Made by a program: the position numbers and the translations under genes
IMG/VR virus record: IMGVR_UViG_3300044655_002046
From: a virus
Length of the DNA: 64,000 nt
Direction: 5' to 3' (one strand)
Part shown: positions 1 through 64,000 of the stretch, piece after piece
Layout: each line of letters opens with the position of its first letter
Position numbering within the stretch: the stretch's first letter is position 1
Notes under the pieces: model-generated
Databases searched by the model: none
What the model saw: only the letters and a program-made list of their open reading frames with translations
What the model was told of the DNA's origin: nothing

Positions 1-7
1 ATACTCA

Positions 8-37
8 GGAGGGCCCACTCCCCTTTTCTTTCTAGTG
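8..37 (+). terminator. GC hairpin + T-tract followed by CTAGTG (copy 1 of repeated terminator/CTTTAGTG motif)
   Basis: GGAGGGCCCACTCC CCTTTTCTTTCTAGTG; related motifs at 219, 1279, 2064 and 7277. Confidence 0.55.
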
Positions 38-62
38 AATACTTACTCTAGGAGGTAAATCC

Positions 63-212
63 ATGTCCCCTTATCACACTTATCTTCAATTAAATCATCA
101 AACGATTCAACTCCGGTCCGTAGATGGGCCAGCATGTCATCTAGACCTGGATGGTCACCGCTGGTATGTTCTACCAGATGGTGACTTCGAGGTCATCACT
201 CTAATAGACTAA
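63..212 (+). CDS. 49-aa hypothetical protein (MSPYHTYLQLNHQ...FEVITLID)
   Basis: ATG at 63 with GGAGG RBS at 51-55, TAA at 210-212; a diverged partial copy lies at 1036-1154. Confidence 0.65.
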   Translation: MSPYHTYLQLNHQTIQLRSVDGPACHLDLDGHRWYVLPDGDFEVITLID

Positions 213-218
213 CACTAT

Positions 219-252
219 GGGGAGCTATATGCTTCCCTTTTTCCTTCTGGTG
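219..252 (+). terminator. Intrinsic terminator-like hairpin with CTTCTGGTG tail
   Basis: GGGGAGCTATATGCTTCCC followed by TTTTT. Confidence 0.6.
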
Positions 253-275
253 ATTTATCAGTCCCAGGAGGACAC

Positions 276-1022
276 ATGTACAAAATCCTAGCAGCATCAA
301 TCTACGCCGCACTACAGGCAGCGGGCGTCTACGTCCACCCAACGACGTGGGCGTTTATCTCACACTACTTCATGGGAGGTTCCCAGCCCCCGACTCTATC
401 TCAAGCCGACATCGCTGAGACACGCGATGCGGTGATAATAAACCTCAAGGCTCGTCTTAAGGACGAAGAAATGAGCCGCCGCACCTCTCTCACTGCTTCC
501 GGGGACTACGACGACTGGTGGTCTTCTTTAGCCGGGGCCATCGGTAACTTCAACTACCGCATTCTAGCAGTAGGTCCAGACACCATCAAGGTGGAGTGTC
601 GTGACACGTGGGACTTCAATTCCAACCACTATGACCTAAAGTTACCCTGCCCCTCTCGTCTAGCGGGTATCTTATCTTCTATGGCTAAGAAGATAGGTAT
701 AGAGGTATTTTACAATGAAGGACAGCTAACTGTCTGTGAAGAGCAGCTGGTCAAGCTCAATCCTGGTCGCGCCTTCACGACCGTGTGGGAAGTAGAGGTA
801 CCCACAGCGGAGGTAATTCCTGAGTGGGCTACTTACTGGGAGGTGGCTACCTGGAATGAGGGTAACTATGCCTTTATACGGCCTCTCAAGTACGTACCCT
901 TACCCCTCTGCCGCTACCAGCGGGGTAAAGGAGTTTATGTTGGACGGGACTACCATCCCGACATCGATTACGTGTCGATGTTAGAAGCAGGTTGGGCTCC
1001 CGCTGTAGATTTACCTGAATAA
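276..1022 (+). CDS. Hypothetical protein with a G-N-F...D-T-W-D-F-N motif, weakly colicin M/pesticin-like
   Basis: 248-aa ORF, GGAGG RBS; AGAIGNFNYRI...RDTWDFN loosely resembles the DxYDFN motif. Confidence 0.6.
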   Translation: MYKILAASIYAALQAAGVYVHPTTWAFISHYFMGGSQPPTLSQADIAETRDAVIINLKARLKDEEMSRRTSLTASGDYDDWWSSLAGAIGNFNYRILAVGPDTIKVECRDTWDFNSNHYDLKLPCPSRLAGILSSMAKKIGIEVFYNEGQLTVCEEQLVKLNPGRAFTTVWEVEVPTAEVIPEWATYWEVATWNEGNYAFIRPLKYVPLPLCRYQRGKGVYVGRDYHPDIDYVSMLEAGWAPAVDLPE

Positions 1023-1035
1023 TTAAACATTTATT

Positions 1036-1154
1036 CTAGGAGGTAAATTCAGCATCGGTCTGTAAATGGGCCGGCATGTCATCTAGACCTCAATGGTCAT
1101 CGCTGGTATGTTGCACCAGATGGTGATTTGGAGATTATTACTCTAATAGGGTAA
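1036..1154 (+). pseudogene. 5'-deleted duplicate of the 63..212 gene
   Basis: CTAGGAGGTAAAT RBS is joined directly to a segment matching about 107-212; the ATG and first codons are missing. Confidence 0.7.
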
Positions 1155-1321
1155 TGCTATGGGCCCGTCTCTACTTCTTATTCAAGATAGAGGCGGGCCC
1201 CTCGTCTCTAAATGATAGCGCCTTAAAAAGAAGAGGAATGAAGTTCAGCACCTGAGTTCGTTAAGTACGCCAGCAATTGGCCCCTTTTCTTTTAGTAGTC
1301 CTATACACCCAAGTATACACA

Positions 1322-2062
1322 ATGAGAAACAACAACAACAACGACAACCAAGTCTCTAATCAAGCCTCTAACCAACCCACCAACTCCAAAAACTACGTAT
1401 TTACCCTTAACGTAAGTCGCTCTGCCAGCACTAAGCCTGGCGTTCTTGCTTACGTGCACAATGGCGCTATCAAGCGCCGCCTGGATGGGTCTAGCTACTG
1501 GCTGGAGTTCCGGCTGATATCCAGTAAAAACGGAGAGGTACCTCTCACTACCTCCGATGGCCGTAGCTTATCTACAGCCGAGTTTGTAAAGCTTCTCTCC
1601 GGAGACGCTAGCGATGACGTGATAATGTCTGTAGAGTTATCTACAGATTTCGAAGACGAGTGGGACACGTCATGGGGGAGTGTAAAAGTTAGCTTCAACG
1701 CGGAAGATATCTGCGTTGGGCGCGAAACGGAATACAAGGGCGCAATAACCCAGTACTTTCACCTTGAAGGTGCGGAAATCCAACTTCATCGGGAAGTCGT
1801 ACGTCCCAAAATAGACCCGTCTATACTGGACGGGTTTGAGGGAACGGCAAAATCTAACGTGGTAACTGTGGAACAATTACATAGTAAAGCGGCCGCCCGC
1901 AAACGCAAACGGGAGGCTGCTAAGGCTGCACGAGATGCTGCAGCAATAGTATCTAAGCCAGGTATTGTTGCTGAGTCAGTAGTATCATCAGATGCTACTA
2001 CTGATTGGGAAGTGCCGGCTGACCTATCAGTCGACATCAACATCAACGATCTACTTGACTAA
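1322..2062 (+). CDS. Hypothetical protein (Asn-rich N-terminus, beta-rich core, basic helix, acidic tail)
   Basis: Track ORF 1277..2062; ATG at 1322 is the more likely start; no family motif recognised. Confidence 0.7.
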   Translation: MRNNNNNDNQVSNQASNQPTNSKNYVFTLNVSRSASTKPGVLAYVHNGAIKRRLDGSSYWLEFRLISSKNGEVPLTTSDGRSLSTAEFVKLLSGDASDDVIMSVELSTDFEDEWDTSWGSVKVSFNAEDICVGRETEYKGAITQYFHLEGAEIQLHREVVRPKIDPSILDGFEGTAKSNVVTVEQLHSKAAARKRKREAAKAARDAAAIVSKPGIVAESVVSSDATTDWEVPADLSVDININDLLD

Positions 2063-2063
2063 T

Positions 2064-2102
2064 AAAAAGGGGCCCTGCTTGGGCCCCTTTTTCCTTTAGT
2101 GG
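2064..2102 (+). terminator. Intrinsic terminator followed by CTTTAGTG
   Basis: AAAAGGGGCCC TGCTT GGGCCCCTTTTT CCTTTAGTG, just upstream of the RNAP gene. Confidence 0.75.
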
Positions 2103-2121
2103 CTATATATTACCACTAACC

Positions 2122-5100
2122 ATGAATACCATCAACTCTATCGTCTTCCAATCTAATGTTCTCGTAGCCTCTATCAGCGCCGCTATCATCGCAGGTGCTC
2201 GTACTGCTGCACGACGTATAGGTCCTGGTCGCCGTGCTCAGCAGATAGCGAGCCGTCGCGCTAATCGCGTAGTACGTCGCCGCTCTCGTCGTATTGTATC
2301 AGCCGGCCGTCCTATCCGTTCTCTACCTCAGCAGCAACGCCCCTGCGTTGTAAAATCAGCACGCCGTAGCGCACGGCGTGCCGCAGCTGCCGCAGCCTCA
2401 GCCGCCCGCAAACCCGTATTACGTAGCCGTAACGTCGTAGACAAACTTGTCTTACGACAACGTAAAGCCAAACCTATACTGCGCGCTGTCAGCGCAGTAT
2501 TTGCGCGTCCCTCGCGTTCTATTAGCACCGGCGCTAAAGCCGTTGCTACCGTAAATAATGCTGCTGGTAGTATTATCGCTGCCCTCGACCAAGGGCGCCT
2601 AAACTATCGCGGCAAGGGCCGTACATGTGTAGGTAAGAAGTACCGCACCAAAAACTCTAAAGTAGCTGTACCTACTAAGAAGGCGGCCGCTAAGGCAGCA
2701 CGCACCAAGCGCTGTATCTCTGCACATGTGAATCTTAACTTAAGTATACATGCTAGTCGACTTATAGACGCTGGCCGATTGTGTGGGGTTACCTTTGTGA
2801 AGGGTGCCCTAGCTTCTTACTGCGATAGCATTATTACCTTACCTGATTTCGAAGATGTGCACGTAGTAGCGCACGAGCTAGTCCACCACTGTCAGGCCCT
2901 AGGTCTTACCAAAGATCTAGATGTCTATACAAATACCTCTGATGCTGCCATTGACGCAGGCTTAATTCAATGGGAAGCCACTAAAGCTCATTATGAAGGT
3001 ACCGAGCACGGGAATGATGAGTATGAAGCCGCCTTTCTAATGTATGATCCAGAGCTAGTAATCCGCCTGCTCTGTACTCATTACTTAATGAGTAAGTTCG
3101 TAAAAAGCGGTAAGCCCAGCGTCGACTACGTGTGGATAGACGTAGTAGATGCCATGAATCCCCTCATCTGCCGTGAAGTCCTGGGTATAGATGACTCCCG
3201 CGTAATTTGGCACAGTACCTACGGGGAGTATTCTGAAGCTGTTGGGCACGACAGCACCGACACACTACTAGACTGGGAATATGTCTATAACAATAGCGTC
3301 AATAATAGTGATCCTATCGCGCTTACTATTCAGGCTGTTAATAACCTGATAGGTAAAGCCCCCGCGGTAGTGAGTACTCCCTCTGTAGTAACTCCGCCTT
3401 GCCCGGCTCCTACTACTCTCAGCAGCATGATGGACCGTCCGCTCTCTAACACAGGAGCCCCTACTAAGGGGTTAGAGAGTGATAGCTCCTATACCAATAC
3501 CACCAACACTAGCACTACCATGAAGAGCATTATCGAGATGTTAATTCCTGACCCTAGTACTCTCGGTGGAGTCGTGTCTCCTAAGCAGGAGGCGCGCATC
3601 ACAGCAGCTCGTAAAGAGTTAACCCGCTTGTTTGGGGCTAATAACTTCGACCTTCTGCCTGAAGGTCCGATTCTCTATGTCGTATCTGGTTACAACCGTA
3701 TGTGTAAGAAGTTCCTTGCGCTTCTAGACCATCGGGTTGTTTACACCACGGATTCTAAAATGAATCCTAAGGTCATTAACTTAGGTGTAACTAAGTCTAT
3801 TCCCTATGAAGACGACAAGCATACCTATACCACTAAGACCGAATGTTTAGTTAGCATGTATAGTGAGCACTTCCTCACTAACTTAGCTACGTGGTCTGGT
3901 GATGACCTGGCCGCTCTCGTAGGCTGTCTGTGTATTAAACAACACCGTATTGTTAGTGTTGAGGGCCCCTGTGTTGTCATCAAGGGTAATAACCGTAACA
4001 CTACTTTCAACTTTAATAGCAGTACCGTCAATGATGGTCGTCAGAGTCGCATCGCTAATGAACTCGTTAAAGTAGGGGGCAAAGATTACAGTGGTCGCGT
4101 AGCCCTTGTAGCACTCTGTATGAAGGTAGTGCATAACGCCACTGGTGCGCGTGCTATCCTCAATGAGGTAACTAACCTGTGGCGCGAGGACATCAACTAT
4201 GGCGCTCAGCCTAAAGAAGGTCAGTCTCTGTTTGAGATTAATCGCGGTACGACTCGTCCTATCGTGTTCAAGCCTTGGGATAAGGCCTTCCCCTTCCTGC
4301 AAGTAGAAAACACTAATCTTGCTCCCAGCGATCTTGAATTGTCGCTCAAGGACGGTGTTATAGCAGCACCTGATAAGTACAATTCAAAATGGATCGCTGT
4401 AGGGACGGCCGCCAAGGCCATGTTCCTCGGACTTAAGGATGGTAAGATATACTCCATCCATGACTTCAGCAAGCCCACTAAGGTATACAACCGTCCACCT
4501 AGCTCGGGTAAATACACCCGTGCTGAGGTGGTAGGTCGTCGTGATAGCCTACTTCGCGTTGATTTAGGTGATGGTAGCTATAGTTGTGGTGGTGGCCTCT
4601 ATCTACGCACCGCATTCACCAATAGCCGCTTTGGCTTTGGCAGTGGTGTTGCTGCTATACGTCGCGACCTTGAGTTCGAATATACTGTACCGAAGACCAT
4701 TACTAAGGAGTTTCACGTACTCCGTATTCCTAGCTCAGTTCGCGCTCTTATGGCTGCTGATCTAGATGACCCCACGAGTAAACTCATGGAAGTCATCGAA
4801 GGCAAGATAGAGAAAGCGAAGGGTCAGGTCTATGCTCCTGGTAACCCTATCATTAGCATTATGCAGGGCAAGTACTGCATAGTGAAGAACGAGACATTCG
4901 CGCAGGACATCCGCGTAATAGGCGGGACTGTCACGCGTAATGGCGTCGAGGGCCGCGCTGATAGCGTCACTATTCGACTTGAGACTGAGATGGTAGGGCG
5001 TGACCAGGCCCTCAAACTCCGCGGTCTAGGTAAGAAGCTTACTACTCTTCCCTATGACGTTGAGGGACTATCTCAACCCTGGGATATCATCCTAAATAAC

Positions 5101-7269
5101 GAAACCACCAAGGGGTGGCCCGCGCTCATAGAGATGTTCGCCATTGAGAAGGGCGGCTGCACTTATACTCCCGAAGGTGCGCTTCTCACTATCGATGCCA
5201 CTGGTGAAGTCATTGATCTCATGGCTAAGACTAATACCTTTACTGAGTGGGCTCGAGCCAAACTAGCTACTGATGATACTGGGGCCAGTGTTAAAGAGGT
5301 CATCTCCTTTGATATGGCTCGTGATCTGTGGGATTCCATCTCCTCCGTAGTAGCTAATGATGACATCAATGTAATCGATATCAACGATACCACTGTCCGT
5401 ATCGAAGAGACCGTCGAAGTTATATACGGTTATCTGCCGTATGATATCGAGATAGCCACTCCTCGTGAGTCCGTAGCATTCTCCAAGATGACTATGGAGC
5501 AAATAGGTATTGTGGCTCTACAGAACCGCGCTTGGAGCGAAGCGCTCATGGAGGAGGTTAAGTACGATAACGTTATGTCCATAGTTAGCATGATCACATC
5601 TAAAGAATGTGCTGATTACATTAACATCAGCACTACAGAGGGGCGTGACCATCTACGGGACATTATCGGTGTAGTTAACAACTACGTTTCTGATAGCGCC
5701 CCTGGCAGTGACCGCAAACTGCTAGACCGTTTTGCCACCGTCTACCCCAATGGAGTGGATATCGTTGCTCAGAATAACGGTAATGAAGTCTCTCTTCATA
5801 TCAATGGTAAGGCCCTAAGCGCGTTCGGTACCTTCTCTGGCGCCTCCGCTACTGGTATTATGCTAGACCTTCTGACACTGTTGGCCTACGTTACTGATGT
5901 AGGGATTGAAGACCAGAGCGGTTTGGATAGTAAAATCTACTCCATGACCGCTAAGGTCAGCCGCGGTTTACGCACATGGTGTAACACCATGGTTAAATCC
6001 AAGAGCATTCTGAAAAGTATGGCCCGCGCCGGCGATGTGGTCGTTGGTAAGGTCAAGACCAGTTATAGCCCGCTGCTCCATAGCGCTGATGGCGTGCCTG
6101 TAATTCTCATGCACCCCGATTGCCCTATGGTGCGTATGCTTGGCATCAAAGAAGGCCAGGTTATTGGGGTACAACGTACTCCTATGGGTTTCATCCTATG
6201 CGGCCGCGTCAAGTTCTCTACTACTGATGCCTTCGTCGCACACTATACGGTCAACCCTCTCCTATGGCACGCCGTTAACGAAGGTGATGCTGATGGTGAT
6301 CAGTGCGGCGGCATTAATGCTCACAAATACGGTATCGACGCTGAGAGTGCCCTCACTATCAATGCTAGTCTCATGGGCATGGGCGGCTACTTCTACTGCT
6401 ACGAAGCAGATGACCTGCCGTTCTTCGCCTTCATGAGCTATGAAGATAAGATGGGCAAGAAATCCCTTACTAAGTGGGATAAGGCTGTAGCCACTGCTAT
6501 CGCTGTCGATAAGTACGTCAGCGACGCTGCTGAGGTGCATATGCACTACAAAGTAGCCGTAGGTGTTGGTTATGGTATCTGTTCTGCACTTGCCTTTCAG
6601 ACATGGGATAGTATGTACCGCGCTAGCGGCGTCGATACCGACGCACTTAAAGCGTGTGTTATCGCTTGGCGTTTCGTCTATGAAAGCATGGGTCTCGGGG
6701 GCTATACCCCTGAGGCTAAGATCTTTATGGCGACCTTAGTACAAGCAGCCCGCGCCTGGGCTGCTGGCGTGCCTATGTATAAGTCAGCACAAGACGGGTT
6801 ATACTACTCTGCTAACTCTACTAAGCTTGCGGATACGGATCGCCAAGGAGGTGGTGTACCTCCTGCTCGGGTTATGGCTGACCTTATGCCCGCTAAGCTG
6901 GCTAAGGAGCCCGCCGTAATCTACCAGCTTATAAAGGCTCGTGCTCGTACTCTCACATACGGCGCTCTCGAACGGGGCAACTTTGCTCGCGAGAGCCTTA
7001 TCATGTCATCTGCTATCTACGGAGCCTTCCGTCGTACTGGCCAGGGTCATGATCCTGTGGTTCCTATGACTCAGGATGACGCGGCCAGTTATGGCGCTGA
7101 TGATATCGTCCCCGTTAGTGTGTTCGACATGGTAAGTGAGTTCCAACTCTCTAACTATGTCAAGAACCCTCAACTCAAGCAGCTGTTGGAAATCGCAACT
7201 GCTGTACATCTCGATCTCGGTGACTACAAACTAGAACTCGCTGAAGCTGAAGATCATCCTGATTTCTAA
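2122..7269 (+). CDS. Single-polypeptide two-barrel (double-psi beta-barrel) DNA-dependent RNA polymerase with Arg/Lys/Ala-rich N-terminus and zincin-like HExxH motif
   Basis: Beta-prime-like VQRTPM...NPLLWHAVNEGDADGDQ (DxDGD at 6286-6300; compare LNRAP...HPLVCAAYNADFDGDQ). Beta-like KLRGLGKKLTTLPYDVEGLSQPWDIILN at about 5014-5097 (compare KMAGRHGNKG...MPYDENGTPVDIVLN). HELVH at 2872-2886 with downstream EYEA. Confidence 0.85.
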   Translation: MNTINSIVFQSNVLVASISAAIIAGARTAARRIGPGRRAQQIASRRANRVVRRRSRRIVSAGRPIRSLPQQQRPCVVKSARRSARRAAAAAASAARKPVLRSRNVVDKLVLRQRKAKPILRAVSAVFARPSRSISTGAKAVATVNNAAGSIIAALDQGRLNYRGKGRTCVGKKYRTKNSKVAVPTKKAAAKAARTKRCISAHVNLNLSIHASRLIDAGRLCGVTFVKGALASYCDSIITLPDFEDVHVVAHELVHHCQALGLTKDLDVYTNTSDAAIDAGLIQWEATKAHYEGTEHGNDEYEAAFLMYDPELVIRLLCTHYLMSKFVKSGKPSVDYVWIDVVDAMNPLICREVLGIDDSRVIWHSTYGEYSEAVGHDSTDTLLDWEYVYNNSVNNSDPIALTIQAVNNLIGKAPAVVSTPSVVTPPCPAPTTLSSMMDRPLSNTGAPTKGLESDSSYTNTTNTSTTMKSIIEMLIPDPSTLGGVVSPKQEARITAARKELTRLFGANNFDLLPEGPILYVVSGYNRMCKKFLALLDHRVVYTTDSKMNPKVINLGVTKSIPYEDDKHTYTTKTECLVSMYSEHFLTNLATWSGDDLAALVGCLCIKQHRIVSVEGPCVVIKGNNRNTTFNFNSSTVNDGRQSRIANELVKVGGKDYSGRVALVALCMKVVHNATGARAILNEVTNLWREDINYGAQPKEGQSLFEINRGTTRPIVFKPWDKAFPFLQVENTNLAPSDLELSLKDGVIAAPDKYNSKWIAVGTAAKAMFLGLKDGKIYSIHDFSKPTKVYNRPPSSGKYTRAEVVGRRDSLLRVDLGDGSYSCGGGLYLRTAFTNSRFGFGSGVAAIRRDLEFEYTVPKTITKEFHVLRIPSSVRALMAADLDDPTSKLMEVIEGKIEKAKGQVYAPGNPIISIMQGKYCIVKNETFAQDIRVIGGTVTRNGVEGRADSVTIRLETEMVGRDQALKLRGLGKKLTTLPYDVEGLSQPWDIILNNETTKGWPALIEMFAIEKGGCTYTPEGALLTIDATGEVIDLMAKTNTFTEWARAKLATDDTGASVKEVISFDMARDLWDSISSVVANDDINVIDINDTTVRIEETVEVIYGYLPYDIEIATPRESVAFSKMTMEQIGIVALQNRAWSEALMEEVKYDNVMSIVSMITSKECADYINISTTEGRDHLRDIIGVVNNYVSDSAPGSDRKLLDRFATVYPNGVDIVAQNNGNEVSLHINGKALSAFGTFSGASATGIMLDLLTLLAYVTDVGIEDQSGLDSKIYSMTAKVSRGLRTWCNTMVKSKSILKSMARAGDVVVGKVKTSYSPLLHSADGVPVILMHPDCPMVRMLGIKEGQVIGVQRTPMGFILCGRVKFSTTDAFVAHYTVNPLLWHAVNEGDADGDQCGGINAHKYGIDAESALTINASLMGMGGYFYCYEADDLPFFAFMSYEDKMGKKSLTKWDKAVATAIAVDKYVSDAAEVHMHYKVAVGVGYGICSALAFQTWDSMYRASGVDTDALKACVIAWRFVYESMGLGGYTPEAKIFMATLVQAARAWAAGVPMYKSAQDGLYYSANSTKLADTDRQGGGVPPARVMADLMPAKLAKEPAVIYQLIKARARTLTYGALERGNFARESLIMSSAIYGAFRRTGQGHDPVVPMTQDDAASYGADDIVPVSVFDMVSEFQLSNYVKNPQLKQLLEIATAVHLDLGDYKLELAEAEDHPDF

Positions 7270-7276
7270 TTACAAT

Positions 7277-7323
7277 GGGGTCATATGACCCCTGGGGCCA
7301 CCTGGCCCCTTTTTCTTTTAGTG
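7277..7323 (+). terminator. Tandem hairpins + T-tract + CTTTTAGTG after the RNAP gene
   Basis: GGGGTCATATGACCCC then GGGGCCACCTGGCCCC TTTTTCTTTTAGTG. Confidence 0.75.
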
Positions 7324-7479
7324 GAGCTCTTTACTCCATATGATAGGTAGTATCTGGTATTGCCCATGACAGCGAATGTTACTAGCGGCGGCTTATGCTC
7401 GTGACGGCGAATTCTATTAGCGGTGGCAATAAACTATCTGTTGGGTACTCCCTAAGCACCCAGCAAGAGCTGCGTTAGT

Positions 7480-7765
7480 TTCATTAGCCACTCCCTTTCA
7501 GAAGAGCTATTGTCGCGATAGCTACCATAGCTATACTAGCCACTCCCCAACGGAGGAGCTTATGGTACTCGAGCTGTTCCCCAGCGGAGAGCCTACAGGG
7601 CTCGAGCTGCGAAAGTAGCCAGTGCCACTCCCTAACAGAGGGGCTTGTGTCGCACTAGTTGTGATAACTACTATAGCTGCACTAGCTGCTCTAGCCACTC
7701 CGTTGGGGAGGGCTTATGGTACTCGAGCTGCGAAAGTAGCCGATACCACTCCCCAACGGAGTGAT
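7480..7765 (+). repeat. Array of five degenerate bulged hairpins (GCCACTCC-loop-GGAG-GCT) with repeated GGTACTCGAGCTG(CGAAAGTAGCC); candidate ncRNA
   Basis: CCACTCC units near 7488, 7540, 7625, 7694 and 7746; GCTGC-GAAA-GTAGC hairpin occurs twice; no convincing ORF. Confidence 0.65.
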
Positions 7766-7803
7766 ATAACCTCTAATTACTCATTATTACCTATTAGCTA
7801 GCC

Positions 7804-8490
7804 ATGAGAACACAACGCACCGCCAAAACCACCGCAGGAACCACCGCCAAAACCACTACTACTCTATCCCCTATAGAAGCATTCAAAGCAGCGGTAGCAG
7901 AACCTAAACCACAGGAATCCAAAGCGCAACTGCTTTTCTCAATAGCGTTTACAACTAAGTTCCTTCCAGAACGCTTTTGGAACAAACCATGCTCCGATGG
8001 GAGCGTACGGTTAGTAGGCACAGTCGCGCGGACTAACAATATTACCCGCCAGGGTTTCCCAATTGCTAACGACCAGCTTGTTGATATGACAGTTGAAGTC
8101 CGGGTAACACCGGACCAATTTGAGATTATCTCTGATGGCGCTGAAGGCATGGTAGGAGCGGGCTTATCCGTTCTCTTCGAGGTCGGGGAGCCCATCTTAT
8201 CCGAACTCACCGTAAACGGTGAGGAAGTCAATAGCATTGTCTTTTACGCTATGGCCTTGGTAGGCATGGAGGTCAATCATACTTCCATTAGCGGTCGAGG
8301 CTTTGATTCAAAGAATGAGATGGATAACTGGTTCTCAAAGGCGCGGTCTCAGAATAATGATCGGCAGAAGCGCCGGCAAGTAGAGCGCACTGCTCAGCTA
8401 CAAGCTGCACAAGCTGCTGCCGCTGCTGCAAATAACGATGCAGAGTGGGCGGCGACGACCCCTGCCGCAAGCACCAATCCTATGGAATAA
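7804..8490 (+). CDS. Hypothetical protein (Thr-rich N-terminus, beta-rich core, basic/Ala helix)
   Basis: 228-aa ORF; architecture similar to 1322..2062. Confidence 0.75.
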   Translation: MRTQRTAKTTAGTTAKTTTTLSPIEAFKAAVAEPKPQESKAQLLFSIAFTTKFLPERFWNKPCSDGSVRLVGTVARTNNITRQGFPIANDQLVDMTVEVRVTPDQFEIISDGAEGMVGAGLSVLFEVGEPILSELTVNGEEVNSIVFYAMALVGMEVNHTSISGRGFDSKNEMDNWFSKARSQNNDRQKRRQVERTAQLQAAQAAAAAANNDAEWAATTPAASTNPME

Positions 8491-8579
8491 GAATTAGCTG
8501 ACCTTATCGGAGGTCGGCTGATATACGCCTCTCTACTGGTAGAGAGGCGTATAAACCGTTCTACTACAGAGAGAAGGAA

Positions 8580-9476
8580 ATGAACGCTACACCACACACA
8601 ATAATATCTAGACAGGGCGTCGAACAGAATAGAAGACAGTTTAAAGAACAACCCTTCGGGGAAGATTTGGGCAACGACATAACCTTAGAAATGGTTGCTA
8701 TCCCAGGGGGAACTTTCCTGATGGGTTCACCGCCAAATGAGAAATATAGTTTTGATGATGAACACCCTCAACATCAAGTAAGTGTCCCACCCTTTTTCAT
8801 GGGTAAATACCCCATCACTCAGGCTCAGTGGAAAGAGGTTGCCTCTCGCACAGATTTAAAAGTTGAAAGAGACCTTGATCTCAACCCAGCCTATTTTAAA
8901 GACCGTCCCGATAGTGATCGCCGCCCCGTAGAACAAGTCAACTGGTACGATGCCGTTGAATTTTGTGCGAGATTATCGATACTGACGGGAAGGGAATACC
9001 GACTACCGAGTGAAGCGGAATGGGAATACGCTTGTCGTGCTGGAACTACTACCCCATTCTACTTTGGGGAAACCATTACGGGGGAATTGGCTAACTATGA
9101 CGCCAGCGAAACAACTCCCGTGGGACAATTTCCCCCCAATGCCTTCGGACTGTACGATATGCACGGCAATGTCTGGGAATGGTGCGCTGATACTTGGCAT
9201 GATAACTATGACGGTGCGCCTAGTGACGGTAGCGTTTGGCTTGATAATAATCAAGAGGAAAATATTGATGCTGAAAATAGTCTAGAATCTACTGAAAAAG
9301 CAGATTCGGCAGACTCACTGCAAGACGAGAATAATCTATATTCTGTCATGCGGGGCGGTTCCTGGGGCAACAATCTTAATCTCTGCCGTTCCGCGATTCG
9401 CTACGACACCTACCGCCGCGTCAACCGCTACTTCCTTAACGGTTTTCGAGTAGTCTGCGACGGAAGAACTCTCTAA
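8580..9476 (+). CDS. FGE-sulfatase (C-type lectin fold) protein, DGR-target-like #1
   Basis: [51 protein letters not shown]...CRSA.R...GFRVV; VR-like segment 9351-9459. Confidence 0.92.
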   Translation: MNATPHTIISRQGVEQNRRQFKEQPFGEDLGNDITLEMVAIPGGTFLMGSPPNEKYSFDDEHPQHQVSVPPFFMGKYPITQAQWKEVASRTDLKVERDLDLNPAYFKDRPDSDRRPVEQVNWYDAVEFCARLSILTGREYRLPSEAEWEYACRAGTTTPFYFGETITGELANYDASETTPVGQFPPNAFGLYDMHGNVWEWCADTWHDNYDGAPSDGSVWLDNNQEENIDAENSLESTEKADSADSLQDENNLYSVMRGGSWGNNLNLCRSAIRYDTYRRVNRYFLNGFRVVCDGRTL

Positions 9477-9575
9477 CCCTTTTTCTTGATGGAATAATAA
9501 TCAGCCGACCTTATCAGAGGTCGGCTGAGCCCTCTACTAGTAGAAGACGTATATACCGTACTACAGAGATTAAAA

Positions 9576-9938
9576 ATGATCGTTAACGCCACGCCTGATG
9601 TAATCACTCTCGTCTCTAGACAGGGGATCGAGCAAGACTCCAAGAACCAGTTTCTCGCTGAAACTGTTGAAATTCTCGAAGAGATCCCTCCGTCGGGGAT
9701 TCTCCCACGAGTTTCAATAGTCACGGGGGAAATCGATGGTATTGCCATCGAGTCCATTGTTTACGGGGAGATCGAGAAATTACCTAAATATCAAGAAGGA
9801 ATTTATTACATCGTGTTAGAGTTGGTGGCCGCGGCGGCCACTAAGATAGGTCGCACGGACTGCCTTGCCCCTGGAGGGTTAGTACGAGATAAATCTACTG
9901 GGACTGTTTTAGGGTGCCTGTTTTTACAAAAGCTCTAG
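9576..9938 (+). CDS. Conserved viral hypothetical protein (NxTP...PSG..RV...LP...IV...R.D..P..VR...G..GC type)
   Basis: 120-aa ORF; leader and N-terminus are paralogous to those of 8580..9476. Confidence 0.7.
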   Translation: MIVNATPDVITLVSRQGIEQDSKNQFLAETVEILEEIPPSGILPRVSIVTGEIDGIAIESIVYGEIEKLPKYQEGIYYIVLELVAAAATKIGRTDCLAPGGLVRDKSTGTVLGCLFLQKL

Positions 9939-9984
9939 ATTAGTTATCAGTTACCAGACAAATTACTTATCTAGGAGCAAAAAA

Positions 9985-10185
9985 ATGTCGTATCAAGATG
10001 AATTAATGAAAGATTGGGACATTGAAAGACAAGTACAAGCCTTAGAGGTAGTAGCTTGTGAGTATCCTCTTATTGCTGGATATAACCAAGAAGAGTTATT
10101 GCAGTTTGCAAAAACCGACAAAGATGCTTTTGACCTTTTTGCGGCGATAAAAATGGACACAGCAATTAAAAAATATGAAATGTAA
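9985..10185 (+). CDS. Hypothetical protein
   Basis: 66-aa ORF with AGGAG RBS. Confidence 0.6.
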   Translation: MSYQDELMKDWDIERQVQALEVVACEYPLIAGYNQEELLQFAKTDKDAFDLFAAIKMDTAIKKYEM

Positions 10186-10243
10186 TTAGCTGTCAGTTAT
10201 CGGTTATCGGTTATCAGTAAGCAAAACTATTAGGAGTAAGGCA

Positions 10244-10801
10244 ATGATTGAGATTGAAATGGTAGAGATTCCTGATGCAAGTTTTGCAATTGGGAAATAC
10301 CCAATAACTCAAGCGCAGTATGAAGCGGTAATGGAAACTAATCCATCTTGGTTTAAAAACAATCCCCAAAATCCTGTAGAAAATCTTTGTTGGTACGACG
10401 CTCGATCTTTTTGTCAGAAATTAAGTCAAATAACGGGCAACCTCTATCGCCTACCTTCTAATACAGAATGGGAATACGCGTGCCGTGCTGGTACTAACAC
10501 TCGCTTTTATTTCGGTGATGATGCTAATCAGTTAGGAGATTACGCTTGGTATTACGACAATTCTCAGAAGACAACTCATCCTGTTGGATTAAAAGTTCCC
10601 AATGCTTGGGGACTTTATGATATGCACGGCAATGTCTGGGAAATGACTCAAGAAGCCAAATTGCGGGGCGGTTCTTGGTACAGCGATCCGGATTACTGCT
10701 ATTCCGCTTATTATATCGTCCTCGCACGATTAGCAGAAAGCATAGGTTTTCGAATAGTTCGCGATTATAACAACTTGGGTGGATATAGGACAATTCTCTA
10801 A
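10244..10801 (+). CDS. Minimal FGE-sulfatase protein, DGR-target-like #2 (most diverged)
   Basis: [44 protein letters not shown]...GFRIV. Confidence 0.9.
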   Translation: MIEIEMVEIPDASFAIGKYPITQAQYEAVMETNPSWFKNNPQNPVENLCWYDARSFCQKLSQITGNLYRLPSNTEWEYACRAGTNTRFYFGDDANQLGDYAWYYDNSQKTTHPVGLKVPNAWGLYDMHGNVWEMTQEAKLRGGSWYSDPDYCYSAYYIVLARLAESIGFRIVRDYNNLGGYRTIL

Positions 10802-11000
10802 AACTGACAGAACCGCAAGAATTAGACTGGTACGAAACAATTTATCCGTTTCGATATTCAGGGGGCATCCATTATTTTATTCAAAAGAATCAAGGATGGA
10901 TAATAGATGAAATTGCTGTTTTTAAACACGTAGAAAAGTAATTGGTTATCAGTTATCAGTTATCAGTAATCAATATTTAATCGTATCAACAGAAGATATT

Positions 11001-11366
11001 ATGATGTCATTTGAAGAGCTTCAGAGTGTTGTATCAGCAGAAAAACAACTGCTATCATTTGAAGAGTTTCAGAACCAGGTCTTAGAGGCATTTAAATGCA
11101 CCAAAGAAGAGTGTGAGTTTTGGGATTCTTCTTATTATTTCTCGGCATTAATTAATTACACTAATGGCCATTATTTATTCTTTAGAGTCAGATATGTAAC
11201 AAACCCTGAAAACTATAATTATGGTCGTTGGATCGTTATAAAAGAATACGACAAAGCTTGTAGAGACATTTCAGATTCTTTGATGCAAGCAATAAAAGTT
11301 GTTGCACAAAAAACAAAAGAAAGCATCAAGGAAGAAAATGCTATCTTTGAAAAAATAGAAAAGTAA
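11001..11366 (+). CDS. Hypothetical protein, paralog of 11419..11784
   Basis: MxSFEELQ..VSAEKQLLSF.EFQ N-terminus shared with neighbour; near-identical leaders. Confidence 0.75.
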   Translation: MMSFEELQSVVSAEKQLLSFEEFQNQVLEAFKCTKEECEFWDSSYYFSALINYTNGHYLFFRVRYVTNPENYNYGRWIVIKEYDKACRDISDSLMQAIKVVAQKTKESIKEENAIFEKIEK

Positions 11367-11418
11367 TTAGTTATCAGTTATCAGTAATCAGGATTTAATC
11401 GTATCAACAGGAGATATT

Positions 11419-11784
11419 ATGCTGTCATTTGAGGAGCTTCAGAATAGCGTATCAGCAGAGAAACAACTGCTGTCATTTAAAGAATTTCAGAGTCAGGTCT
11501 TAGGGACATTTAATACCTCTAAAGAAGAATGTGATTTCTCTCCTTTATCATATGCCTTCTTAGCAGAAGTCAGCTACCATAAATACCAATGGTTACAATT
11601 TGAGGTTAGATACATAACAGACCCTGAAAACTGTTACTATGGCCAATGGATTTGTGTTAAAAGGTACAATAAGGCCTGTAAGACTATTTCGGATTCCTTA
11701 AATCAAGGAATAAAGGCCCTTGAGCGGCAGACAGAGGAGAGCATCAAGGAAGAAATCGGTGCTTTTAAACGCTTAGAGAATTAA
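11419..11784 (+). CDS. Hypothetical protein, tandem paralog of 11001..11366
   Basis: Same length (121 aa) and clearly alignable. Confidence 0.75.
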   Translation: MLSFEELQNSVSAEKQLLSFKEFQSQVLGTFNTSKEECDFSPLSYAFLAEVSYHKYQWLQFEVRYITDPENCYYGQWICVKRYNKACKTISDSLNQGIKALERQTEESIKEEIGAFKRLEN

Positions 11785-11914
11785 TCGGTTAGTAAAACTT
11801 ATTAGGAGTAAAACAATGAGCTAAAGATCAGGATCCATGTATGGGTCAACTCAGTGATGGGCACTACTACTGGGGAACCCCAGTAGTCCAATCCGAGTTG
11901 AAGAAAGTACCGTC

Positions 11915-12601
11915 TTGGGTACGGGAAAAGGAAGTATATTCCGTAGAAGAGTGTACCCGATGGAAAGAAGACCCTACGTAAGTAGCTTAATATTCTATGT
12001 AGTAGTACTGGCCGGCGCAGCTGCATTCGCTGGCGTAGCATTTAACCTATCGAAGGCAAGACCCTCTATTTGTGGTGCTAATAATGGCGCTAAGGTAACA
12101 GACCGCGTCAAGGTGATCACATCCACTGATCCCCTGTTAGTAGTTAACAAACCCGGTTGTTACGTATATGTACCCGTAGATGGGGCGCCGCCTGCAGTAG
12201 GCGAGCGGTTAACTATACGAGGTAGTATCAAGAATGGTAAGCTAGATGGCACCTATCGCCGTACTTATCTAGACTACGATAGCGAGAGTAGCCCTAGGCT
12301 CAAGAAGCGGTTCCTCCGGATAGAGGAGCCCCTACAAGAGACCGCGCCCGGTTACTATGCTATAACTAACCTCAGCCTACGCGTCGATGAGCTCGACGTA
12401 CGGGCTGTCCGCAATGCGCTACAACACGGCAGTGTCGTATACGCCATTATCGAGTGGGACCAGGGCATAGTGTATAGTATGACCCTGGTTAACGAGACTG
12501 AGTTCAATAGGGCAATGAATGCTAGATACAATACTCACCCTTATACTAGGAGAGGGGCCCCCGCCCATACCAGTGGGCCTATGCGATATAAGGCTCCATA
12601 A
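11915..12601 (+). CDS. Hypothetical membrane-anchored protein
   Basis: Hydrophobic stretch LIFYVVVLAGAAAFAGVAF; start uncertain. Confidence 0.6.
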   Translation: MGTGKGSIFRRRVYPMERRPYVSSLIFYVVVLAGAAAFAGVAFNLSKARPSICGANNGAKVTDRVKVITSTDPLLVVNKPGCYVYVPVDGAPPAVGERLTIRGSIKNGKLDGTYRRTYLDYDSESSPRLKKRFLRIEEPLQETAPGYYAITNLSLRVDELDVRAVRNALQHGSVVYAIIEWDQGIVYSMTLVNETEFNRAMNARYNTHPYTRRGAPAHTSGPMRYKAP

Positions 12602-12818
12602 TGGCGCCTACGTGATAATTAGAAGGGCCTGGGTTAATAGCACTACATACTCTAACCCTCTCCTACCCGACCATGCCTATGCCGTTCTACACGAGGACGC
12701 AGGCACTAGCAGATGCAGCGTACTTATATCAATTAAAGGAGTACGCAGCCGTAGGTTTATACGGATAACGGGTAAAGTTAGTAACGGCACGTTAATTAAC
12801 ATTAAAGTATTACCCTAG
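12519..12818 (+). CDS. Hypothetical protein
   Basis: 99-aa ORF, start uncertain, overlaps upstream gene. Confidence 0.4.
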   Translation: MLDTILTLILGEGPPPIPVGLCDIRLHNGAYVIIRRAWVNSTTYSNPLLPDHAYAVLHEDAGTSRCSVLISIKGVRSRRFIRITGKVSNGTLINIKVLP

Positions 12819-12831
12819 GCAGGTAAGTCGC

Positions 12832-13884
12832 ATGATAACAATGCTCATATTAGGGGCGCTGGCCCTCATAGTATCTCTGATACCATATCTGAGTATTGAG
12901 ATACTGCTAATGGCCCTTATGCCGCTTATTAGCGGCGATAACGCGATGGGCGTATTAGCTATAGTGATAATTGGCACTATAACCAGTGAGGCCCGCATGA
13001 GTAACCCGGCCTTTACTGGTATGCGAGTAGTTACCGCTACTAGCGGATATGACGCATCGGCTTCGCTGCTAATACGCATCAGCAGCCTAATCGGCGGCAT
13101 AGTAGCCAGTCTGGGCATAATAGTTATGGACCAATACCTCAGTGTATCTCATATGTGGATAACGCCATTAATGATGGCTATCTTCATATTAGTGCAGTGC
13201 TGGGGCCGCGCCAAGATGGTAGGTCTAGCTGTTATCACGGCTATCTTCCTGTGGTTCCTGCATAGTCAACCCCACGCCACTACTATCCTGGGTATGGGGG
13301 GCTACGTTATGGCCAGCCTAATATGCCCTGCTAGACGTAAGACTGAGGAGGACTGTAAGACGAGCAATGCACTGGGCATCACTATGTCACTAGGACCATT
13401 CTTCGCTATTGGGTTACCTGTAGCCGCAGCCGCCCCCGATGGTAAGACTGAGTCTTATCTCGAAGCGGTTGTGCGGGGCATATCACTAGGGCTAGTCATG
13501 TTAGGTAATAGTAGCGGGCGAGATGCCATGAGTTCCTATCTAGCCCTAACGGATGTAAACCAGTTGAATTGGCCTGCCTTCGTCGGCGCAGTAGTGTTAC
13601 TGACGCCCCTATTCTTATCAGCCTATTGGCTGACCATCTGGATGATAAGGAGCGCTATATGGCAGCGCTGGTTACACGCCGGCCCCACTCGCCTTATCAA
13701 TCTAGGTGTAACGGCGGCCGCGCTGGTCGTGCTGATAACATCAGCTCACGTTAGTGTTATATTCCTACCGGGGGCCGTATGTCTAGGACTGATGTATATG
13801 GTAGGGGAGCTATCAGGGGTAGATAAGATGCTACCCTTCCCCATACTAATAGTCGTCAGTTATATAAGCCAATGGGTCTCCTAG
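12832..13884 (+). CDS. Polytopic membrane protein, possibly TctA/DUF112-like
   Basis: About 9-10 hydrophobic segments; IVSLIPYL and ISSLIGG weakly resemble TctA motifs. Confidence 0.6.
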   Translation: MITMLILGALALIVSLIPYLSIEILLMALMPLISGDNAMGVLAIVIIGTITSEARMSNPAFTGMRVVTATSGYDASASLLIRISSLIGGIVASLGIIVMDQYLSVSHMWITPLMMAIFILVQCWGRAKMVGLAVITAIFLWFLHSQPHATTILGMGGYVMASLICPARRKTEEDCKTSNALGITMSLGPFFAIGLPVAAAAPDGKTESYLEAVVRGISLGLVMLGNSSGRDAMSSYLALTDVNQLNWPAFVGAVVLLTPLFLSAYWLTIWMIRSAIWQRWLHAGPTRLINLGVTAAALVVLITSAHVSVIFLPGAVCLGLMYMVGELSGVDKMLPFPILIVVSYISQWVS

Positions 13885-14459
13885 TGCCCCCTGTAGAATT
13901 ATTTGATCGTGATTCTATCAGCTATCAGCAAACAATGATTAATAGGAGTAAAACAATGGTAAATGAAAAAATGCTAATGGGTCGTGATGATTTATTAGAA
14001 GAATCAAGAAAAACACAAAAAGTTAGAATAGCGTGGCGTCATTCTAAACTTGAACTAGCAGAACATATAAATCGTGAAAAAGAATTATCTGGACACGGAG
14101 AGTGGTTTGATTATAGCGAAATAGCTATTCTTGAAGCTTGGATTCGTAGAATGAATAAGGAGCATGACGACATATTCTATTATCTTCAATTTTGTGAGAA
14201 AACATCGACTGCACCGGAGAGCAATATGGAGCCTATAGAACTAGATGCGCGTTACGTGGCGTATCTATCACTGTACATGTTTATGGTGGCTGTGCTGGTC
14301 ATCACGCATAGTGTAGCGGTATTACTAGTAGTAATATTCCTGGCCCGCGCGCTCTACCTGAGCGGTAATAAGCAGAGTACGGCACGCATCATTGTATCTC
14401 GTAGTGGTATAAAGAGCCGCGTAGGTAGCTCAATTTACTGGGAGGTAGGGAATGCCTGA
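13872..14459 (+). CDS. Chimeric hypothetical protein (AT-rich insert fused to a hydrophobic C-terminus)
   Basis: Composition shift at about 13890-14200; internal AGGAGTAAAACAATG start signal like those in the accessory arrays. Confidence 0.5.
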   Translation: MGLLVPPVELFDRDSISYQQTMINRSKTMVNEKMLMGRDDLLEESRKTQKVRIAWRHSKLELAEHINREKELSGHGEWFDYSEIAILEAWIRRMNKEHDDIFYYLQFCEKTSTAPESNMEPIELDARYVAYLSLYMFMVAVLVITHSVAVLLVVIFLARALYLSGNKQSTARIIVSRSGIKSRVGSSIYWEVGNA

Positions 14460-14684
14460 TTATCCAATTTATCTATATAGCCTGGCAATTAAACCACGCC
14501 ATCGAGAGCTAGTAGTCAGGGTGTACTTTGCATACCCGCAGATGATGAAGGCCCCCGCGGGGGGAACGAGCCGTCAAGTATGGCCATACCACGGAGCCCG
14601 CCGCATAGAAGAGTGGCCCTCTACCTAGTAGGTAGCCATCAAATAAGCAGGTATCATCCCATCAAATAATTAAGCAGGACTACC

Positions 14685-15227
14685 ATGAAACTAAGAATCA
14701 AATTAACCCGTTCGAATGCAACCAAACAAGTTACATTTACGACTAGCCGCAACGGCAACGCCGTGTTAACTGGAACTTGCGTTGGAGCGCAAGACTATCA
14801 GTTGAAGCTATCAAACGGCGGTTATGTCGACGCCAGTGAGCTAGCTGTCGATCTAACTGTCAATCTAGTAATCAGTCACAATAGCGCTAAAGATGCCGCC
14901 GAGGATGTAGCCAGGGCCTATAGTAAGTATGGAAATGGAAGTCCATTCATTGTAATGGTGGTTGAGAGTCTAACCAAAAAGCCCACGGCTGAGGGCAATA
15001 TTATAATCATGGAGAATGATGTAATCTCAATTGAATATGAGAGCTACGAGAGTGATACTACCATCACGAGCGAGGATGAGTTGAAAGCCCTCTTCAAGAA
15101 GGGGGTAGGAGCATCCTCAGTAGGGGCCCCAGTAACGGGAGGTAATCGAGCAGCGTGTGAAGCAAGCACTCCTGAGGTAAGAGTCCCCAGCTATTTCAAC
15201 CGTAAGGTAACTCTCCAGGAGAGATAA
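14685..15227 (+). CDS. Hypothetical protein
   Basis: 180-aa ORF with AGGA RBS; beta-rich N-terminal part. Confidence 0.7.
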   Translation: MKLRIKLTRSNATKQVTFTTSRNGNAVLTGTCVGAQDYQLKLSNGGYVDASELAVDLTVNLVISHNSAKDAAEDVARAYSKYGNGSPFIVMVVESLTKKPTAEGNIIIMENDVISIEYESYESDTTITSEDELKALFKKGVGASSVGAPVTGGNRAACEASTPEVRVPSYFNRKVTLQER

Positions 15228-15299
15228 AGAGCTAGAGTAGCCTAGCCATCAATTACACGGCCCGCCGCTACTAGCGGGCCTCAGAGAGCGCGTAATAGA

Positions 15300-15710
15300 T
15301 TGAGTAAATTAAACATAGCACTAGAATGGATAGCAGATTGGTTAGAGGAATATAGCCCGGCCCATCTCCCCATTCTAATGCGATACGCCTTACTAGAGAG
15401 ATACACATTAGTGAGGGCTCGGGAGATGGGGCACGATATTAATATATGTACGACAGCGTTCAAGAGTCTATGGATAGAGGCCAATGATGAGGGGATACAG
15501 ATAGCGAGATTACTGAGGAGGTATCTAGAGGGAGGAGGGAAGGTATTGTACTTCCGAGAGAGGCCCGAGTTAGTAGAAGCGATGAGCTACTTCATGGCCC
15601 TAGGAGATATAGAATACTTCCGAGGACTAGACGATAAGATAATGAAGGCGGCTGCAGAGAGAGCAGCGAGAGCAAGCAGTACAAGACTAAATAAATCATA
15701 TGCAAACTAA
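15300..15710 (+). CDS. Hypothetical protein, possible divergent ferritin-like helical bundle
   Basis: EANDEGIQIARLLRRYLEGGGKV loosely resembles ferritin EE..HA..L..Y...RGG.V. Confidence 0.5.
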   Translation: MSKLNIALEWIADWLEEYSPAHLPILMRYALLERYTLVRAREMGHDINICTTAFKSLWIEANDEGIQIARLLRRYLEGGGKVLYFRERPELVEAMSYFMALGDIEYFRGLDDKIMKAAAERAARASSTRLNKSYAN

Positions 15711-15942
15711 ATATACAATACGAGCCACAGATGGCAGGTACCTAGCCCCCATTACTATAGAGGAGGCAGAGGAGCTAGAGAGGAGTGGCATAATCAGGCC
15801 AGATGGAGAGGGGGGTTATATCATGGTAGCAGACAGCGCGTTTGCCGTCAGTCAGTACGTGATGTATTGTTGTCAGGACTTATGTGATGACCTATTCGAG
15901 GAGGCGGGGCCCGTCGTAATTGAGAGAACAGCTTCAAGATAG
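15700..15942 (+). CDS. Hypothetical protein
   Basis: 80-aa ORF overlapping the previous stop. Confidence 0.55.
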   Translation: MQTKYTIRATDGRYLAPITIEEAEELERSGIIRPDGEGGYIMVADSAFAVSQYVMYCCQDLCDDLFEEAGPVVIERTASR

Positions 15943-15967
15943 GTGCGTGCAACAGCGTGCAACAGCA

Positions 15968-16654
15968 TCACGCGCAGGCGGCCCGCTCCCTCCTGAAGAT
16001 ATCAAGTAGGGGATCGATAGTAGATCTAAGGCCAGCCAAGAGATGGCGAGCTGCATTCTGAGGGAGGGCCCGCCACCAGCGCTGCACCTTCTCCTGAGCC
16101 CAATCGAGGCCCAATCGTGTCATAGTGCGCTGTAGTGTGAGCTCAAGCAGGTGGGTGAACTGAGCGAAGGGGCGTATATCGCCACTATCGGTACCATAGT
16201 GCACTACCCACTGAGCGGGGTCAGCGATAACCTCAGGATTCTGAGTAGCGTGGGCCAGGAGCTTATTCTCGATAGGGCTCACGTACCAGAGATTACCATA
16301 GTCGTTGTTAGAGGTATCACCATCGAGGTGATGTACTTCCATGAGGCCCGCGCGGCAGACCTCACCACGGCGTTCTCGTCTCCAACCAGCGGCGGGCCGC
16401 CTATCAATGTAGAGAACTATCTGGTGAACATATACCAACTCCTTACGGACGTTAGAGCAATGGAACACGAAGAAGCGGCACTGCTCGAGATAGTCGAATA
16501 GTCGCTTGTTCTCCTTAGCGAGAACGTACTGGTAGCCACTGGCGTTGGTACGAATAGTGGCAGCCGCGAGATAACGGCGGGCCCCACCTAGCATAATATG
16601 CATAGCGTGGTAAGATGGGCGAGGTTCGAATCCGCTACTTGATTTTAGTTCCAT
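15968..16654 (-). CDS. HNH endonuclease
   Basis: VHQIV...EVHHLDGDTSNNDYGNLWYVSPIEN; true start probably near 16600. Confidence 0.8.
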   Translation of the reverse strand: MELKSSSGFEPRPSYHAMHIMLGGARRYLAAATIRTNASGYQYVLAKENKRLFDYLEQCRFFVFHCSNVRKELVYVHQIVLYIDRRPAAGWRRERRGEVCRAGLMEVHHLDGDTSNNDYGNLWYVSPIENKLLAHATQNPEVIADPAQWVVHYGTDSGDIRPFAQFTHLLELTLQRTMTRLGLDWAQEKVQRWWRALPQNAARHLLAGLRSTIDPLLDIFRRERAACA

Positions 16655-16696
16655 GTGCCTCCATGTGTTATAATAGAGAGGTTTTCATGTGTAATT

Positions 16697-17020
16697 ATGC
16701 CGGGCAGCCCCCACGAGATGGGCTCCCGGCATTTACTTATCCCTGGGGACGGCCCCTCCTCGATCCCCCTCCATCGGAGGCCGGGGAAGGGGGAAGGGGG
16801 AAGGGGGGCCCCAGAGATAAGTAAATGAAAATGCCCTACAGATGCATATCCCCCCTCCATCGGAGGCCGGGACGCCATCTATAGGGCATTTGATTATCCG
16901 TTGATCGCGGATCCCCCCCTCCATCGGAGGCCGGGGTCACAATCTAGGGATAGGTTCAACCTACTGGCCAGATATTCAGTAGGTCTAGATCATGCTCACT
17001 GACCAGATATTCAGTGAGCA
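16697..17020. repeat. Six consecutive hairpins: three present the same CCCCCTCCATCGGAGGCCGGG unit and two share a CCAGATATT loop
   Basis: Core repeat at about 16764, 16849 and 16911 sits inside different outer stems (ATTTACTTATC..GATAAGTAAAT; AAATGCCCTACAGATG..CATCTATAGGGCATTT). CTACTG-gCCAGATATT-CAGTAG and GCTCACTG-aCCAGATATT-CAGTGAGC. Confidence 0.8.
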
Positions 17021-17273
17021 CTAGCATATATACATTATACATCGAAATTATCGTCGTGGCAATAATGCCGATGTACTAATTAGCGAGGAAGGCCCGGGCT
17101 CTAGGAGGTAATTACCGTTACCTAGTACAACCCTCGATGGCCATAAGTGGTGCTATCTGGGCGCCGGCCGCATCTCTGTGAAGGGGGGTGATTATTAAGG
17201 CTAATTTTGTGGATATGCTAGCAAGATGGGCCTAAATAGTCTAGCGGCCGCATCTCTATAATCCAATACATCC

Positions 17274-17302
17274 ATTATACCACGCCCCTGCAGTGGTGTC
17301 AA
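17274..17302 (-). promoter_or_regulatory. Consensus sigma70 promoter
   Basis: Minus strand TTGACA-17 nt-TATAAT (plus strand ATTATA 17274-79, TGTCAA 17297-302), pointing into the hairpin array and HNH gene. Confidence 0.75.
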
Positions 17303-17712
17303 CCCCAATATTGAGTAGTCAACTAACATATGGCCCGCGCCGTGGGCGGTATGACGGTACGCGGTCGGTGTAGCTCAGCATTGAGGTCATACTGTCACGA
17401 TGGTGTGCCCTACTACGGTATAAGGAACCGGGGTATAAGCGCAGCTACTGTCATATACCAATGCATATGGGGCCCGCGATGTTATAACACAGTGGGCCCT
17501 GCGGTAGAGGGGGGCCCGCTCTATAATCAGGCGGCCCCTTCCCTCCTCGTGGACTATCAATATAACAGCCCCCTTATAACCACTCCCATAAGAGCGAGGG
17601 GCAGAGCAGGTATAGAACAGGGACTATCCGCGGGCCCCAATGAGAATAATGCGCACAATAGTGCCATACGATAGTCTAGGCGGCCAAATGATAGTATATA
17701 TGTGCCAATATA

Positions 17713-17943
17713 ATGGAACAGCTGATGAATAATGAGAGCAATGCTATAGATTACGCTAAGGCGCGACTAGATGCACACGGCATACCCTGGGCGCCTATCA
17801 GCGATGAGTGTCTCCGCATCATAGTGGGAGAGCGCTCCTACTACTACCTGCGCCGGAGGAATTGGCGGGCCAGAGGGAGTAATAAGGAATATAATATACA
17901 CTCTATCGACCACCTAATAAAATTCCTCTCCAGGATCCCTTAA
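17713..17943 (+). CDS. Small hypothetical protein, paralog of the 18474 locus
   Basis: DYAK..LD.HGI.W...YYY..R.WRA..SNKEY.I.SID.LI. Confidence 0.7.
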   Translation: MEQLMNNESNAIDYAKARLDAHGIPWAPISDECLRIIVGERSYYYLRRRNWRARGSNKEYNIHSIDHLIKFLSRIP

Positions 17944-17944
17944 T

Positions 17945-18410
17945 TAACGGCCCCCTTATGGAAGGGGGCCCCTCTGATTAGCTGTTGTAGGCCTGTGGCG
18001 GGCCGCCCCCGCGTTATCGGGGGCCCAATAATTTATTGGTTACAGCGTCTAATAAACAGCTTCACCCGATTGGGGGAATCGCCAAGGGCGGTTTATATGT
18101 CATCCTGAGGAGAGGATAGGCCTAACTCCCTTATGGGAGTCCCTCCCCCCAGTCGGTCGCTGCTCCGTGGCTCTCATTACCTGCGTGCGCTGCCCCCTCC
18201 CGCCTGCAAGGGGTCATCCCCTCCGCCCCGTGTGGGGCCACATACCTATCGGTATGCCGTTTGACTTACCTGCCATCATCACCTTATCGATGGTAGGTGG
18301 GTGTCGGGTACCCAGGTGGTAGTGAGGCAGTCCTGGCCTCATTCCCTTCGTGCTCTCGTGAGTTAGGGGCACGGCGTACGCAGTATAAAGCTTCGCCTTA
18401 CGTCTGCAGA
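17945..18410. ncRNA. GC-rich, hairpin-dense non-coding region (candidate structured RNA)
   Basis: No ORF of 60 aa or more; many stems, e.g. ACTCCC-TTAT-GGGAGT, CCAATAA-T-TTATTGG, CATACC-TATC-GGTATG; no RNA family recognised. Confidence 0.35.
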
Positions 18411-18473
18411 TGTGTTATACACATGCGTGTATTATAGCACAGGGCCCCCGCCATGTCAATACCCTATCAATTA

Positions 18474-18706
18474 AAATGGATAAGCCCATGAATAATGAAA
18501 ACTTCCCTGAGTTTGATTACGCTAAGGAATGTCTAGATAAACACGGCATTAAATGGTCCTCTATTGGTAATGGGTCCCTACTCATTAACGTTAAGGGCCG
18601 CTTCTACTACTACTATCCGACGCGTAACCGCTAGCGGGCCAAGGACTCGAATAAGGAATATAGTATCCGTTCCATTGATTATCTAATAGAGCTTCTAAGT
18701 AAATAA
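18474..18706 (+). pseudogene. Paralog of 17713..17943 with in-frame TAG
   Basis: TAG at 18632-34 aligns with TGG (Trp) of the paralog; the frame continues RAKDSNKEYSIRSIDYLIELLSK to TAA 18706. Confidence 0.75.
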
Positions 18707-19172
18707 ACGTCATTGATTAACTTGAGCATAAACAACGTAGATATCAAGGCGCGCCACATTAACTCAGACTTGTTCTACTGTGGGCCCGGCCGATTACAGT
18801 AACAGTGCCTTATATTATCGTGTAGAAAACGCACAGCTGCTATGCGCGGGCCAGACTGATTTCACTGTGGAAGCGTAGCGCTGAGCTACGTAATGGATAC
18901 TAGTGTAGAAGCATACGGTGAGTTCGAGCCTAACGCAGTGGTGATTGGTTCGAGAACGAGAAGATCAAAGTCAATAGCGTGATTAAGCTACCGTGTAGAG
19001 TTATACTGCGGGCCCGCAGTATCCATGACCCTCAAGCAAGTAATAGCTCAACATGAGGGGCAATAAGCCCGCGGGCCCCTAACCCGTAGTAGTGGCCTTA
19101 GCACGAGCGGGCCCCCATAGGTATACCTACTGAATAATAGACTATGAGACCATAGCTACAGTCTCCCAGTAA

Positions 19173-19245
19173 GCAGAATTGGCCGATTGGTATAGGCACC
19201 GTCCTCATAAGACGGCTTAAAGTGGTTCGATTCCGCTATTCTGCA
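19173..19245 (+). tRNA. tRNA with CAT anticodon (elongator Met or Ile2)
   Basis: Acceptor GCAGAAT/ATTCTGC, anticodon arm CCGTC-CTCATAA-GACGG, T arm AGTGG-TTCGATT-CCGCT; no initiator hallmarks; CCA not encoded. Confidence 0.92.
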
Positions 19246-19658
19246 TACAGCGTTAGAGCAAAACCCACAACGTCATATAAGCATAGCTTATCAATAACCA
19301 TCAGAGTGCCATTCTACCCCCTGGGGCAAATCTATTAACTATTGATTATAGTATATAGTAATGTTACTTAGTATAGAGTACAGTATTGTATATCAATAAG
19401 TTATACTTATCAATTAAATATTCGACAGCTTCTCTAACATCAGATATATATGCCCATAACATACAGTTAGAATATGTAACAATTCAAACAATAATAATTG
19501 GGGTTTTTAATACAGCGTTGAAAATACGGCAAATATCGCCATATTCAAGCAATATTTAAACATATATTAAGCTATCAAATGCGAGCGAAACCTAGGCAAA
19601 GGGATAGACAAGAGTGAGTAGTAGGGAGTCCCCACTTAATTATTAAGGATATACAGGC

Positions 19659-19871
19659 ATGTCAATAACAGTATTAGCATTAAATGCGGTCTTTACCGTG
19701 TACATAGTATTCCTGATGTATCTGATTCCTAGAGTAGGGCCCCGCGATAAGTGGGGCCTTGTCGCGTTAATATGCGCTATAGCGGTGATATGGTTATCAA
19801 TCATGTCTGCTGGGGGGCCCACCAGCGATACATGTAGTAGAGTATTACACTACTCTACATCTAGGCTATAA
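19659..19871 (+). CDS. Small two-TM membrane protein
   Basis: Two hydrophobic segments. Confidence 0.55.
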   Translation: MSITVLALNAVFTVYIVFLMYLIPRVGPRDKWGLVALICAIAVIWLSIMSAGGPTSDTCSRVLHYSTSRL

Positions 19872-20172
19872 CGCTGTAGACTTAATACTTGTAGTGTATA
19901 AGACGAGGCCCGCGCTATAATAAGAGTAGAGTCGGTATAATCCCTAATAAGACAGGCGGCCGACTCTACTACCCTGCATACGGTAAACTCTATCAAGAAT
20001 TAAGCTTAGGAGGAAGATAGTGATTTTATTGCTTTCGCAGATTGGTGGACTAGTCTTCTTTGTAATTCTGCTTCACAGACTGCTACATCGTTTCTATGTG
20101 GCAGCGTGGGACAGGAATGCAGAGAAACTACTCAGAAAAGGTATAAAGTAACAAACAGGACATCAGGACATC

Positions 20173-20322
20173 ATGACACAAGAACAACTATTAGCAGAGA
20201 ATACTGCATTAAAGCAGAGAGTAGAGGAGCTACAGCTAGAAATTAAGCAACTGAAGCAAGACGTGAAAGAGTTAACACTAAGCTTAGATTCAAAGACATA
20301 CTCTTCTCTTTATAGAGACTAG
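20173..20322 (+). CDS. 49-aa coiled-coil protein (MTQEQLLAENTALKQRVEELQLEIKQLKQDVKEL)
   Basis: AGGA RBS, heptad pattern. Confidence 0.55.
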   Translation: MTQEQLLAENTALKQRVEELQLEIKQLKQDVKELTLSLDSKTYSSLYRD

Positions 20323-20350
20323 TTATATAGAGGGGCCCCCGCCCCAACAA

Positions 20351-20423
20351 GCAGGATTGGCCGATAGGTGGAGGCACCGTCCTCATAAGACGGCTTAGAG
20401 CGGTTCGATTCCGCTATCCTGCA
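20351..20423 (+). tRNA. Second tRNA-CAT, diverged copy
   Basis: Acceptor GCAGGAT/ATCCTGC (compensatory change versus copy 1), identical anticodon arm. Confidence 0.92.
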
Positions 20424-20479
20424 TTCAGATAATATAGGCCCCCCTATTAGGAATACAATATACAATACTAAGGAGAGCC

Positions 20480-20770
20480 ATGAAAGTATTAACCTCTTAC
20501 GTTTTATATCCATCGCCAGACGAGCAGATCAACATTAAGAAGTACGCGTGCTTCACAAAGCACATCATCAGCGTAGAGATTGATGTGGTAATGTGACTTA
20601 ATAATGAGGCCCGCAGTGTCCAGCTGATGAAATACCTACTCAACACACTGAAGCTACAGTATACAGAACACGAGGATGGGTTTATGATCAGATTGCATAA
20701 GTTAGTATATACTGATGGCTCTACGGCACTAATAGTGCCAACGGCATATACAGATAAACTACTAAATTAA
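20480..20770 (+). pseudogene. ORF interrupted by in-frame TGA at 20594
   Basis: AGGAG RBS and ATG; 38 codons, TGA, then 57 open codons to TAA. Confidence 0.5.
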
Positions 20771-20890
20771 TCAGAGCACAGTGTAGTATATCACAAGGGG
20801 CCCGCCTCACTCTCAACTACATACAGCTCTAATAGACTACGTCTATTATCAATCACATCCCTGCTGGCAGGGATGTATATCAATAGCTAA

Positions 20891-21835
20891 TCAGCTCCAC
20901 AGGCGAGGTAACATCTCCTTGCACTTGTGTATATACCAGTGACCTTCAGCAGGAGTATTATCTAGTGCTTCTTGGAATAGCATATCGCGCAGTTGCTGTA
21001 TAGTCATAAATGAAACAGGCTCGTGCAATAAACGTTGTGCTTGAGGAGTAATGCTGGGCCCCACGAATATGAACTCAACTGGCGTGTCGAAGTGGTTAGT
21101 GGCCAGTTCTATATAGCCCTTATCAGCTATAGTAGATACTACGTCTTCTAAGCTAATAGGGTTAATCTTAATCTCAATGACCTGTGTCTTACCATTACTA
21201 GAACGGCATAGGTCAAAGCGGCGAGTACGGGCCCGAGTCTCTAGTGTGTTAGTTACTGTTAACTCTCTAGTGAAGGGATTAGTAGTATAACTAGCTAATA
21301 ATACTAGATCCATCTGTAACTCAAGCTCAGAGTTATAAGTGGGGCCAGGTGTCTCTGCATTACGTATAGATACAGCTTGTGGTCTAGGTGTCGTCTTAGT
21401 TCTCTCTACACTGCGAGAGAGAGTGGGGCCCAACTTAATATTATTATGGAGGGCTATACGCCCATACGCCGCTGTCCAGTTACATACCCATAAGTGATTA
21501 TTATAGTAATTGATATCGTAGTAAGTATATAATGCTCTCTGGAATGGTTTAATGGCTATAGCATCTAGCTTAATCAGACGAGGTTTAGGTAGACCAGGTT
21601 TATCTACCCAAGCGCGCACAATAGGGTTAAATAAGTTTCTGACATTGCTAACCGACATCTTGAGTCTTTGTGCTATCTCAGGCATCAAGAAGTAAGCATC
21701 CTTACCGTCTCTATCAGGTACCCAAGTGAGTTCGTATTCACCAACCCAGTGAACTAATTGATCTAGTATGGGGCCCGCGCAATCAGGATACTCTTTAAGT
21801 ATGGCCGCAGATAAATCTGGTAGTGCAACTGGCAT
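20891..21835 (-). CDS. HTH-like N-terminus + PD-(D/E)xK nuclease
   Basis: YFLMPEIAQRLKMSVSNVRNL; RFDL...QVIEIK. Confidence 0.7.
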   Translation of the reverse strand: MPVALPDLSAAILKEYPDCAGPILDQLVHWVGEYELTWVPDRDGKDAYFLMPEIAQRLKMSVSNVRNLFNPIVRAWVDKPGLPKPRLIKLDAIAIKPFQRALYTYYDINYYNNHLWVCNWTAAYGRIALHNNIKLGPTLSRSVERTKTTPRPQAVSIRNAETPGPTYNSELELQMDLVLLASYTTNPFTRELTVTNTLETRARTRRFDLCRSSNGKTQVIEIKINPISLEDVVSTIADKGYIELATNHFDTPVEFIFVGPSITPQAQRLLHEPVSFMTIQQLRDMLFQEALDNTPAEGHWYIHKCKEMLPRLWS

Positions 21836-22239
21836 ATTTAAATCCTAAAGTAATTATTCTAATAATAGCATACAACTATTAATAGCACACAAGTCAATTT
21901 GTGTGCTATTAATTAAACAAATAGTTACTCTATAATTTTCCTATGCGGCTGTATGATTGGCATTTATTATATCAAGCATTCTATCTGCTTCTTGAATATC
22001 ACTTTTTATCTTGCCACGCAATAAATTCTGCTGGTGGAATACTAATTCCAGCCAGGTATTTTCTGTAATTCAATTTTCTATTTTTTAGTAATTGAGTATC
22101 CATTAAATTCTCCAAATTATTCTTTAACTTAATTATAAATCTTTACATCGTCGAAAAACTCAACGATTTAAATATCAGATATTAACGGCGGTCGATTTCT
22201 AAAAGGGTGGGTCGTGGGAAACCGCAAATTTATTTCCGC

Positions 22240-23013
22240 TTAATCTCCTATTAAAGGCGGGCGATTGACGAAGGGATGGGACGCGCCGAGCAGTTCGGGA
22301 GAAGAAAACTCCCAAGCCATCCACGCTTCCGTCTTGAGGTAGTTTGGGCTGCCGACGGGTGACGCGATGACCATCAGACAGAACAATCGGCCACTCAAGG
22401 GATAGAGGTTTTGCGGGCGTGACCCGCCAAGTCGGAACACCGCGTCAGTTGTGCTTAACGCGGTGCCAACCGTTGCCCCGGTCATTCCACCCGCCCGCAC
22501 CCATGAAACGCCAGCGGTTAAGCCTGTGGCAATCAGGTTGGGAGATGCGGTGTAATTCGCCAACATATTCGCTCTTACAGTATTATTAAAAAATGAATGT
22601 GCATTGACTAAAACTGAGCCATTGAAGTCAATGGTCCACTCCATTTTTTGAGAATTGACACCCCCGCTTGTGCCGATGGAAAACGGCTCTGCAAGGTTGC
22701 CTCCGGCTACAGTATCTTGCAGAAGTGCCAGAACAGAATATGTCGTCCCCGCCTGGATTGTCGCCGTACTGTCCATGGGGGACCCGGAAAACGTCACGCA
22801 CGGGTGGCCCCGATAGGCATTTTGCGTTAGAACAGGTTTTGCGGTGACGGATGTTACACCAAGCCCGCTCCGCAAAAGGTCTTGCCACGAATCCACAGAC
22901 GAACCGCTCGTAATCGTTAGTGCGCCAAGGTCTTTTGCGCTGAAGCCGGCTCTATAGTCGGCTCCCAGCAACGAGGGTGTCCAAAGCCGAAGACTAGCAT
23001 CAATTATCAGCAT
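22240..23013 (-). CDS. Putative tail-fibre/receptor-binding (lectin/LamG-like) protein, GC-rich
   Basis: LWTP..L...F.A.D...S..V..W.D N-terminus; composition much more GC-rich than neighbours. Confidence 0.55.
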   Translation of the reverse strand: MLIIDASLRLWTPSLLGADYRAGFSAKDLGALTITSGSSVDSWQDLLRSGLGVTSVTAKPVLTQNAYRGHPCVTFSGSPMDSTATIQAGTTYSVLALLQDTVAGGNLAEPFSIGTSGGVNSQKMEWTIDFNGSVLVNAHSFFNNTVRANMLANYTASPNLIATGLTAGVSWVRAGGMTGATVGTALSTTDAVFRLGGSRPQNLYPLSGRLFCLMVIASPVGSPNYLKTEAWMAWEFSSPELLGASHPFVNRPPLIGD

Positions 23014-23021
23014 AATCGAAA

Positions 23022-23246
23022 TTATAGACTTTTAAAAATCCCCATCAGAGTAATTACTACTTTTCTACAAAAAGCAAATACTTTTTGTAGAAAATGCCGA
23101 TTATTTCCGCTTTTATCTTTTAAGATAAAAATACCATTATTTTTGTCGTAAGCAAAAGTATTTTTATCATTAGCGTCAAACCAGTAATAAAGACTTTTAG
23201 ATTGTAGTTTTACTGGTGTCCACAATTGGTTTTCAGATTCAAGCAT
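23022..23246 (-). pseudogene. Truncated paralog of the LWTP...WFDAND...DKSGNNRH domain
   Basis: Homology ends at a perfect 14-bp inverted repeat (about 23051-23084). Confidence 0.5.
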
Positions 23247-23265
23247 AACAAAAACCCTACAAAAA

Positions 23266-23700
23266 CTAATTATTAAAAACCGCAGACACTTTGAGAATAT
23301 TCTGATTCAGCAATTGAGCCAACAGATTTTCATCATTGAATTGCTGCATTACTGCTTGCAGAATATCTAATTCAGAAATCGAATTTAACTTTCCTTCACT
23401 ATCAACAGAAACCGCGAGTCTTGGGGTTTCCCCAAACACTGCTGATACCATTCCAAGCTTCGCTACATTTAGTTTAACATAAGGATTGAAAACAATCATT
23501 TCTGACAAAATCCTTTTGTAAACGTAAACGCGGACTAATTGATCATTAATTAAACTAGGCTTAATATGAGCATCAAAAAAAGCTTGATTAGTTGATATTT
23601 CATTAAAAGTCCCAGCAGCATTAGTTAATGCAATTTGGTATCTTTCCAAATAATCAGGGCTATTTAAAAATAAACTTTGAGCGGTCAAACTATTAGACAT
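23266..23700 (-). CDS. Hypothetical protein in tail-fibre module
   Basis: 144-aa ORF, operonic spacing. Confidence 0.65.
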   Translation of the reverse strand: MSNSLTAQSLFLNSPDYLERYQIALTNAAGTFNEISTNQAFFDAHIKPSLINDQLVRVYVYKRILSEMIVFNPYVKLNVAKLGMVSAVFGETPRLAVSVDSEGKLNSISELDILQAVMQQFNDENLLAQLLNQNILKVSAVFNN

Positions 23701-23702
23701 AA

Positions 23703-24203
23703 TTATCCTCGTGAATATTCAAATGTTAAGCCAACGTCAACGGGTCCACTTGTAAAAGAAACAAATTCGATTCGTATCTGTTGAGCAGTGGTGATTAACT
23801 GCCCATTACCACTAACTGAATGATTCGTAGGGGTTGTCGTAATCGTTCGGCTACCTAATCCCGGAATCGTAGTAAAACTCGCCCCACTACCAAACAGCAC
23901 ATTAATTACAGCACTACCGCTAGAGCCGACCAATGTATTTTGAGCATTTACAACCCTCAATAAAGTTATATTCTCCGTGTAAAAAATCGGCAAAGTAATA
24001 GCTACACTGCCAGTATTTGCACTCCGCAGTAAAGTTGATTCTCGTTGAATTCGTGCGTCCCCGTCATTTAGTTTGTGAGCAATGCTACCAGTTTGATCAC
24101 TACAAAATAAATCAAAACCGTCACTCGTTCGGACAAAATAAAGAGTATTTGCCTGTAATGCTGGCAAACTGCTGATTACTTTTTGCGCTCTAAATTCATT
24201 CAT
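23703..24203 (-). CDS. Putative virion/tail-associated protein
   Basis: N-terminus (F...K....LP..L.ANTLYFV) paralogous to 24205..24777. Confidence 0.6.
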   Translation of the reverse strand: MNEFRAQKVISSLPALQANTLYFVRTSDGFDLFCSDQTGSIAHKLNDGDARIQRESTLLRSANTGSVAITLPIFYTENITLLRVVNAQNTLVGSSGSAVINVLFGSGASFTTIPGLGSRTITTTPTNHSVSGNGQLITTAQQIRIEFVSFTSGPVDVGLTFEYSRG

Positions 24204-24204
24204 C

Positions 24205-24777
24205 TTACCAAGCTACAGTATTCCAGCCCATTGTAGGAAACACGCCATTATAAGTTAACAGGCCATTAGCATTTTCCCCAATTTTATCAAGCTGAGTTTT
24301 ATTGGCATGGGTATGGCTATTACTTACGGCCGCATCAATAGCAGAAGCCGAGCTAGTTGGCCGACCTTGAATATTTGCCCACTGCAAAACTAAATCTATT
24401 GATTCAGCTTCGTTTAATTTAATCCAAGAAGTCGTCGAGACTCGATAAATATACGTGGCCGCGCCGGTTGTTACCGTAGTATCTCCCGTCGCGTCGAGAA
24501 CTAAAACCTGAGTGTTTCTGGTAAGTGTCGAAGCTAAAGCATTTCTTGCTGCTATATCAGCTACAATGGGCATTTCCCCGCCTAAACCAGCAATCGAAGC
24601 GTTAATTAATGTTTGAATATCAGTGTCAGTGAGAACTCTTTTGGTAGAAGATCCCGCGGCATCGGAAACGTAAATCTCAACATAATTCGGTTTTGATGGC
24701 GGAGCCACAAAATATATCGCGTAAGGCTGAAGAGTGCCAGGAAGCGCAGTTTCTCGAAATACTTTAAAAGTTGTCAT
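24205..24777 (-). CDS. Putative virion/tail-associated protein
   Basis: VADIAARNAL...VLVLDATGD.TV..GAATY...W.K..E.ES.D motif of a kind seen in phage tail-fibre loci. Confidence 0.65.
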   Translation of the reverse strand: MTTFKVFRETALPGTLQPYAIYFVAPPSKPNYVEIYVSDAAGSSTKRVLTDTDIQTLINASIAGLGGEMPIVADIAARNALASTLTRNTQVLVLDATGDTTVTTGAATYIYRVSTTSWIKLNEAESIDLVLQWANIQGRPTSSASAIDAAVSNSHTHANKTQLDKIGENANGLLTYNGVFPTMGWNTVAW

Positions 24778-24780
24778 AAT

Positions 24781-25239
24781 TTACCAGTTAGTGCTGTTCC
24801 ATTGGAATTTTAAGCTTTCTAGCCAGTCTTGTTCAGTTCCAGTAAAACCATTGTCCAAGGCTACTTGATAAGCGGATAGCCCAATAGGACCCTGTAGTTG
24901 TCCGCCATTAATCCACTGTATACCCGACCAAGTGTAAAGAATACCTTGAATTAGGTAACCATGTCCTATAGAGGGGTTAGTAGGCAGATCGCCTATAGAA
25001 TTAAGATTACCTTTAATTAATAGAGGCGGGCCAGGCGGGCCAGGAGGAACATCTTTAAGCACTAATGCACTCAGACGCTCTTCTCCCTGAAGACTACCTA
25101 TTTTGTCACGTATACCGATAGCACTAGCGGCCTCTGATAGATTACCTCCATCTACAGCAATGAGATTACTGGGCGTATCCAGGATTACTAGAGTAATTGG
25201 TTGGCTCATGAGAGACATCGTTGATTGTAATTTACACAT
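24781..25239 (-). CDS. Tail-fibre-type protein with short collagen-like motif
   Basis: GPPGPP, GQLQGPIGLSAYQVALDNGFTGTEQDWLESLK. Confidence 0.7.
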   Translation of the reverse strand: MCKLQSTMSLMSQPITLVILDTPSNLIAVDGGNLSEAASAIGIRDKIGSLQGEERLSALVLKDVPPGPPGPPLLIKGNLNSIGDLPTNPSIGHGYLIQGILYTWSGIQWINGGQLQGPIGLSAYQVALDNGFTGTEQDWLESLKFQWNSTNW

Positions 25240-25416
25240 ACAGGATTAGGCAGGCACTAGGCAGGCACGCACTAACAAAACTATACATGAGTTATGAGGC
25301 GGGATAGGGTTCATCCAAGAAGTTAATTATTATATAATTCTCCCAGAAATGTCAACTATTTGGGAGAATATAGTAAGACAGGATCAAGTAAATAAACACA
25401 CGAGAGGTAACAAGAC

Positions 25417-26247
25417 ATGACTTCTATTAATTTTTACGAAAGAACAGCGCTTATCAAACGTATCGAAAACAATCTCAATCAAATTAACCAAAGATATTTT
25501 GAGGGAGGCCACGTGATATTATCAGTGACTGATAACGGTGATTACCTCACTGTCAAAAAACAAGGTGTTTACTTAGCAGGTTATGACGCTCAAAAGCTTT
25601 TTGACGCTCTAGAAGATTTTAGTGAAGAAGTTCGAGAGTTTCTTTTTCCTTATGACCTGTGGGACTACTTAAATCATTGCAAGTACACGCCAGAAAATCA
25701 GGAATCTGACAACGAGTTAAAGACCGATGATAAATTATCGCTTTCTGAAAAAACACATCTCAACAAGTACATTAAACAACTGCAAGAAGAGTATCAAGAG
25801 CTAAAAAGAGAAGATGGACAATTATTTGAGCAATTAACAGCTTTAAGTGAAACTGTAACTCAATTATGTATCCGTGTCTATAAACTAGAAAACAATCAAA
25901 CAGAGCCTCAACCAGAACCTAAACCGACGGCTAAGCGACCTAAATATAAATTACCAGAAAACTTTGCTGACTACCAGCAAGAGTGCGATGACTTAATTGA
26001 TGAACTATCCTGCTTTTACAATATCAAAAAAGGTAAATGGGGAAAAGACATTCTCCAATTTATCCTTACTCCAGTGAGAAGCACAACACATCCATATCCT
26101 AATAAGTGGAAAGCAGGGCTATATTTACAGCCTGGAGAGTGGACGTGGACAATTGACAAAGTAAGTATGTCTGATCCCGATGAATGGAAAGAGCATTTTA
26201 TAAATGTTTATGACTTTGCTGTCAGGTTGGGGATAGAGATTAGTTAG
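25417..26247 (+). CDS. Hypothetical protein with central coiled coil
   Basis: 276-aa ORF, GAGG RBS. Confidence 0.7.
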   Translation: MTSINFYERTALIKRIENNLNQINQRYFEGGHVILSVTDNGDYLTVKKQGVYLAGYDAQKLFDALEDFSEEVREFLFPYDLWDYLNHCKYTPENQESDNELKTDDKLSLSEKTHLNKYIKQLQEEYQELKREDGQLFEQLTALSETVTQLCIRVYKLENNQTEPQPEPKPTAKRPKYKLPENFADYQQECDDLIDELSCFYNIKKGKWGKDILQFILTPVRSTTHPYPNKWKAGLYLQPGEWTWTIDKVSMSDPDEWKEHFINVYDFAVRLGIEIS

Positions 26248-26317
26248 ATGCCAGTTATCAGTTATCAGTTATCAGTTATCATTCGTCAAAAACAAAACAC
26301 ACACACAGGAGAAAAAA

Positions 26318-26872
26318 ATGACAATTAAAATTGAAATGGTAGAGGTACCATTAAGTCAGGATATCGGTAGTTTTGCAATTGGGAAATATCCAATTACTCA
26401 GGCGCAATATGAAGCAGTAATGGGAACCAATCCCTCTCAGTTTCAAAATAATTCCCAAAATCCAGTAGAAAAGGTTAGTTGGGATGACGCTCAAGCCTTT
26501 TGTCAAAAATTGAGTCAAATAACTGGCAAAACCTATCGTCTACCGACGGAAGCGGAATGGGAGTATGCTTGCCGTGCAGGAACTAATACTAACTATTATT
26601 TCGGAGATGATGCCAATCAGTTAGGAGATTACGCTTGGTATTACGCAAATTCTCAGGGGACAACTCATCCTGTGGGACAGAAAAAACCCAATGCTTGGGG
26701 ATTATACGATATATATGGCAATGTTTGGGAATGGTGTCAAAAGGATTTGAGTATGCGGGGCGGTTCTTTTTGCTTCTATCCTAATAACTGCCGTTCCACG
26801 ACTCGCTACAGTAGCATCCGCCCCAGCTTCCACGACTACGATATAGGTTTTCGGGTAGTCTGTGACAATTAG
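26318..26872 (+). CDS. Minimal FGE-sulfatase protein, DGR-target-like #3
   Basis: FGE motifs; VR-like segment 26756-26860 ending GGTTTTCGGGTAGTCTGTGACAATTAG. Confidence 0.92.
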   Translation: MTIKIEMVEVPLSQDIGSFAIGKYPITQAQYEAVMGTNPSQFQNNSQNPVEKVSWDDAQAFCQKLSQITGKTYRLPTEAEWEYACRAGTNTNYYFGDDANQLGDYAWYYANSQGTTHPVGQKKPNAWGLYDIYGNVWEWCQKDLSMRGGSFCFYPNNCRSTTRYSSIRPSFHDYDIGFRVVCDN

Positions 26873-26901
26873 TCAATTATCAGTTATCAGCAGTAAAAAC
26901 A

Positions 26902-27192
26902 ATGATCATTCAACAAGTCACTTTTCTTGCTAAAAACTTTGACAATAGTGAATATCAATTTAGTGGCACCCTGTTTCCTAATGGTGCTGTAATGGTTTCT
27001 TACGCCCATACCAACGACGGTTGGTTTGAGAGTCTTGAAAGTGTTGACGCTTGTGGAAATGCGAGTGTAATCGATTGGGAACTAGGGAAAAAGTCTCGAA
27101 TGTCAAGGGCTTCTGTAAGAGAATCCCTAAAAGGTGCTGTCCGAGAGTTTGGATCGGACAGAGGTACAAAAAAAGGATTTAAGTTGCTTTGA
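26902..27192 (+). CDS. Hypothetical protein
   Basis: 96-aa ORF between FGE genes. Confidence 0.6.
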   Translation: MIIQQVTFLAKNFDNSEYQFSGTLFPNGAVMVSYAHTNDGWFESLESVDACGNASVIDWELGKKSRMSRASVRESLKGAVREFGSDRGTKKGFKLL

Positions 27193-27247
27193 TTATCTTT
27201 TAGCGTCAGTTGGTTATTAGTCAGTAAAAACAAAGCTAGGAGTAAAA

Positions 27248-28036
27248 GTGGTGATTAAAATTGAAATGGTAGAGGTACCAGCAAGTCAAGATCAAAAAAT
27301 CGGTAGTTTTGAGATTGGTAAATACCCAGTGACTCAGGCACAATATGAAGCGGTAATGGGAGTTAATCCATCTTATTTTCAAGGTAATCCTCAAAATCCA
27401 GATCCGCAAAATCCAGTAGAAATGGTTAGTTGGGACGACGCTCAAGCCTTTTGCATAAAATTAAATGGAATGACTGGCCATAAGTATCGTCTCCCCACAC
27501 AAGAGGAATGGGAATATGCCTGTCGTGCGGGGACTACTACTGACTATTATTTTGGAGATGATGCTAATCAATTAGGAGATTACGCATGGTACGAAGACAA
27601 CTCTGGGCTGATAACCTATCCTGTAGGCGCAGCAAAATCACTTAATGCTTGGCTGATAACCCATGCTGTAGGGCAAAAATTACCTAATGCTTGGGGACTC
27701 TATGACATGAGTGGCAACGTCTGGGAATGGTGTATTGATAAGTGGCTGCGGGGCGGTTCCTGGAACGATCCTCCTTATTGCTGCCGTTCCGCGAATCGCG
27801 ACAGCAGCCCTCCCAGCGGGCTCCGCTTCAACAATGTCGGTTTTCGGGTAGCACAAACTATTAGACCAACACTATTAGCTGAGGAGATGTGGGAAGCACA
27901 GCTGCCTGAACCTTATAAAGATATGATTCTATCTGAAGTAGTAGAATATCTAGATAATCTACAGACTAAAGAGGAAAAAGAGAAGTTTATAACTGCTATA
28001 TACTGGTCAGGGTTTCAAGCGTGTCTGGATGACTAA
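27248..28036 (+). CDS. FGE-sulfatase protein with C-terminal helical extension, DGR-target-like #4
   Basis: FGE motifs; VR 27749-27848; tail [15 protein letters not shown]... shared with #5. Confidence 0.92.
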   Translation: MVIKIEMVEVPASQDQKIGSFEIGKYPVTQAQYEAVMGVNPSYFQGNPQNPDPQNPVEMVSWDDAQAFCIKLNGMTGHKYRLPTQEEWEYACRAGTTTDYYFGDDANQLGDYAWYEDNSGLITYPVGAAKSLNAWLITHAVGQKLPNAWGLYDMSGNVWEWCIDKWLRGGSWNDPPYCCRSANRDSSPPSGLRFNNVGFRVAQTIRPTLLAEEMWEAQLPEPYKDMILSEVVEYLDNLQTKEEKEKFITAIYWSGFQACLDD

Positions 28037-28108
28037 GGTGATTAGGGTAGGGCTCCTCCCAAGAAGTTAGCTATCAGTTGTTAAAAATAAAGCACTTAGG
28101 AGTAAGAA

Positions 28109-28828
28109 ATGACAATTACAATGGTAGAGATACCGGCAAGTCAAGAAATTAAAAGTTTTAGGATTGGCAGATATCCTGTGACTCAGGTACAATATCAAGC
28201 AGTAATGGGAGTTAATCCCTCTTACTTTCAAGGTAATCCTCAAAATCCAGTAGAAAATGTCAGCTATGATGATGCTGAAACTTTTTGCCAGAAATTAAGT
28301 AAAGCAACAGGGAAACAATATCGTTTACCAACGGAAGCTGAATGGGAATATGCCTGTCGTGCGGAGACAACTAGCGACTATTATGGAGATTACGCTTGGT
28401 ATATAGGAAATTCTCAGCATACAACTCATCCTGTAGGGCAGAAGAAGCCCAATGCTTGGGGTCTTTATGATATGCGCGGCAACGTCTGGGAATGGTGCCA
28501 GCAGGTTGTAATACGGGGCGGTTCCTGGAACACCAATCCTCGTAACTACCGTTCTATAATTCGCAACGACGATGTCCGCCGCGACATCCGCGACATCCGC
28601 TACGACAGTATCGGTTTTCGAGTGGCAGAAACTATTAGACCAACACTATTAGCTGAAGAGATGTGGGAAGCACAGTTAGATGAACCTCATAAAGATATGA
28701 TCCTATCTGAAGTAGTAGAATACCTAGAGACTCTACAGACTAAAGAGGAAAAAGAAAAGCTTCTGACTGCTATATACTGGTCTGGTTTTCAAACGTCTCT
28801 GGATCACATAGATGATTACAGTTCTTAA
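28109..28828 (+). CDS. FGE-sulfatase protein with C-terminal extension, DGR-target-like #5
   Basis: FGE motifs; VR 28514-28621 with a 9-nt duplication (GACATCCGC x2). Confidence 0.92.
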
Positions 28829-28890
28829 CTCTGCGTTCGCTTGGCTATCAGTTATTAGTTGTCAATTAACAATTATTTAGAAGCAAAAAA

Positions 28891-29547
28891 ATGAGTGATG
28901 CGGATTTTATTCGAGAAGTTGAAGAACTGTACCTGCGTCTTGCTAATGCAGATACAGATAATCTGGTTGAGTTAACTAAACTTGCGGGCTTAGACCCTAA
29001 ACTCGCAATTCAGATTGAAATGGTAAAAGTTCCTGACGCAACTTTTGCAATAGGAAAATATCCTGTGACTCAGGTACAATATCAAGCAGTAATGGGAGTT
29101 AATCCCTCTTACTTTCAAGGTAATCCTCAAAATCCAGTAGAAAATGTCAGCTATGATGATGCTGAAACTTTTTGTCAGAAATTGAGTCAAATAACAGGGA
29201 AAACCTATCGCCTACCGACGGAAGCGGAATGGGAATATGCTTGTCGTGCAGGTACAACCACTGATTATTATTTCGGAGATAATGCCAATCAGTTAGGAGA
29301 TTACGCTTGGTACGAAGACAACTCTGGGATGATGACCCATCCTGTAGGGCAAAAATTACCTAATGCTTGGGGGTTGTACGATATGCACGGCAACGTCTGG
29401 GAATGGTGCGCCGATACTTGGCACAATAAGTGTCTGCGGGGCGGTTCCTGGGGCTTCTTTCCATGCCGCTCCGCGATTGGCATCGGCAACTACCGTTGCG
29501 ACGACCGCGACATCACTTTCGGTTTTCGGGTAGTCTGTGACAATTAG
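28891..29547 (+). CDS. FGE-sulfatase protein with short N-terminal helical module, DGR-target-like #6
   Basis: FGE motifs; VR 29437-29529; ends GGTTTTCGGGTAGTCTGTGACAATTAG as in #3. Confidence 0.92.
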   Translation: MSDADFIREVEELYLRLANADTDNLVELTKLAGLDPKLAIQIEMVKVPDATFAIGKYPVTQVQYQAVMGVNPSYFQGNPQNPVENVSYDDAETFCQKLSQITGKTYRLPTEAEWEYACRAGTTTDYYFGDNANQLGDYAWYEDNSGMMTHPVGQKLPNAWGLYDMHGNVWEWCADTWHNKCLRGGSWGFFPCRSAIGIGNYRCDDRDITFGFRVVCDN

Positions 29548-29624
29548 TTACTAATCAGGTATTTATTAGTTATCAGTTATCAGTTATCAGTTATAATACT
29601 AAATATAACTATTAAGAACAATTT

Positions 29625-29792
29625 ATGAAAATTAACAAAAAGAGTACCAAAAAACTTTGGGATAAAGCGGATCGCCTGATAGTGGTAATAGTAGGAGGCG
29701 CAGCCCTAGGTGGATCGATAGCAGGAATTTATGGTGCAGCTATTGGCGCAATATTAGCGGCGGGCATTGAAATTAAAATAAATTTTTTATAA
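29625..29792 (+). CDS. 55-aa glycine-zipper membrane peptide
   Basis: IVVIVGGAALGGSIAGIYGAAIGAILAAG. Confidence 0.65.
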   Translation: MKINKKSTKKLWDKADRLIVVIVGGAALGGSIAGIYGAAIGAILAAGIEIKINFL

Positions 29793-29845
29793 GGATTGCT
29801 AACATCAGTTATCAGTTATGTCGACAAATAAACAGGAGTAAAAAT

Positions 29846-30022
29846 ATGCTACAAGACATAGCCAGTTATCAACTAAGTTTTTTGAAAATGACCAAATTAA
29901 GAAAATTAGCATCTGAATATGGACTTCCAAAACAACGATGAAATCGGACAATTTTAATTGTCGAACTTAGCAAGGTTATCGACTGGACGACACTGCCAAA
30001 ACCTAAAACAACAGTTGACTAG
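29846..30022 (+). pseudogene. Small HeH/Rho-N-like ORF with in-frame TGA at 29939
   Basis: AGGAG RBS; LSFLKMTKLRKLASEYGLPKQR*NRTILIVELSK. Confidence 0.5.
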
Positions 30023-30085
30023 TTTAAATTTTAGTTATCAGTAGTTAGTTATCATCCATCAAAAACAAAACACTTAGGAGTAAAA

Positions 30086-30289
30086 ATGAAGATTCGTATT
30101 GAAGGTATTTGTGGGTCTAGTAAAATCGGTATAATTATCGACTTAAAATATATACTGTATGTGGCTTATATTTACAAAGATATATTAACAGAAAAGCAGT
30201 ACTACGTAGTTTTTGATCCTATTACTCAACTGCAACCGATTATTACGACAGATAAGCTGTCACCTGGATTGTATCGATGGATCAGTTAA
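30086..30289 (+). CDS. Hypothetical protein
   Basis: 67-aa ORF, AGGAG RBS. Confidence 0.55.
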   Translation: MKIRIEGICGSSKIGIIIDLKYILYVAYIYKDILTEKQYYVVFDPITQLQPIITTDKLSPGLYRWIS

Positions 30290-30341
30290 TTTATTATTTA
30301 TTAGTTATTAGTTATCATCAACGAATTAACAGAAGAGAATT

Positions 30342-30614
30342 ATGTTATCGTTTCAAAAGTTTCAATCTACAATCAAAGAAAATATTCCCTATTATCTTTG
30401 GGAATTTGAGCAAAAGCAATCTTCTAACAATAATGACGAATATTGGGCAAAAATAAAAAATTCACGGATAGGAGTACGTTATTTTTGTCGATTAAATAAG
30501 TTTATCGTCATTTTGCAAAATAACAATAAAGACTATGGCAATCAAACAACTATAGCTACAGATATTAAGTTTATTCACGATGCCGTCGTGAGCTATGTCC
30601 AGTCAGGCTTTTAG
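30342..30614 (+). CDS. Hypothetical protein, distant relative of the 11001/11419 family
   Basis: MLSFQKFQ start and similar leader. Confidence 0.55.
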   Translation: MLSFQKFQSTIKENIPYYLWEFEQKQSSNNNDEYWAKIKNSRIGVRYFCRLNKFIVILQNNNKDYGNQTTIATDIKFIHDAVVSYVQSGF

Positions 30615-30704
30615 AGTATCAATACATGGATTTCTATGGAATTACTGTTTAACCTTAATCAGGGTGTTTATTTTTCTGATAAACCTAACCGCGCACTAAC
30701 AACT

Positions 30705-30875
30705 ATGAATATTATTTCTACTGTCATTTTATCTATTGTAAGTATTGTAATACTCACAATACTTATGTTAACTGTTACTTAGATTATGTTTTATATAATT
30801 GGTTTTTCTTCTGGGTTTATTAAAGCGTTTATTGAAACTTTTGAAGATTTTATCAATACTCGAAAAAATAAATAA
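30705..30875 (+). pseudogene. Small membrane ORF with in-frame TAG at 30780
   Basis: MNIISTVILSIVSIVILTILMLTVT*IMFYIIGFSSGFIKAF. Confidence 0.4.
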
Positions 30876-31011
30876 TCATCATGGATACTGAAATGGAATT
30901 AATGCTTGAAGAAGAATGGGTATATCTGTTAGCAGCTGCATCAAGATTGTTTACTTAGTTTATTAATCAGTTACCAGTAATCAGTTAGTAATTCTCAACC
31001 AAACAAAAAAA

Positions 31012-31560
31012 ATGAAACCTTTACATAAACTGGGTAAATATCATAATCTAGAAAAGTTAAACAGCATAGCAACCGATCCTTGTTATACTGTCAAATTTCC
31101 CATAAGACATGATTATGTAAACCCTCTCTATGATGAGTACGATTACTTTTATACTTTATGGGCTACTCTGGGAGTAGAGTGGCACGTCGATGACATCGAT
31201 AAGGACAGAAAATACTCAATTATTTTAGTTGTTCAAAGCGATAATTATGAGCTTTACGCATCTACAGTAAATAATAAAAAAATAGAAAAACTTTTAAAAA
31301 CAAATCACAATACTAACTTTAGGAGTATAGATGATCAAATAGATTCTTTATTGACTTGCAGAAAAGACACTCAAAGACTAATAGTAAAATCAGGAGATAT
31401 TTTACTATTAGATATATCTTATTATCACAAGCTAGAGAATACAAGAAAAACAAAAGACCCTTTTATTTTTATTAGCTTAGATATTGATTTTATCCCAAAA
31501 ATCAAAGAGTCCGTTAAGGTTGTCAATTATTTTGTCCATGATTTTTTTTGCAAATACTAA
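31012..31560 (+). CDS. Putative 2OG-Fe(II) dioxygenase-like (double-stranded beta-helix) protein
   Basis: WHVDD (HxD), SIILVV strand, GDILLLDISYYHKL (distal His). Confidence 0.65.
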   Translation: MKPLHKLGKYHNLEKLNSIATDPCYTVKFPIRHDYVNPLYDEYDYFYTLWATLGVEWHVDDIDKDRKYSIILVVQSDNYELYASTVNNKKIEKLLKTNHNTNFRSIDDQIDSLLTCRKDTQRLIVKSGDILLLDISYYHKLENTRKTKDPFIFISLDIDFIPKIKESVKVVNYFVHDFFCKY

Positions 31561-31574
31561 TCAGGAGTAAAGCA

Positions 31575-31907
31575 ATGGAAGAATATACAGAAGAGATTAA
31601 AGAAACAATCGAAGAAGAAATTGAAGAAGACGAAGAAACAATAGAAGAAGAAATTGAAGAATGTATGTCTCCAAGCCACTCGGCATTATAAAGTGCAGTG
31701 GAAAAATGTCTGATGACAGATTTTGCCCAAATAACCCTTATGGACTTTATATGTTTGGCAATAGACGGATTTAAGTCAACAGAGTTCGTCTTAACAGAAG
31801 CAGAAGCTCAAAAAGTCTTTGAAGAAAAGAGGCTTAAAGCAATTAAAGCAACCGAGAAAAAACTCGAAAAATTAAAAACTCTACAAATGCAAATTAAGAA
31901 GTATTAA
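31575..31907 (+). pseudogene. Glu-rich N-terminal ORF split by in-frame TAA at 31689
   Basis: AGGAG RBS; MEEYTEEIKETIEEEIEEDEE...SAL*SAVEKCLM, continuing in frame into track ORF 31698..31907. Confidence 0.5.
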
Positions 31908-31909
31908 GC

Positions 31910-32560
31910 ATGAATCTCTTAAGTCGTGGTTGGTGGACAGAACTGACTGCTGATCAAGTGCAACAAATGTTAGTTAAAAGTAGTGATCCTATTTGTTTGT
32001 GTGGACGGGTTAGCAATGTAAATCCCGATCAAACTTTAAACTTTAAAATCCTGTGTAAATTTACATGGGAAACAATCAAACTTGATTTGACATTGACATC
32101 TCTTAAATCTAATCAAATTAAAAAAGATTTAATAGACACCTTAAATTCAGGAGAATACTATATCTGGATCAAAGGAAAAGTCACCTCTTTTTCAGTCCTC
32201 ACGGTTCGTGTCAAAGAGTGGGGTTTCTGCTGGGGTAATTTACTTATTAGCAAATCTCTTGAGTATGATTTAAAGGTTAGTTACGAAAACTTGTCTGACG
32301 ACGCAAGAAAATGGGTTGATACTTTAGAATCATCTACTAATCCAAGAGTTAAACAGCTTTTAGAGTGGTGGTACTGGCAAGGAAGCGGGCGAATAAAAGG
32401 TGTTAACCCTTCTCCTATTGACACTCTTAAATTCTGGGGACTCACGACCTTTATTCCCATTTATACGGGAATCTCTATACCACAATCAATCAGGAAAGAT
32501 TTCGTTCTTTTTAAAAGGGCGTTACTGTTAGCTTCAATGCGTTTAGTCGAAAACGATTAG
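31910..32560 (+). CDS. Hypothetical protein, paralog family A
   Basis: C-terminal L...A..WV..L...TG.SIP..IRKDF.LF shared with downstream genes. Confidence 0.7.
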   Translation: MNLLSRGWWTELTADQVQQMLVKSSDPICLCGRVSNVNPDQTLNFKILCKFTWETIKLDLTLTSLKSNQIKKDLIDTLNSGEYYIWIKGKVTSFSVLTVRVKEWGFCWGNLLISKSLEYDLKVSYENLSDDARKWVDTLESSTNPRVKQLLEWWYWQGSGRIKGVNPSPIDTLKFWGLTTFIPIYTGISIPQSIRKDFVLFKRALLLASMRLVEND

Positions 32561-32632
32561 CGTATTTAGAAGTCTGATTAGTTATTAGTTATCAGTTATC
32601 AGTAAAAATTAACACAATTAGGGAGTAAACCA

Positions 32633-33010
32633 ATGGACACTCAAACCTATCAAATACTAATCGATTCAAGCTACGATGAGTTACCAAGCGAAGCCAAGTA
32701 TTACGTCAATCGCTTAGTTCTTAAAACATCAAAAAAACCCTTTGTGTCGAAAATACTAAAAGGATACCATAGTAGCGCAATCAAATCAAACAACGTAGAT
32801 GTACTTTTAAGTGGTGCGTTTATTGACTCTAATCCATTTAAAAGAGCAGGATGTTTTTGGTACTTAAAAATTAAGATATTCCTGTCTCTTTTTTCGCTAC
32901 TAACAGGGATAGTGATACCTGAACTTCTTAAGAAAAACTTTTGTCTTTTTCTGCAATCTGTCGTCATAGCTTCTTACTATATAGGAAGTAATAAATCTTC
33001 CTTTGATTGA
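32633..33010 (+). CDS. Hypothetical protein, paralog family A
   Basis: YDELPSEAKYYVNRLV...LTGIVIPELLKKNF.LF. Confidence 0.7.
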   Translation: MDTQTYQILIDSSYDELPSEAKYYVNRLVLKTSKKPFVSKILKGYHSSAIKSNNVDVLLSGAFIDSNPFKRAGCFWYLKIKIFLSLFSLLTGIVIPELLKKNFCLFLQSVVIASYYIGSNKSSFD

Positions 33011-33050
33011 GACTACGAATAAAGCAAAACAACTGAAAATAACCTAAAAT

Positions 33051-33482
33051 ATGAGTAACAAAATGATTAGTTACGGAGCTACATTGGAAATCAAAAGTGT
33101 TTGTGATAATTTACCTAAATCAAGAAAAGATTTTATCGCTGATTTAGTCAATGAAGCAAAACAAAAACCACAGTTTTCAGCATTGCTTAAACATTGTTAC
33201 AACCGCACTATTGCCAATGGGCTAGTTTATGCGTTCGGTATAGTAAACGAAAATACTGTACTGTATTTTCGTGAAGTTCTCAAAAATCAACTACTGTTAG
33301 CTATAGTAACATTGTTTCTAAAAGTCGATGTTCCTGACCATCTTAGAAAGAATACTAATCTTTTTGCGGTAGCTACTGCAATAGCTTCAATTATATTTGT
33401 AGAAGGAGAGCTAGATGGTGTATACTTTCTCAGTCTAGAGCATTTTAATCTAGAAAATCCTAAGTGTGCACTAAAAGAGTAA
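33051..33482 (+). CDS. Hypothetical protein, paralog family A
   Basis: DNLPKSRKDFIADLVNEAKQ...VPDHLRKNTNLF. Confidence 0.7.
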   Translation: MSNKMISYGATLEIKSVCDNLPKSRKDFIADLVNEAKQKPQFSALLKHCYNRTIANGLVYAFGIVNENTVLYFREVLKNQLLLAIVTLFLKVDVPDHLRKNTNLFAVATAIASIIFVEGELDGVYFLSLEHFNLENPKCALKE

Positions 33483-33641
33483 AACAGAATCCAAAATACG
33501 GAACATCTCACACTAACTTACAATTCTAATATACCTAACTAAAACATTGCAGATATTCAGCATTATATGGCAGGCAACAGACTACCAGTTCTTATCATTT
33601 ATTAGTTATCAGTAAAAATAAATAACCATAGGAGTAAATAA

Positions 33642-33881
33642 ATGTCTGTGTTTCCAGTTTTCAAGATAATCAGGATGCTTCGATCTCCAAAAAATGACAT
33701 GACAGATTTTATTTTTTTAGGGCAAAAATATCGATTAATAGCAAGACCAATAAAATACTGGAAGGATTTCTCGTGGTTTCGTGGTAAAAAGGTTTTCTAT
33801 CAATGCCCGTGGTTAACGTTTTTCTCTTTTCCTAGCGTCAATCCTAGCGTTTTGCTAGACAATAAAAGTAATTGCTACTAA
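33642..33881 (+). CDS. Hypothetical protein followed by a family A 3' remnant (about 33880-34030)
   Basis: GGAG RBS; downstream DNA aligns with 32900-33045. Confidence 0.5.
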   Translation: MSVFPVFKIIRMLRSPKNDMTDFIFLGQKYRLIARPIKYWKDFSWFRGKKVFYQCPWLTFFSFPSVNPSVLLDNKSNCY

Positions 33882-34053
33882 CAGGTGCATCAATACCTAA
33901 ACTTCTCAAAGAAAACTATGGTCTTTTTATACAATTTCTTGTTATAGCTTCTAGGTATTATGTAAGAAGTAATGTCGGTGAATCTGGTCCCTATTATTGG
34001 GACCACGAATAAAGTAAAACAGGCAAAAATAACCTAAAACAGGAGTAACATCA

Positions 34054-34482
34054 ATGGATATTCAACGCGCAATATTGGTTAGAAACCAATACAATAGCTT
34101 ACCTACCGAAGCTAAACAATACGTTGACGCTTTAGTCAATGAAGCAAAACAGAATCCTAAGTCAAAATACTTAGAACAATTCTATAAAGACGCAATTAAA
34201 GGTAGTGTAATGGATACATACGTACAATTAAAATACAATGATGTCAATGATGCTAATGATGTCAAAAAAGATTGGATTTCGTTTGTAGCTTTTAAAGCTT
34301 GGTTATTTTTTGCCACATTTTTAACAGGCGTTTCTACCCCTAAACAGTTGAAAAAAAATTCTAACTTGTTTATGCTTTCTATAACTATAGCCTCTAATTT
34401 TGTAGTAGAGGGTGATTATAAAGAAATATACGGAACGTCACATATCTGGGGACTAACTTACAATCCTAATGTACTTAACTAA
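34054..34482 (+). CDS. Hypothetical protein, paralog family A
   Basis: YNSLPTEAKQYVDALVNEAKQ...LTGVSTPKQLKKNSNLF. Confidence 0.7.
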   Translation: MDIQRAILVRNQYNSLPTEAKQYVDALVNEAKQNPKSKYLEQFYKDAIKGSVMDTYVQLKYNDVNDANDVKKDWISFVAFKAWLFFATFLTGVSTPKQLKKNSNLFMLSITIASNFVVEGDYKEIYGTSHIWGLTYNPNVLN

Positions 34483-34556
34483 AACATTGCAAATATCCGA
34501 CATTATATGGGGAGCTACAGACTACTAGTTCTTATCATTTATTAGGGAGTAAATAA

Positions 34557-35411
34557 ATGAGCATTAAACCGCAACTTTTCAAGCAATCGTATATGAAACT
34601 TAAAGGCACTATTCGGCTATTTTTAGAAGGTTCAGAAGAGGGCTTAAAGTACCTAGCAGATTTACATCAATCGGGGGAATTGCAAGCTCTTCTCAATGAA
34701 CTTAAATCAGACAATATGCACGAAATTATCGTCACAAAAACAAAGCTCACTACAGATGCAAAAGTTATTGAAAAAGCCGAATTAATTAAGGCAATTCGAG
34801 AGGGAACAATCGATAAGACAACTCTACAACAAGTTGATTTAAGTGGGGCTAATCTGTGGGGGGCTTTCTTGAGTGATGCTAACCTGAGTGAGGCTTACCT
34901 GAGTGGGGCTAACCTGTGGGGGGCCTTCCTGAAAGAGGCTGATCTGAGTGGGGCTATCCTGAGTGGGGCTAACCTGAGTGGGGCTTTCCTGAAAGAGGCT
35001 GACCTGTGGGGGGCCTTCCTAAGAGAGGCTGACCTGAGTGGGGCTGACCTGAGAGGGGCTACTCTGAGTAGGGCTAACCTGAGAGGGGCTACTCTGAGTG
35101 GGGCTAACCTGTGGGGGGCCTTCTTAAGAGAGGCTGACCTGAGTGAGACCATTCTGAGTGGGGCTAACCTAAGAGGGGCTAACCTAAGAGGGGCCATTCT
35201 GAGTGGAGCTAACCTAAGAGGGGCTATTCTGAGTGGGGCTAACCTAAGAGGGGCTAACCTAAGAGGGGCTATTCTGAGTGGGGCTGACCTGAGTGGGGCT
35301 GATGTTGAAAACGCTATCTTTATCGATGCAGCGGGGATCACCTCTGAACAAGAACAGGATTTAATTCGACAAGGGGCAATTCTATTGCGAAATTCTAATG
35401 TACCTAACTAA
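34557..35411 (+). CDS. Pentapeptide repeat protein
   Basis: About 30 A(D/N)L(S/R/W)(G/E) repeats; N-terminal MKLKGTIRLFLEGSEEGL module shared with the 55588 gene. Confidence 0.95.
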   Translation: MSIKPQLFKQSYMKLKGTIRLFLEGSEEGLKYLADLHQSGELQALLNELKSDNMHEIIVTKTKLTTDAKVIEKAELIKAIREGTIDKTTLQQVDLSGANLWGAFLSDANLSEAYLSGANLWGAFLKEADLSGAILSGANLSGAFLKEADLWGAFLREADLSGADLRGATLSRANLRGATLSGANLWGAFLREADLSETILSGANLRGANLRGAILSGANLRGAILSGANLRGANLRGAILSGADLSGADVENAIFIDAAGITSEQEQDLIRQGAILLRNSNVPN

Positions 35412-36081
35412 AACATCACAGATCTCCGACATTATATGGGGAGCAACAGACTACCAGTTCCTATCATTATACAAACCTACCCCTGAAGAAGCAGGACGCT
35501 TTATCCAACTCTGGTTCGAGGATATGGAGCCCCACATTAACTATACGCGGTTACATGCTAGGGTAAGAGGCGGTCAAGATAAGTGTAATAAGCACTATCT
35601 CACTAATGTGCTGGAGTTAGGTATAGTCGCATGGGGGGCCGACTTTTATCATGATAAGAATTCAGTAGACGAATGGCGCATTCACTATTATAGTCCAACA
35701 ATAAGGCGCCTTGTTGAGAGTACCGACCTCCGTATGCCGGGGGGTAATCTGCGCTATTACTGCCAGCTGGCTATGATAGCTAATTCTGACTCCGTTAAAG
35801 GAGTATGGGCTCGTCGTACTCAGCATTATAGGAGAGATAGTTATCAGCGCCATAACCATGGTGAGTTTGGTATGACTAAGGAGGAGATGCAATTAGTAGT
35901 AGAGAATATAGAGCCTATACTCGAGACGGGCCTGTTGATAAAGTGGGGCGATTACTACTACTGGCCCGGCGCGCGAACGCGACATCTGCTGTCTAACAGC
36001 AATAAGGAGCTTCTCATCATGAACAGTGACGCTCTAGAGATAGGTAGACTTAAGCAGAGGAGAAAGCAAAATGCAGGATAA
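35398..36081 (+). CDS. Hypothetical protein
   Basis: 227-aa ORF whose first 24 codons are the junction repeat. Confidence 0.65.
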   Translation: MYLTKTSQISDIIWGATDYQFLSLYKPTPEEAGRFIQLWFEDMEPHINYTRLHARVRGGQDKCNKHYLTNVLELGIVAWGADFYHDKNSVDEWRIHYYSPTIRRLVESTDLRMPGGNLRYYCQLAMIANSDSVKGVWARRTQHYRRDSYQRHNHGEFGMTKEEMQLVVENIEPILETGLLIKWGDYYYWPGARTRHLLSNSNKELLIMNSDALEIGRLKQRRKQNAG

Positions 36082-36445
36082 GGCAATTGATATCGTGAAG
36101 ACATGGGCCTATCAGAATCTAAGCCTAGATTCTGATAATAAATTTATCGTAGTTCATATCAATCGATCTAGTTACGTAGTAAGCGACAATATTAGAGAAG
36201 ACCGGCCTGATGATAATGACGGTGATATGTACTTCCTATCATATATTCATGGTGATGTAGATGTCTCTATCTTCCTGGGTACTAATGGAGATGTAATTGT
36301 CGCTCGTGATAGAATCGATGAAAAGGACGACCCCTCTTTATTAATCGGCAGTATAACCGATATTATAGATGGTAAGGCCCTCTTTCCTATAAGCCGACTA
36401 GATAATCATGACCCCAGAACAGATTCAGAAACTACGCGACAATAA
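36071..36445 (+). CDS. Hypothetical protein
   Basis: 124-aa ORF, overlapping start/stop. Confidence 0.6.
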   Translation: MQDKAIDIVKTWAYQNLSLDSDNKFIVVHINRSSYVVSDNIREDRPDDNDGDMYFLSYIHGDVDVSIFLGTNGDVIVARDRIDEKDDPSLLIGSITDIIDGKALFPISRLDNHDPRTDSETTRQ

Positions 36446-36656
36446 TTGGACCCTAGATAACCTCCAGGGCGTATCAGATAAAGAACTCGATTGGGTACAG
36501 AGCGTACTGGCCCTTCGAGAATACTACGAGGAGACTGGTAGAGAGTTAACCCAGAGCAATATAGACTGGATTAACACCTTTCTCCTTTCTAACTACGAGG
36601 AGAGCGACGCTGATCTACCTCTCGAGCAGCCCGAGCTGCCTCAAGAGCAAACTTAG
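36408..36656 (+). CDS. Hypothetical acidic protein
   Basis: 82-aa ORF. Confidence 0.6.
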   Translation: MTPEQIQKLRDNNWTLDNLQGVSDKELDWVQSVLALREYYEETGRELTQSNIDWINTFLLSNYEESDADLPLEQPELPQEQT

Positions 36657-36825
36657 CCGCCTTATTAATAACACGTGCTCTCTCCTGCTTAGTTAGATTA
36701 CCGTGGCCCCGCAGTTTAAGAGCACTCAATGCGCTGCGCTTATCGAATATAGGGAATTTATCCCCTACTGTACCGTACTGGGCCCGCGCTTCTGCTGTTA
36801 CATTGCCCTTCTTGGTTCTCTTCAT
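36589..36825 (-). CDS. Small basic hypothetical protein (KFPIFDKRSALSAL motif)
   Basis: 78-aa ORF; FPI.D...A..AL motif of a kind seen in small phage proteins. Confidence 0.6.
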   Translation of the reverse strand: MKRTKKGNVTAEARAQYGTVGDKFPIFDKRSALSALKLRGHGNLTKQERARVINKAAKFALEAARAAREVDQRRSPRS

Positions 36826-36953
36826 ATGCGTTGTTGACTAGATATGGTTATGCTGACAGATGGGCGGGCCCTAATAGTAAACTTAGTAGTAGTCCCAATA
36901 TAGAAAATTCTATATTGGAAAACATTTAATTATCTTGAATGTCAAGGTAAAGA

Positions 36954-36998
36954 CCGTTCGGCTGAGCTCACGACCGAAGCCCTCGCTAAAGTGAGGGG
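36954..36998. repeat. REP-like element (CCGTTCGGCTGAGCTCACGACCGAAGCCC)
   Basis: Closely matches the core of the element at 45004-45093. Confidence 0.6.
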
Positions 36999-37072
36999 AG
37001 TGTTAATTAAAGTGCTACAATATTAATGCCCTCACGTCAACAAGGGACTAACCATTTTATTCGACGGCGATT

Positions 37073-37366
37073 TTGGAGATGACTATGAGTAAGGCAATGG
37101 ATGTGACCAGCACTGCAGACGCACAAACTGGTAAGGTTTCGGACATCAAAGTTGTTGGCAACTGTGATGCATTCCAGCTTCTCTTTAAAGCCAGCAGCGA
37201 GGAACAAGGTTGGATGAAGTCGTGTAAAGCAATGGAGACACCAGGTGGATGCGTCGTGCAAGTGACGACACAGCAGAACGACAATGTGGCTGAAGCGTTG
37301 ACGTTTGTTCCAGGTGTCAAGATTGCAGAAGACATCAACGGCGGACGAAAGCTCGTTTCGCTGTAG
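37073..37366 (+). CDS. Conserved phage hypothetical protein
   Basis: KASS..QGWMKS.KAME..GCVVQVTTQQ...AEALTFVPGV; composition differs from flanks. Confidence 0.7.
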   Translation: MEMTMSKAMDVTSTADAQTGKVSDIKVVGNCDAFQLLFKASSEEQGWMKSCKAMETPGGCVVQVTTQQNDNVAEALTFVPGVKIAEDINGGRKLVSL

Positions 37367-37508
37367 TCTTTGGTGTTTGTTTGATGGGCGGCATCTTTGG
37401 GTGTCGTCCGTCGAACAAGGAGTCAATATAGCTAATTCTAGTTTACAGCCTTTTGCCAGCTTGTTTAAATTGCTAGATTGTGCTAAAATTAAATGAAGTG
37501 GAGAATTT

Positions 37509-38981
37509 ATGCCGTACATCCAAACTAATCTAAAACTCACTATTAGTCAATATCATTATTTGCGCGAGCTAACAGCTGGCATGGATAGTGATAGTCGACG
37601 TTTATTCATCCACACGTTTTTGTGCCAGCGCCAGATGCGTGCTAAGTCTGATTACCACGCGTGGAAGGGAGTACCACTGCCACGTAAGAGCTTCATTCAC
37701 GTCTACTGTAGAAATTATAGCTGGGAGAGCGTAAAACCGTTTATGACGCGGGCCCCCTACTACGCTAAGGAAGGAATCTGCTTCCGCTACCGTATCCACG
37801 AGCACATCATCGATACCTTCATTGAGAAGGGAGAGGATTTACTACTGAGCCCCTCTCGACTACAGGATCAGTGGTTCGTTGATGCAGATGGCCGCCCGCT
37901 TCCTAAACTTAATAGGCCGCTTAGTAGCGCACCGTCGACACAGGTTGATTTGGGCTATGGCATCGCGTGGCTGATACGTCAACGAGATCGGATAGAGCGT
38001 ACTCGCGATAGTCTGAGTGATGTTGAGCTGGCTAGTAAACGGGCCCGCTACCTTCATAACCTAAACTGCTATCAGGGTATACTCGAGCGCGTAACGAGTA
38101 TCGACTACACGAAACGTCAGGCAGAGTACTCGCAAGAACTAACCCAACCTCACGAGGGGCTCCGTGTATACGAGAAGGGAGGCGGCCTCCAGGGTGCTAG
38201 TAGGAACTTCAGAGAGGTGCTGCTAATATCCAGCCCTGTGATTAACTATGATGTCGTCAAGTGCCACGCGACGATTGCCCATCATGAGATGGAGAAGCTA
38301 GGTATTAGTTCCCATCTGGATGAGATGCTATCGGGCCGTGTGAGTTCTCCTGACCCCCTACTGTCTGTAGGCACTGTGAAGACAGCCGTGTTAGCAGTAA
38401 TCAATGGGGCCCGGCTCGTTAAGCGTCTCAGTACCCGCTTCACTATACCGCGATTAGTACTAGAAGAGCCACTCCTAGCTGATAAGGATACAACCATTAA
38501 GTCACGGGCCCTCGCTCGCCTAGTAAGATACCTTAAAGGCATAGCTACCAGCATAGCGAAGTGGTCTAAACTAATACCCAAGCACGAGAAGATAGCAGCC
38601 ATGTCCGCTCTACTTCAACGTATAGAAGTAGACAGTCTACGAGACATCCACGACCTCGCATCCAACAATCAGCACGACGGTGCCCTGATCCATAACTCCA
38701 TCAACGTCAGTGAGGTAGAATCGGGCTACCTACTCGTGCAACCCAAACCCATCTCCTCACCCGACCCCGAGGAGTCCGTCACCGTGTGCGGCCGCCAGAT
38801 CGAGATCATACCATTCAACGCAGAGTGTGCCAACATCGCGGACATCATCATGGGCGCGGGTACCCGGCTCCAGGCCACAACAGGATACGGAAACTGGGCC
38901 CCCACCCCCCATAAGAATACCGTTAGTAGATCAGATAGCAGCGCTGATACATCGAATCTCAGCGCTGATGATAGTAATTAA
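37509..38981 (+). CDS. Divergent family A/T7-like palm polymerase-related protein (TV-Pol-like)
   Basis: Motif A-like VINYDVVKCH, motif B-like VKTAVLAVINGA, motif C-like QHDGALI, in the expected order. Confidence 0.55.
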   Translation: MPYIQTNLKLTISQYHYLRELTAGMDSDSRRLFIHTFLCQRQMRAKSDYHAWKGVPLPRKSFIHVYCRNYSWESVKPFMTRAPYYAKEGICFRYRIHEHIIDTFIEKGEDLLLSPSRLQDQWFVDADGRPLPKLNRPLSSAPSTQVDLGYGIAWLIRQRDRIERTRDSLSDVELASKRARYLHNLNCYQGILERVTSIDYTKRQAEYSQELTQPHEGLRVYEKGGGLQGASRNFREVLLISSPVINYDVVKCHATIAHHEMEKLGISSHLDEMLSGRVSSPDPLLSVGTVKTAVLAVINGARLVKRLSTRFTIPRLVLEEPLLADKDTTIKSRALARLVRYLKGIATSIAKWSKLIPKHEKIAAMSALLQRIEVDSLRDIHDLASNNQHDGALIHNSINVSEVESGYLLVQPKPISSPDPEESVTVCGRQIEIIPFNAECANIADIIMGAGTRLQATTGYGNWAPTPHKNTVSRSDSSADTSNLSADDSN

Positions 38982-39564
38982 TACCCGTACAAGGGAGACG
39001 TGTGCCTTGATTCAACAATACAATAACCTATCTATAGAATTCATTGATGTTTATGTTAGCGCTAGGGATGTTCTCAGAGCTCTCAATCTCTCTGACGATG
39101 CTCTAGAACAGGTCACTAGTCATAACAAGCTTATGAAGAACTCAACAATGGTGCTAGAACCAGCTGGTGTATATCAGCTGGTTCTTATCAATGATGAGAT
39201 AGACTTCTGGGACTGGTACAGCGACGAAGCCCTGGCTGTTGCTAAGGAGACGATGTTGCGTATGAGTAATTACATGAAGGCTCGTCGTATCCTCAAGGAT
39301 ATCATGGATGCCCCCGATGCTGTCAAGCTGCCCCGCATAGTTGATCAACTAATCGCAGCACGACAGTATAAGGATGGTATATCTAAAACTGCTGCCATAC
39401 TGTATGTAAAGCAGCAGGTAGAGAATAAGTTGAAGGAGCGCGGCCACCCTCATCCTCCTCTTATATTAACGTTCTCTGATACACACATCGATATAAAAGG
39501 CGAAGTTAAGTACGAGGACGCGTTAACCATATGCTACGAGATAGCAGGAGAATATATTGCTTGA
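38827..39564 (+). CDS. Bro-N/antirepressor-like DNA-binding protein
   Basis: VYVSARDVLRAL...EPAGVYQLVL; start uncertain. Confidence 0.55.
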   Translation: MPTSRTSSWARVPGSRPQQDTETGPPPPIRIPLVDQIAALIHRISALMIVINTRTRETCALIQQYNNLSIEFIDVYVSARDVLRALNLSDDALEQVTSHNKLMKNSTMVLEPAGVYQLVLINDEIDFWDWYSDEALAVAKETMLRMSNYMKARRILKDIMDAPDAVKLPRIVDQLIAARQYKDGISKTAAILYVKQQVENKLKERGHPHPPLILTFSDTHIDIKGEVKYEDALTICYEIAGEYIA

Positions 39565-40048
39565 GACTGTATTGGCGCTGCCCGCCATTAGACAAGACAG
39601 AACAGCACTACCCTTCGTCTTCCCAGAGTTATCCCTCTATACTCTCCTGAGTATAGAAGATATCATTCCTGACATCACTATCAACGTAGTGGCTACCAGA
39701 CCGTGGGCCCAGGGCACACACTATAGCACTATGTATTGGACTGTTCTGGTAGTGCGTTATCAGAACAGTCCCTTCTTAGTAGTGGGCCGTCGTTACGTGA
39801 CAGATGAACTTAGTCCTAATGAAACGGCCCTCCGCTATGTAATAGACCAGGACCTCTATCGTACGGCTATCAACTACGCACTACAGCAGGAGACAGAGGA
39901 GGTAGTCTTTACTAATAAGGAGCGGCCCCTCGATAAGGAGAAGGCCCAGGCCTTTCATCGTGTAGGTGGAGAGATACGCTTTATAGAGGCCGATGCTCTC
40001 AGTTGCACCATTGGGGACATCAATACATTACTTGACATCTTATTATGA
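39557..40048 (+). CDS. Hypothetical protein
   Basis: 163-aa ORF with TTG start, operonic. Confidence 0.55.
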   Translation: MLETVLALPAIRQDRTALPFVFPELSLYTLLSIEDIIPDITINVVATRPWAQGTHYSTMYWTVLVVRYQNSPFLVVGRRYVTDELSPNETALRYVIDQDLYRTAINYALQQETEEVVFTNKERPLDKEKAQAFHRVGGEIRFIEADALSCTIGDINTLLDILL

Positions 40049-40983
40049 AACATCAAAATATGCAATCAAAGAAAGTTCCAGTCTCAGTTAAAACGTTGCA
40101 AAATTTAGAATTGTTATCATTTAACTTTGAGGTGGTGCAAGTAAATGTTAAGGGTGAGCAAATCAAAAAAGAGTCAAAGCAGTCCCAATGTTTCAGGGAA
40201 AATTTGGGCAACGGCATCACCTTAGAAATGGTTGCCATCCCGAGGGGGACATTCCTGATGGGTTCACCGCAAGACGAGAAAGATAGTTACAATGATGAAC
40301 GTCCTCAACATGAGGTTAACATCCCCCCCTTTTTCATGGGCAAGTATCCCATCACCCAGACACAGTGGAGAGCAATTGCCTCTCGCACAGATTTGAAAGT
40401 AAAAAAAGACCTTGATCCTGATCCCTCCCACTTTAAAGATAGGGAAGGATCATACGCGCGCCGAGATAGACCCGTGGAACAAGTCAACTGGTACGATGCC
40501 GTCGAGTTCTGCGCGAGATTATCTAAATTAACGGGAGGGGAATACCGACTTCCCAGTGAAGCGGAATGGGAATATGCCTGTAGAGCGGGGACAACAACCG
40601 CCTTTTACTTTGGGGAAACCATTACGGGGGAATTGGCTAACTATGATGCCAGCAAAACCTACGCTGATGAACCCAAAGGAGAATATCTAAAAGAAACGAC
40701 TCCCGTGGGACAGTTTCCGCCCAATGCCTTCGGTTTGTACGATATGCACGGCAATGTCTGGGAATGGTGCGCCGATACCTGGCACGATAACTACGGTGCG
40801 CCAACGGATGGCAGTGCCTGGATAGAAAATGGGGATCATAATTGTTCTCCTCGGCGGGGCGGTTCTTGGTTCAGCTATTCCCGTCGCTGCCGTTCTGCTT
40901 ATCGCAGCAATAGCGACAGCCGCGACAGCCTCAACAGCAGCCTCGGTTTTCGGGTGGTGTGCGGTGCTGGGAGGGCTCTGTAG
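40045..40983 (+). CDS. FGE-sulfatase protein, DGR-target-like #7 (long type, close to #1)
   Basis: LELLSFNFEVVQVN..G..IK...F.ENLGNGITLEMVAIP...; VR 40855-40953. Confidence 0.93.
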   Translation: MKHQNMQSKKVPVSVKTLQNLELLSFNFEVVQVNVKGEQIKKESKQSQCFRENLGNGITLEMVAIPRGTFLMGSPQDEKDSYNDERPQHEVNIPPFFMGKYPITQTQWRAIASRTDLKVKKDLDPDPSHFKDREGSYARRDRPVEQVNWYDAVEFCARLSKLTGGEYRLPSEAEWEYACRAGTTTAFYFGETITGELANYDASKTYADEPKGEYLKETTPVGQFPPNAFGLYDMHGNVWEWCADTWHDNYGAPTDGSAWIENGDHNCSPRRGGSWFSYSRRCRSAYRSNSDSRDSLNSSLGFRVVCGAGRAL

Positions 40984-41034
40984 CAAAAAGGAATTTAATT
41001 TAGTGCCAGCAGACTTGCAAAAATTAGGTGGCCT

Positions 41035-41265
41035 ATGCTCTCAGCTGCGCCACTGATACTTGATTTGTTAGATATGCAAACTGTGATTAAAGCCATGCAA
41101 GAAATATACCATAAGTACCCAGATATAGAGCCTCGTATCAAGAAGAGTGAATATGCAATGTTATCTTATATATTGTGCGTAATTATGCACAATGTAGATG
41201 ATGTTCCTAGAGATATTGATAAATATCTAAGGCGTTTAGGTTATACAGGTTATACAACAGACTAA
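41035..41265 (+). CDS. Small hypothetical protein, duplicated at 41475-41660
   Basis: MQEIYH..PDIEPRIKKS.YAMLSY in both copies. Confidence 0.55.
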   Translation: MLSAAPLILDLLDMQTVIKAMQEIYHKYPDIEPRIKKSEYAMLSYILCVIMHNVDDVPRDIDKYLRRLGYTGYTTD

Positions 41266-41513
41266 CCAATTATTTACCTTGAATGTGGGGGTTATCTATA
41301 CGTTTAATAATGCAAGTGAACTATTCGCTGTCACTGTTGAAGATGCAGAAGTGAGTAAACAACTAGCTTGCTGGGTTTATTAGTAGTTGATAATCTTCAA
41401 AAATGTTGTCGTACAAGGATCGACTTAAGACTTCTGTAAGAGGTATAGTGAGTTACACGACCCATCAATTAATATTCCTTGATTTGTTAGATATGTAAAC
41501 TGTAATTAAAGCC

Positions 41514-41726
41514 ATGCAAGAAATATACCATAGTTGCCCAGATATAGAGCCTCGTATCAAGAAGAGTAAATATGCAATGTTATCTTATGCTTGCAAAATT
41601 ATGCACAATGTAGATAATGTTCCTAGACATATTGATAACTGTCTATATCTATACGTTAGTAATCGCCTGATGGGTAGTATCTACCCTTATCCTCAAAGCC
41701 CCTTGACAAAAGAGTCACAGCCTTAA
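41514..41726 (+). CDS. Duplicate of the 41035 gene
   Basis: Near-identical DNA to 41093-41230. Confidence 0.5.
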   Translation: MQEIYHSCPDIEPRIKKSKYAMLSYACKIMHNVDNVPRHIDNCLYLYVSNRLMGSIYPYPQSPLTKESQP

Positions 41727-41804
41727 GTTGTCACGGGCCTTGAGGTGTTGAAATAATAATTACTGTCACTAAACAGTTCTTTAGTACAAAAGAACCTAGC
41801 GAGA

Positions 41805-42176
41805 ATGAGAGGGATCATTATGTCTTCTAAAGACAAAAGTAAATTATTGTTAGAAAAAGTGTCCTGTGAGGCTCAGTCAAAACTCGCATATTATAACTTG
41901 CTTATGCAGGGAAAGGCTTTCCGCCAACACCTAGAGTCTTTGTCTGACGTCAAGATTGAGGAGATAGATAGGCATTTCTTAAAAGGCTTTTTGTCTTATT
42001 CTAGACGCTTATATACTACAGGCGAAATTAGTAAATCTGCTTATATATCTCTGGTTACTCAAGCTGCCGAATTTTATGCTGAGAGGCTGGTGGAGTCAAA
42101 ATTGGCAAAAGCCTTGAAGAAATATGAGCTTTATTTTGAAAAAGCGTTAACTGTGCAGTCGGCCGAGGGGCGTTAG
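41805..42176 (+). CDS. Hypothetical protein
   Basis: 123-aa ORF. Confidence 0.6.
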   Translation: MRGIIMSSKDKSKLLLEKVSCEAQSKLAYYNLLMQGKAFRQHLESLSDVKIEEIDRHFLKGFLSYSRRLYTTGEISKSAYISLVTQAAEFYAERLVESKLAKALKKYELYFEKALTVQSAEGR

Positions 42177-42251
42177 TCAAATTAATATTAACCTCACTAT
42201 CAGGCGACTTTCTGTGGTACACAAGATCAATCACACAATTGGAGTATAGCC

Positions 42252-43403
42252 ATGATTAACATGAAGGCTCACACCGTATATATGGTTGTGAGGCCATATT
42301 CAGAAAAGAAGAAGATATTAATGAGGGCCGCTCAGGAAGTAGGGGCCCTTTACATAAAGGGCCCTCATCTGCTAGAGAATACGATATCGTATCCTGGCTC
42401 TCTCCTAGCCCATCACGTATTAGTGGAGGTTAAGAATCAAGAAGAGGCTGATCAGGTTATAATGATGGCGGGCTGCCATCACTACGGCGTAGGAGAAATA
42501 CTATTCAATGCCGAGAGCGGCGTAGGAGTTGAGCTCAGCCACCTGATAGAACGGCAAGAAGATATAGTGCTTAGTGTAGAGCAAGTGCCTCACTACACTA
42601 TGAGTGATGAGGCCCTAGTAGTAGGAGATATCCATGGCTGTTATGGCCATCTGCGTGCGCTACTTAGAAAGGCGGGCTTCTTATTTGTAGGGGATGAGAT
42701 TACTCATTACCCTATGCAATTAGTACTCAATGGAGACCTAGTGAATAAGGGCCCCTGCTCTGCCGACGTTATTAGATTCGTGTACTCTAACCTAGGTCAC
42801 CCTGACTTCAAGGTCGTACTAGGTAATCACGAGCTCTATATTATGCAGCACATAGATGATGAGAAGCCTATTAGTCGCTACTTCGATTATCTCACTACAG
42901 CTAGGACTAATCGCATGCAGCGTAATATGTTTAGGGAGATTTATAGACATAGTGTGCCCTACCTCGTATCCTATAGTCGCACCTCTGCTGTTCACCACTC
43001 TCCTTGCGACTATAAGTATGTAGGCAAGTCTGACCCTATCTCTATACAGAGACAGATTCACCTACCCAGTATTCGAGGTCAGGCCGATAAGCAGAATACC
43101 AGCGTAGACGAGGTACTATATCCGTACTTCAATGGTCAGCCCAACTGGCCATTAGTTGTTAATGGTCATGTCACTACTAAGCACCCGCTACTAATTAATA
43201 ACCGCGCTATGATTGATACAGGCGCCTTCCTAGGCTGTTATCTAACAGCAGCTCATATCATGGGCTCTACCTGTCAATTCATATCCACAGAGAATGTGAA
43301 CTCCGCGCGTAATACTATGCGCCTTAATCCCATTGCGTCTGCGATACAGGATGCAAGTAGCGTTAGAAGAAACGTGCCTCATTTGGTTAAGGCTTCAGTC
43401 TAG
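42252..43403 (+). CDS. Calcineurin-like metallophosphoesterase (Pnkp/PrpA-like)
   Basis: GDIHG, GDLVNKG, GNHE, VNGH, IDTGA motifs. Confidence 0.9.
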   Translation: MINMKAHTVYMVVRPYSEKKKILMRAAQEVGALYIKGPHLLENTISYPGSLLAHHVLVEVKNQEEADQVIMMAGCHHYGVGEILFNAESGVGVELSHLIERQEDIVLSVEQVPHYTMSDEALVVGDIHGCYGHLRALLRKAGFLFVGDEITHYPMQLVLNGDLVNKGPCSADVIRFVYSNLGHPDFKVVLGNHELYIMQHIDDEKPISRYFDYLTTARTNRMQRNMFREIYRHSVPYLVSYSRTSAVHHSPCDYKYVGKSDPISIQRQIHLPSIRGQADKQNTSVDEVLYPYFNGQPNWPLVVNGHVTTKHPLLINNRAMIDTGAFLGCYLTAAHIMGSTCQFISTENVNSARNTMRLNPIASAIQDASSVRRNVPHLVKASV

Positions 43404-43562
43404 TCGCGTACGTTGTTACCGATAACCCCGCACGGAACGCGGGGTTATTAACTTATTGTGCAACATTTAACCTTCTTAAACTTATCCATTACCGAGTAAA
43501 TATATATTAGGTATGGCATCACCAGTAATGGTGAAGGCCATTGCCTGCAAAGCACAAAGCAT

Positions 43563-43748
43563 ATGAATAATCAAACACCTATCGAGAGTTTCTCTTTAGC
43601 GAATATTAAATTTGACTATAATGCAGAACCAATCTGGAAATTAGCGGCTCGACTTTCTGCTAAAATTCCCAATGAAGAATGGGCAAAACTACCAAAAGAT
43701 TTAGCCCAAAACTTTGATCATTATCAACAACAACAGGATCAAAAATGA
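43563..43748 (+). CDS. Small antitoxin-like protein
   Basis: PIWKLAARLSAKIPNEEWAKLPKDLAQNFDHY resembles cyanobacterial antitoxins paired with PIN toxins (from memory); no toxin adjacent. Confidence 0.5.
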   Translation: MNNQTPIESFSLANIKFDYNAEPIWKLAARLSAKIPNEEWAKLPKDLAQNFDHYQQQQDQK

Positions 43749-44557
43749 GATGCACCCAGACTCAATTATCTACCTTTAACTTTAACAACCAAGAAATCCG
43801 CGTTATAATCATTAATAATGAGCCCTGGTTTATAGCAGCCGACGTTTGCGCTGTTCTCGAACACACTAATACGTCAGTAGCTCTACTTCGGTTAAAGGTG
43901 TATGAAAAACAATTAGTTGACCCTAAACAATACTTAGGGTCAGTCTCAAATCAATATATATCAGCCATTTCAGAATCTGGCTTATATAGATTAGTACTCA
44001 GCAGCCGCAAACCACAGGCAGAGTTATTTCAAGACTGGGTAGTACAAGAAGTACTACCTACCATTCGCAAGACTGGCCGCTATTCTGTTAGTGACTTCAA
44101 GATTCCTACTACTTATGGTGAGGCCTTACTTGAAGCGGGGCGCCTAGCCTTAGAATTAGAACAAACTAATGTCACCTTAGAACAAGTTAATGCTACATTA
44201 GAAGAGCAAGCCCCACTGGTTAAATTAGCAGAGACGTTGACAGTCAGAGACGTTGATGCTGTCCTAATAGGAGATTTGGCTAAAGCTTATGGTGTAGGTC
44301 GTACAACGTTCTTCGATATGTTGCGTGACATTCGCTTTATTATGATGAAGCCAAATCGATTACCTTATCAGCGACATGTATTAGCTGCCAGAGCAGAGGT
44401 GTTCCGCAAAGAGCGCCCCCATCAACCTGGTATCTTCGATAGCGTTACTGTTATAACGGCTAGAGGTCAACTATACATAGCGAAGAAGTTAAAGCAACTA
44501 GAATGTGCTAAGTTAGTAGAATCGCAACTAAAAGCCGCGTACGAGCTTGTAGAATAA
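43745..44557 (+). CDS. Bro-N + ANT/KilAC antirepressor
   Basis: FNFNNQEIRVI..NEPWFIAADVC, ISESGLYRLVLSSRKPQAELFQDWV, PTTYGEALL, IGDLAK, ITARGQLYI. Confidence 0.9.
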   Translation: MRCTQTQLSTFNFNNQEIRVIIINNEPWFIAADVCAVLEHTNTSVALLRLKVYEKQLVDPKQYLGSVSNQYISAISESGLYRLVLSSRKPQAELFQDWVVQEVLPTIRKTGRYSVSDFKIPTTYGEALLEAGRLALELEQTNVTLEQVNATLEEQAPLVKLAETLTVRDVDAVLIGDLAKAYGVGRTTFFDMLRDIRFIMMKPNRLPYQRHVLAARAEVFRKERPHQPGIFDSVTVITARGQLYIAKKLKQLECAKLVESQLKAAYELVE

Positions 44558-44588
44558 TACTGTTCTCGTAAACCACAATTACAATTTA

Positions 44589-44891
44589 TTGACTATGACT
44601 ATTATGAATTTCATCAATTATCTATTGGAAAAACTCGGCAAGGTGCAGTTCCGTACACTGCTTGTAACTATCGGCTTGTTATTGGCCTATAGTCTGGCGG
44701 TTATTATTGGTCGTCTTGTTTACGCAGCGGGGGTGTTGGGCCTCGGCGATGTGCTCTGTATGTTGGGCCTCTATCACGCGTGGCGGGCTATCGCAGACCT
44801 CGTACCATCAGTTACTCAATTATTAGTTAGTCCACCGACTAATCCACCGACTTCTATTAATCTCGAAACTGAAGGACTAGGCAATAAGTAA
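44589..44891 (+). CDS. Small membrane protein
   Basis: Two hydrophobic segments. Confidence 0.6.
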   Translation: MTMTIMNFINYLLEKLGKVQFRTLLVTIGLLLAYSLAVIIGRLVYAAGVLGLGDVLCMLGLYHAWRAIADLVPSVTQLLVSPPTNPPTSINLETEGLGNK

Positions 44892-45003
44892 CAACTGGTC
44901 CAGCACCTAATTAAGAGCACCGTAAGCCTAGTTAGGAAATCGCCCACATAATGCCATGCTCACGGCCATAGTAATTTACTTAGGTAGGAGAGCATAATTA
45001 TTT

Positions 45004-45093
45004 GTAGGATAGGTTAGCGGTAGCGTAACCCACACGAGTGTTGGGCTTCATGCCTCAACCGTTCGGCTGAGGTCACGGTTGAAGCCCAACCTA
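45004..45093. repeat. GTAG-family REP-like element, probably host-derived
   Basis: GTAGGATAGGTTAGCGGTAGCGTAACC...GTTGGGCTTCA...TGAAGCCCAAC palindrome. Confidence 0.65.
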
Positions 45094-45148
45094 TGTTTAT
45101 CCTATATTTAATTCTGGCTACCTAATTAATCACATTAAGTAAATAAGT

Positions 45149-45310
45149 ATGGCTAAGTTCAATTCAGATACAGCGTCTAGTATGGGGCGCCGCGGTGGTG
45201 AGAAGACAGCTCAGAATAAAGAGCACATGAGAGAGATAGGTCGTCGGGGCGGACTGAAGGCCCAACAGCGGCTCGCTGAGAAGAAACAGCAGCGTCCATT
45301 AGATGACTAG
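45149..45310 (+). CDS. KGG-repeat stress-induced protein (YciG/GsiB-like), missing from the ORF track
   Basis: MAKFNSDTASSMGRRGGEKTAQNKEHMREIGRRGGLKAQQ; two GRRGG repeats. Confidence 0.8.
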   Translation: MAKFNSDTASSMGRRGGEKTAQNKEHMREIGRRGGLKAQQRLAEKKQQRPLDD

Positions 45311-45982
45311 TAGATTATAGGTCACTATATTAACTATATCATTCACCTGCGTGGTATCCATAGCTGTACCCCCCTCCCCTATGAAGTGGACGCTAATGAG
45401 AGCTATAGGGCTATCATCATCCAATAATAGTTGCTGATATAAATGTCGCACTCCTATTATATCTAGATGAGCCCGCTGCTTAAAGCTAAGTAGTATAGAG
45501 TTAGCATCAGTCTTCATAAAGGATCGGGTACTAGCGTGTTGCACTAAAGTAGGTAGGTCATAGCAATGGTCGCTAATTAATACCTGTCTATAGAGATTAG
45601 CTATACTGCTAATCCCGGGGGCTAGACTCTCGTGAGTACACGTCATCTTGAGGAACTTAAGACCAGATATACTGCGACCAGGATTATGGAACTGGTGGAG
45701 TAAGACTCTATCGGCCGCCGTTGTAATCCGTATCTGGTTGAGTAGATCAAGGATATAAATGTCTTTATCTATAGTGCTAACATGGCGTATCAGATCTTGT
45801 ATAGCGTACCTGCGCTCTATCTGATTGCGGAATATCCATCGCCCAATAAAGATTATAATAAATAGAGTCAGACTAAACGTGTTCTGCCATAGGAAATCAG
45901 TGACCTGCGGTAGAGCTTCCTTAACCAGAGTGTGCGGAGCTAAATGAATAGTGTAGGCCTTATCATTCTGTGGTACATTCAT
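45299..45982 (-). CDS. Membrane-anchored protein with possible GAF-like domain (holin candidate)
   Basis: One N-terminal TM; ADRVLLHQFHN...KMTCTHE...PIALISVHF pattern. Confidence 0.5.
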   Translation of the reverse strand: MNVPQNDKAYTIHLAPHTLVKEALPQVTDFLWQNTFSLTLFIIIFIGRWIFRNQIERRYAIQDLIRHVSTIDKDIYILDLLNQIRITTAADRVLLHQFHNPGRSISGLKFLKMTCTHESLAPGISSIANLYRQVLISDHCYDLPTLVQHASTRSFMKTDANSILLSFKQRAHLDIIGVRHLYQQLLLDDDSPIALISVHFIGEGGTAMDTTQVNDIVNIVTYNLLVI

Positions 45983-46074
45983 GTTTGATGGGGCATTCCT
46001 CAGGCCTTTAAGTACATCCTTAAGTTAGTGTCTAAGTGCTTCTAGTTTTATATTTATTCACGAGGACTTTGTAG

Positions 46075-47550
46075 GTGAATTATAATTATGATAGTCAATT
46101 AGGGCTTGCCTGTATTACTGATACTAAGCGCAATATTAAGGTATTCTGTCCTGTGGCCCGCCCGGGGCAGAGGTATGAGGCCACTATAGCCTATACTATG
46201 GCACGATATTCTCGCAGTGCTGAGTCAGTAGAGAATCTACTCAATGAGGCGCGGGGAGTAGATGCGGATAAACGTCTTCATAATATATTCTATAATTATG
46301 GTCACGGTAGTGTACAGGGCCTAGCCACGTTATCAGTGTGCTTTGAAGGTATTCCCCTATGGTTTGCCTTCTATCTGTTCAATACTATGCCTCTAGGAGC
46401 AGGGCAGGAACGCAGTACTCGTTATCAGAAGATGGGCGATTACTATAGAGTCGGTAATGAGTCCTATGACAAATCAATAGACTATCTATTCAGCGCATAT
46501 GAGGAACTCTATGAGCCCACTCGAGAGGCATTGGCCCGCGCTTACGACGTAGACATGAGCGATAAACGCCAGGTACAGGCGCTGGATGCCCGTACGCTGG
46601 ACTGTACGCGTTATCTATTACCTATGGGAGCCCGCACTAGTCTGGGTATCACATCGGATGCCGAGACGTGGAGTCGATTCATCAGTGACCTACTGAGTAA
46701 TCAAATTAACTCGGGGCCCGATGAGTTATACAGTGCCATTGGGCACATGCTGAAGCAACTACTGGGTGGTTGTCCTGAGCTAGAGGCCCAGGGCTACGTA
46801 GCAGGTGCCCCAGGGCTCATACGTCACGCAGAGGCCCGGCATGACCTGAGTGCTAGTCTAGCCAATATGGCGCGGGCGGCTCAGTCATCTCTCGTTGCTA
46901 ATATGGATGGCGAGTATTATAGCTCGAAGCTAGTAATTGTACAGAAGCCATACTGCGATATCGTTGGTAACCTGGCTCTATTACTCCAGAATGATGTGTA
47001 TCGGCCGGCCCTAGTCCTATCTACTAATAGAAGATTACTAGCTACGCTACGGGAGGAGCTGACTACGTGGCAGCATTACGATAGATTACCTACTCAGTTC
47101 AATGCCCCGCACATGTACATGAGTGGCTATATGGATGTGGGTGCGGCCCGCGACTTCAATCGTCATCGTGGTATATGGCGGTACTTTCCTGCTCTAACTA
47201 ATGTAGAGCTATTACGAGGAGATACTGGTTATACTCTACCGCTCTATATAGAGCACCTCCCCATAGCTGAGCGCTATAGAGAGGTGTTGGATAAATATTA
47301 CGAGACACTGGGCGGCCCTGCTATACAGTACCGTATACCACTAGCCCACAATATACGATACTGTATAGGCGGTTCTCATAAGCATATGGCCTATGTGTGC
47401 CAGCTTCGCTCTCGAGTGGGGGGCCACATCAACTACCGTGTGATAGCTAATGAGTGGGCCAATAGTATAGCTGACGTTAATCCACTATTCGACCTTACTC
47501 ACATCATACGTGTAGTCGAGAATGGTCGAGATGAGTTCCTGAGTCGTTAG
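46075..47550 (+). CDS. thyX: FAD-dependent thymidylate synthase (tandem ThyX-domain type)
   Basis: YGHGSV, QERSTRY, RYLLP, RDFNRHR, QLRSRVGGH. Confidence 0.85.
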   Translation: MNYNYDSQLGLACITDTKRNIKVFCPVARPGQRYEATIAYTMARYSRSAESVENLLNEARGVDADKRLHNIFYNYGHGSVQGLATLSVCFEGIPLWFAFYLFNTMPLGAGQERSTRYQKMGDYYRVGNESYDKSIDYLFSAYEELYEPTREALARAYDVDMSDKRQVQALDARTLDCTRYLLPMGARTSLGITSDAETWSRFISDLLSNQINSGPDELYSAIGHMLKQLLGGCPELEAQGYVAGAPGLIRHAEARHDLSASLANMARAAQSSLVANMDGEYYSSKLVIVQKPYCDIVGNLALLLQNDVYRPALVLSTNRRLLATLREELTTWQHYDRLPTQFNAPHMYMSGYMDVGAARDFNRHRGIWRYFPALTNVELLRGDTGYTLPLYIEHLPIAERYREVLDKYYETLGGPAIQYRIPLAHNIRYCIGGSHKHMAYVCQLRSRVGGHINYRVIANEWANSIADVNPLFDLTHIIRVVENGRDEFLSR

Positions 47551-48494
47551 CGCGCGCGTATTAGGAGTATCATGTCAGGGAAAATCTGACTGCGATCAGT
47601 CCGCTCCGATGTGCTCCAATTAGGGAGGCGGAAGTAAGTAGTATCACCAGGAAGAAAACTGTATGCATCACCAAATACCGCGTATAGCCCTGGGTAGTCT
47701 GCCTGGAGGAGTTCCTGCCCATCCAGTCGGATCCAATTAGTAGGGTAGTTCGATGCCACAGCAGGCCACAGGATTATAGAACCTATTGGGGGGCCCGCCT
47801 GGCTGAGGCTAGTCGCTATGGCCTGGTTAACCTGGCTGAAGCTATCCGCTATTTTCTGGTTAACCCAGTCTACTCGAGCTATACTGTCATTAGTAGTGGG
47901 CGATACAGTACGGGGGTTGCCCGTTAGGAAAGGACTATCTATATTAGCCTTAGTGTTCGATAGATTAGTTATTTGTGTCTGTAGACTATTTACAGTATTC
48001 TGTAATGCTACTATCTTGGGTATCTCTAGGTTGAACCTGTCGTTTATAGCGCTGACTGTGGCATTGATGGTGGCTATCTGAGCAGTTAGTTGGTTACTCA
48101 ATGTAGTAAATTGAGTCTGTAAATCACTGATAGCAGTTGTGTTAGTATCGCAGCATGCCTGTAGGTTCTGAATTATAGTTAACTCACCTACGACAGCAGC
48201 TAGGTTATTAATTAGATCATTGACTAGCTGCTGTATGTTAGCAATGATCTGCTGTAACTCACCATCACCGAATAGATCGTCGCGTAATTCCTCTAGTTCA
48301 TTCTCTAGAGTGGCTATATCAGCCAGCATGTCGGCAATAAATGCAAACGCTCGCACTGTGTCAGATAGATCGTATATAGTGTTGGCTGCCTGTGTTCCCG
48401 TGTGGTTGGCGCGATTAGCAGCCTCTAGAAAGTTATTGTCGAGTTCAGCACAAGTAAGAGGACTACCCTTACTCACCGATAGTATAATTGGCAT
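47547..48494 (-). CDS. Tail fibre protein with coiled-coil shaft and tail-collar domain
   Basis: KGSPLTCAELDNNF N-terminus; PIGSIILW...WIRLDGQEL...YPGLYAVFG...FRLPN; start set at MPIIL. Confidence 0.8.
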   Translation of the reverse strand: MPIILSVSKGSPLTCAELDNNFLEAANRANHTGTQAANTIYDLSDTVRAFAFIADMLADIATLENELEELRDDLFGDGELQQIIANIQQLVNDLINNLAAVVGELTIIQNLQACCDTNTTAISDLQTQFTTLSNQLTAQIATINATVSAINDRFNLEIPKIVALQNTVNSLQTQITNLSNTKANIDSPFLTGNPRTVSPTTNDSIARVDWVNQKIADSFSQVNQAIATSLSQAGPPIGSIILWPAVASNYPTNWIRLDGQELLQADYPGLYAVFGDAYSFLPGDTTYFRLPNWSTSERTDRSQIFPDMILLIRAR

Positions 48495-48569
48495 AGAACT
48501 GTAGCTAGTGATTAATTTGGTTATACTATCGGTGTATGGCGTACTGTAAGCATTAGAAAGGAGGTATCG

Positions 48570-48794
48570 GTGAGTAGCGAGGTATGGCAGATAGATATAA
48601 CAAATCCTTACAAGGTGCCAATCACTATATATAGTGATTGGCACCACCTAAATGGTCAAGTCCTTAGTCCTAATAGTGGCCTAAGGACTAACTACGAGAT
48701 AGAGGACGGATACAAGCTATATGTTAGTCGGCTCTATCGAATTAGGGCTAATGAGATGCCGAGATTGTACGTTGGATACCGCATAGAGGATTAA
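48570..48794 (+). CDS. Hypothetical protein
   Basis: GGAGG RBS before GTG. Confidence 0.55.
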   Translation: MSSEVWQIDITNPYKVPITIYSDWHHLNGQVLSPNSGLRTNYEIEDGYKLYVSRLYRIRANEMPRLYVGYRIED

Positions 48795-48798
48795 ATTA

Positions 48799-49158
48799 AT
48801 GCATTATATAGTTGAATTTAAGGGTACGCGTGGTAGTTTGTATACGCAGTTTTCTGCTAGTTACACATTTACAAATACCACGCTGCCCCGCACCATTACT
48901 CTAACCCTGAGCCCCGGCGCAGAAGTATCGATTGATCTAATCGATATTACTGCGCTACAGGTAATAGGTCTCTCGTGTGAAACGGGGTCCGTTAACCTCA
49001 GCGTTATTAGCAATGGTAGTACTATAATTACTCTACCAAGAGTAGTGGCCGGCTCCTATCACTTTAATAACGTGGATATAGTCAATGGCAAGATACAACT
49101 AGCAGCCGTAGGCACTGCGCCCGTACCGCTACAATTAGTATACGCCGGCGTAGCATGA
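48799..49158 (+). CDS. Hypothetical beta-rich protein
   Basis: 119-aa ORF, operonic. Confidence 0.6.
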   Translation: MHYIVEFKGTRGSLYTQFSASYTFTNTTLPRTITLTLSPGAEVSIDLIDITALQVIGLSCETGSVNLSVISNGSTIITLPRVVAGSYHFNNVDIVNGKIQLAAVGTAPVPLQLVYAGVA

Positions 49159-49712
49159 CCTGTCCACTAGAGTGGCAGCAGGCCTGCCGTAATCTGGATA
49201 TAGCATGTCATAAATGTAGAGCTATGATAGGAGAGGGTGAGCTGGCCTATTTACCACTGGCTGGTAGCCCCTCTATTAAGAGTCACCCCGTATATGAGAA
49301 GCCCCCTCCGCCCCCGCGCAAGCAGACTAACACTGCATCGAAGATAGGACGCGTCACTGAGAGACGGGTATTACGGGATCTAGGTGCAAGAGCAACAGTA
49401 GCCAGCGGGGCCATCTTCGGAGACGGGGATGGCTCTATTGTTATAGATGGGGAGACCTGGCGTATAGAACATAAGACGCGGGTGGCCCGGCGTAATACAC
49501 TAGGCCCTACTGAAGATGAGTGGGCTACTGCTCAGGCGCAGGGATGCCGTCTATTTATTACTACTCATAATAATCGAAGCGTCGTTACTATGGATATAAA
49601 AGACTTTAAGAGCCTAGCCGTATTGCCACCCGAGTTTACGGAGGGCGTTAACGAAGAAGCGGGGGGCCCAGCTCACTCGAGCGATGCCGAAGTCGCGGGG
49701 CAGCTCGAGTAG
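49155..49712 (+). CDS. Holliday-junction-resolvase-like PD-(D/E)xK nuclease with N-terminal Cys cluster
   Basis: GRVTERRV...SGAIFGDGD...RIEHKT. Confidence 0.7.
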   Translation: MTCPLEWQQACRNLDIACHKCRAMIGEGELAYLPLAGSPSIKSHPVYEKPPPPPRKQTNTASKIGRVTERRVLRDLGARATVASGAIFGDGDGSIVIDGETWRIEHKTRVARRNTLGPTEDEWATAQAQGCRLFITTHNNRSVVTMDIKDFKSLAVLPPEFTEGVNEEAGGPAHSSDAEVAGQLE

Positions 49713-50002
49713 CACACTCACTGCCTTCACCTGTAGACCGAGTGCAGCAAAGGTGCGTTCGATGCTCAACTTAACAATACTTACAAAGTACGCGATGGGG
49801 TTCTTAACGAGGCGTCCTTGCCGGTTGAATGGAATAGTCTTACCATGGATAGCACGGCTACCGCACTCACTACGGATTGCCTGAGCCACGAGGCAATTCT
49901 CCATCGGCGAGACTCATTCCTAGTAGTCTTTTTTCTACTTAAACATCCCCAAAAGTCGCTAAGTGTGTTACACTATAGTCAGATACAAACTTTTAATCAC
50001 AA

Positions 50003-50629
50003 ATGAAGTATGTCACACCGAAAGAGGCCGCCCAAAACCTCGGGGTCAGCGTCTCCTCCCTCAGAAGGTGGGAAGCTGAAGGAAAAGTCAAAAGCATCCG
50101 AACACCCGGAGGGCAACGCCGTTACTGCATTGAAGAGTACGAGCCGGAAGGTAAGTCCATTGTCTGTTACGCAAGGGTTTCCACCCACGGACAAAAAGAC
50201 GACCTCGAAAGACAAGCTGAATTTCTACGCTCAAAGTATCCTCGGGCTGAAATTATCACAGAAATTGGAAGCGGACTCAATTTTAAACGGAAGCGGTTCC
50301 TCTCTATTTTGGAGCGAATATATCAAAGAGATGTCGGCTTGCTTGCCGTTGCCTATCCTGACAGACTCGCTCGATTTGGGTTCCCACTTATTGAGTGGAT
50401 TTGTCAGCAGAGTGAATGCAAACTCGTGGTTCTCAATGAATCTAAACTCTCTCCCCACGAAGAACTCGTTCAAGATATTCTGTCCATCCTCCACTGTTTC
50501 TCTGCTAGGCTTTACGGATTGCGAAAATACCAAAAGCAAACCGAAGAGGCCCTTCAAGAAGAATCCCCGCAACAAGTCGAAGAAGGAAAAACCCAACAGT
50601 GTCTTGAAGATCAGGGTCTTTCCATCTAG
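50003..50629 (+). CDS. tnpA: IS607 serine recombinase with MerR-type HTH
   Basis: EAAQNLGVSVSSLRRWE, RTPGGQRRY, YARVST, EIGSGLNFKR, DRLARFG, EELVQDILSILHCFSARLYGLR. Confidence 0.95.
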   Translation: MKYVTPKEAAQNLGVSVSSLRRWEAEGKVKSIRTPGGQRRYCIEEYEPEGKSIVCYARVSTHGQKDDLERQAEFLRSKYPRAEIITEIGSGLNFKRKRFLSILERIYQRDVGLLAVAYPDRLARFGFPLIEWICQQSECKLVVLNESKLSPHEELVQDILSILHCFSARLYGLRKYQKQTEEALQEESPQQVEEGKTQQCLEDQGLSI

Positions 50630-51737
50630 GGAGTTGCATCAAGTCTGGAAACAATGGTTGGCGGCTTATCGATGGATCTACAACCAAACAATTAATTTAC
50701 TTCGCCAAGGTGCCAAACCTAATATCTATGATATGCAAGCCGAGCTTCGGGATTTAGCCAAGCCCGAATGGGTTAAAAACTTACCCGGACACCAGTTACA
50801 AGAAGCCGTTGCGGATGCTTGTGACGCGCATCGACAGGCTATTGCTAACAAGGGTTCCGCTTACTTAAAGTCATGCCGAGCAACGTCGCAAGTCATCAAA
50901 TTCAAGGCGGGAAATTTCAAAAAGGGGACGTGGTATCCTTTACTTACCAAAGGATTATCTTTTACGTCCCCCCAAGAAATTCCCTCTCATTGCAATTATG
51001 GCACCCAGTTGGTTTACGCTCGGCGGCAATGGTTTGCCTGCTTTCCTGTGTTAAAACCAATTGAGTTGACCAGTGAAAATCGAGTTATCGCTCTAGACCC
51101 AGGAGTAAGAACCTTTTTAACTGGTTATGACGGAGAAACTGTTTTAGAAGTTGGCGGGAAAGACATCGGAGCAATACATCGTCTTTGCCTGCATCTCGAC
51201 CAACTCTGCTCTTGGATTAGCACGTCTAAATCAAAACGTCAGCGTTACAAAATGCGTCGGGCCGCTAGTCGGCTTCGGGGTCGGATTCAAAATTTAATCA
51301 AAGACCTTCATGCTAAAACTGCGTCATTTTTGGTTCAGCATTACAAACTTATCTTTTTGCCCACTTTTGAGACGGGCCAAATGGTCTCAAAATCCACCCG
51401 GAAGCTCAACAAGAAATCGGCACGGAATCTCTTAACATGGAGTCACTACCGATTCGCTCAACACTTACAGCAAACAGCAGATAGGCATAGTGTTTTAGTG
51501 ATTCGTTGCAACGAGTCCTATACATCCAAAACCTGTCCCGAGTGCGGGCATATTCACGAAAAACTGGGTGGTTCCAAGGTCTTTAAGTGTCCTCATTGTG
51601 GATATCAAGCGCCACGAGATTGGCACGGCGCACGAAATATTATGTTTCGTGCTTTGCAGGCAACAGCCGTTATCTTTCGAGATGATGCCGTACTTTTTCA
51701 AGGTTTGAGTAGCGATACTCAACTTTGTTTAGGTTAA
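50010..51737 (+). CDS. tnpB: TnpB with rearranged RuvC-II (pro-Fanzor/Fanzor2-like); start uncertain
   Basis: IALDPG (RuvC-I), IFLPTFET (Pro at canonical Glu, downstream Glu), CPECG/CPHCG zinc finger, RDWHGARNI (RuvC-III). Confidence 0.9.
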   Translation: MSHRKRPPKTSGSASPPSEGGKLKEKSKASEHPEGNAVTALKSTSRKVSPLSVTQGFPPTDKKTTSKDKLNFYAQSILGLKLSQKLEADSILNGSGSSLFWSEYIKEMSACLPLPILTDSLDLGSHLLSGFVSRVNANSWFSMNLNSLPTKNSFKIFCPSSTVSLLGFTDCENTKSKPKRPFKKNPRNKSKKEKPNSVLKIRVFPSRELHQVWKQWLAAYRWIYNQTINLLRQGAKPNIYDMQAELRDLAKPEWVKNLPGHQLQEAVADACDAHRQAIANKGSAYLKSCRATSQVIKFKAGNFKKGTWYPLLTKGLSFTSPQEIPSHCNYGTQLVYARRQWFACFPVLKPIELTSENRVIALDPGVRTFLTGYDGETVLEVGGKDIGAIHRLCLHLDQLCSWISTSKSKRQRYKMRRAASRLRGRIQNLIKDLHAKTASFLVQHYKLIFLPTFETGQMVSKSTRKLNKKSARNLLTWSHYRFAQHLQQTADRHSVLVIRCNESYTSKTCPECGHIHEKLGGSKVFKCPHCGYQAPRDWHGARNIMFRALQATAVIFRDDAVLFQGLSSDTQLCLG

Positions 51738-51770
51738 ATGTTGCACACAATAGGTCTAGCGCACCAACGT
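51680..51770 (+). ncRNA. Probable TnpB omega/reRNA overlapping the tnpB 3' end
   Basis: TTGAGTA-GCGA-TACTCAA GNRA hairpin at 51705-51722; position typical of TnpB guide RNAs. Confidence 0.5.
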
Positions 51771-52398
51771 AACGGAGGATGTTTCCCTCCGTCCTACTCG
51801 CTGGCGGCGTCCACTAGAGTCAGAATTAACCTACCGCGCTTGACGTAACCGATGCCAAGTCTTGTATATTTAGCCCTATCTTGTTTACTCAGTATTACTA
51901 CTTAGCGGGGCACGGCGTGCGGAGGTGAAGCGTATGGGTTTACCCTGTTCCGCTCGAACTTCACGGCTCACTGTGTCTTTTAATCTATAGATACCGGCCC
52001 CTCTCTGATGCCTACATCAATCAACTGATTAAGGCAAATGAGAGGGCGGTAAATAGGAGGTCATCGGTACCGCCTATCGGCGGTTTAAGGAACCTTAGCC
52101 ATTCCTTCTACTATTATAGCATAGGTTTTTAATTCTGGTGTAAAATATTTATTAGGCGGGGCCCCCCTCAAATGGAGGGGCTTCTCTACCACAAATACAC
52201 AGGAGATAGCTATGGAAGAGATTACCATAATTGAATTTTTAATTGATTCAATTAAAGAAGAAAAACCTTTGTATAGTAATGAACAATGCTTAAATGTAGC
52301 TCTAGAGATAATCACAGCTAACTTTCCCATTTGTGCATCAAAATATTTCAAAGGAGAGCCGTAGAAACTTTAACAACGGGGGTGGGCCCCGTATTTTT

Positions 52399-54429
52399 AT
52401 GATTACTACAATTGATTTCCGTGATATCCAGGCCGCATGTATTAAACAACTAGACAATATGTGTAAGGATAAGCAGCCCTTATTTGTTGTCGACGTATCA
52501 GGAGATGTACTCTGGCAGACCTACCTCGATGCATTCCCCGCACACGAGCGGCAGGCGCATAACTGTAATGCCTGTCGACAATTTATTAAGAAGGCGGGGG
52601 GCCTCGTTAAACCAGATGAGAATTATAATCTCATCAGTATATGGAATATAACTGCCCCAGGTTACTTACAGGCAGTAGTTGATAAGCTCAATGCTCTAGT
52701 GACAGGGGCCCGCATTCGAGACACGTTCTTATTAAGTCGTAGTGAATTAGCTGTAGGGCACGCAAGTGACTTGCAGCGTCTAGAGGACGGTACTACTATT
52801 AAATGGCATCATCTATACTATAAGTTTCCTACAGCTTATGCCTCTGATGATGTAAATGGTAATCAGAGTGATGCCCGTAATAAGACGGCGGGCCTCAAGC
52901 GAGATCTAGAAGAGATCTCTATTGACTCAGTGAATATTGTCCTCGAACTCATCGATCAAGGTGCTCTCTATCGCGGTGCTGAGTTTAAGCCACTGTTAAC
53001 TAAGTTTCTAGCCCTACAAAAGGCCCATCGCCAGAATCGCCTGCGTAATCCTAATTTTACCGAGGAGCAGCATAAAACTTTCTGCTGGGTCATGTCTGCT
53101 AAACTTAAGCCTATCCGCAATACAGCTATCGGTACTCTGCTAACTGATATTAGTGAGGGACGCGATCTAGATAAGGCTGTTACATCTTATGAGAGTAAGG
53201 TGGCCCCCGAGAACTATCGTCGTCCTACTGCCATCGTTACTGAGAATATGAAGGCTAGAGCCCGGGCTGACTTTCTCGCTATGGGCTTCAGTCAGTCTAG
53301 TCTAGAACGTCGTCAGGCTACTATCGATGATGTCCCTATTGATCAGTGGTTATACGTTGATCGAGCACCAACGGCTGTCGAGACTGACTTCTTCGACAAT
53401 ATGCTTGTAGTCTCCCGCCCGCCTACGACTCCGCAGAATATCAGCTTCAGCGAGTTCCTTACTAACGTAGTACCCCATACCACATCTATGGAGATTCTAC
53501 TTGAGGATAGACTAATAAGTAATTTAGTTACTATGACGGCCCCTGTAGATACGGATACCCCTAGCTTCTTCCAATGGTCTAATGGTATGGGCTGGAGCTA
53601 TAATAATCAGTTAGCTGATAGTAGTCGTCAGCGTGTCAAGGCTGCGGGCGGTAAGATAGACGGGGCCCTGTGCTGTCGGTTGATGTGGTATAATACTGAT
53701 GACTTAGATCTTCATCTTAAGTTTAACGGCAATGAAATCTACTACGGAAATAAGAGGGCCTGTGGCGGTGAACTCGATGTAGATGCTAATGCTGGTTCTT
53801 TTAGTGTAACTGATACCCCCGTTGAGAATATAGTATTTGCCAATAAGGCACCTAATGCTGAGTATCTACTGTCTGTTAATCAGTTTAAGAAACGTAGTAA
53901 TGCTGATATCGGCTTCCAGGTAGACATCGAGACGGAGGGGGGCCAGTTCTATACCTTCACGTATGAGACCCTGATGCCTACTAGAAAAACTGTAAACGTA
54001 GCCCGCTTCAGTATGGTTAATGGTGTGCTAAAATTAAATACAGATAGTGGTTTACTTAAACCATCTAGTGCTACAGGCCGCTCTCTTATTACGTGGGGTA
54101 TGGGCACTAATCAGTGGCAGAAGGTCCGTCTCATTACTACCAGTCCCAATCACTGGGGGGATACACAGCACGGTAACTTACACTTCTTTATCTTCTTAGA
54201 TAAGGCTGTATCCGAGGGGCCCATCCGCCCCTTCTTTAATGAGTTTATTCGCGCTGATCTCGTAGTAGATCATAAGCGCGTGTTCGAGTTACTAGGCAGC
54301 ATTATACCAGTTAGCAGTACGCCTAATGGACTTGCTGGCTTAGGCTTCTCTAGTACCACTCGTGCTAATTTCACATGTCGCGTGGGGGATAGCTCCACAC
54401 GTAGGCGTACTTTCAATGTCACATTCTAG
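52399..54429 (+). CDS. Conserved large-phage protein with YfaP/DUF2135-like C-terminal part
   Basis: LWQTYLDAFP...HNCNACRQFIK, YESKVAPENYRRP, LMWYNTDDLDLH...ELDVDANAG...PVENI. Confidence 0.75.
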   Translation: MITTIDFRDIQAACIKQLDNMCKDKQPLFVVDVSGDVLWQTYLDAFPAHERQAHNCNACRQFIKKAGGLVKPDENYNLISIWNITAPGYLQAVVDKLNALVTGARIRDTFLLSRSELAVGHASDLQRLEDGTTIKWHHLYYKFPTAYASDDVNGNQSDARNKTAGLKRDLEEISIDSVNIVLELIDQGALYRGAEFKPLLTKFLALQKAHRQNRLRNPNFTEEQHKTFCWVMSAKLKPIRNTAIGTLLTDISEGRDLDKAVTSYESKVAPENYRRPTAIVTENMKARARADFLAMGFSQSSLERRQATIDDVPIDQWLYVDRAPTAVETDFFDNMLVVSRPPTTPQNISFSEFLTNVVPHTTSMEILLEDRLISNLVTMTAPVDTDTPSFFQWSNGMGWSYNNQLADSSRQRVKAAGGKIDGALCCRLMWYNTDDLDLHLKFNGNEIYYGNKRACGGELDVDANAGSFSVTDTPVENIVFANKAPNAEYLLSVNQFKKRSNADIGFQVDIETEGGQFYTFTYETLMPTRKTVNVARFSMVNGVLKLNTDSGLLKPSSATGRSLITWGMGTNQWQKVRLITTSPNHWGDTQHGNLHFFIFLDKAVSEGPIRPFFNEFIRADLVVDHKRVFELLGSIIPVSSTPNGLAGLGFSSTTRANFTCRVGDSSTRRRTFNVTF

Positions 54430-54436
54430 AGGAACT

Positions 54437-54838
54437 ATGGAACTCAATATCATTATTGGTGCTCTCGTTGGTCGGTACCGCTTTCCCTCTGTTAGCGGTG
54501 ACCTCACGCTTGAGGATCTATTCTGTCTTAACCTCAGGTCTAAATCAACCAATACACCCTCTCTTAATAATGTTGCTATTGAGCTTAACAAGCGTATCAT
54601 AGCCTGCGGTGGCGTAGACTTCGTCGATGATAGCAACGAGATTATTATTTTACAAAGAAAGCTCGACATAGTCAAATTTGTCATTGCTCATGTTAAGAGC
54701 CGCGCTGAGGCCACTAAGCAGGCCCTCGCTAAAGAGGAGAATCGACAGAACTTACTAGCCCTCATTGAGCGTAAGAAGAATGATCTCCTCGCTGAAGAGA
54801 GTATCGAAGAGTTAGAGCAGCGCCTCGCTGCCCTATAG
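54437..54838 (+). CDS. Conserved phage coiled-coil protein, usual partner of the upstream gene
   Basis: RYRFPS..GDLTLEDLF.L.L...LNNVA...KLDIVKFVI. Confidence 0.7.
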   Translation: MELNIIIGALVGRYRFPSVSGDLTLEDLFCLNLRSKSTNTPSLNNVAIELNKRIIACGGVDFVDDSNEIIILQRKLDIVKFVIAHVKSRAEATKQALAKEENRQNLLALIERKKNDLLAEESIEELEQRLAAL

Positions 54839-54862
54839 AAGCCAAAGTAATAGCTAAAGGAT

Positions 54863-54890
54863 GGGGTTTCAGCCCCATTTTTCTGATGAT
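54863..54890 (+). terminator. Intrinsic terminator
   Basis: ATGGGG TTTCAG CCCCAT TTTT. Confidence 0.7.
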
Positions 54891-55044
54891 TAACGACCAA
54901 CCACACTGGTACACAACAGAGTACCTCAACAGATTTAATATTCAACTACTAACAGAGTCCGACAAGTCCGAGGCATAAGAAGATACGGTCATCTTCCACG
55001 GACCCTTTAAAACAGTAGAAGAAGCTATAGAGTTTGAGAAAGAA

Positions 55045-55230
55045 GTGCCTTATTGTACTTGGACTTGGGAGGAAGAAGGGACGACTTGGGAGGAAGAAGG
55101 GGCTTGGAATACCTCATGTGTCCACCAGTTTGTCGTTAACAACGGCACCCCTTTAGAGAACGGTATGATTTACTGTTGTTACTGCGGACGAAAGCTAAAG
55201 AAGGCCCGCGCTTCACCAACCTCGTCGTAG
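55045..55230 (+). CDS. Small Cys-rich hypothetical protein with TWEEEG duplication
   Basis: ACTTGGGAGGAAGAAGGG x2; YCCYCGRKL. Confidence 0.45.
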   Translation: MPYCTWTWEEEGTTWEEEGAWNTSCVHQFVVNNGTPLENGMIYCCYCGRKLKKARASPTSS

Positions 55231-55249
55231 AACGGCGAGGATTGCCGGA

Positions 55250-55420
55250 ATCAACTCCGGCGACGTAAGAGGCGAATAGCCCGTAGAGCCGCTAGATGTT
55301 ACAGACTTCCGAATGCTTCCCTAGTTCGGACAAACTCTAAGCCCGATTGGTCAGGCGTTGGGTAAAGCCAAGACATATTTCTAGCGGTGGGCGAAGGGAC
55401 TTTAACTCAACTCTTGAGGA
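55250..55420 (+). ncRNA. IscB-associated omegaRNA/HEARO-like scaffold
   Basis: CAGACTTCCGAATGCTTCCCTAGTTCGGA...GGGCGAAGGGACTTTAACT directly upstream of a PLM(P)/RRXRR IscB N-terminus. Confidence 0.7.
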
Positions 55421-55428
55421 TTATCTCC

Positions 55429-55521
55429 ATGCAAAGAGTACACGTAATTTCCCTAGACAATCGACCTTTAATGTCGACCAAAGCGAGTCGGGCGAGACGG
55501 TGGATTCAATCCGGCAAAGCG
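55429..55521 (+). pseudogene. iscB: IscB N-terminal (PLMP/RRXRR) fragment, in frame with the downstream pentapeptide gene
   Basis: MQRVHVISLDNRPLMSTKASRARRWIQSGKA; no RuvC or HNH follows. Confidence 0.75.
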
Positions 55522-55587
55522 CAGTTAAATAGTATCGTAGCCACTCATTATAATACCAGCCCGAGCTGGGTCAAACACAGGAGCATC

Positions 55588-56436
55588 ATGACAGATGATA
55601 TGCCTCTTAAAGAGCAACAAGAGAAATTTATGCAAATGCCCGATGAGAATATTGATTATTCAGATATTCCTCCCCTAGGTGATAAATTTTTCAAGAATGC
55701 TAAACTGGTCAAACCAAATCCACAAACAGAGCAAAAAGGAATGATTTCTATTATGAAACTTAAAGGCACTATTCGGGTATTTTTAGAAGGTTCAGAAGAT
55801 GGACTCCAGCGCCTAGCAGATTTACATCAATCGGGGGAATTGCAGGCCCTTTTCAATGAACTTAAACCAGACAATATGCCCAAAATTGTCGTCACAAAAG
55901 TCGAGTTCACTACAGATGCAAAAGTTAAAGTCGAGTTCTCTACAGATGCAAAAGTTATTGAAAAAGCCAAATTAATTAAGGCAATTCGAGAGGGAACAAT
56001 CGATAAGACAACTCTACAACAAGTTGATTTAAGTGGAGCTGACCTGAGAAGAGTTAACCTGTGGGGGGTTAAACCGAGTGAGACTGACCTGAGTGAGGCT
56101 AACCTGAGTGGGGCTAACCTAAGTGGGGCTGACCTGTGGAAAGCTGACCTGTGGAAGGCTAACCTGAGTGCGGCTAACCTAAGTGAGGCTGACTTGAGTG
56201 GGGCTGACTTGAGTGGGGCTATCCTGAGTGGGGCTATCCTGAAAAGAGCTGACCTGAGTGGGGCTGACCTGTGGAGGGCTAACCTAATTGAGGCTGACCT
56301 AAGTAGTAGTAACCTGAGTGGGGCCGACCTGAGTGGGGCTGGCGTTGAAAACGCTATCTTTATCAATGCAACGGGGATCACCCCTGAACAAAAGCAGGAT
56401 TTAATTCGACGAGGGGCAATTTTTGCAGAGATTTAG
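55588..56436 (+). CDS. Pentapeptide repeat protein with BrnA-antitoxin-like N-terminal segment
   Basis: AGGAG RBS at ATG 55588; NIDYSDIPPLGDKFFKNAKLVKP; ADLSG repeats; 30-bp tandem duplication near 55897-55956. Confidence 0.9.
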   Translation: MTDDMPLKEQQEKFMQMPDENIDYSDIPPLGDKFFKNAKLVKPNPQTEQKGMISIMKLKGTIRVFLEGSEDGLQRLADLHQSGELQALFNELKPDNMPKIVVTKVEFTTDAKVKVEFSTDAKVIEKAKLIKAIREGTIDKTTLQQVDLSGADLRRVNLWGVKPSETDLSEANLSGANLSGADLWKADLWKANLSAANLSEADLSGADLSGAILSGAILKRADLSGADLWRANLIEADLSSSNLSGADLSGAGVENAIFINATGITPEQKQDLIRRGAIFAEI

Positions 56437-56600
56437 GTAGGGTTGGCTGAATAAATGTGAAATATAGACAAGTTAAGGGGTTTGGCGGTCTGGACCAAAC
56501 AGCTGCAAGATTTTCAAGCTGGTGGCTCAAAAACCTTGTATCTTAACCGGCGGCCGCCCCCGTACTCAATGTCTCTCTAAGTTTTATTGGTAAATAGAAA
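56436..56600. mobile_element. Host-like MITE/IS-end remnant
   Basis: GTAGGGTTGGCTGAATAAATGTGAAAT...GCAAGATTTT...CAAAAACCTTG resembles Microcystis-type repeats from memory. Confidence 0.4.
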
Positions 56601-56656
56601 ACTCAGTTTGAAGACCGAGGTATCCCTGGATTAAAATTATCATATCAAGGAGCATC

Positions 56657-56905
56657 ATGGAAGAATTAAAAGCAATTTATAATGACAGGGTTGTATACGG
56701 ACTGGCTGATAGCAGTAATGTGTATATCGACGCTGTGTCTTTAGAAAAGGTGCTTAGTCGTAGAATTTACTCAAAGCTCATGGAGTCAGATAGACTATGG
56801 GTATCAGCAGATGATCTAGCTATGGTTCTAGAGGATAATAATTGCCCTACGGATGATTTCGAGGAGTGGTTGACATCTATCCGCAAACAACCACAAAAAC
56901 AATAA
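56657..56905 (+). CDS. Hypothetical protein
   Basis: AAGGAG RBS, 82 aa. Confidence 0.6.
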   Translation: MEELKAIYNDRVVYGLADSSNVYIDAVSLEKVLSRRIYSKLMESDRLWVSADDLAMVLEDNNCPTDDFEEWLTSIRKQPQKQ

Positions 56906-56947
56906 TGGTTAATGGTAGGCTCTTTAATCTATATCGTGTAATAAATC

Positions 56948-57454
56948 ATGCCTAACATAAGAACCTACATCTTCAATAATACCGTAATACGGGTAATCAT
57001 CAAATGTAAGCAGCCCTGGTTTGTAAAGGACGACATACTCAGTGTATTAGACCTTCGCGACACAGAGGTGCTAAATCCTAAGGAGTGCGCTACCTTTACT
57101 ATTACTGATACTAATAGTACAAAGGATATACCTGTTATATCCATGCGGGCTGTGTATAGGCTTGTCTATATGCAGCAGGACGTAAATAAGACAAATAACC
57201 TTGTTTTGTTCCTGCGCCGTGTAGGAGACGCAGTGGTAGGAGACTATAGAAACACTAGCTTATCTAGGTATCGGCATAGAGCCACTAGCTTATCTAGGTA
57301 TCGGCGGGGCCATTGGCTTGATCTCGAGATTATCTTAATCCTCCTGGTTACTATAACTATGTCGAATTTACTCACGCCGCATAAACATACAGCGATATCC
57401 CCACTTAATGGTATGTTGTCTGTAGATACAGTAGAGGCCCACAATTACAAATAG
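56948..57454 (+). CDS. Bro-N domain protein
   Basis: YIFNNTVIRVIIKCKQPWFVKDDIL...VISMRAVYRLV; internal repeat CACTAGCTTATCTAGGTATCGGC x2. Confidence 0.75.
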   Translation: MPNIRTYIFNNTVIRVIIKCKQPWFVKDDILSVLDLRDTEVLNPKECATFTITDTNSTKDIPVISMRAVYRLVYMQQDVNKTNNLVLFLRRVGDAVVGDYRNTSLSRYRHRATSLSRYRRGHWLDLEIILILLVTITMSNLLTPHKHTAISPLNGMLSVDTVEAHNYK

Positions 57455-57531
57455 AGCCCGGCGCGCTCTCTGACTATCTGATTAGTCTTGCAGCAAGCGT
57501 GAACGGAGCGTTAACTTATTGAGATATAAAT

Positions 57532-58602
57532 ATGGCTAAGAATGAGATCTCAGAGCAACTTAAGCTTGCTCGAAAGCTAGATACTGAGCTTAAGGCAAAG
57601 TGCCCTAATTATATGGGGGGCCTCGGCTCTACTAGTTCTATCGAGCCTACTACTTTTACACCCAGTGGTATATTCTCACTGGATTATGTATTAGGAGGCG
57701 GGTGGCCCGCAGGTAAGATAGTAGAGATTGCAGGTGAGACTAGTGTGGGTAAGACCACACTCATGAAACAATGCGTTAGTCTATTACAGGCTAAAGGATA
57801 CTGGGCAGCGTGGTTAGATCACGAGAAGTCATTCGAGGTCGGCTATGCTCAGATGATGGGTATGAAGATGGACCAGATAGCCATGTTCCGCCCCGATACA
57901 GGGGAGGAGGGTATGGATAGTCTTATTACTCTATTAGGCAGTGGTGTAGTCAAAATTGTCGTCATTGACTCAGTAGCGAATATGATATCCGCCGTTGAGA
58001 TGGAGAAAGGCTCTGCTGATACTACTGTTGCTCAGCTGGCCCGCCTGCTTAGTAAGAAGCTACCTCAAGTAGTCAATGCTGCTAGTAAGACTGGTGCTAC
58101 CGTAGTGCTGATTAATCAGTATCGCACTAAGGTAGGTAGTTACGGGGCCCCCGTCGGCTCCACAGGTGGTAAGGCCCTGGCCTATAATGCTGCTATACAA
58201 CTGCGGCTAGGACGGGGGGACCCCCTTAAGCAGCGGGGCGTTATAACTGGCATGACTATTACAGTCAAGAACACTAAGAATAGAGTAGCTATCCCCTTTC
58301 GTGAGGCAGAGTTAGATTTACTATTACCCTATACAGGACCCAATGGGGATCTGCTGGCGGGCGTAGATTTAGTGGGTGACATTGTACGTCAGGCCGTTAA
58401 GACTGGTATAGTTACTCGTAGTGGGGCCTTCTATACCCTACCTGATGGCTCTAAGTTCCAGGGTCTAGCAGCAGTTCGTGCTGGTATTAACCAGAGTATG
58501 CTAGATTCTATTTACAATCAGTTGTCAGAGTATGATAAACAAGACAACGCAGCAGTACAAGGTGATGACATCGAAGAAACAATTAACGACGAGCATGTAT
58601 GA
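57532..58602 (+). CDS. recA: RecA recombinase
   Basis: LDYVLGGGWPAGKIVEIAGETSVGKT, VVIDSVA, QLARLLS, LINQYR, GGKALAY. Confidence 0.95.
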   Translation: MAKNEISEQLKLARKLDTELKAKCPNYMGGLGSTSSIEPTTFTPSGIFSLDYVLGGGWPAGKIVEIAGETSVGKTTLMKQCVSLLQAKGYWAAWLDHEKSFEVGYAQMMGMKMDQIAMFRPDTGEEGMDSLITLLGSGVVKIVVIDSVANMISAVEMEKGSADTTVAQLARLLSKKLPQVVNAASKTGATVVLINQYRTKVGSYGAPVGSTGGKALAYNAAIQLRLGRGDPLKQRGVITGMTITVKNTKNRVAIPFREAELDLLLPYTGPNGDLLAGVDLVGDIVRQAVKTGIVTRSGAFYTLPDGSKFQGLAAVRAGINQSMLDSIYNQLSEYDKQDNAAVQGDDIEETINDEHV

Positions 58603-59018
58603 CAAATAAGACAACACAACCTCAGTATAAGGTGACACCACCAACTCCGAAACAATTAGCAAATATGACGCTATTAGAATTAACGAGTAGTATAGCTAGT
58701 CACAAGCAGGCTCTGCAGGTTATTGGTGAGTATATGAATAAGCATCTTAAGGATGCAGGCTATACGGCCCATCAATCTTATAGTGCCCCGCCCCATTATA
58801 CTGATGGGCATAGTGATATGGGCAGTGATGCTAATATGGGGGTTAACAATTATACCCCTACCAGCGCGCCATCTCTATTCGATGGACATCTAGTTATCGT
58901 AGATAGCACACTAGAGGACGAGTTCGGAAGAAGTAACGACCTGTCTACTGAGGATATTATAGGAGAGCGTGAACGGCTCGACCTATTAACTAAGATAAGA
59001 AACAGCCAGCAAGACTAA
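58599..59018 (+). CDS. Hypothetical protein
   Basis: 139-aa ORF, operonic. Confidence 0.65.
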   Translation: MTNKTTQPQYKVTPPTPKQLANMTLLELTSSIASHKQALQVIGEYMNKHLKDAGYTAHQSYSAPPHYTDGHSDMGSDANMGVNNYTPTSAPSLFDGHLVIVDSTLEDEFGRSNDLSTEDIIGERERLDLLTKIRNSQQD

Positions 59019-59019
59019 T

Positions 59020-61980
59020 ATGCAAATCAACGTTATACACACAGATGGTACTCGTACCCCCTATGATGCCAATCGCGCTATCGAGGTAATCAACTGGGCC
59101 TGCGAGGGCCTCGAGGTAGATCCCGATAAGTTATCACGGCGACTCAATCGTCGCTTCGATACCGATACTACTACAGAGGCAATCCAGAATGGCCTGATTA
59201 GATCAGCGGCTGAACTAGCTGATTTACAATACCCTGATTGGCTGAAGGTCAGTGGTCGTCTTCGTATGTGGGATTGGCGGCGTAAGGTTAAGGCCCGCCG
59301 CGGCTACCTCTATGGTAATTATCCAGCGGCCTTCGAGTATCTGAGGTCTGAGGGTCTCTATGAGGGGAATCTAATAGAGAAGTTCCTAGACACGTATAGT
59401 GCTGATGACATCGCTGAAGCCGGCACTTGGATAGATCCAGAGCGTGATATGCGCTTTGATATAAGCGGCGCCGATCTTCTCGTCTCGCGTTATCTCCTAG
59501 AGAGCGAGCTATTACAGGAGATGTGGCTAACACAGGCATTACTCCTCAGCATGTTGGAGCCCGCTCATGAGCGCATGGCCTTTGCTCATAAGACCTATGA
59601 CCTGCTCAGCCTCGGTAAGATTAGCCTGGCTACTCCTCTTATGAGTAACCTGCGTCAGGCTGATGGTAGCCTCAGTAGCTGTCACATAATCGATATCGAT
59701 GATAGTCGCGAGAGTATCTTCGATAATATCAAGCAGCTAGCAGCCATGAGTGCTAATGGCGGTGGGGTGGGCATACGTATTAGTAAGGTGCGGGCCCGTG
59801 GTAGTCGCATTCGTAAGAAGAAGGGGGCCAGTGGTGGTGTATGCCCTTGGATTAAGATTATCAATGCTACCATCGTCGCTACTAACCAACGTGGTGTACG
59901 CGCAGGGGCCTGTACCGTAGGTATAGACGTGTGGCATGCTGATCTCCTTGAGTACATGGAGCTGCGGGGTGATGCTGGCAGTGAGCATGTGAAGGCCCGT
60001 GATATCTTGTTGCAATTCATCATCTCTGATGAGTTCATGCGTCGTGTAATTCTAGATAAGGACTGGTACCTAGTGTGCCCTACTGAAATCAAGAATGTAT
60101 TTGGATATCAATTAGCCGATATGTACGGCGATGAATTTACCGATGCTTATCACGCCATCGAGGCCTATATTAACTCTTCTGCCCCTCCGCTCGACGTAGT
60201 TAAGAAGGTCAGCGCTAAGGCTATATGGAAGAAGATGCTGATGCTCTTACTCGAGACAGGTACTCCTTACGTGGCTTTTAAAGACCGCATTAATGCGTTT
60301 AACCCGAATAAGCACGAGGGCATCATCGGTGGAGTAAATCTATGCGTAGCTCCTGAGACACTTCTTATGACTGACCAGGGCCACCTACCTATCGCTACCC
60401 TAGCGGGGCAGGTAGTCAACGCTTGGAACGGCAGTGGGTGGAGTGAGGTAACGGTACGCCAGACAGGGGAGAATCAACCTCTCCTACGAGTCCACTTCAG
60501 TAATGGAGAGACGCTCGATTGTACCTACTATCATAAATTCCACGTACAGCGTGGCATTTGTAGGAGAGAGATTATTGAGGCCCGCGATCTCGAGATAGGT
60601 GATAAGCTTATTAATTTCGATTTGCCAGTTCTATCCTTTGATAACGATGTTGACCTCCTTAAGTTAACTGCTCCTGTTAATGGTTATACTGTTCAGTCTC
60701 GATTAGAGTGGTTGGCTAGGCTGCTTGATTCTAATGGTACTGTGGTTTCTAATAGTTTCCAAATAACGTCTACCAATAAGCCCTTCTTATTACAAGTGCG
60801 GCTCATGCTACAGACGCTTGGAGTAGACTCTGAAGTTACAGCATTATCACCCCGCCAATACCGCTTATTAATTGATAAGAACGGAGTATATCAATTATCT
60901 GAGCTGGGCCTACGAACTAATCGCCTTCAGTGGGTAGCTATTAAACCTAAGTATGACAATACTAATGACATCACTATTGAGAAGGTAGAGCTCACTGGTC
61001 GTCGTGATAATACGTATTGCGCTCACGAACCTAAGCGTAACCTGCTCATGTTCAATGGCGTTATTACAGGGAATTGCGTCGAGTCATATAGTTTATTCAA
61101 TAGCAGCTACTCACACTGCTGTATACTTCTATCATTAGTGTTACCTCGTATTGCTGATGATGAGATGGCTGATGTCAGCCGTATAGCTGTGCGTCTATTA
61201 GATGCCGCGTGTGATCTTACTACTAGCCCCACTCCTGAGGCCCGCGCTCATGTGAACCGCTATCGTACCATAGGCGTAGGTGTCATGGGACTGGCTGACT
61301 GGTTAGCCATTAGGCACCTTAAGTATCAGGACCTCAGTGTCATAGAAAAACTATTCGAAGACATCTGCTTCTATACTACTCAGGCCAGTGTAGAACTAGC
61401 AGAGGAGCGGGGGGCCTATCCTGCATTCCCTGGTAGTGAGTGGAGTAAGGGCCTTATCCTGGGCGGTCGTGATAAGGAGTGGGTCAGCAATAATAGCACC
61501 GACCCCGAGAGATGGTATGCCCTCATGGAGCGTATAATCGTATCGGGTATTCGTAATTCTCACATCCTGGCTACTGCTCCCAATTCCAGCACCTCGCTGG
61601 TACAGGGCACCACGGCCTCCTTCTTACCTGTCTTCTCTCGTCTTACCATTGATAAGAATGGGGCGGGTATTAATACCATCGTCCCTCTCTATATTAAGGA
61701 GGCATTTCACTTTTATCAAGAGAGCCGCCATACTCATCCCAGTGTCGTAGTCTCTGCTGCAGCAGTTATTCAGAAATGGATAGATACTGGTCTCAGCACT
61801 GAGTTGTTATTCAACTTTAATGAACATGCCTATGGTCTCGACTACGTAACCACTGCTAAGGATCTAAATGATGTCTATCTGCAGGCGTGGCGTGAGGGCC
61901 TCAAGACATTATATTACGTGCGGAGTATATGGCAGGATAAGGTAACTGAGAAGAATGAGTGCCAATCCTGCGCTAGTTAA
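59020..61980 (+). CDS. nrdA: Class Ia ribonucleotide reductase alpha subunit with ATP cone and intein
   Basis: ATPLMSN, SSC, GGGVG, NL/CVE, IGVGVMG, APNSSTS, GLKTLYY. Confidence 0.95.
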   Translation: MQINVIHTDGTRTPYDANRAIEVINWACEGLEVDPDKLSRRLNRRFDTDTTTEAIQNGLIRSAAELADLQYPDWLKVSGRLRMWDWRRKVKARRGYLYGNYPAAFEYLRSEGLYEGNLIEKFLDTYSADDIAEAGTWIDPERDMRFDISGADLLVSRYLLESELLQEMWLTQALLLSMLEPAHERMAFAHKTYDLLSLGKISLATPLMSNLRQADGSLSSCHIIDIDDSRESIFDNIKQLAAMSANGGGVGIRISKVRARGSRIRKKKGASGGVCPWIKIINATIVATNQRGVRAGACTVGIDVWHADLLEYMELRGDAGSEHVKARDILLQFIISDEFMRRVILDKDWYLVCPTEIKNVFGYQLADMYGDEFTDAYHAIEAYINSSAPPLDVVKKVSAKAIWKKMLMLLLETGTPYVAFKDRINAFNPNKHEGIIGGVNLCVAPETLLMTDQGHLPIATLAGQVVNAWNGSGWSEVTVRQTGENQPLLRVHFSNGETLDCTYYHKFHVQRGICRREIIEARDLEIGDKLINFDLPVLSFDNDVDLLKLTAPVNGYTVQSRLEWLARLLDSNGTVVSNSFQITSTNKPFLLQVRLMLQTLGVDSEVTALSPRQYRLLIDKNGVYQLSELGLRTNRLQWVAIKPKYDNTNDITIEKVELTGRRDNTYCAHEPKRNLLMFNGVITGNCVESYSLFNSSYSHCCILLSLVLPRIADDEMADVSRIAVRLLDAACDLTTSPTPEARAHVNRYRTIGVGVMGLADWLAIRHLKYQDLSVIEKLFEDICFYTTQASVELAEERGAYPAFPGSEWSKGLILGGRDKEWVSNNSTDPERWYALMERIIVSGIRNSHILATAPNSSTSLVQGTTASFLPVFSRLTIDKNGAGINTIVPLYIKEAFHFYQESRHTHPSVVVSAAAVIQKWIDTGLSTELLFNFNEHAYGLDYVTTAKDLNDVYLQAWREGLKTLYYVRSIWQDKVTEKNECQSCAS
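60343..61074 (+). mobile_element. 244-aa intein in the NLC active-site motif of NrdA, with reduced LAGLIDADG region
   Basis: GGVNL|CVAPET...NGVITGN|CVES; WLARLLDSNG block. Confidence 0.92.
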
Positions 61981-62203
61981 ACTAGGAGAAGTACCAATGG
62001 ATACAAAGAATACAAATTCACTAACACTTGAGCAAGAATTACGGCTGCGCGCTACGTCAGATACTATTGATAAGATGACGTTAGAGCAGGCTCGTGATAC
62101 GCTCAAGGATATGGTAAGGCAAGCAATGATTAAAGATAATCTATTCGCGGCTATCATCAAGAAGAATTGGGGTCTAGAGTTAGCGGCCCCGCCTAATCAC
62201 TAA
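61955..62203 (+). CDS. nblA: Phycobilisome degradation protein NblA (second possible start at 61997)
   Basis: LTLEQELRLR...KMTLEQARDTLKDMVRQAMIKDNLFAAIIKKNWG. Confidence 0.88.
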   Translation: MSANPALVKLGEVPMDTKNTNSLTLEQELRLRATSDTIDKMTLEQARDTLKDMVRQAMIKDNLFAAIIKKNWGLELAAPPNH

Positions 62204-62212
62204 CACCTACTT

Positions 62213-62240
62213 GGGGTGGTCAGAGCCGCCCCTTTTTTGT
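62213..62240 (+). terminator. Intrinsic terminator after nblA
   Basis: GGGGTGG TCAGAG CCGCCCC TTTTTT. Confidence 0.75.
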
Positions 62241-62256
62241 CACTATCTGGAGATAT

Positions 62257-62826
62257 ATGGATAATCAACTCGTACGTAACGTTTTTAATATGGTCGCCGG
62301 CGAGGTAGTCACTACTGATGTCGCTATCAGCCTACTCGGTGCAAAGGACAATTGTTATGTCACTGCTCTCATTAACTCAGTAGCAGCCGGGAATAAGACA
62401 CCTGAACAGGCTACTATAGCCTTCTATGACAGACTAGAGCGTAAGACTCTATTAGATATTGTACATGGTACTCGTCGTAATGTGCCCGCCCAGTTATCTC
62501 TACTGCGCGCTATTCTACTAACTATCGAATTACCGGAGCCCCCCGAATTCGAGTTTAATATCCTTAGTCGAGATGACTTTCAGGCTCTCCGTACTCTAGT
62601 TTATAAGGCCCTCCCTCGTACAGTAGGTGACCCGGATGGACAGAAGGCCTATGCTAAGTTTACTAAGTCAATGGGTCTTGCTACTACTTGGGTACTCGAG
62701 TTACCTGATTATGACGATGAGGAGGAGGAAGAGGAGCTCGATGATGAGCTTCAAGAACTAGCCGCCGAGTTCGTGGAGGAGTTGGGCTTAATCACGAATG
62801 TAGAATCTAAGGCATCCCAAGACTAA
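62257..62826 (+). CDS. Hypothetical protein with acidic tail
   Basis: 189 aa, DDEEEEEELDDE. Confidence 0.7.
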   Translation: MDNQLVRNVFNMVAGEVVTTDVAISLLGAKDNCYVTALINSVAAGNKTPEQATIAFYDRLERKTLLDIVHGTRRNVPAQLSLLRAILLTIELPEPPEFEFNILSRDDFQALRTLVYKALPRTVGDPDGQKAYAKFTKSMGLATTWVLELPDYDDEEEEEELDDELQELAAEFVEELGLITNVESKASQD

Positions 62827-63620
62827 TGCACGCTTATATTGATGAGATACGCGCCCTCCGCCCTCTCGGCAATACAATAGAGCTGGCTATAATCAAGCAT
62901 CGCCAGGTGATAGTACAACGCGGACTGTTCGCAGTCGGTAGTCTATGTATCTATGTGGCCCCTGGCTCTATTCTACGGAATGGGCTAGGGCCCTATAAGC
63001 CCGGCTATAGAGTTAAGGTACGTAGTTACAATGGCTATACTAGCCAGGGGTTAATATTACAAACCCCTCTTAATTTTATTAATTATCAATTAGGACGTGA
63101 TGTCAGTCAGGAACTAGCTATTGATTATCCTACTACGACTCTGCCTGCTATTATACCTGCCCCGCGCCTTACCGAGTGTAGTGATTATAGTAAAGCGCGG
63201 GCTCTGGGTATGTATAGTTGGTATGAGTTACCCCCCGGTCAAGACTGCGCTCTATACGTCATAGGTGGTGTATTCGGTTCTGGCCCCATAAGTGTTGATT
63301 ACGATACCACGACTATATCAGCGTGTATGCGCGCATGGGGCGGAGATCTACTAGTGTGGGGTAGATACAATAGTAGATTCCTGATATATGATCTATACTT
63401 TATAGATCAGCAACGCTATGCCACTCTAGAAGAAATAGAAGACTTCCTACTAGAAGTACCCCTCCAAAGTTTATTAATTGAGAGACATGCCCCGTTACCC
63501 CTAGCTGCTGATACTCTCCATCTATTGTGTGCTACTGTCGATACTATCGTACCTAGTAGTCACATATTGTTGAAAGCAGAGGGGCCCGAGCCATATCAAT
63601 TCGTGGTTAAGCCGTGTTAA
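62826..63620 (+). CDS. DRB0094/Rnl5-family RNA-ligase-like protein, catalytic motif apparently degenerate
   Basis: N-terminal I..IRPL...IELA...QVIVQRG.F.VG.LCIY...RVK......SQGLIL; ELPPGQD where KxDG is expected. Confidence 0.6.
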   Translation: MHAYIDEIRALRPLGNTIELAIIKHRQVIVQRGLFAVGSLCIYVAPGSILRNGLGPYKPGYRVKVRSYNGYTSQGLILQTPLNFINYQLGRDVSQELAIDYPTTTLPAIIPAPRLTECSDYSKARALGMYSWYELPPGQDCALYVIGGVFGSGPISVDYDTTTISACMRAWGGDLLVWGRYNSRFLIYDLYFIDQQRYATLEEIEDFLLEVPLQSLLIERHAPLPLAADTLHLLCATVDTIVPSSHILLKAEGPEPYQFVVKPC

Positions 63621-63624
63621 ATTA

Positions 63625-64000
63625 ATGCAAGTACATATCCCCCCTATCTTTAATCCCAATGGTGACGATAGCCCCCAGAAGCGTAGACTATTTGGTGGTA
63701 ACCCTACTAATATCATTAATCTAAAGGATGTCAAATACAAATGGGCCAGTCGTCTCTTTACAGAGATGAGAGCCAATATATGGATTCCTCAAGCTACTGA
63801 TCTCACGCCTGATATTAATAACTATGTCACGATGCCCTCCGGTATGAGGCGGGCCTTCGATGGTATGTTATCCTATCTCACTTTCCTAGATAGTCTACAG
63901 ACTCGCGTGTTACCAGTACTTATGCCTGTCATTACTGCACCTGAGGTTAGTATATGCATGGGCGAGCAGTTATCGCAAGAGCAGGTGCATTCTCAGTCAT
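63625..64000 (+). CDS. nrdB: Ribonucleotide reductase beta subunit, 3'-truncated by the window edge
   Basis: GGNPTNIINL..VKYKWA...NIWIPQ..DL..D...LSYLTFLDSLQ...EQVHSQS. Confidence 0.9.
   Translation, partial: MQVHIPPIFNPNGDDSPQKRRLFGGNPTNIINLKDVKYKWASRLFTEMRANIWIPQATDLTPDINNYVTMPSGMRRAFDGMLSYLTFLDSLQTRVLPVLMPVITAPEVSICMGEQLSQEQVHSQS

Follow-up and report, generated by a model that had tools for sequence, protein, structure and literature searches.

In a 64,000-nt stretch of viral DNA (IMG/VR record IMGVR_UViG_3300044655_002046; hereafter, the window), we found that the gene orthologous to gp064 of Ma-LMM01 almost certainly specifies a single-chain RNA polymerase (RNAP) built like the catalytic core of cellular RNAPs. 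Judged from its predicted fold, this 1715-aa protein is a two-barrel polymerase with near certainty, and its predicted activity as a DNA-dependent RNAP is very probable. Phage RNAPs with two barrels in a single chain are already known; by sequence comparison, gp064 represents a new family of this kind that has no name and shows no sequence relationship to YonO or to the RNAPs of crAss-like phages and P23-45.

The ORF consists of 1715 uninterrupted codons (Table 1). A first-pass annotation made from the letters alone had read both barrels from short motifs, and all of these were located in the ORF where it had placed them. It had also pointed to the hypothetical proteins of Ma-LMM01 as a source of homologs; gp064 of this phage proved to be the ortholog (88% identity), and proteins with 87–88% identity occurred in nine of nine Fukuivirus records, throughout which gp064 is annotated as "hypothetical." In Microcoleus phage My-WqHQDG, a distantly related hypothetical protein of 3410 aa likewise carries a basic N-terminus, HELxH, the KLRGLG motif, and GDTDGD. 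A search of 1.8 billion representatives returned 146 clusters at 50% identity, indicating by sequence a large, unnamed family, and most homologs were compact cores of 1250–1450 aa. The 1715-aa protein had no Pfam match at E ≤ 1 and no sequence match in crAss phages among 50,697 records, the gp064 family profile matched no PDB sequence, and the PHROG assignment was PHROG 30979 (function unknown). Among the relatives, a 156-kb phage (L023) carries a tandem duplication of the gp065 and core-RNAP pair (2518–11717) with diverged copies, the second RNAP copy showing 82% identity to the C-terminal region of the window protein. A complete, GC-rich 169-kb phage (L037/G006) carries a gp064 family member and its own variant of the hairpin element described below.

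Table 1. Features of the RNAP gene and its surroundings in the window (nucleotide positions, except for motif starts, which are residue numbers).
Feature	Position	Strand	Remarks
Hairpin element at window start	7..37	+	
Hairpin element before ORF 276-1022	219..250	+	
Hairpin element before gp065 ortholog	1269..1297	+	Shorter stem
gp065 ortholog	1322..2062	+	246 aa from ATG, beta-rich, acidic tail; candidate cofactor
Hairpin + T-tract + AG element, ~20 nt before RNAP ATG	2069..2101	+	Candidate phage-RNAP promoter and/or terminator
Whole RNAP gene, Ma-LMM01 gp064 ortholog (YP_851078)	2122..7269	+	Predicted two-barrel RNA polymerase in one chain; N-terminal modules optional
Basic Arg/Lys/Ala-rich arm (residues 26-198), optional	2197..2715	+	From composition and selection
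Zincin-like metallopeptidase cassette (residues ~199-410)	2716..3351	+	HELVH at nt 2872-2886; IrrE/ImmA (Peptidase_M78)-like
Candidate third zinc ligand, E300	3019..3021	+	Conserved downstream Glu
Ser/Thr/Pro/Asn-rich linker	3352..3525	+	End matches N-terminal leader of L023 core-only copies
Beta/Rpb2-like half (residues ~584-1120)	3871..5481	+	K965, K972 (KLRGLGKK from nt 5014), DIILN, K997, E1110
Beta'/Rpb1-like half (residues ~1235-1691)	5824..7194	+	From fold alignment and conserved residues
Double-psi barrel (residues ~1300-1400)	6019..6321	+	R1352-x-P1354; D1389-x-D1391-G-D1393 (nt 6286-6300)
N-terminal motif starts (residue no.)	HELVH 251, EYEA 300		
Core motif starts (residue no.)	KLRGLGKK 965, LPYD 976, DIILN 988, QRTP 1351, NPL 1378, GDADGDQ 1388		
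Hairpin element directly after RNAP stop codon	7292..7323	+	

The catalytic assignment rests on conserved residues and on the predicted fold. K965, K972, K997, E1110, R1352, P1354, D1389, D1391, G1392, and D1393 were invariant in all 67 aligned members, and since this alignment takes in homologs at only about 20–35% identity, the core motifs are not chance resemblances. Based on spacing and position, K965/K972 would correspond to Rpb2 K979/K987, R1352/P1354 to Rpb1 R446/P448, and the Asp triad to that of Rpb1, all of which are named catalytic reference residues (PMC2919709). At the position of the second-metal carboxylate (Rpb2 D837; "ED" in beta subunits and "DG" in RdRPs), gp064 reads GSG by eye (residues ~840–842), with G842 invariant, and the invariant E1110 or another acid could replace this carboxylate. 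Purifying selection was strong (dN/dS 0.11–0.13), which argues against a dead enzyme.

Structural prediction of residues 521–1715 with 58 sequences gave a pLDDT of 90.3 and a pTM of 0.88. The top Foldseek matches in the PDB were almost all RNAP beta/Rpb2 chains (best E 9e-4). In VIA-align, model positions 64–600 were aligned with Rpb2/beta over ~400 residues (Z 10–12, rmsd about 5; for Rpb2, Z 11.8, rmsd 5.0, 409 aligned) and positions 715–1171 with Rpc1 (Z 10.1), in agreement with the order of a beta-like followed by a beta-prime-like barrel that the first-pass annotation had proposed for the single chain. Model positions 780–880 (residues 1300–1400) fitted designed and natural double-psi barrels with an rmsd of 1.9–2.1 Å over 85–90 residues (Z 9–10; 2.1 Å over 90 residues for a designed barrel). 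By the same method, the whole chain superposed on QDE-1 (Z 12.2, rmsd 6.3, 501 aligned, spanning both halves), RDR2 (Z 12.0, rmsd 4.7, 422 aligned), P74 gp62 (Z 11.8, rmsd 4.8, 394 aligned), and P23-45 gp64 (Z 10.9, rmsd 5.2, 397 aligned). RDR2, QDE-1, gp62, and gp96 were among the top five in a search independent of Foldseek, and single rigid superpositions on each of these chains covered both halves of the model. The ESM Atlas neighbors of homolog P0016 included a viral RdRP cluster (PF05183, 73% of members; 0.91), which we regard as a lead only.

In the model, the beta'-type barrel was shown computationally to bear the Asp triad and R1352, and the beta-type barrel K965 and K972; the single superpositions together with the pTM of 0.88 indicate that the two barrels are juxtaposed as one active site. 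The absence of double-psi barrels from a predicted structure, or an Asp triad placed elsewhere than between two barrels, had been named as an outcome that would speak against the polymerase; both barrels were found and one superposition spans them, so neither objection was borne out. The core of the earlier call, a very divergent phage RNAP, holds.

Comparison with known enzymes placed gp064 between several groups. The N-terminal half resembles Rpb2/beta over ~400 residues and the C-terminal half Rpb1/beta' of cellular RNAPs, with corresponding Lys pair, R-x-P, and Asp triad; however, gp064 is fused and minimal, with no alpha, omega, or sigma, reads NEGDxDGD where cellular enzymes have NADFDGD, and has apparently had its ED motif replaced. 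The best whole-chain fold matches were the eukaryotic RNAi polymerases QDE-1 and RDR2 (PF05183; Z 11–12, 420–530 aligned), although identity to these was 9–12% and gp064 is phage-encoded and lacks a Pfam RdRP match. Thermus phage P23-45 gp64 and P74-26 gp62 (PDB 8f72, 8f5m) are single chains with both barrels and DxDxD, as is gp064, and matched both of its halves (Z 10.9–11.8 over ~395 residues), whereas identity was about 10% and their core spans ~600 aa rather than the ~1250 aa of gp064 with its beta-like N-terminal half. SPbeta YonO is likewise a single-chain two-barrel phage DNA-dependent RNAP, as predicted for gp064, with a possible late-gene role in common; yet no sequence match to YonO appeared in Pfam, PHROGs, or the phage collection and no YonO chain was among the fold results. 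The virion RNAP gp66 of crAss-like phage phi14:2 (PDB 6vr4) shares the single-chain two-barrel build and an associated zincin, but it matched weakly in Foldseek (E 3e-3, probability 0.63, TM 0.12), is packaged in the virion, and has its zincin in the neighboring gp65, whereas the zincin of gp064 lies in the same chain. With its beta-like half and RdRP-like whole, the modeled gp064 lineage is structurally intermediate.

Next, we focused on the N-terminal modules. The arm (residues 26–198) contains 19.7% Arg, 8.7% Lys, 19.7% Ala, and 18% V/I/L, with many V/I/L/S residues, and the net charge of the first 200 residues is about +47; its dN/dS of 0.31 indicated purifying selection. Protamine-like proteins have very high Arg, about half or more, and little else. 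The first-pass description of the arm as basic and Arg/Lys/Ala-rich was therefore right, whereas the term "protamine-like" was rejected given 19.7% Arg, only 28% Arg and Lys together, and a mixed composition. The zincin-like motif proposed for the following segment held up, in that H251, E252, H255, and E300 (HExxH plus a downstream Glu) were invariant in seven of seven divergent zincin segments and intact in 11 close alleles. Five of the seven segments weakly matched PF06114 (Peptidase_M78; best 1.3e-5), the window's own segment had no Pfam match, and full-length zincin-bearing proteins fell below the PF06114 cut-off. Atlas neighbors of the zincin (0.87–0.90) included M76, SprT, and M78 clusters, and a search for stand-alone zincin homologs found none, which is weak evidence of absence. 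HExxH with a downstream Glu is common to this zincin, IrrE/ImmA (Peptidase_M78), and the MPTase domains of polyvalent proteins (N4 virion RNAP), although in gp064 it forms an optional cassette.

Near-full-length homologs comprised 59 core-only proteins (a few of these gene calls may miss an upstream start), eight with a basic extension but no zincin, and 14 with arm and zincin, and the zincin forms occurred in three separate places in the family tree. In the sister phage L023, the gp065–RNAP pair occurs twice in tandem, without arm or zincin in either copy, and both RNAP copies open with a Thr/Asn leader matching the end of the window protein's linker. Among close relatives, the zincin was the least conserved part of the protein (62–76% identity vs. 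92–94% for the core), with a dS of 0.60 against 0.21 in the flanks and a dN/dS of 0.25, and in a contig from an RNA library, nt 2662–3439 were replaced by 728 different letters. These sequences show the pattern of an exchanged, maintained cassette, apparently allele-swapped among close relatives, and for this reason an accessory role as effector or regulator suits the zincin better than that of an activator on which the enzyme depends. A zincin required for activation was rejected, given its absence from the nearest relative, L023. The earlier proposals that the protease processes or activates the enzyme and that the arm serves in packaging or ejection are both weakened by the 59 core-only homologs, the two L023 copies without either module, and the exchanged zincin (dS 0.60 vs. 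0.21). In RNAP forms of ~3200–3400 aa (L002:7183–17415; P0107), a NADAR domain follows the catalytic barrel in the C-terminal part.

The RNAP gene closes a co-oriented block in which nearly every gene is preceded, 20–50 nt before its ATG, by an element combining a GC-rich hairpin with a T-rich tract and, frequently, another hairpin. In many relatives, the element marks this block alone. The stems vary while pairing is preserved, and the tail is invariant in each phage; Microcoleus-type phages have the tail ATTATTGT, which makes a poor U-tract. Ma-LMM01 had five scored copies in 162 kb, all within 43.8–50.9 kb, compared with 0–1 in shuffles. Three further phage records, one of them a complete 252-kb genome, had copies limited to about 7 kb at the RNAP gene, with one looser match far from the block in the complete genome. 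The element also scores as an intrinsic terminator and contains G.T wobble pairs; Rfam contains no family for it. No sigma70 site was found before ORF 1322 or ORF 2122 in the window, and none was called for gp064/065 in Ma-LMM01, where no shared late-promoter motif was seen upstream of gp081–gp119. Apart from 42-bp repeats, a search for motifs shared by early or late promoters found none. The element may act as a phage-RNAP promoter with N4-like geometry, as a terminator, or as both. Its confinement to the RNAP block and the lack of a sigma70 site there count in favor of the cascade proposed below.

Several further features of this region were observed. In a 254-kb jumbo phage (L022), intergenic elements before RNAP-block genes (4753–6990, 7790–7830, 9972) resemble H-type pseudoknots, in which a stem is joined to an 8-nt loop complementary to the 8 nt after a conserved TAAATAAGT; each copy differs in sequence, and none matched Rfam. 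The gp065 product is a candidate cofactor because its gene is duplicated together with that of the RNAP in L023. A 117-nt direct repeat (83%; 105–221 and 1047–1163) surrounds ORF 276–1022, which had no PHROG match and may be an inserted cassette. Downstream of the RNAP gene, degenerate repeats at 7460–7765 (GCCACTCCC...GGAG hairpins) precede the gp063 ortholog as a candidate promoter or origin; they are the 42-bp repeats that head the early block in Ma-LMM01. In distant relatives, too, orthologs of gp063 (7804–8490 in the window; also L022 and L033) and gp054 (14685–15227; also L022) follow the RNAP gene, and their products, beta-rich with basic helices, are possible cofactors or ssDNA-binding proteins. 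Two early-block genes (8580–9476 and 10244–10801) are, as judged from sequence, FGE-sulfatase-like (SUMF1-type) and resemble Microcystis host paralogs. The window also contains tandemly duplicated 121-aa ORFs with TTATCAG repeats upstream (10882–11790) and a tRNA gene (19173–19245; Rfam RF00005).

A second polymerase candidate lies outside the window. Ma-LMM01 gp080 (YP_851094; L038:701–11389, minus strand; 3562 aa) adjoins head genes and contains R2477 and NLGDFDGD at 2537, and its N-terminal region is labeled PLD in UniProt. The gp064 model weakly matched parts of A0A7J4 in BFVD (E 9e-3 and 4e-2), an entry taken as gp080 by its length. Each of the five genomes fetched through the gp064 family encoded a gp080-like ORF of 3.5–4.7 kaa that retains the Arg, DxDGD, and two Lys, and a search starting from gp080 led to a complete genome that carries a gp064 homolog. 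The co-occurrence is not universal, because the complete GC-rich genome G006 had no gp080-like match and G008 (96% complete) had no gp064-like match. Fold prediction of gp080 gave a pLDDT of 48, and hhalign related it to the gp064 family over only 39 columns around DxDGD (probability 11%). Overall, we consider gp080 a probable virion RNAP and a better candidate for that role than gp064.

Published Ma-LMM01 RNA-seq, with its coarse time sampling, gave log2 FPKM values for gp064 of 0, 1.6, 7.5, and 8.05 at 0, 1, 3, and 6 h. At 1 h, gp064–067 stood at 1.6–2.8, and gp054–063 had already reached 5.4–7.9; the head genes gp085–087 climbed by about 6 log2 units from 3 to 6 h. The small rise of gp064 mRNA over that interval (7.5 to 8.05) argues against a structural component made late. 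gp064 is encoded away from the structural module, and its timing, without late kinetics, fits a non-virion enzyme. The pre-early burst predicted by a cascade model was not seen.

To predict the role of gp064, we weighed these data against P23-45, which provides a two-RNAP precedent with gp64 as the non-virion and gp96 as the virion enzyme. It probably shares with gp064 the pairing with a giant second enzyme and with a motif-marked gene block, although its motif is AT-rich whereas the phages carrying gp064 have a hairpin element and a cyanobacterial host. The most likely reading, to which we give even odds as a whole, is that gp064 is the non-virion RNAP of such a two-enzyme cascade. There, gp080, encoded beside head genes, would be the packaged enzyme and would read the hairpin and T-tract elements before each gene of the small block ending in gp064; newly made gp064, possibly with gp065, would transcribe the later genes of the phage without relying on host sigma factors. 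The arm would be an optional non-specific DNA tether, and the zincin an optional, exchangeable IrrE/ImmA-like protease with a host or phage regulator as a likelier target than core activation. The prevalence of compact cores among homologs and the absence of a late jump in gp064 mRNA support the non-virion role. In a version along the lines of the first-pass annotation, gp064 would itself be packaged in the virion, with the arm binding DNA for packaging or ejection and the zincin acting in self-processing, and would transcribe the early block gp063–gp054 immediately upon injection. N4 virion RNAP has its MPTase within the region needed for encapsidation, the crAss gp65 zincin adjoins the virion RNAP gene, the early block, beginning immediately downstream of gp064, is expressed before gp064 mRNA appears, and the 2900–3400-aa forms, which combine arm, zincin, and NADAR, look like injected polyvalent proteins. 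We nevertheless consider a packaged gp064 quite unlikely, as most homologs and both L023 copies lack arm and zincin, the zincin is the least conserved segment (62–76% vs. 92–94% for the core), and the gene shows neither a place in the structural module nor late kinetics.

The elements bear on a scheme modeled on YonO, in which gp064 would be a non-virion RNAP for the late head and tail burst, its gene being expressed through host read-through or self-amplification and the hairpins serving as terminators or RNA-processing sites. YonO itself is a precedent, the phage has no sigma factor, gp064 mRNA is present at 3 h, ahead of the ~6 log2 jump of structural genes at 6 h, and the elements, with their G.T wobble pairs and one copy after the stop codon, resemble Rho-independent terminators. 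On the other side, almost all ATGs of the block have an element only 20–50 nt upstream, its tail is constant and particular to each phage, the Microcoleus-type tail ATTATTGT is a poor U-tract, and gp081–gp119 share no upstream late-promoter motif; we regard this scheme as unlikely. A function apart from mRNA synthesis (as a primase-like or RNA-dependent two-barrel polymerase, or as a decoy) would accord with the RdRPs QDE-1 and RDR2 as best whole-chain fold matches and with the apparently missing second-metal carboxylate, and the phage has its own putative primase, which would make priming redundant yet possible. Such a role is very improbable: the characterized phage enzymes of the same architecture (YonO, P23-45 gp64/gp96, and phi14:2 gp66) are DNA-dependent RNAPs, the beta-like N-terminal half is kept over about 400 aligned residues, and a dN/dS of 0.11–0.13 speaks against a dead enzyme. 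The cascade, the YonO-like scheme, and a packaged gp064 all share the highly probable core claim of a DNA-dependent RNAP.

For the toxic bloom-former Microcystis, Ma-LMM01 serves as the model phage. Such myophages have been described as relying on host RNAP, as the first-pass annotation stated: the Ma-LMM01 transcriptome study assigned all phases to host SigA and left open how three temporal classes arise without a change in host transcription (PMC5780444), and the MaMV-DH01 genome was reported to lack an RNA polymerase (PMC9927357). The RNAP surveys that we examined (including PMC2919709) do not name the protein, although an earlier bioinformatic mention is possible. The gp064 family is a new lineage (146 clusters, no Pfam match, PHROG "unknown") with a candidate structured promoter. 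Tentatively, and with more doubt than confidence, we envisage that Ma-LMM01-type freshwater cyanomyoviruses run a host-independent cascade with two unrelated single-chain two-barrel RNAPs, gp080 packaged and gp064 acting after entry, in which gp080 would read hairpin promoters, pseudoknot-shaped in one jumbo relative, while gp064 would found a large, unnamed family that has collected zincin and NADAR domains as swappable effector modules. A phage-encoded RNAP makes the question of the three classes directly testable in a cultured system. If true, a two-RNAP cascade would overturn the published model of host sigma70 only and would explain three expression classes without disturbed host transcription.

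Follow-up and report, generated by a model that had tools for sequence, protein, structure and literature searches.

An RT-less Microcystis phage may use the hypermutation machinery of its host on a dispersed family of C-type-lectin genes

DGRs are understood as self-contained systems, in which the RT, the template and the targets belong to one genome. In cyanobacteria, DGRs act on targets, some of them remote, that carry an FGE-sulfatase/C-type-lectin (CLec) domain (Vallota-Eastman et al., 2020; PMC7517822), and the phage genes described here carry the same domain. For the Bordetella phage BPP-1, an IMH and a hairpin are enough to redirect the DGR to a heterologous gene, given at least 8 bp of 5' homology (Guo et al., 2011; PMC3240598). 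TvpA of Treponema denticola (PDB 2Y3C) is an FGE-type CLec DGR variable protein of the same structural class as the first of our phage proteins (g1), which matches it distantly (E 1e-18) over the conserved core, that is g1 residues 136-212 only.

The DNA analyzed here, hereafter the window, is the whole stretch of 64,000 nucleotides of IMG/VR record IMGVR_UViG_3300044655_002046, and its source is a Ma-LMM01-like Microcystis myophage (Fukuivirus). A preliminary description had reported seven dispersed FGE/CLec genes with variable-region (VR) signatures, which is borne out by our analysis: in a profile search all seven ORFs match Pfam PF03781 (FGE-sulfatase; E 1e-32 to 9e-61), and the 15-nt motif encoding RGGSW occurs seven times in the window, always in a VR, with 0.11 occurrences expected by chance. 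The genes are stand-alone FGE-sulfatase/C-type-lectin genes on the + strand, each with a DGR-type VR between RGGSW and GFR. Their scores against the NCBIfam equivalogs (PvdO, EgtB, GldK and others) fall far below the cut-offs of these curated enzyme families (for example, 164-181 versus 500 bits); the seven proteins match the FGE fold only. The same FGE family includes gp062 and gp037 of Ma-LMM01, labelled 'kinase' in RefSeq; the profile search found no kinase domain in the FGE proteins of the window.

Two of the genes have a long form. The first, g1 (8580-9476; 298 aa; PF03781 E 5e-55), has its VR at 9351-9449, counted from RGGS to GFR, with a variable core at 9366-9440; it follows a giant ORF in the gene order of LMM01 gp064-gp063-gp062, at the position of gp062. 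The other is g7 (40045-40983; 312 aa; E 9e-61; VR 40855-40953). Short forms are g2 (10244-10801; 185 aa; E 1e-32, covering profile positions 35-191 only; VR 10664-10753) and g3 (26318-26872; 184 aa; E 4e-39; VR 26756-26854), the latter with F in place of W in RGGSW. In g4 (27248-28036; 262 aa; E 2e-36; VR 27749-27847) the VR is followed by a helical C-terminal tail of ~63 aa, and g5 (28109-28828; 239 aa; PF03781 match; VR 28514-28621) ends in the same tail, which forms a repeat family in the window; 189-207 nt of extra coding sequence thus lie 3' of the VR in g4 and g5, and 18-48 nt separate the VR end from the stop codon in g1, g2, g3, g6 and g7. Finally, g6 (28891-29547; 218 aa; E 1e-37) has an N-terminal extension of ~45 aa and a VR (29437-29529) that is 6 nt shorter. 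The VR lengths reported earlier were reproduced: 25 codons between W and GFR in four copies (g1, g3, g4, g7), 28 in g5 through a 9-nt tandem duplication at 28583-28600, 23 in g6, and one more diverged copy, g2, with 22 codons and a degenerate sequence. The variable codons do follow the NNC/NNT pattern described, between fixed blocks.

From these codons the preliminary description had back-projected a template, and this template differs at three bases (in codons 1 and 11) from a real template repeat (TR) located beside an RT on contig 2 of Microcystis genome G015. Our search covered 17 Microcystis genomes, in which A-rich TRs lie directly beside RTs of 352-357 aa in cassettes of RT, bAvd and TR; the matching TR, which had been proposed to be sought there, indeed adjoins an RT and bAvd. 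The order on G015 contig 2 is a GUN4+FGE variable protein, bAvd, PIN, IS, RT, TR and a second FGE variable protein. A metagenome scan for the TR core returned eight records, whose TRs are the same as in the Microcystis genomes and include no variant that fits g3-g5 better.

Compared with these templates, the phage VRs show the expected excess of mismatches at TR adenines, significant in all seven copies (Fisher p 5e-7 to 0.03) and weakest for g2, g5 and g3. Against the G015 contig 2 TR, g1 is mismatched at 12 of 28 adenines and 2 of 68 other bases (p = 3e-6). Counted in the same way against host TRs, mismatches at adenines and at other bases are 14/28 and 11/68 for g3, 18/28 and 8/68 for g4, 11/28 and 9/68 for g5 (with a 9-column gap), 14/24 and 5/66 for g6, and, with the TR of G005, 16/30 and 8/66 for g7. 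The degenerate g2 retains 15 non-adenine mismatches and gaps with its best TR. Most window copies have 5-15 non-adenine mismatches to any sampled TR, and they can be ranked with g1 as the freshest, g7 and g6 as intermediate, and g3, g4, g5 and g2 as decayed. Related phage contigs have 14/30 and 15/30 adenines changed relative to a host TR and none of 75 other sites. The phage variable bases (the last 75-84) are true DGR variable regions, and their cognate templates are the A-rich TRs of host Microcystis DGR cassettes (variable protein, bAvd, RT, TR). The seven genes encode stand-alone copies of the FGE-type CLec domain that makes up the C-terminal end of DGR variable proteins in Microcystis.

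The machinery itself is absent from the phage. As reported earlier, the window has neither RT nor template repeat; it also lacks Avd and any second A-rich copy, so that no complete DGR cassette lies beside the targets within it. RT and Avd are likewise absent from 1.39 Mb of related viral loci. The window is part of a larger genome, at least 124 kb of which lie beyond it, and among other phages a DGR complete with its RT is common; an RT and TR elsewhere in the same genome, or in a co-infecting phage, might for these reasons diversify the copies. Taking complete relatives as a proxy for the remainder of the genome, we found no RVT_1 domain in five complete Fukuivirus genomes, nor in three IMG/VR genomes of 83-91 kb and one of 107 kb, and a search of 2.9 million IMG/VR contigs for the TR core gave no match. 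The host DGR RT matches 174 phage records; the 12 matches listed and the ten commonest of 36 organism names include neither a Microcystis phage nor a cyanophage, and the matching TRs themselves belong to host loci, where they adjoin genes for multidomain variable proteins of the host. The phage lineage is without RT, Avd and TR. With no RT in the five complete relatives and no TR of this kind in IMG/VR, the distant phage RT that the preliminary description had offered as one source is unlikely, and we regard a phage-borne DGR as the least probable of the explanations considered. The two other options of that description, a host DGR acting in trans and the capture of copies already diversified, are respectively supported and retained as a rival by the comparisons below.

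A strict form of the capture option holds that the VRs are fossils, captured once in an already diversified state and now inert, with differences among phages due to ordinary mutation and selection. Part of the window fits this description. In g2, g3, g4 and g5 there are 9-15 non-adenine mismatches, indels, or no remaining 3' flank, and these copies resemble relics in decay more than live targets; the g2 VR in particular can be read as a fossil. Several VR alleles are, moreover, stable over diverged contigs and isolates, and the g4 VR is identical in one other IMG/VR contig (L062). The freshest copy behaves differently from what this explanation predicts. Positions 9186-10044 of the window are identical to IMG/VR contig L212 except for 22 sites in the VR (9366-9438), of which 19 fall at TR adenines and 3 elsewhere (p = 1.3e-10 for the adenine placement), the adenine-site differences all being at codon positions 1 and 2. 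Ordinary mutation cannot crowd 22 changes, 19 at TR adenines, into 73 nt and leave 786 flanking nt untouched. Nor can it yield the pattern seen in pairwise comparisons of contigs L211, L209 and L230, which differ at 0-2 positions in the 300 nt upstream and, within the VR, at 11-17 adenine sites and 0-2 others. Some phage VRs have, in addition, no non-adenine mismatch to a host TR at 75 sites, on scaffolds that are ~20% away from the host genes. Adenine-specific turnover is thereby shown for g1 orthologs, and the VR-restricted variation anticipated in the preliminary description is found at the level of contigs, as adenine-restricted differences between otherwise identical phage DNA. For g7, several VR alleles are present among the IMG/VR orthologs, with most of their differences in the 3' half, which is suggestive of recent adenine-specific turnover there too. 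Judged from these alignments, the fossil reading is already contradicted for g1 and its orthologs, and for the family as a whole we consider it highly improbable.

A more serious alternative is that diversification takes place only in the host variable-protein genes, and that phages repeatedly import VR cassettes already diversified, from host or phage DNA, through recombination within short conserved blocks on either side of the VR. By BLAST, phage scaffolds and host Microcystis variable-protein genes share 75-85% nucleotide identity (~78% for g1), which probably reflects capture from a host followed by duplication. Both g1 and g7 have 3' flanks of the host VR type and not of the TR type, evidence that a host gene was captured at least once; in g1 (flank 9450-9528) the resemblance extends past the stop codon into the start of the 3' UTR, and in g7 it reaches the stop codon, with one base different from the host VR flank. 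One g1 VR allele is present in the window, in L211 and in L208, on backbones that are 5-10% apart and have different 3' flanks, so that recombination must also move VR cassettes or let them persist. DC and DL01 have a VR in common at an upstream divergence of 3.8%, and such sharing of alleles on diverged backbones implies that turnover is episodic at best. Two contigs (L216 and L218) have a G015-type VR on a g7-like scaffold; in L218 a host-type VR and host 3' UTR sit on the phage scaffold at a contig end that may be a chimera. The host TRs are themselves mosaics.

Against import as the sole process stands the fine structure of the tracts. In both g1 alleles, that of the window and that of L212, phage-specific SNPs survive 17 nt 5' and ~10 nt 3' of the variable core, too close to leave the homology that ordinary recombination with host genes requires; crossovers confined to 10-29 nt of homology would be needed on at least two occasions. 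A second RT-less phage lineage, of ~90 kb, gives a similar picture: at one orthologous locus, with flanks 90-94% identical, it carries VR tracts of four host TR families, and the 9 bases that follow the GFR codons (GGTTTTCGG) go with the TR type, with only 3-4 nt of homology at the junction into phage sequence. The viral nature of this lineage rests on CheckV estimates, PHROG matches to a tail assembly protein, and phage-type replication and nucleotide-metabolism genes (RNR, ThyX, helicase); one 20.5-kb stretch of one of its members (L053) has no megablast match in the phage collection. Finally, no VR allele is common to 32 host and 98 viral VRs, the nearest pair being 10 bases apart, a comparison of low power. 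Weighing both sides, we think it unlikely, at about one chance in four, that import accounts for the phage alleles.

We favor, with a probability of roughly 55%, the explanation that host DGRs rewrite the phage-borne targets in trans during infection. In the proposed sequence of events, host RT, Avd and TR RNA would generate an adenine-mutagenized cDNA in the infected cell, and this cDNA would replace the VR of those phage copies that retain enough TR-matching flank. The host components could persist for this purpose, because Ma-LMM01 leaves host transcription almost untouched (99.8% unchanged during infection; PMC5780444). The copies differ in how much flank they keep. A 3' block of ~27 nt common to host VRs and the TR is mostly kept in g1 and g7, reduced to ~10 nt in g3 and g6, and lost in g2, g4 and g5. 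Within the window, the copies still rewritten would be g1 and perhaps g7, and the state of g2, g4 and g5, where the 3' flank is missing or a C-terminal tail has been added and non-adenine mismatches are most numerous, would fit an end of rewriting. The link between flank loss and decay is a loose one, since g3 is as decayed as these three despite its short TR-like 3' flank. As a candidate recognition element, g1 has a hairpin with a 12-bp stem at 9501-9528, ~50 nt 3' of the VR (DNA fold z = -2.5). No comparable element was found at host targets, and the canonical GC hairpin with a GRNA loop is absent 3' of both phage and host VRs. Another point that counts against rewriting in trans is a non-TR base (CGA) that both g1 alleles retain immediately 3' of the core: if the donor TR lacked this base, the tract ends short of a canonical IMH junction.

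The Ma-LMM01 gene at the position of g1, gp062, is an early gene (PMC5780444). The phage FGE proteins are for this reason less likely to be tips of tail fibres than binders that act inside the cell as the host is taken over. It is tentatively conceivable, at somewhat below even odds, that two lytic Microcystis phage lineages, without a mutator of their own, use the host DGR on early-expressed lectin domains that are stripped-down copies of the DGR-diversified sensors of the host; virus and host would then owe their binding diversity to one shared template. That the phage copies serve as decoys or mimics of these sensors is pure speculation.

If rewriting in trans is correct, targeted hypermutation crosses the boundary between virus and host and a natural case of DGR trans-targeting exists. 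Phages would have a new route of adaptation and a new dependence on host-strain genotype, since an intact DGR is present in only some Microcystis strains, and early genes of the main cultured family of Microcystis phages would gain a function relevant to the ecology of harmful blooms. Even if import holds instead, hypervariable cassettes passing repeatedly between the sensors of the host and the early genes of its phages would make a notable arms-race pattern. Cultures of Ma-LMM01 and of the MaMV isolates exist, which opens the idea of rewriting in trans to a direct test. Our literature search, of incomplete coverage, returned no paper that connects DGRs with phages of the Ma-LMM01 type, nor any in which a host DGR acts on the genes of a phage.

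Among the isolates, FGE copies number two in Ma-LMM01 and two to four in MaMV, compared with seven in the window; upstream of the VR, the DNA of gp062 is 81% identical to g7 and 73.5% to g1. TvpA differs from the phage genes in being a bacterial lipoprotein diversified by a DGR of its own genome. With BPP-1 (Mtd; Guo et al., 2011; PMC3240598) our system has in common a phage gene, a variable end of CLec fold and changes at template adenines. BPP-1, however, has its own RT, Avd and TR beside the target, whereas the machinery in our best reading would be that of the host; Mtd, at the tail-fibre tip, is a late, structural, receptor-binding protein, whereas the Ma-LMM01 gene at the g1 position is early; and the GC hairpin with a GRNA loop has no counterpart 3' of the VRs here. 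Another close likeness is to the cyanobacterial DGRs (PMC7517822), which share with the window the VR at the 3' end of the gene (g1, g2, g3, g6, g7), the RGGSW and GFR anchors, substitutions in AAC/AAT codons, paralogous targets with one TR family, and targets some of which lie far from the RT. Unlike the cyanobacterial targets, the phage domains stand alone, without kinase, GUN4 or similar N-terminal modules, several of them are decayed, and they reside on another replicon, that of a lytic phage without RT, Avd or TR.

By megablast, the window groups with the Microcystis myophages Ma-LMM01 and MaMV (genus Fukuivirus), with 85–90% identity across the shared parts. A Pfam profile search matched seven of its ORFs to PF03781 (FGE-sulfatase; E 1e-32 to 9e-61), all on the + strand: g1 (8580–9476), g2 (10244–10801), g3 (26318–26872), g4 (27248–28036), g5 (28109–28828), g6 (28891–29547) and g7 (40045–40983). 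The 15-nt motif encoding RGGSW is found at seven sites against 0.11 expected, one per FGE gene and zero elsewhere, which bears out the preliminary description of seven dispersed FGE/C-type-lectin genes with a DGR variable region (VR) signature. Its codon counts between the RGGSW and GFR anchors (25 in four copies, 28 in one, 23 in one, and one diverged copy) were reproduced on recounting; the 9-nt duplication lies in g5 (28583–28600), the shorter copy is g6 and the degenerate one is g2. Because a C-terminal tail of ~63 aa follows the VR in g4 and g5 (27848–28036 and 28622–28828; DNA 87% identical, repeat family D11), the VR is internal in these two genes. A tail of the same type lies 3' of the VR in Ma-LMM01 gp037 and MaMV-DC ORF40.

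Intergenic runs of the heptamer TTATCAG (repeat family D7; 10181–10240, 10937–10996, 11355–11414, 26239–26312, 29561–29620 and 32573–32632) flank the FGE genes and nearby small genes, and could mark the edges of cassettes or have a regulatory role. Elsewhere, two ORFs made of 15-nt periodic repeats (34557–35411 and 55387–56436; family D1) would fit pentapeptide-repeat proteins, as annotated in MaMV-DC. A 575-aa TnpB-like ORF (50010–51737) has OrfB_IS605 and Cas12f1-like TNB domains, and a ribonucleotide reductase large subunit (59020–61980) contains a LAGLIDADG domain at residues 562–617, suggestive of an intein or homing endonuclease insertion.

As noted previously, no A-rich second copy, reverse transcriptase (RT) or accessory protein (Avd) was detected in the window. 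RVT_1 had no match in the complete genomes of Ma-LMM01, MaMV-DL01, MaMV-DC, MaMV-DH01 and MaMV-CH01, in which FGE genes number 2–4 per genome, and neither the window nor 1.39 Mb of viral loci gave a match to the host DGR RT or Avd used as queries. Relatives of the host DGR RT occur in 174 phage records, with no Microcystis phage or cyanophage among the matches listed or the ten commonest organism names. A 24-nt core of the template repeat (TR) is absent from IMG/VR; in the metagenome collection it is present in only eight records, whose TRs equal those in Microcystis genomes.

We searched 17 Microcystis genomes for AAY codons preceded by the VR 5' anchor and obtained many VR-like sites and few A-rich copies, the latter 29–33% A and immediately adjoining RT ORFs of 352–357 aa. 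On contig 2 of genome G015 the order is GUN4+FGE variable protein, bAvd, PIN, IS transposase, RT, TR and a second FGE variable protein, which is a canonical DGR interrupted by an IS insertion. The template that had been back-projected from the VR codons is three bases away from this TR, which lies in one of the places where the preliminary description proposed to look, beside a DGR RT in Microcystis. RTs of the DGR-like size class (352–369 aa) were seen in 5 of the 17 genomes and VR-like genes in all 17. The genus has at least four TR families, some of them mosaics (L202 201–336; L189, L190, L192 and L193) assembled from few modules, namely a first codon GGC or TAC, GCG ATT or GCT TAC, and two 3' flank types.

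Each window VR was scored against the best-fitting TR among those sampled. The expected bias of mismatches to TR adenines is seen in g1, where 12/28 adenine sites and 2/68 other sites differ (p = 3e-6). The corresponding counts are 18/28 and 8/68 in g4, 14/24 and 5/66 in g6 (with a 6-nt gap), 16/30 and 8/66 in g7, 14/28 and 11/68 in g3, 11/28 and 9/68 in g5 (with a 9-nt insertion), and 11/25 and 13/62 in g2 (with gaps). From these counts we infer one fresh, two intermediate and four decayed VRs. Genes g1 and g7, which have the longest TR-like 3' flank of the seven, are among the least decayed, and g2, g4 and g5, which lost the flank or gained a C-terminal tail, are the most decayed; the link is loose because g3 and g6 have the same short flank yet unequal decay. 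As a DGR target, the family has VRs, a cognate TR in the host and an adenine bias, but an RT and a TR were not found on its own replicon.

The main new result is VR turnover on phage genomes. The syntenic IMG/VR contig L212 is ~90% identical to the window overall, and across 9186–10044 it is identical save for 22 positions, all within 9366–9438; TR adenines account for 19 of these, each at the first or second codon position, and other sites for 3 (Fisher p = 1.3e-10). Contigs L211, L209 and L230 represent a second backbone, with 0–2 differences in the upstream 300 nt; between their VRs, pairwise comparison gives 11–17 adenine-site and 0–2 other-site differences. The window's g1 allele also occurs in L211, there with zero non-adenine mismatches, so the two in the window are point mutations of later date. 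Orthologs of g7 form several alleles with a common 5' part and a different 3' part, and between Ma-LMM01 gp062 and its MaMV orthologs identity is 94% upstream and 72% in the VR. MaMV-DC and MaMV-DL01 have the same VR despite 3.8% upstream divergence. Such turnover is real, though episodic.

Many further IMG/VR contigs (L026–L061, L065–L084) have in common with the window only FGE genes and TTATCAG repeats, here again 3' of FGE genes in otherwise unrelated phages. They make up a second Microcystis-type phage lineage, whose genomes are ~90 kb (89–100% complete by CheckV; for example G019, 90,564 bp) and encode tail assembly protein, RNR, ThyX and helicase; no RT was found in them, and megablast of one 20.5-kb stretch of contig L053 against the phage collection gave no close match. 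At one orthologous locus (flanks 90–94% identical), the VR tracts belong to four host TR families. The tract is sharply bordered: it starts at the Arg codon preceding GGS and ends 9–12 nt past the GFR codons, where phage-specific sequence follows only 3–4 shared bases; some of these VRs show 0/75 non-adenine mismatches to a host TR.

These data show a replacement of VR tracts in phage genomes that lack an RT: the new sequence agrees with host TRs at each non-adenine base and is randomised where the TR has adenine. Mutagenic retrohoming performed in trans on phage DNA by the host DGR would be the simplest explanation, and we assign it a probability of roughly 0.55. In BPP-1, IMH and a hairpin sufficed to retarget the DGR to a heterologous gene, given at least 8 bp of 5' homology (PMC3240598), and 99.8% of host transcription is unchanged during Ma-LMM01 infection (PMC5780444); both support retrohoming in trans, as does the short homology at the g1 core. 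On either side of the variable core, at 17 nt upstream and ~10 nt downstream, both g1 alleles retain phage-specific bases, so that the homology is too short for ordinary recombination with host genes. The import of host-diversified VR cassettes by short-homology recombination is the main rival, less probable than retrohoming, and draws weight from several observations that count against the latter: one g1 allele is present on three different backbones, both g1 alleles retain a non-TR base directly after the core, no target-recognition hairpin was identified near phage VRs or even in host targets, and in L216 a g7-like scaffold carries a VR of the G015 type. L218 (3721–4054, the end of IMG/VR contig 3300044640_003163) likewise passes from a g7-like scaffold to a G015-type VR and host 3' UTR ~330 nt from the contig end, and is either a true recombinant of phage and host or a chimera assembled across the common VR flank. 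In a low-power test, none of 32 host and 98 viral alleles was common to host and virus.

All seven genes have 75–85% DNA identity to the FGE domains encoded in host variable-protein genes of Microcystis; g1 and g7 are homologous to host genes upstream of the VR and also in the 3' flank, where they follow the host VR and not the TR. This points to descent from captured host target domains, which would have lost their N-terminal signalling modules. Of the origins the preliminary description had proposed for the diversity, host action in trans is favoured, and a distant phage RT is unlikely, with RVT_1 absent from the five complete relatives and the TR core from IMG/VR.

The seven window proteins have the FGE fold only: none reached enzyme-family cut-offs, and g1 resembles TvpA, a DGR variable protein. 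RefSeq labels Ma-LMM01 gp062 (20022–20852) and gp037 (33766–34506) 'kinase'; domain searches of their window homologs returned the FGE-sulfatase domain alone and no kinase domain, and the label probably traces to host multidomain kinase-FGE proteins. Gp062, whose position corresponds to that of g1, was classed as early by RNA-seq and qRT-PCR, gp037 falls in a separate small expression cluster, and early genes including gp062 were stated to be without database homologs (PMC5780444). Binding inside the cell at host takeover is a more likely role for these proteins than one in tail fibres; that they act as decoys of host sensors is speculation.

In the literature searched, neither phage genes as targets of host DGRs nor DGR signatures in Ma-LMM01-like phages were described. 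The window system works like cyanobacterial DGRs with remote targets (PMC7517822), except that here the RT and TR are not on the replicon of their targets.

Follow-up and report, generated by a model that had tools for sequence, protein, structure and literature searches.

A candidate minus-strand non-coding RNA gene with repeated hairpin tips in Ma-LMM01-type Microcystis phages

We report a stretch of Microcystis phage DNA that, in a reading held with moderate confidence, is an undescribed minus-strand non-coding RNA gene of phages of the Ma-LMM01/MaMV type, made up of two promoters (P1 and P2), a 5' domain, the consecutive hairpins H6-H5-H4-H3 and a U-rich end. It lies in IMG/VR virus record IMGVR_UViG_3300044655_002046, of which the 64,000 nucleotides analysed are termed the window below; the window derives from a Fukuivirus, i.e. 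a Microcystis phage of the Ma-LMM01/MaMV-DC type. Under this reading the host sigma-70 RNA polymerase would initiate near 17267 (P1) and near 17027 (P2), and the RNA would fold into a 5' multi-helix domain, present only in transcripts from P1, and then four stem-loops, with H6 and H5 presenting a common 10-nt loop and H4 and H3 a common GG-bulged tip with a GAU triloop. Most transcripts would probably terminate at H3 and the U-rich tail, with lengths of about 450 and 200 nt, and some polymerases may read on into an adjacent gene for an HNH endonuclease. The two remaining hairpins, H2 and H1, would form a fast-changing junction where the RNA unit meets the HNH gene and a plus-strand promoter directed towards the hairpins. 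Such an RNA would most likely act in trans, its repeated hairpin tips being offered to a host or phage protein.

The initial annotation of this DNA had already proposed an undescribed structured RNA read from a minus-strand promoter, and this proposal is supported by a strand bias in the folding, compensatory changes in H3, the edges of the conserved block and the lack of an Rfam match. In a covariance-model search of the 4227 Rfam families the gathering threshold was passed by two tRNA-Met genes only; up to an E-value of 1 no family was recovered for the hairpin region, with H2 giving a chance match to a microRNA hairpin at 26.5 bits against a threshold of 76. We also found no published description of this RNA in the literature. 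Among the phages that kill Microcystis, a toxic bloom-former, those of the Ma-LMM01 type have been studied best, yet the bulk of their genes and the whole of their non-coding DNA lack an explanation; the locus contributes a candidate RNA gene whose limits are clearly drawn and whose start and end can be put to the test. An RNA acting on host defence or transcription would be a novel instrument at the RNA level, in a host whose defence arsenal is unusually large; a mere leader or stop signal would amount to ordinary regulation.

The hairpin locus and its repeated units

A megablast search with positions 15900-21000 matched solely Microcystis myophages of the genus Fukuivirus, at 87-90% identity, the phages listed being Ma-LMM01, MaMV-DC, DH01, CH01, CH02, DL01 and DL02. 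The segment holds a 4.2-kb zone poor in open reading frames (16655-20890), which contains two tRNA-Met genes and is flanked on one side by an HNH_3 endonuclease gene (15968-16654, minus strand) and on the other by a NucS-like gene. The hairpins occupy the left end of this zone. The genes on the left-hand side are homologues of gp063-gp054, which are early genes of Ma-LMM01 (PMC5780444), and the hairpin locus stands at the close of the early region instead of preceding it. The zone also includes two paralogous small gp048-like genes (17713-17943 and 18488-18706), in the second of which the Trp of the paralogue is replaced by an in-frame TAG (PTRNR*RAKDSNKEY), so that this gene is either broken or read through.

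Six hairpins (H1-H6, 16699-17020) are predicted on either strand of 16690-17025, the fold of which reaches -175 kcal/mol on the plus strand (z -7.5 against shuffles) and -187 kcal/mol on the minus strand (z -9.0). Three of them contain a 22-nt unit, CCCCCTCCATCGGAGGCCGGGG, which starts at 16765, 16851 (21 of 22 bases) and 16915, at spacings of 86 and 64 nt. The 13-nt core of this motif has three copies in the 64 kb, all at the hairpin locus, where 0.07 would be expected, and none of 100 shuffles reached three. The first copy (16765-16786) sits in H2 (16730-16827), which combines conserved A/U-rich arms with a hypervariable interior; the second (16851-16872) belongs to H3 (16828-16891, minus strand), a hairpin comprising a 16-bp stem, an internal loop, a 5-bp stem, a GG bulge and a 5-bp tip with a GAU triloop; and the third (16915-16936) is borne on the long stem of H4 (16895-16952, minus strand). 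H5 (16960-16983, minus strand) has a stem of 7-9 bp and the loop AAUAUCUGGC, and H6 (16993-17020, minus strand) a stem of 9-10 bp and the loop AAUAUCUGGU, both loops being given as on the minus strand. These two hairpins share ACTG(G/A)CCAGATATTCAGT, a 10-nt loop, on different outer stems. When they are compared as duplicates on the minus strand all nine of nine pairs are able to pair, and four of them differ on both sides; a deletion has removed H5 from MaMV-CH01 and CH02. H1 (16699-16730) has the outer stem GCCGGG/CCCGGC, with ATTTACTTAT coming next on the plus strand; no relative has lost this stem, not even Ma-LMM01 or a divergent contig, L043, which is described below.

The triplicate triloop/bulge unit and the two further hairpins with one loop on different stems, both reported in the initial annotation, are thus upheld. 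Its description of identical tips on unrelated long stems stands as regards the three tips but does not hold for all of the stems: the left arms of H2 and H4 both read GGCATTT(ac/ga)TTATCC (i.e. GGCATTTnnTTATCC) and their right arms both read AGGGATA(A/G)G, which identifies these hairpins as paralogues or duplicates. Similarly, the CTCC/GGAG stem does resemble, as had been suggested, an array near 7.5 kb, yet the resemblance is limited to the CTCC/GGAG tip, since the array (7468-7763) is a different repeat family of the form GCCACTCC-loop-GGAG. Five such GCCACTCC-loop-GGAG units lie there directly upstream of the first early gene (7804-8490, a gp063 homologue by gene order), and one of their loops is the reverse complement of another. 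The minimum of the cumulative GC skew of the window falls at 7-8 kb. A copy of the tip with one mismatch (CCTCCAACGGAGG) is found at the end of a rIIA-like gene (KF356199.1, 2414-2426), and likewise in three other complete Fukuivirus genomes, where it is probably a terminator hairpin.

A search for the motif as a 19-mer yielded 14 stretches on 11 IMG/VR contigs, all of which represent the hairpin locus of Fukuiviruses. Among 185,579 prokaryote species, with one genome each, there were five single matches in unrelated bacteria, four of them Actinobacteria, and none in Microcystis, so a host origin of the motif was rejected. Its restriction to one phage locus and its absence from Microcystis mean that the motif cannot be classed as a host repeat or as a dispersed mobile element.

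Conservation and the strand that folds

In an alignment of 17 loci, with Ma-LMM01 excluded from the score, the non-coding block 16823-17322 showed a conservation of 0.91-0.97, the HNH coding sequence scoring 0.86-0.99. Its flanks are less conserved, with values of 0.52-0.72 for 16673-16822, which includes H1 and H2 (H2 itself 0.52-0.65), and of 0.49-0.86 for 17323-17822. The edges of the block coincide with the end of H3 on one side and the -35 element of P1 on the other, as expected for a transcription unit read leftwards from P1.

Folding of 12 variants gave a more stable minus strand in every case, by 6-26 kcal/mol. The consensus fold of 11 sequences reaches -161 kcal/mol on the minus strand, where 15 one-sided changes keep pairing through G.U and four pairs are broken; on the plus strand it reaches -134 kcal/mol, with seven one-sided changes kept and about nine pairs broken. 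Two pairs in the H4 stem (351/387 and 353/385) illustrate this, in that CG and UG are their sole variants on the minus strand, where the plus strand would have C.A mismatches. Since every change that creates a wobble on the minus strand creates a C.A mismatch on the other, the bias singles out the minus strand as the one required to fold. Two-sided changes are absent from all 142 pairs within the Fukuiviruses, the sequences being too alike.

Such changes are provided by L043, a 1.1-kb ENA contig found by protein search, which encodes an HNH homologue 77% identical to that of the window and has homologues of H3, H2 and H1 upstream of this gene in unchanged order. The layout of H3 is intact in L043 down to its internal loop, GG bulge and GAU triloop. 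With L043 included, four of the 26 pairs of H3 have both partners replaced (two A-U pairs by G-C and two C-G pairs by U-A), a count reached by none of 500 shuffles, and 97.9% of cells pair. Six more pairs are altered on one side only, all of them to wobbles that are valid solely on the minus, i.e. HNH-sense, strand. This compensatory evidence in H3 comes from the one divergent contig; DNA 20-mer and protein searches of IMG/VR and the JGI metagenomes returned no longer contig of the L043 lineage. The tip reads CUUCU-GAU-GGAAG in L043 and CCUCC-GAU-GGAGG in the window, so that the shape is kept and the letters are not.

The gene-proximal hairpins, H1 and H2, are variable. The arms of H2 co-vary among relatives (TTTAC/GTAAA, TTTTC/GAAAA and TTTGC/GCAAA) and compensate in L043 as well (ATTTGCTTATC with GACAAGCAAAT), where the interior is unrelated and the motif absent. 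MaMV-DC, CH01 and CH02 have a plain H2 devoid of the motif. In Ma-LMM01 the interior is inverted along with its flank TCCCCAAT, and the inclusion of this flank fits a flip between the hairpin arms and not an insertion or transposition. The identical tip had been put forward initially as the selected feature; this view is not supported, given that the letters of the motif change in L043, are dispensable in H2 and are inverted in Ma-LMM01.

Palindrome arms can also co-vary through DNA-level repair, with no selection on an RNA, and the palindromes could act as DNA, be it as a recombination or repair hotspot, a region cleaved by the HNH protein, a replication origin or a packaging signal, with DNA-level correction matching the arms. 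The flip of the H2 interior and flank between hairpin arms in Ma-LMM01 is in line with this, as are the clustering of indels, CRISPR-repeat insertions and transposases in the ORF-poor zone of relatives and the adjacent gene for a homing-type nuclease. However, symmetric correction of DNA does not predict the preference of one-sided changes for one strand noted above (15 kept and four broken against seven and about nine), and the variable H1-H2 are distinct from the conserved part between H3 and P1. Furthermore, the motif is not dispersed, the cumulative GC skew has no turning point at the hairpins, and we saw nothing there that points to an origin or a packaging site. We hence regard an action as DNA as decidedly improbable, and return to the minus-strand RNA.

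Promoters, transcript ends and the HNH gene

P1 (17274-17302, minus strand) is a predicted TTGACA-17-TATAAT promoter that agrees with the sigma-70 consensus in 12 of 12 positions and has a TG before the -10 element, with a predicted start near 17267. Both of its hexamers are kept in nine relatives, CH02 and DL01 showing TTGACG. The initial annotation described it as a perfect minus-strand promoter pointing into six hairpins; the perfect match stands, yet the first hairpin is about 250 nt away, and an additional promoter, P2 (17034-17062, minus strand), was missed. P2 reads TTGCCA-17-TATAAT (11 of 12), is placed directly before H6 with a predicted start near 17027, and no relative possessing this stretch shows a change in the P2 hexamers. 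In their hexamers, 17-nt spacing and conservation among relatives both predicted promoters are of the sigma-70 type. The perfect form TTGACA-N16-18-TATAAT occurs at just two sites in the window (0.07 expected), both on the minus strand and in the ORF-poor zone. The second of these (18459-18431) is the homologue of a Ma-LMM01 promoter that reads into CRISPR repeats, and faces a 480-nt, ORF-free and G+C-rich stretch (17945-18459), whose conservation in MaMV-DC and DH01 is 95% and whose fold surpasses its shuffles (z -4.4 on the minus and -5.9 on the plus strand).

The part specific to P1 transcripts (17021-17267, minus strand; conservation 0.87-0.97) is predicted to adopt a multi-branch fold, with a long-range closing helix between 17021-17034 and 17208-17221 and a hairpin at 17038-17075. 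Its helices are present in the minus-strand consensus fold, with one-sided GU/AU and GC/GU changes, and the minus-strand fold of 16815-17267 as a whole has a z-score of -5.5.

That the tips are instead promoters or stop signals for a phage RNA polymerase, either as DNA hairpins like those of phage N4 or through a large protein with a DxDGD motif (2122-7269), appears very improbable indeed. Hairpins of the form CTCC-N3-5-GGAG are confined to this locus and to about 7.5-8.0 kb, in the latter case mostly in the array before the early operon; the 1715-aa protein has a single GDADGD motif; and the early promoters predicted for Ma-LMM01 are poor matches to sigma-70 (PMC5780444). However, Pfam and PDB sequence searches with this protein, which is a homologue of Ma-LMM01 gp064 by gene order and size, gave no match. 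The N4-like alternative of the initial annotation is not supported: no T7-type polymerase (Pfam RNA_pol, PF00940) was found in three complete Fukuivirus genomes, a search whose control was uninformative since the control genomes also went without a match. N4-like promoters are expected before early genes as hairpins with a conserved 5-7 bp sequence and a 3-nt loop, whereas here L043 keeps the pairing and not the letters of the tip, and the locus ends the early region. Moreover, the consensus sigma-70 promoters would already account for transcription at the locus. If the 1715-aa protein is a single-chain two-barrel RNA polymerase, as proposed earlier, some promoters of the phage may be of a non-sigma-70 type.

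The 3' end of the minus-strand RNA would lie in a U-rich tract, UUUCAUUUACUUAU (16814-16827), that comes after H3 and at the same time forms the right arm of H2; all relatives, even L043, have U-rich sequence behind H3. The scan of 15800-18200 called no canonical rho-independent terminator. By eye, H3 is followed by UUUUCAUUUACUUAU on the minus strand and H1 by AUUUACUUAU on the plus strand, both tracts being U-rich but interrupted, kept in relatives and part of the arms of H2. On the opposite side, an extended -10 box read from the plus strand, TGTTATAAT (16666-16674), adjoins the HNH start codon and faces the hairpins. It was not called by the promoter scan as it has no -35 element, but TGYTATAAT or TGTTATACT is kept on this strand in every relative, even in L043 despite its diverged flanks. 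This conserved box suggests that transcription probably converges on the hairpins from both sides, with the plus strand probably being transcribed too.

The neighbouring gene encodes a protein of 228 aa (Pfam HNH_3, E 9.5e-6), a homologue of Ma-LMM01 gp051, which contains the motif EVHHLDGD...NN...N and, judging by these features, is an ordinary endonuclease of the homing type. Identity to its relatives is 92-99% within the Fukuiviruses, 77% for L043 and 33-41% for further large contigs, themselves probably of phage origin. Each of these distant homologues has a gene-free stretch of about 430-470 nt upstream, and the two that are readable (L040:3575-4000 and L042:3532-4000) yielded neither related hairpins nor an Rfam match. 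Ma-LMM01 keeps the HNH gene, H1 and H2 and lacks H3-H6, P2 and the 5' domain, which means that the RNA is separable from the nuclease. The proposal that the RNA partners the HNH protein is accordingly not supported: the gene is a neighbour and probably not a functional partner, and an HNH-guided RNA system was rejected in view of the architecture of the protein and the retention of the gene in Ma-LMM01 in the absence of the RNA.

Published RNA-seq data concern Ma-LMM01 alone, that is, a phage without H3-H6 (PMC5780444). In Table S3 of that source gp051 (HNH) and gp052 constitute an expression class of their own, with a log2 FPKM of 13.2 that is the highest at 3 h among gp001-gp090 and a signal already at 0 h. 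These genes are convergent, and their equal values suggest one transcript over both, with a library that was perhaps not strand-specific. In the same table gp049 and gp050, the genes spanning H1, H2 and the repeats, stand at 8.8-9.1, about 20-fold below the HNH gene, and on these values the zone is transcribed in Ma-LMM01.

These data bear on two further explanations. In the first, the HNH mRNA begins with the hairpins as its long 5' leader, all six being crossed by transcripts that start at P1 and P2, and the structures set stability, processing or attenuation such that the nuclease is made late or sparingly. The orientation fits, a strong promoter is absent between H1 and the start codon, L043 retains the order H3-H2-H1-HNH, and in the tabulated Ma-LMM01 values the HNH gene has one of the most abundant transcripts at 3 h. 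Against this, the same values show strong expression of the gene in a phage that has neither H3-H6 nor the 5' domain, and a roughly 20-fold fall in coverage just upstream of it; besides, a U-rich tract stands behind H3, and it is the gene-proximal H1-H2 that are least conserved and the farthest part that is most conserved. A leader function is therefore unlikely in our estimate, while deserving more weight than any of the other alternatives.

In the second, the hairpins have no RNA function of their own and serve as a two-way stop between converging units, formed by H1 and ATTTACTTAT for the plus strand and by H3 and the U-tract for the minus strand. Promoters do face one another across the hairpins, the arms of H2 give U-rich tracts in both directions, and expression in the available Ma-LMM01 data drops sharply at H1 and H2. 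Nevertheless, a stop of this kind leaves about 450 nt conserved at 0.91-0.97, two promoters and the 5' domain unexplained, does not account for the repeated loops and tips on four hairpins or for the strand-specific wobbles, and sits poorly with the failure of the scan to call a canonical terminator. We deem it improbable, and the non-coding RNA ending at H3 is the reading retained in what follows.

CRISPR repeats in sibling phages and likeness to known systems

The same site is occupied by other elements in sibling phages. Where H3-H6 lie in the window, Ma-LMM01 has three copies (36 of 37 bases) of a Microcystis type I-D CRISPR repeat, positioned behind another perfect minus-strand promoter; CH01, CH02 and DL01 have two such repeats each, upstream of P1 and in the same orientation, alongside the RNA. 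Their presence in these four phages implies that the site is used for other non-coding RNA in sibling phages. The copies of this repeat (DR1) are located at L001:3877-4055 in Ma-LMM01 and at L023 and L025:2738-2849 and L024:2827-2938 in CH01/CH02/DL01. They have an array-like spacing behind a perfect TTGACA-17-TATAAT, and GenBank annotates them as nothing more than a '56 bp repeat unit'. Among the spacers, one of Ma-LMM01 repeats window positions 17143-17178 in inverted form with two mismatches, and that of CH02 and DL01 is an inverted copy of the adjacent promoter. The innermost repeat of Ma-LMM01 abuts GGGCATTTACTTAT (L001:3858-3876; window 16828-16840), and in window-type phages the bases GGGCATTTACTTAT follow GTA on the minus strand. 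We take GTA to be a type I-D PAM (GTH), and the innermost repeat of Ma-LMM01 seems to be joined where a target would begin.

In this light the RNA could be a trans-acting decoy against host defence, whose tips would sequester an immune or RNA-binding protein of the host, with the site being an exchangeable anti-defence slot that siblings have filled with host CRISPR repeats; we offer this as a speculation with a low chance of being right. The window itself has no match to the core of the Microcystis type I-D repeat even at three mismatches, this core being present among the phages in Ma-LMM01, CH01, CH02 and DL01 only, and a CRISPR array or an RNA anti-CRISPR repeat mimic was rejected for the window because copies of the host repeat are absent. 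The repeats of the sibling phages are like the RNA anti-CRISPRs and virus-borne mini-CRISPR arrays described elsewhere (PMC10651486, PMC6858448; cyanophage N-1, PMC4916379), from which the window differs in having no CRISPR repeat. Compared by eye, its hairpins are also unlike all seven Microcystis repeat types of PMC4428289.

Several other systems offer partial parallels. Palindromes of the REP/BIME and MITE types are comparable to the motif as short, imperfect and bulged palindromes that are found in either orientation and, at the H2 tip, are present or absent among strains; a dispersed mobile palindrome was nonetheless rejected, as each of four complete phage genomes has the motif at this single locus only. 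Repeats akin to ToxI of type III toxin-antitoxin systems were discarded in view of the uneven spacing of 86 and 64 nt and of a neighbour that belongs to HNH_3 and is not of the ToxN type; a tandem-repeat finder picked out only a GGGGAAG run. The HEARO or omega RNA of IscB is likewise a structured RNA of a few hundred nucleotides just upstream of an HNH-domain gene in the same orientation. It differs in that the HEARO model of Rfam has no match here up to an E-value of 1, in that IscB has a RuvC domain split by an HNH insertion whereas Pfam finds only HNH_3 in the 228-aa neighbour, and in that Ma-LMM01 keeps the HNH protein without the RNA.

A last parallel is with structured small RNAs and leaders encoded by phages, among them the put RNAs of phage HK022, which consist of two stem-loops just downstream of early promoters and act on RNA polymerase. 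The hairpin RNA has no sequence or Rfam relation to them, is much longer, with four to six hairpins and a 5' domain, and is found at the far end, and not at the start, of the early region. What it has in common with the put RNAs is its predicted non-coding nature, strong host-type promoters directly ahead, consecutive stem-loops and the conservation of structure over sequence.
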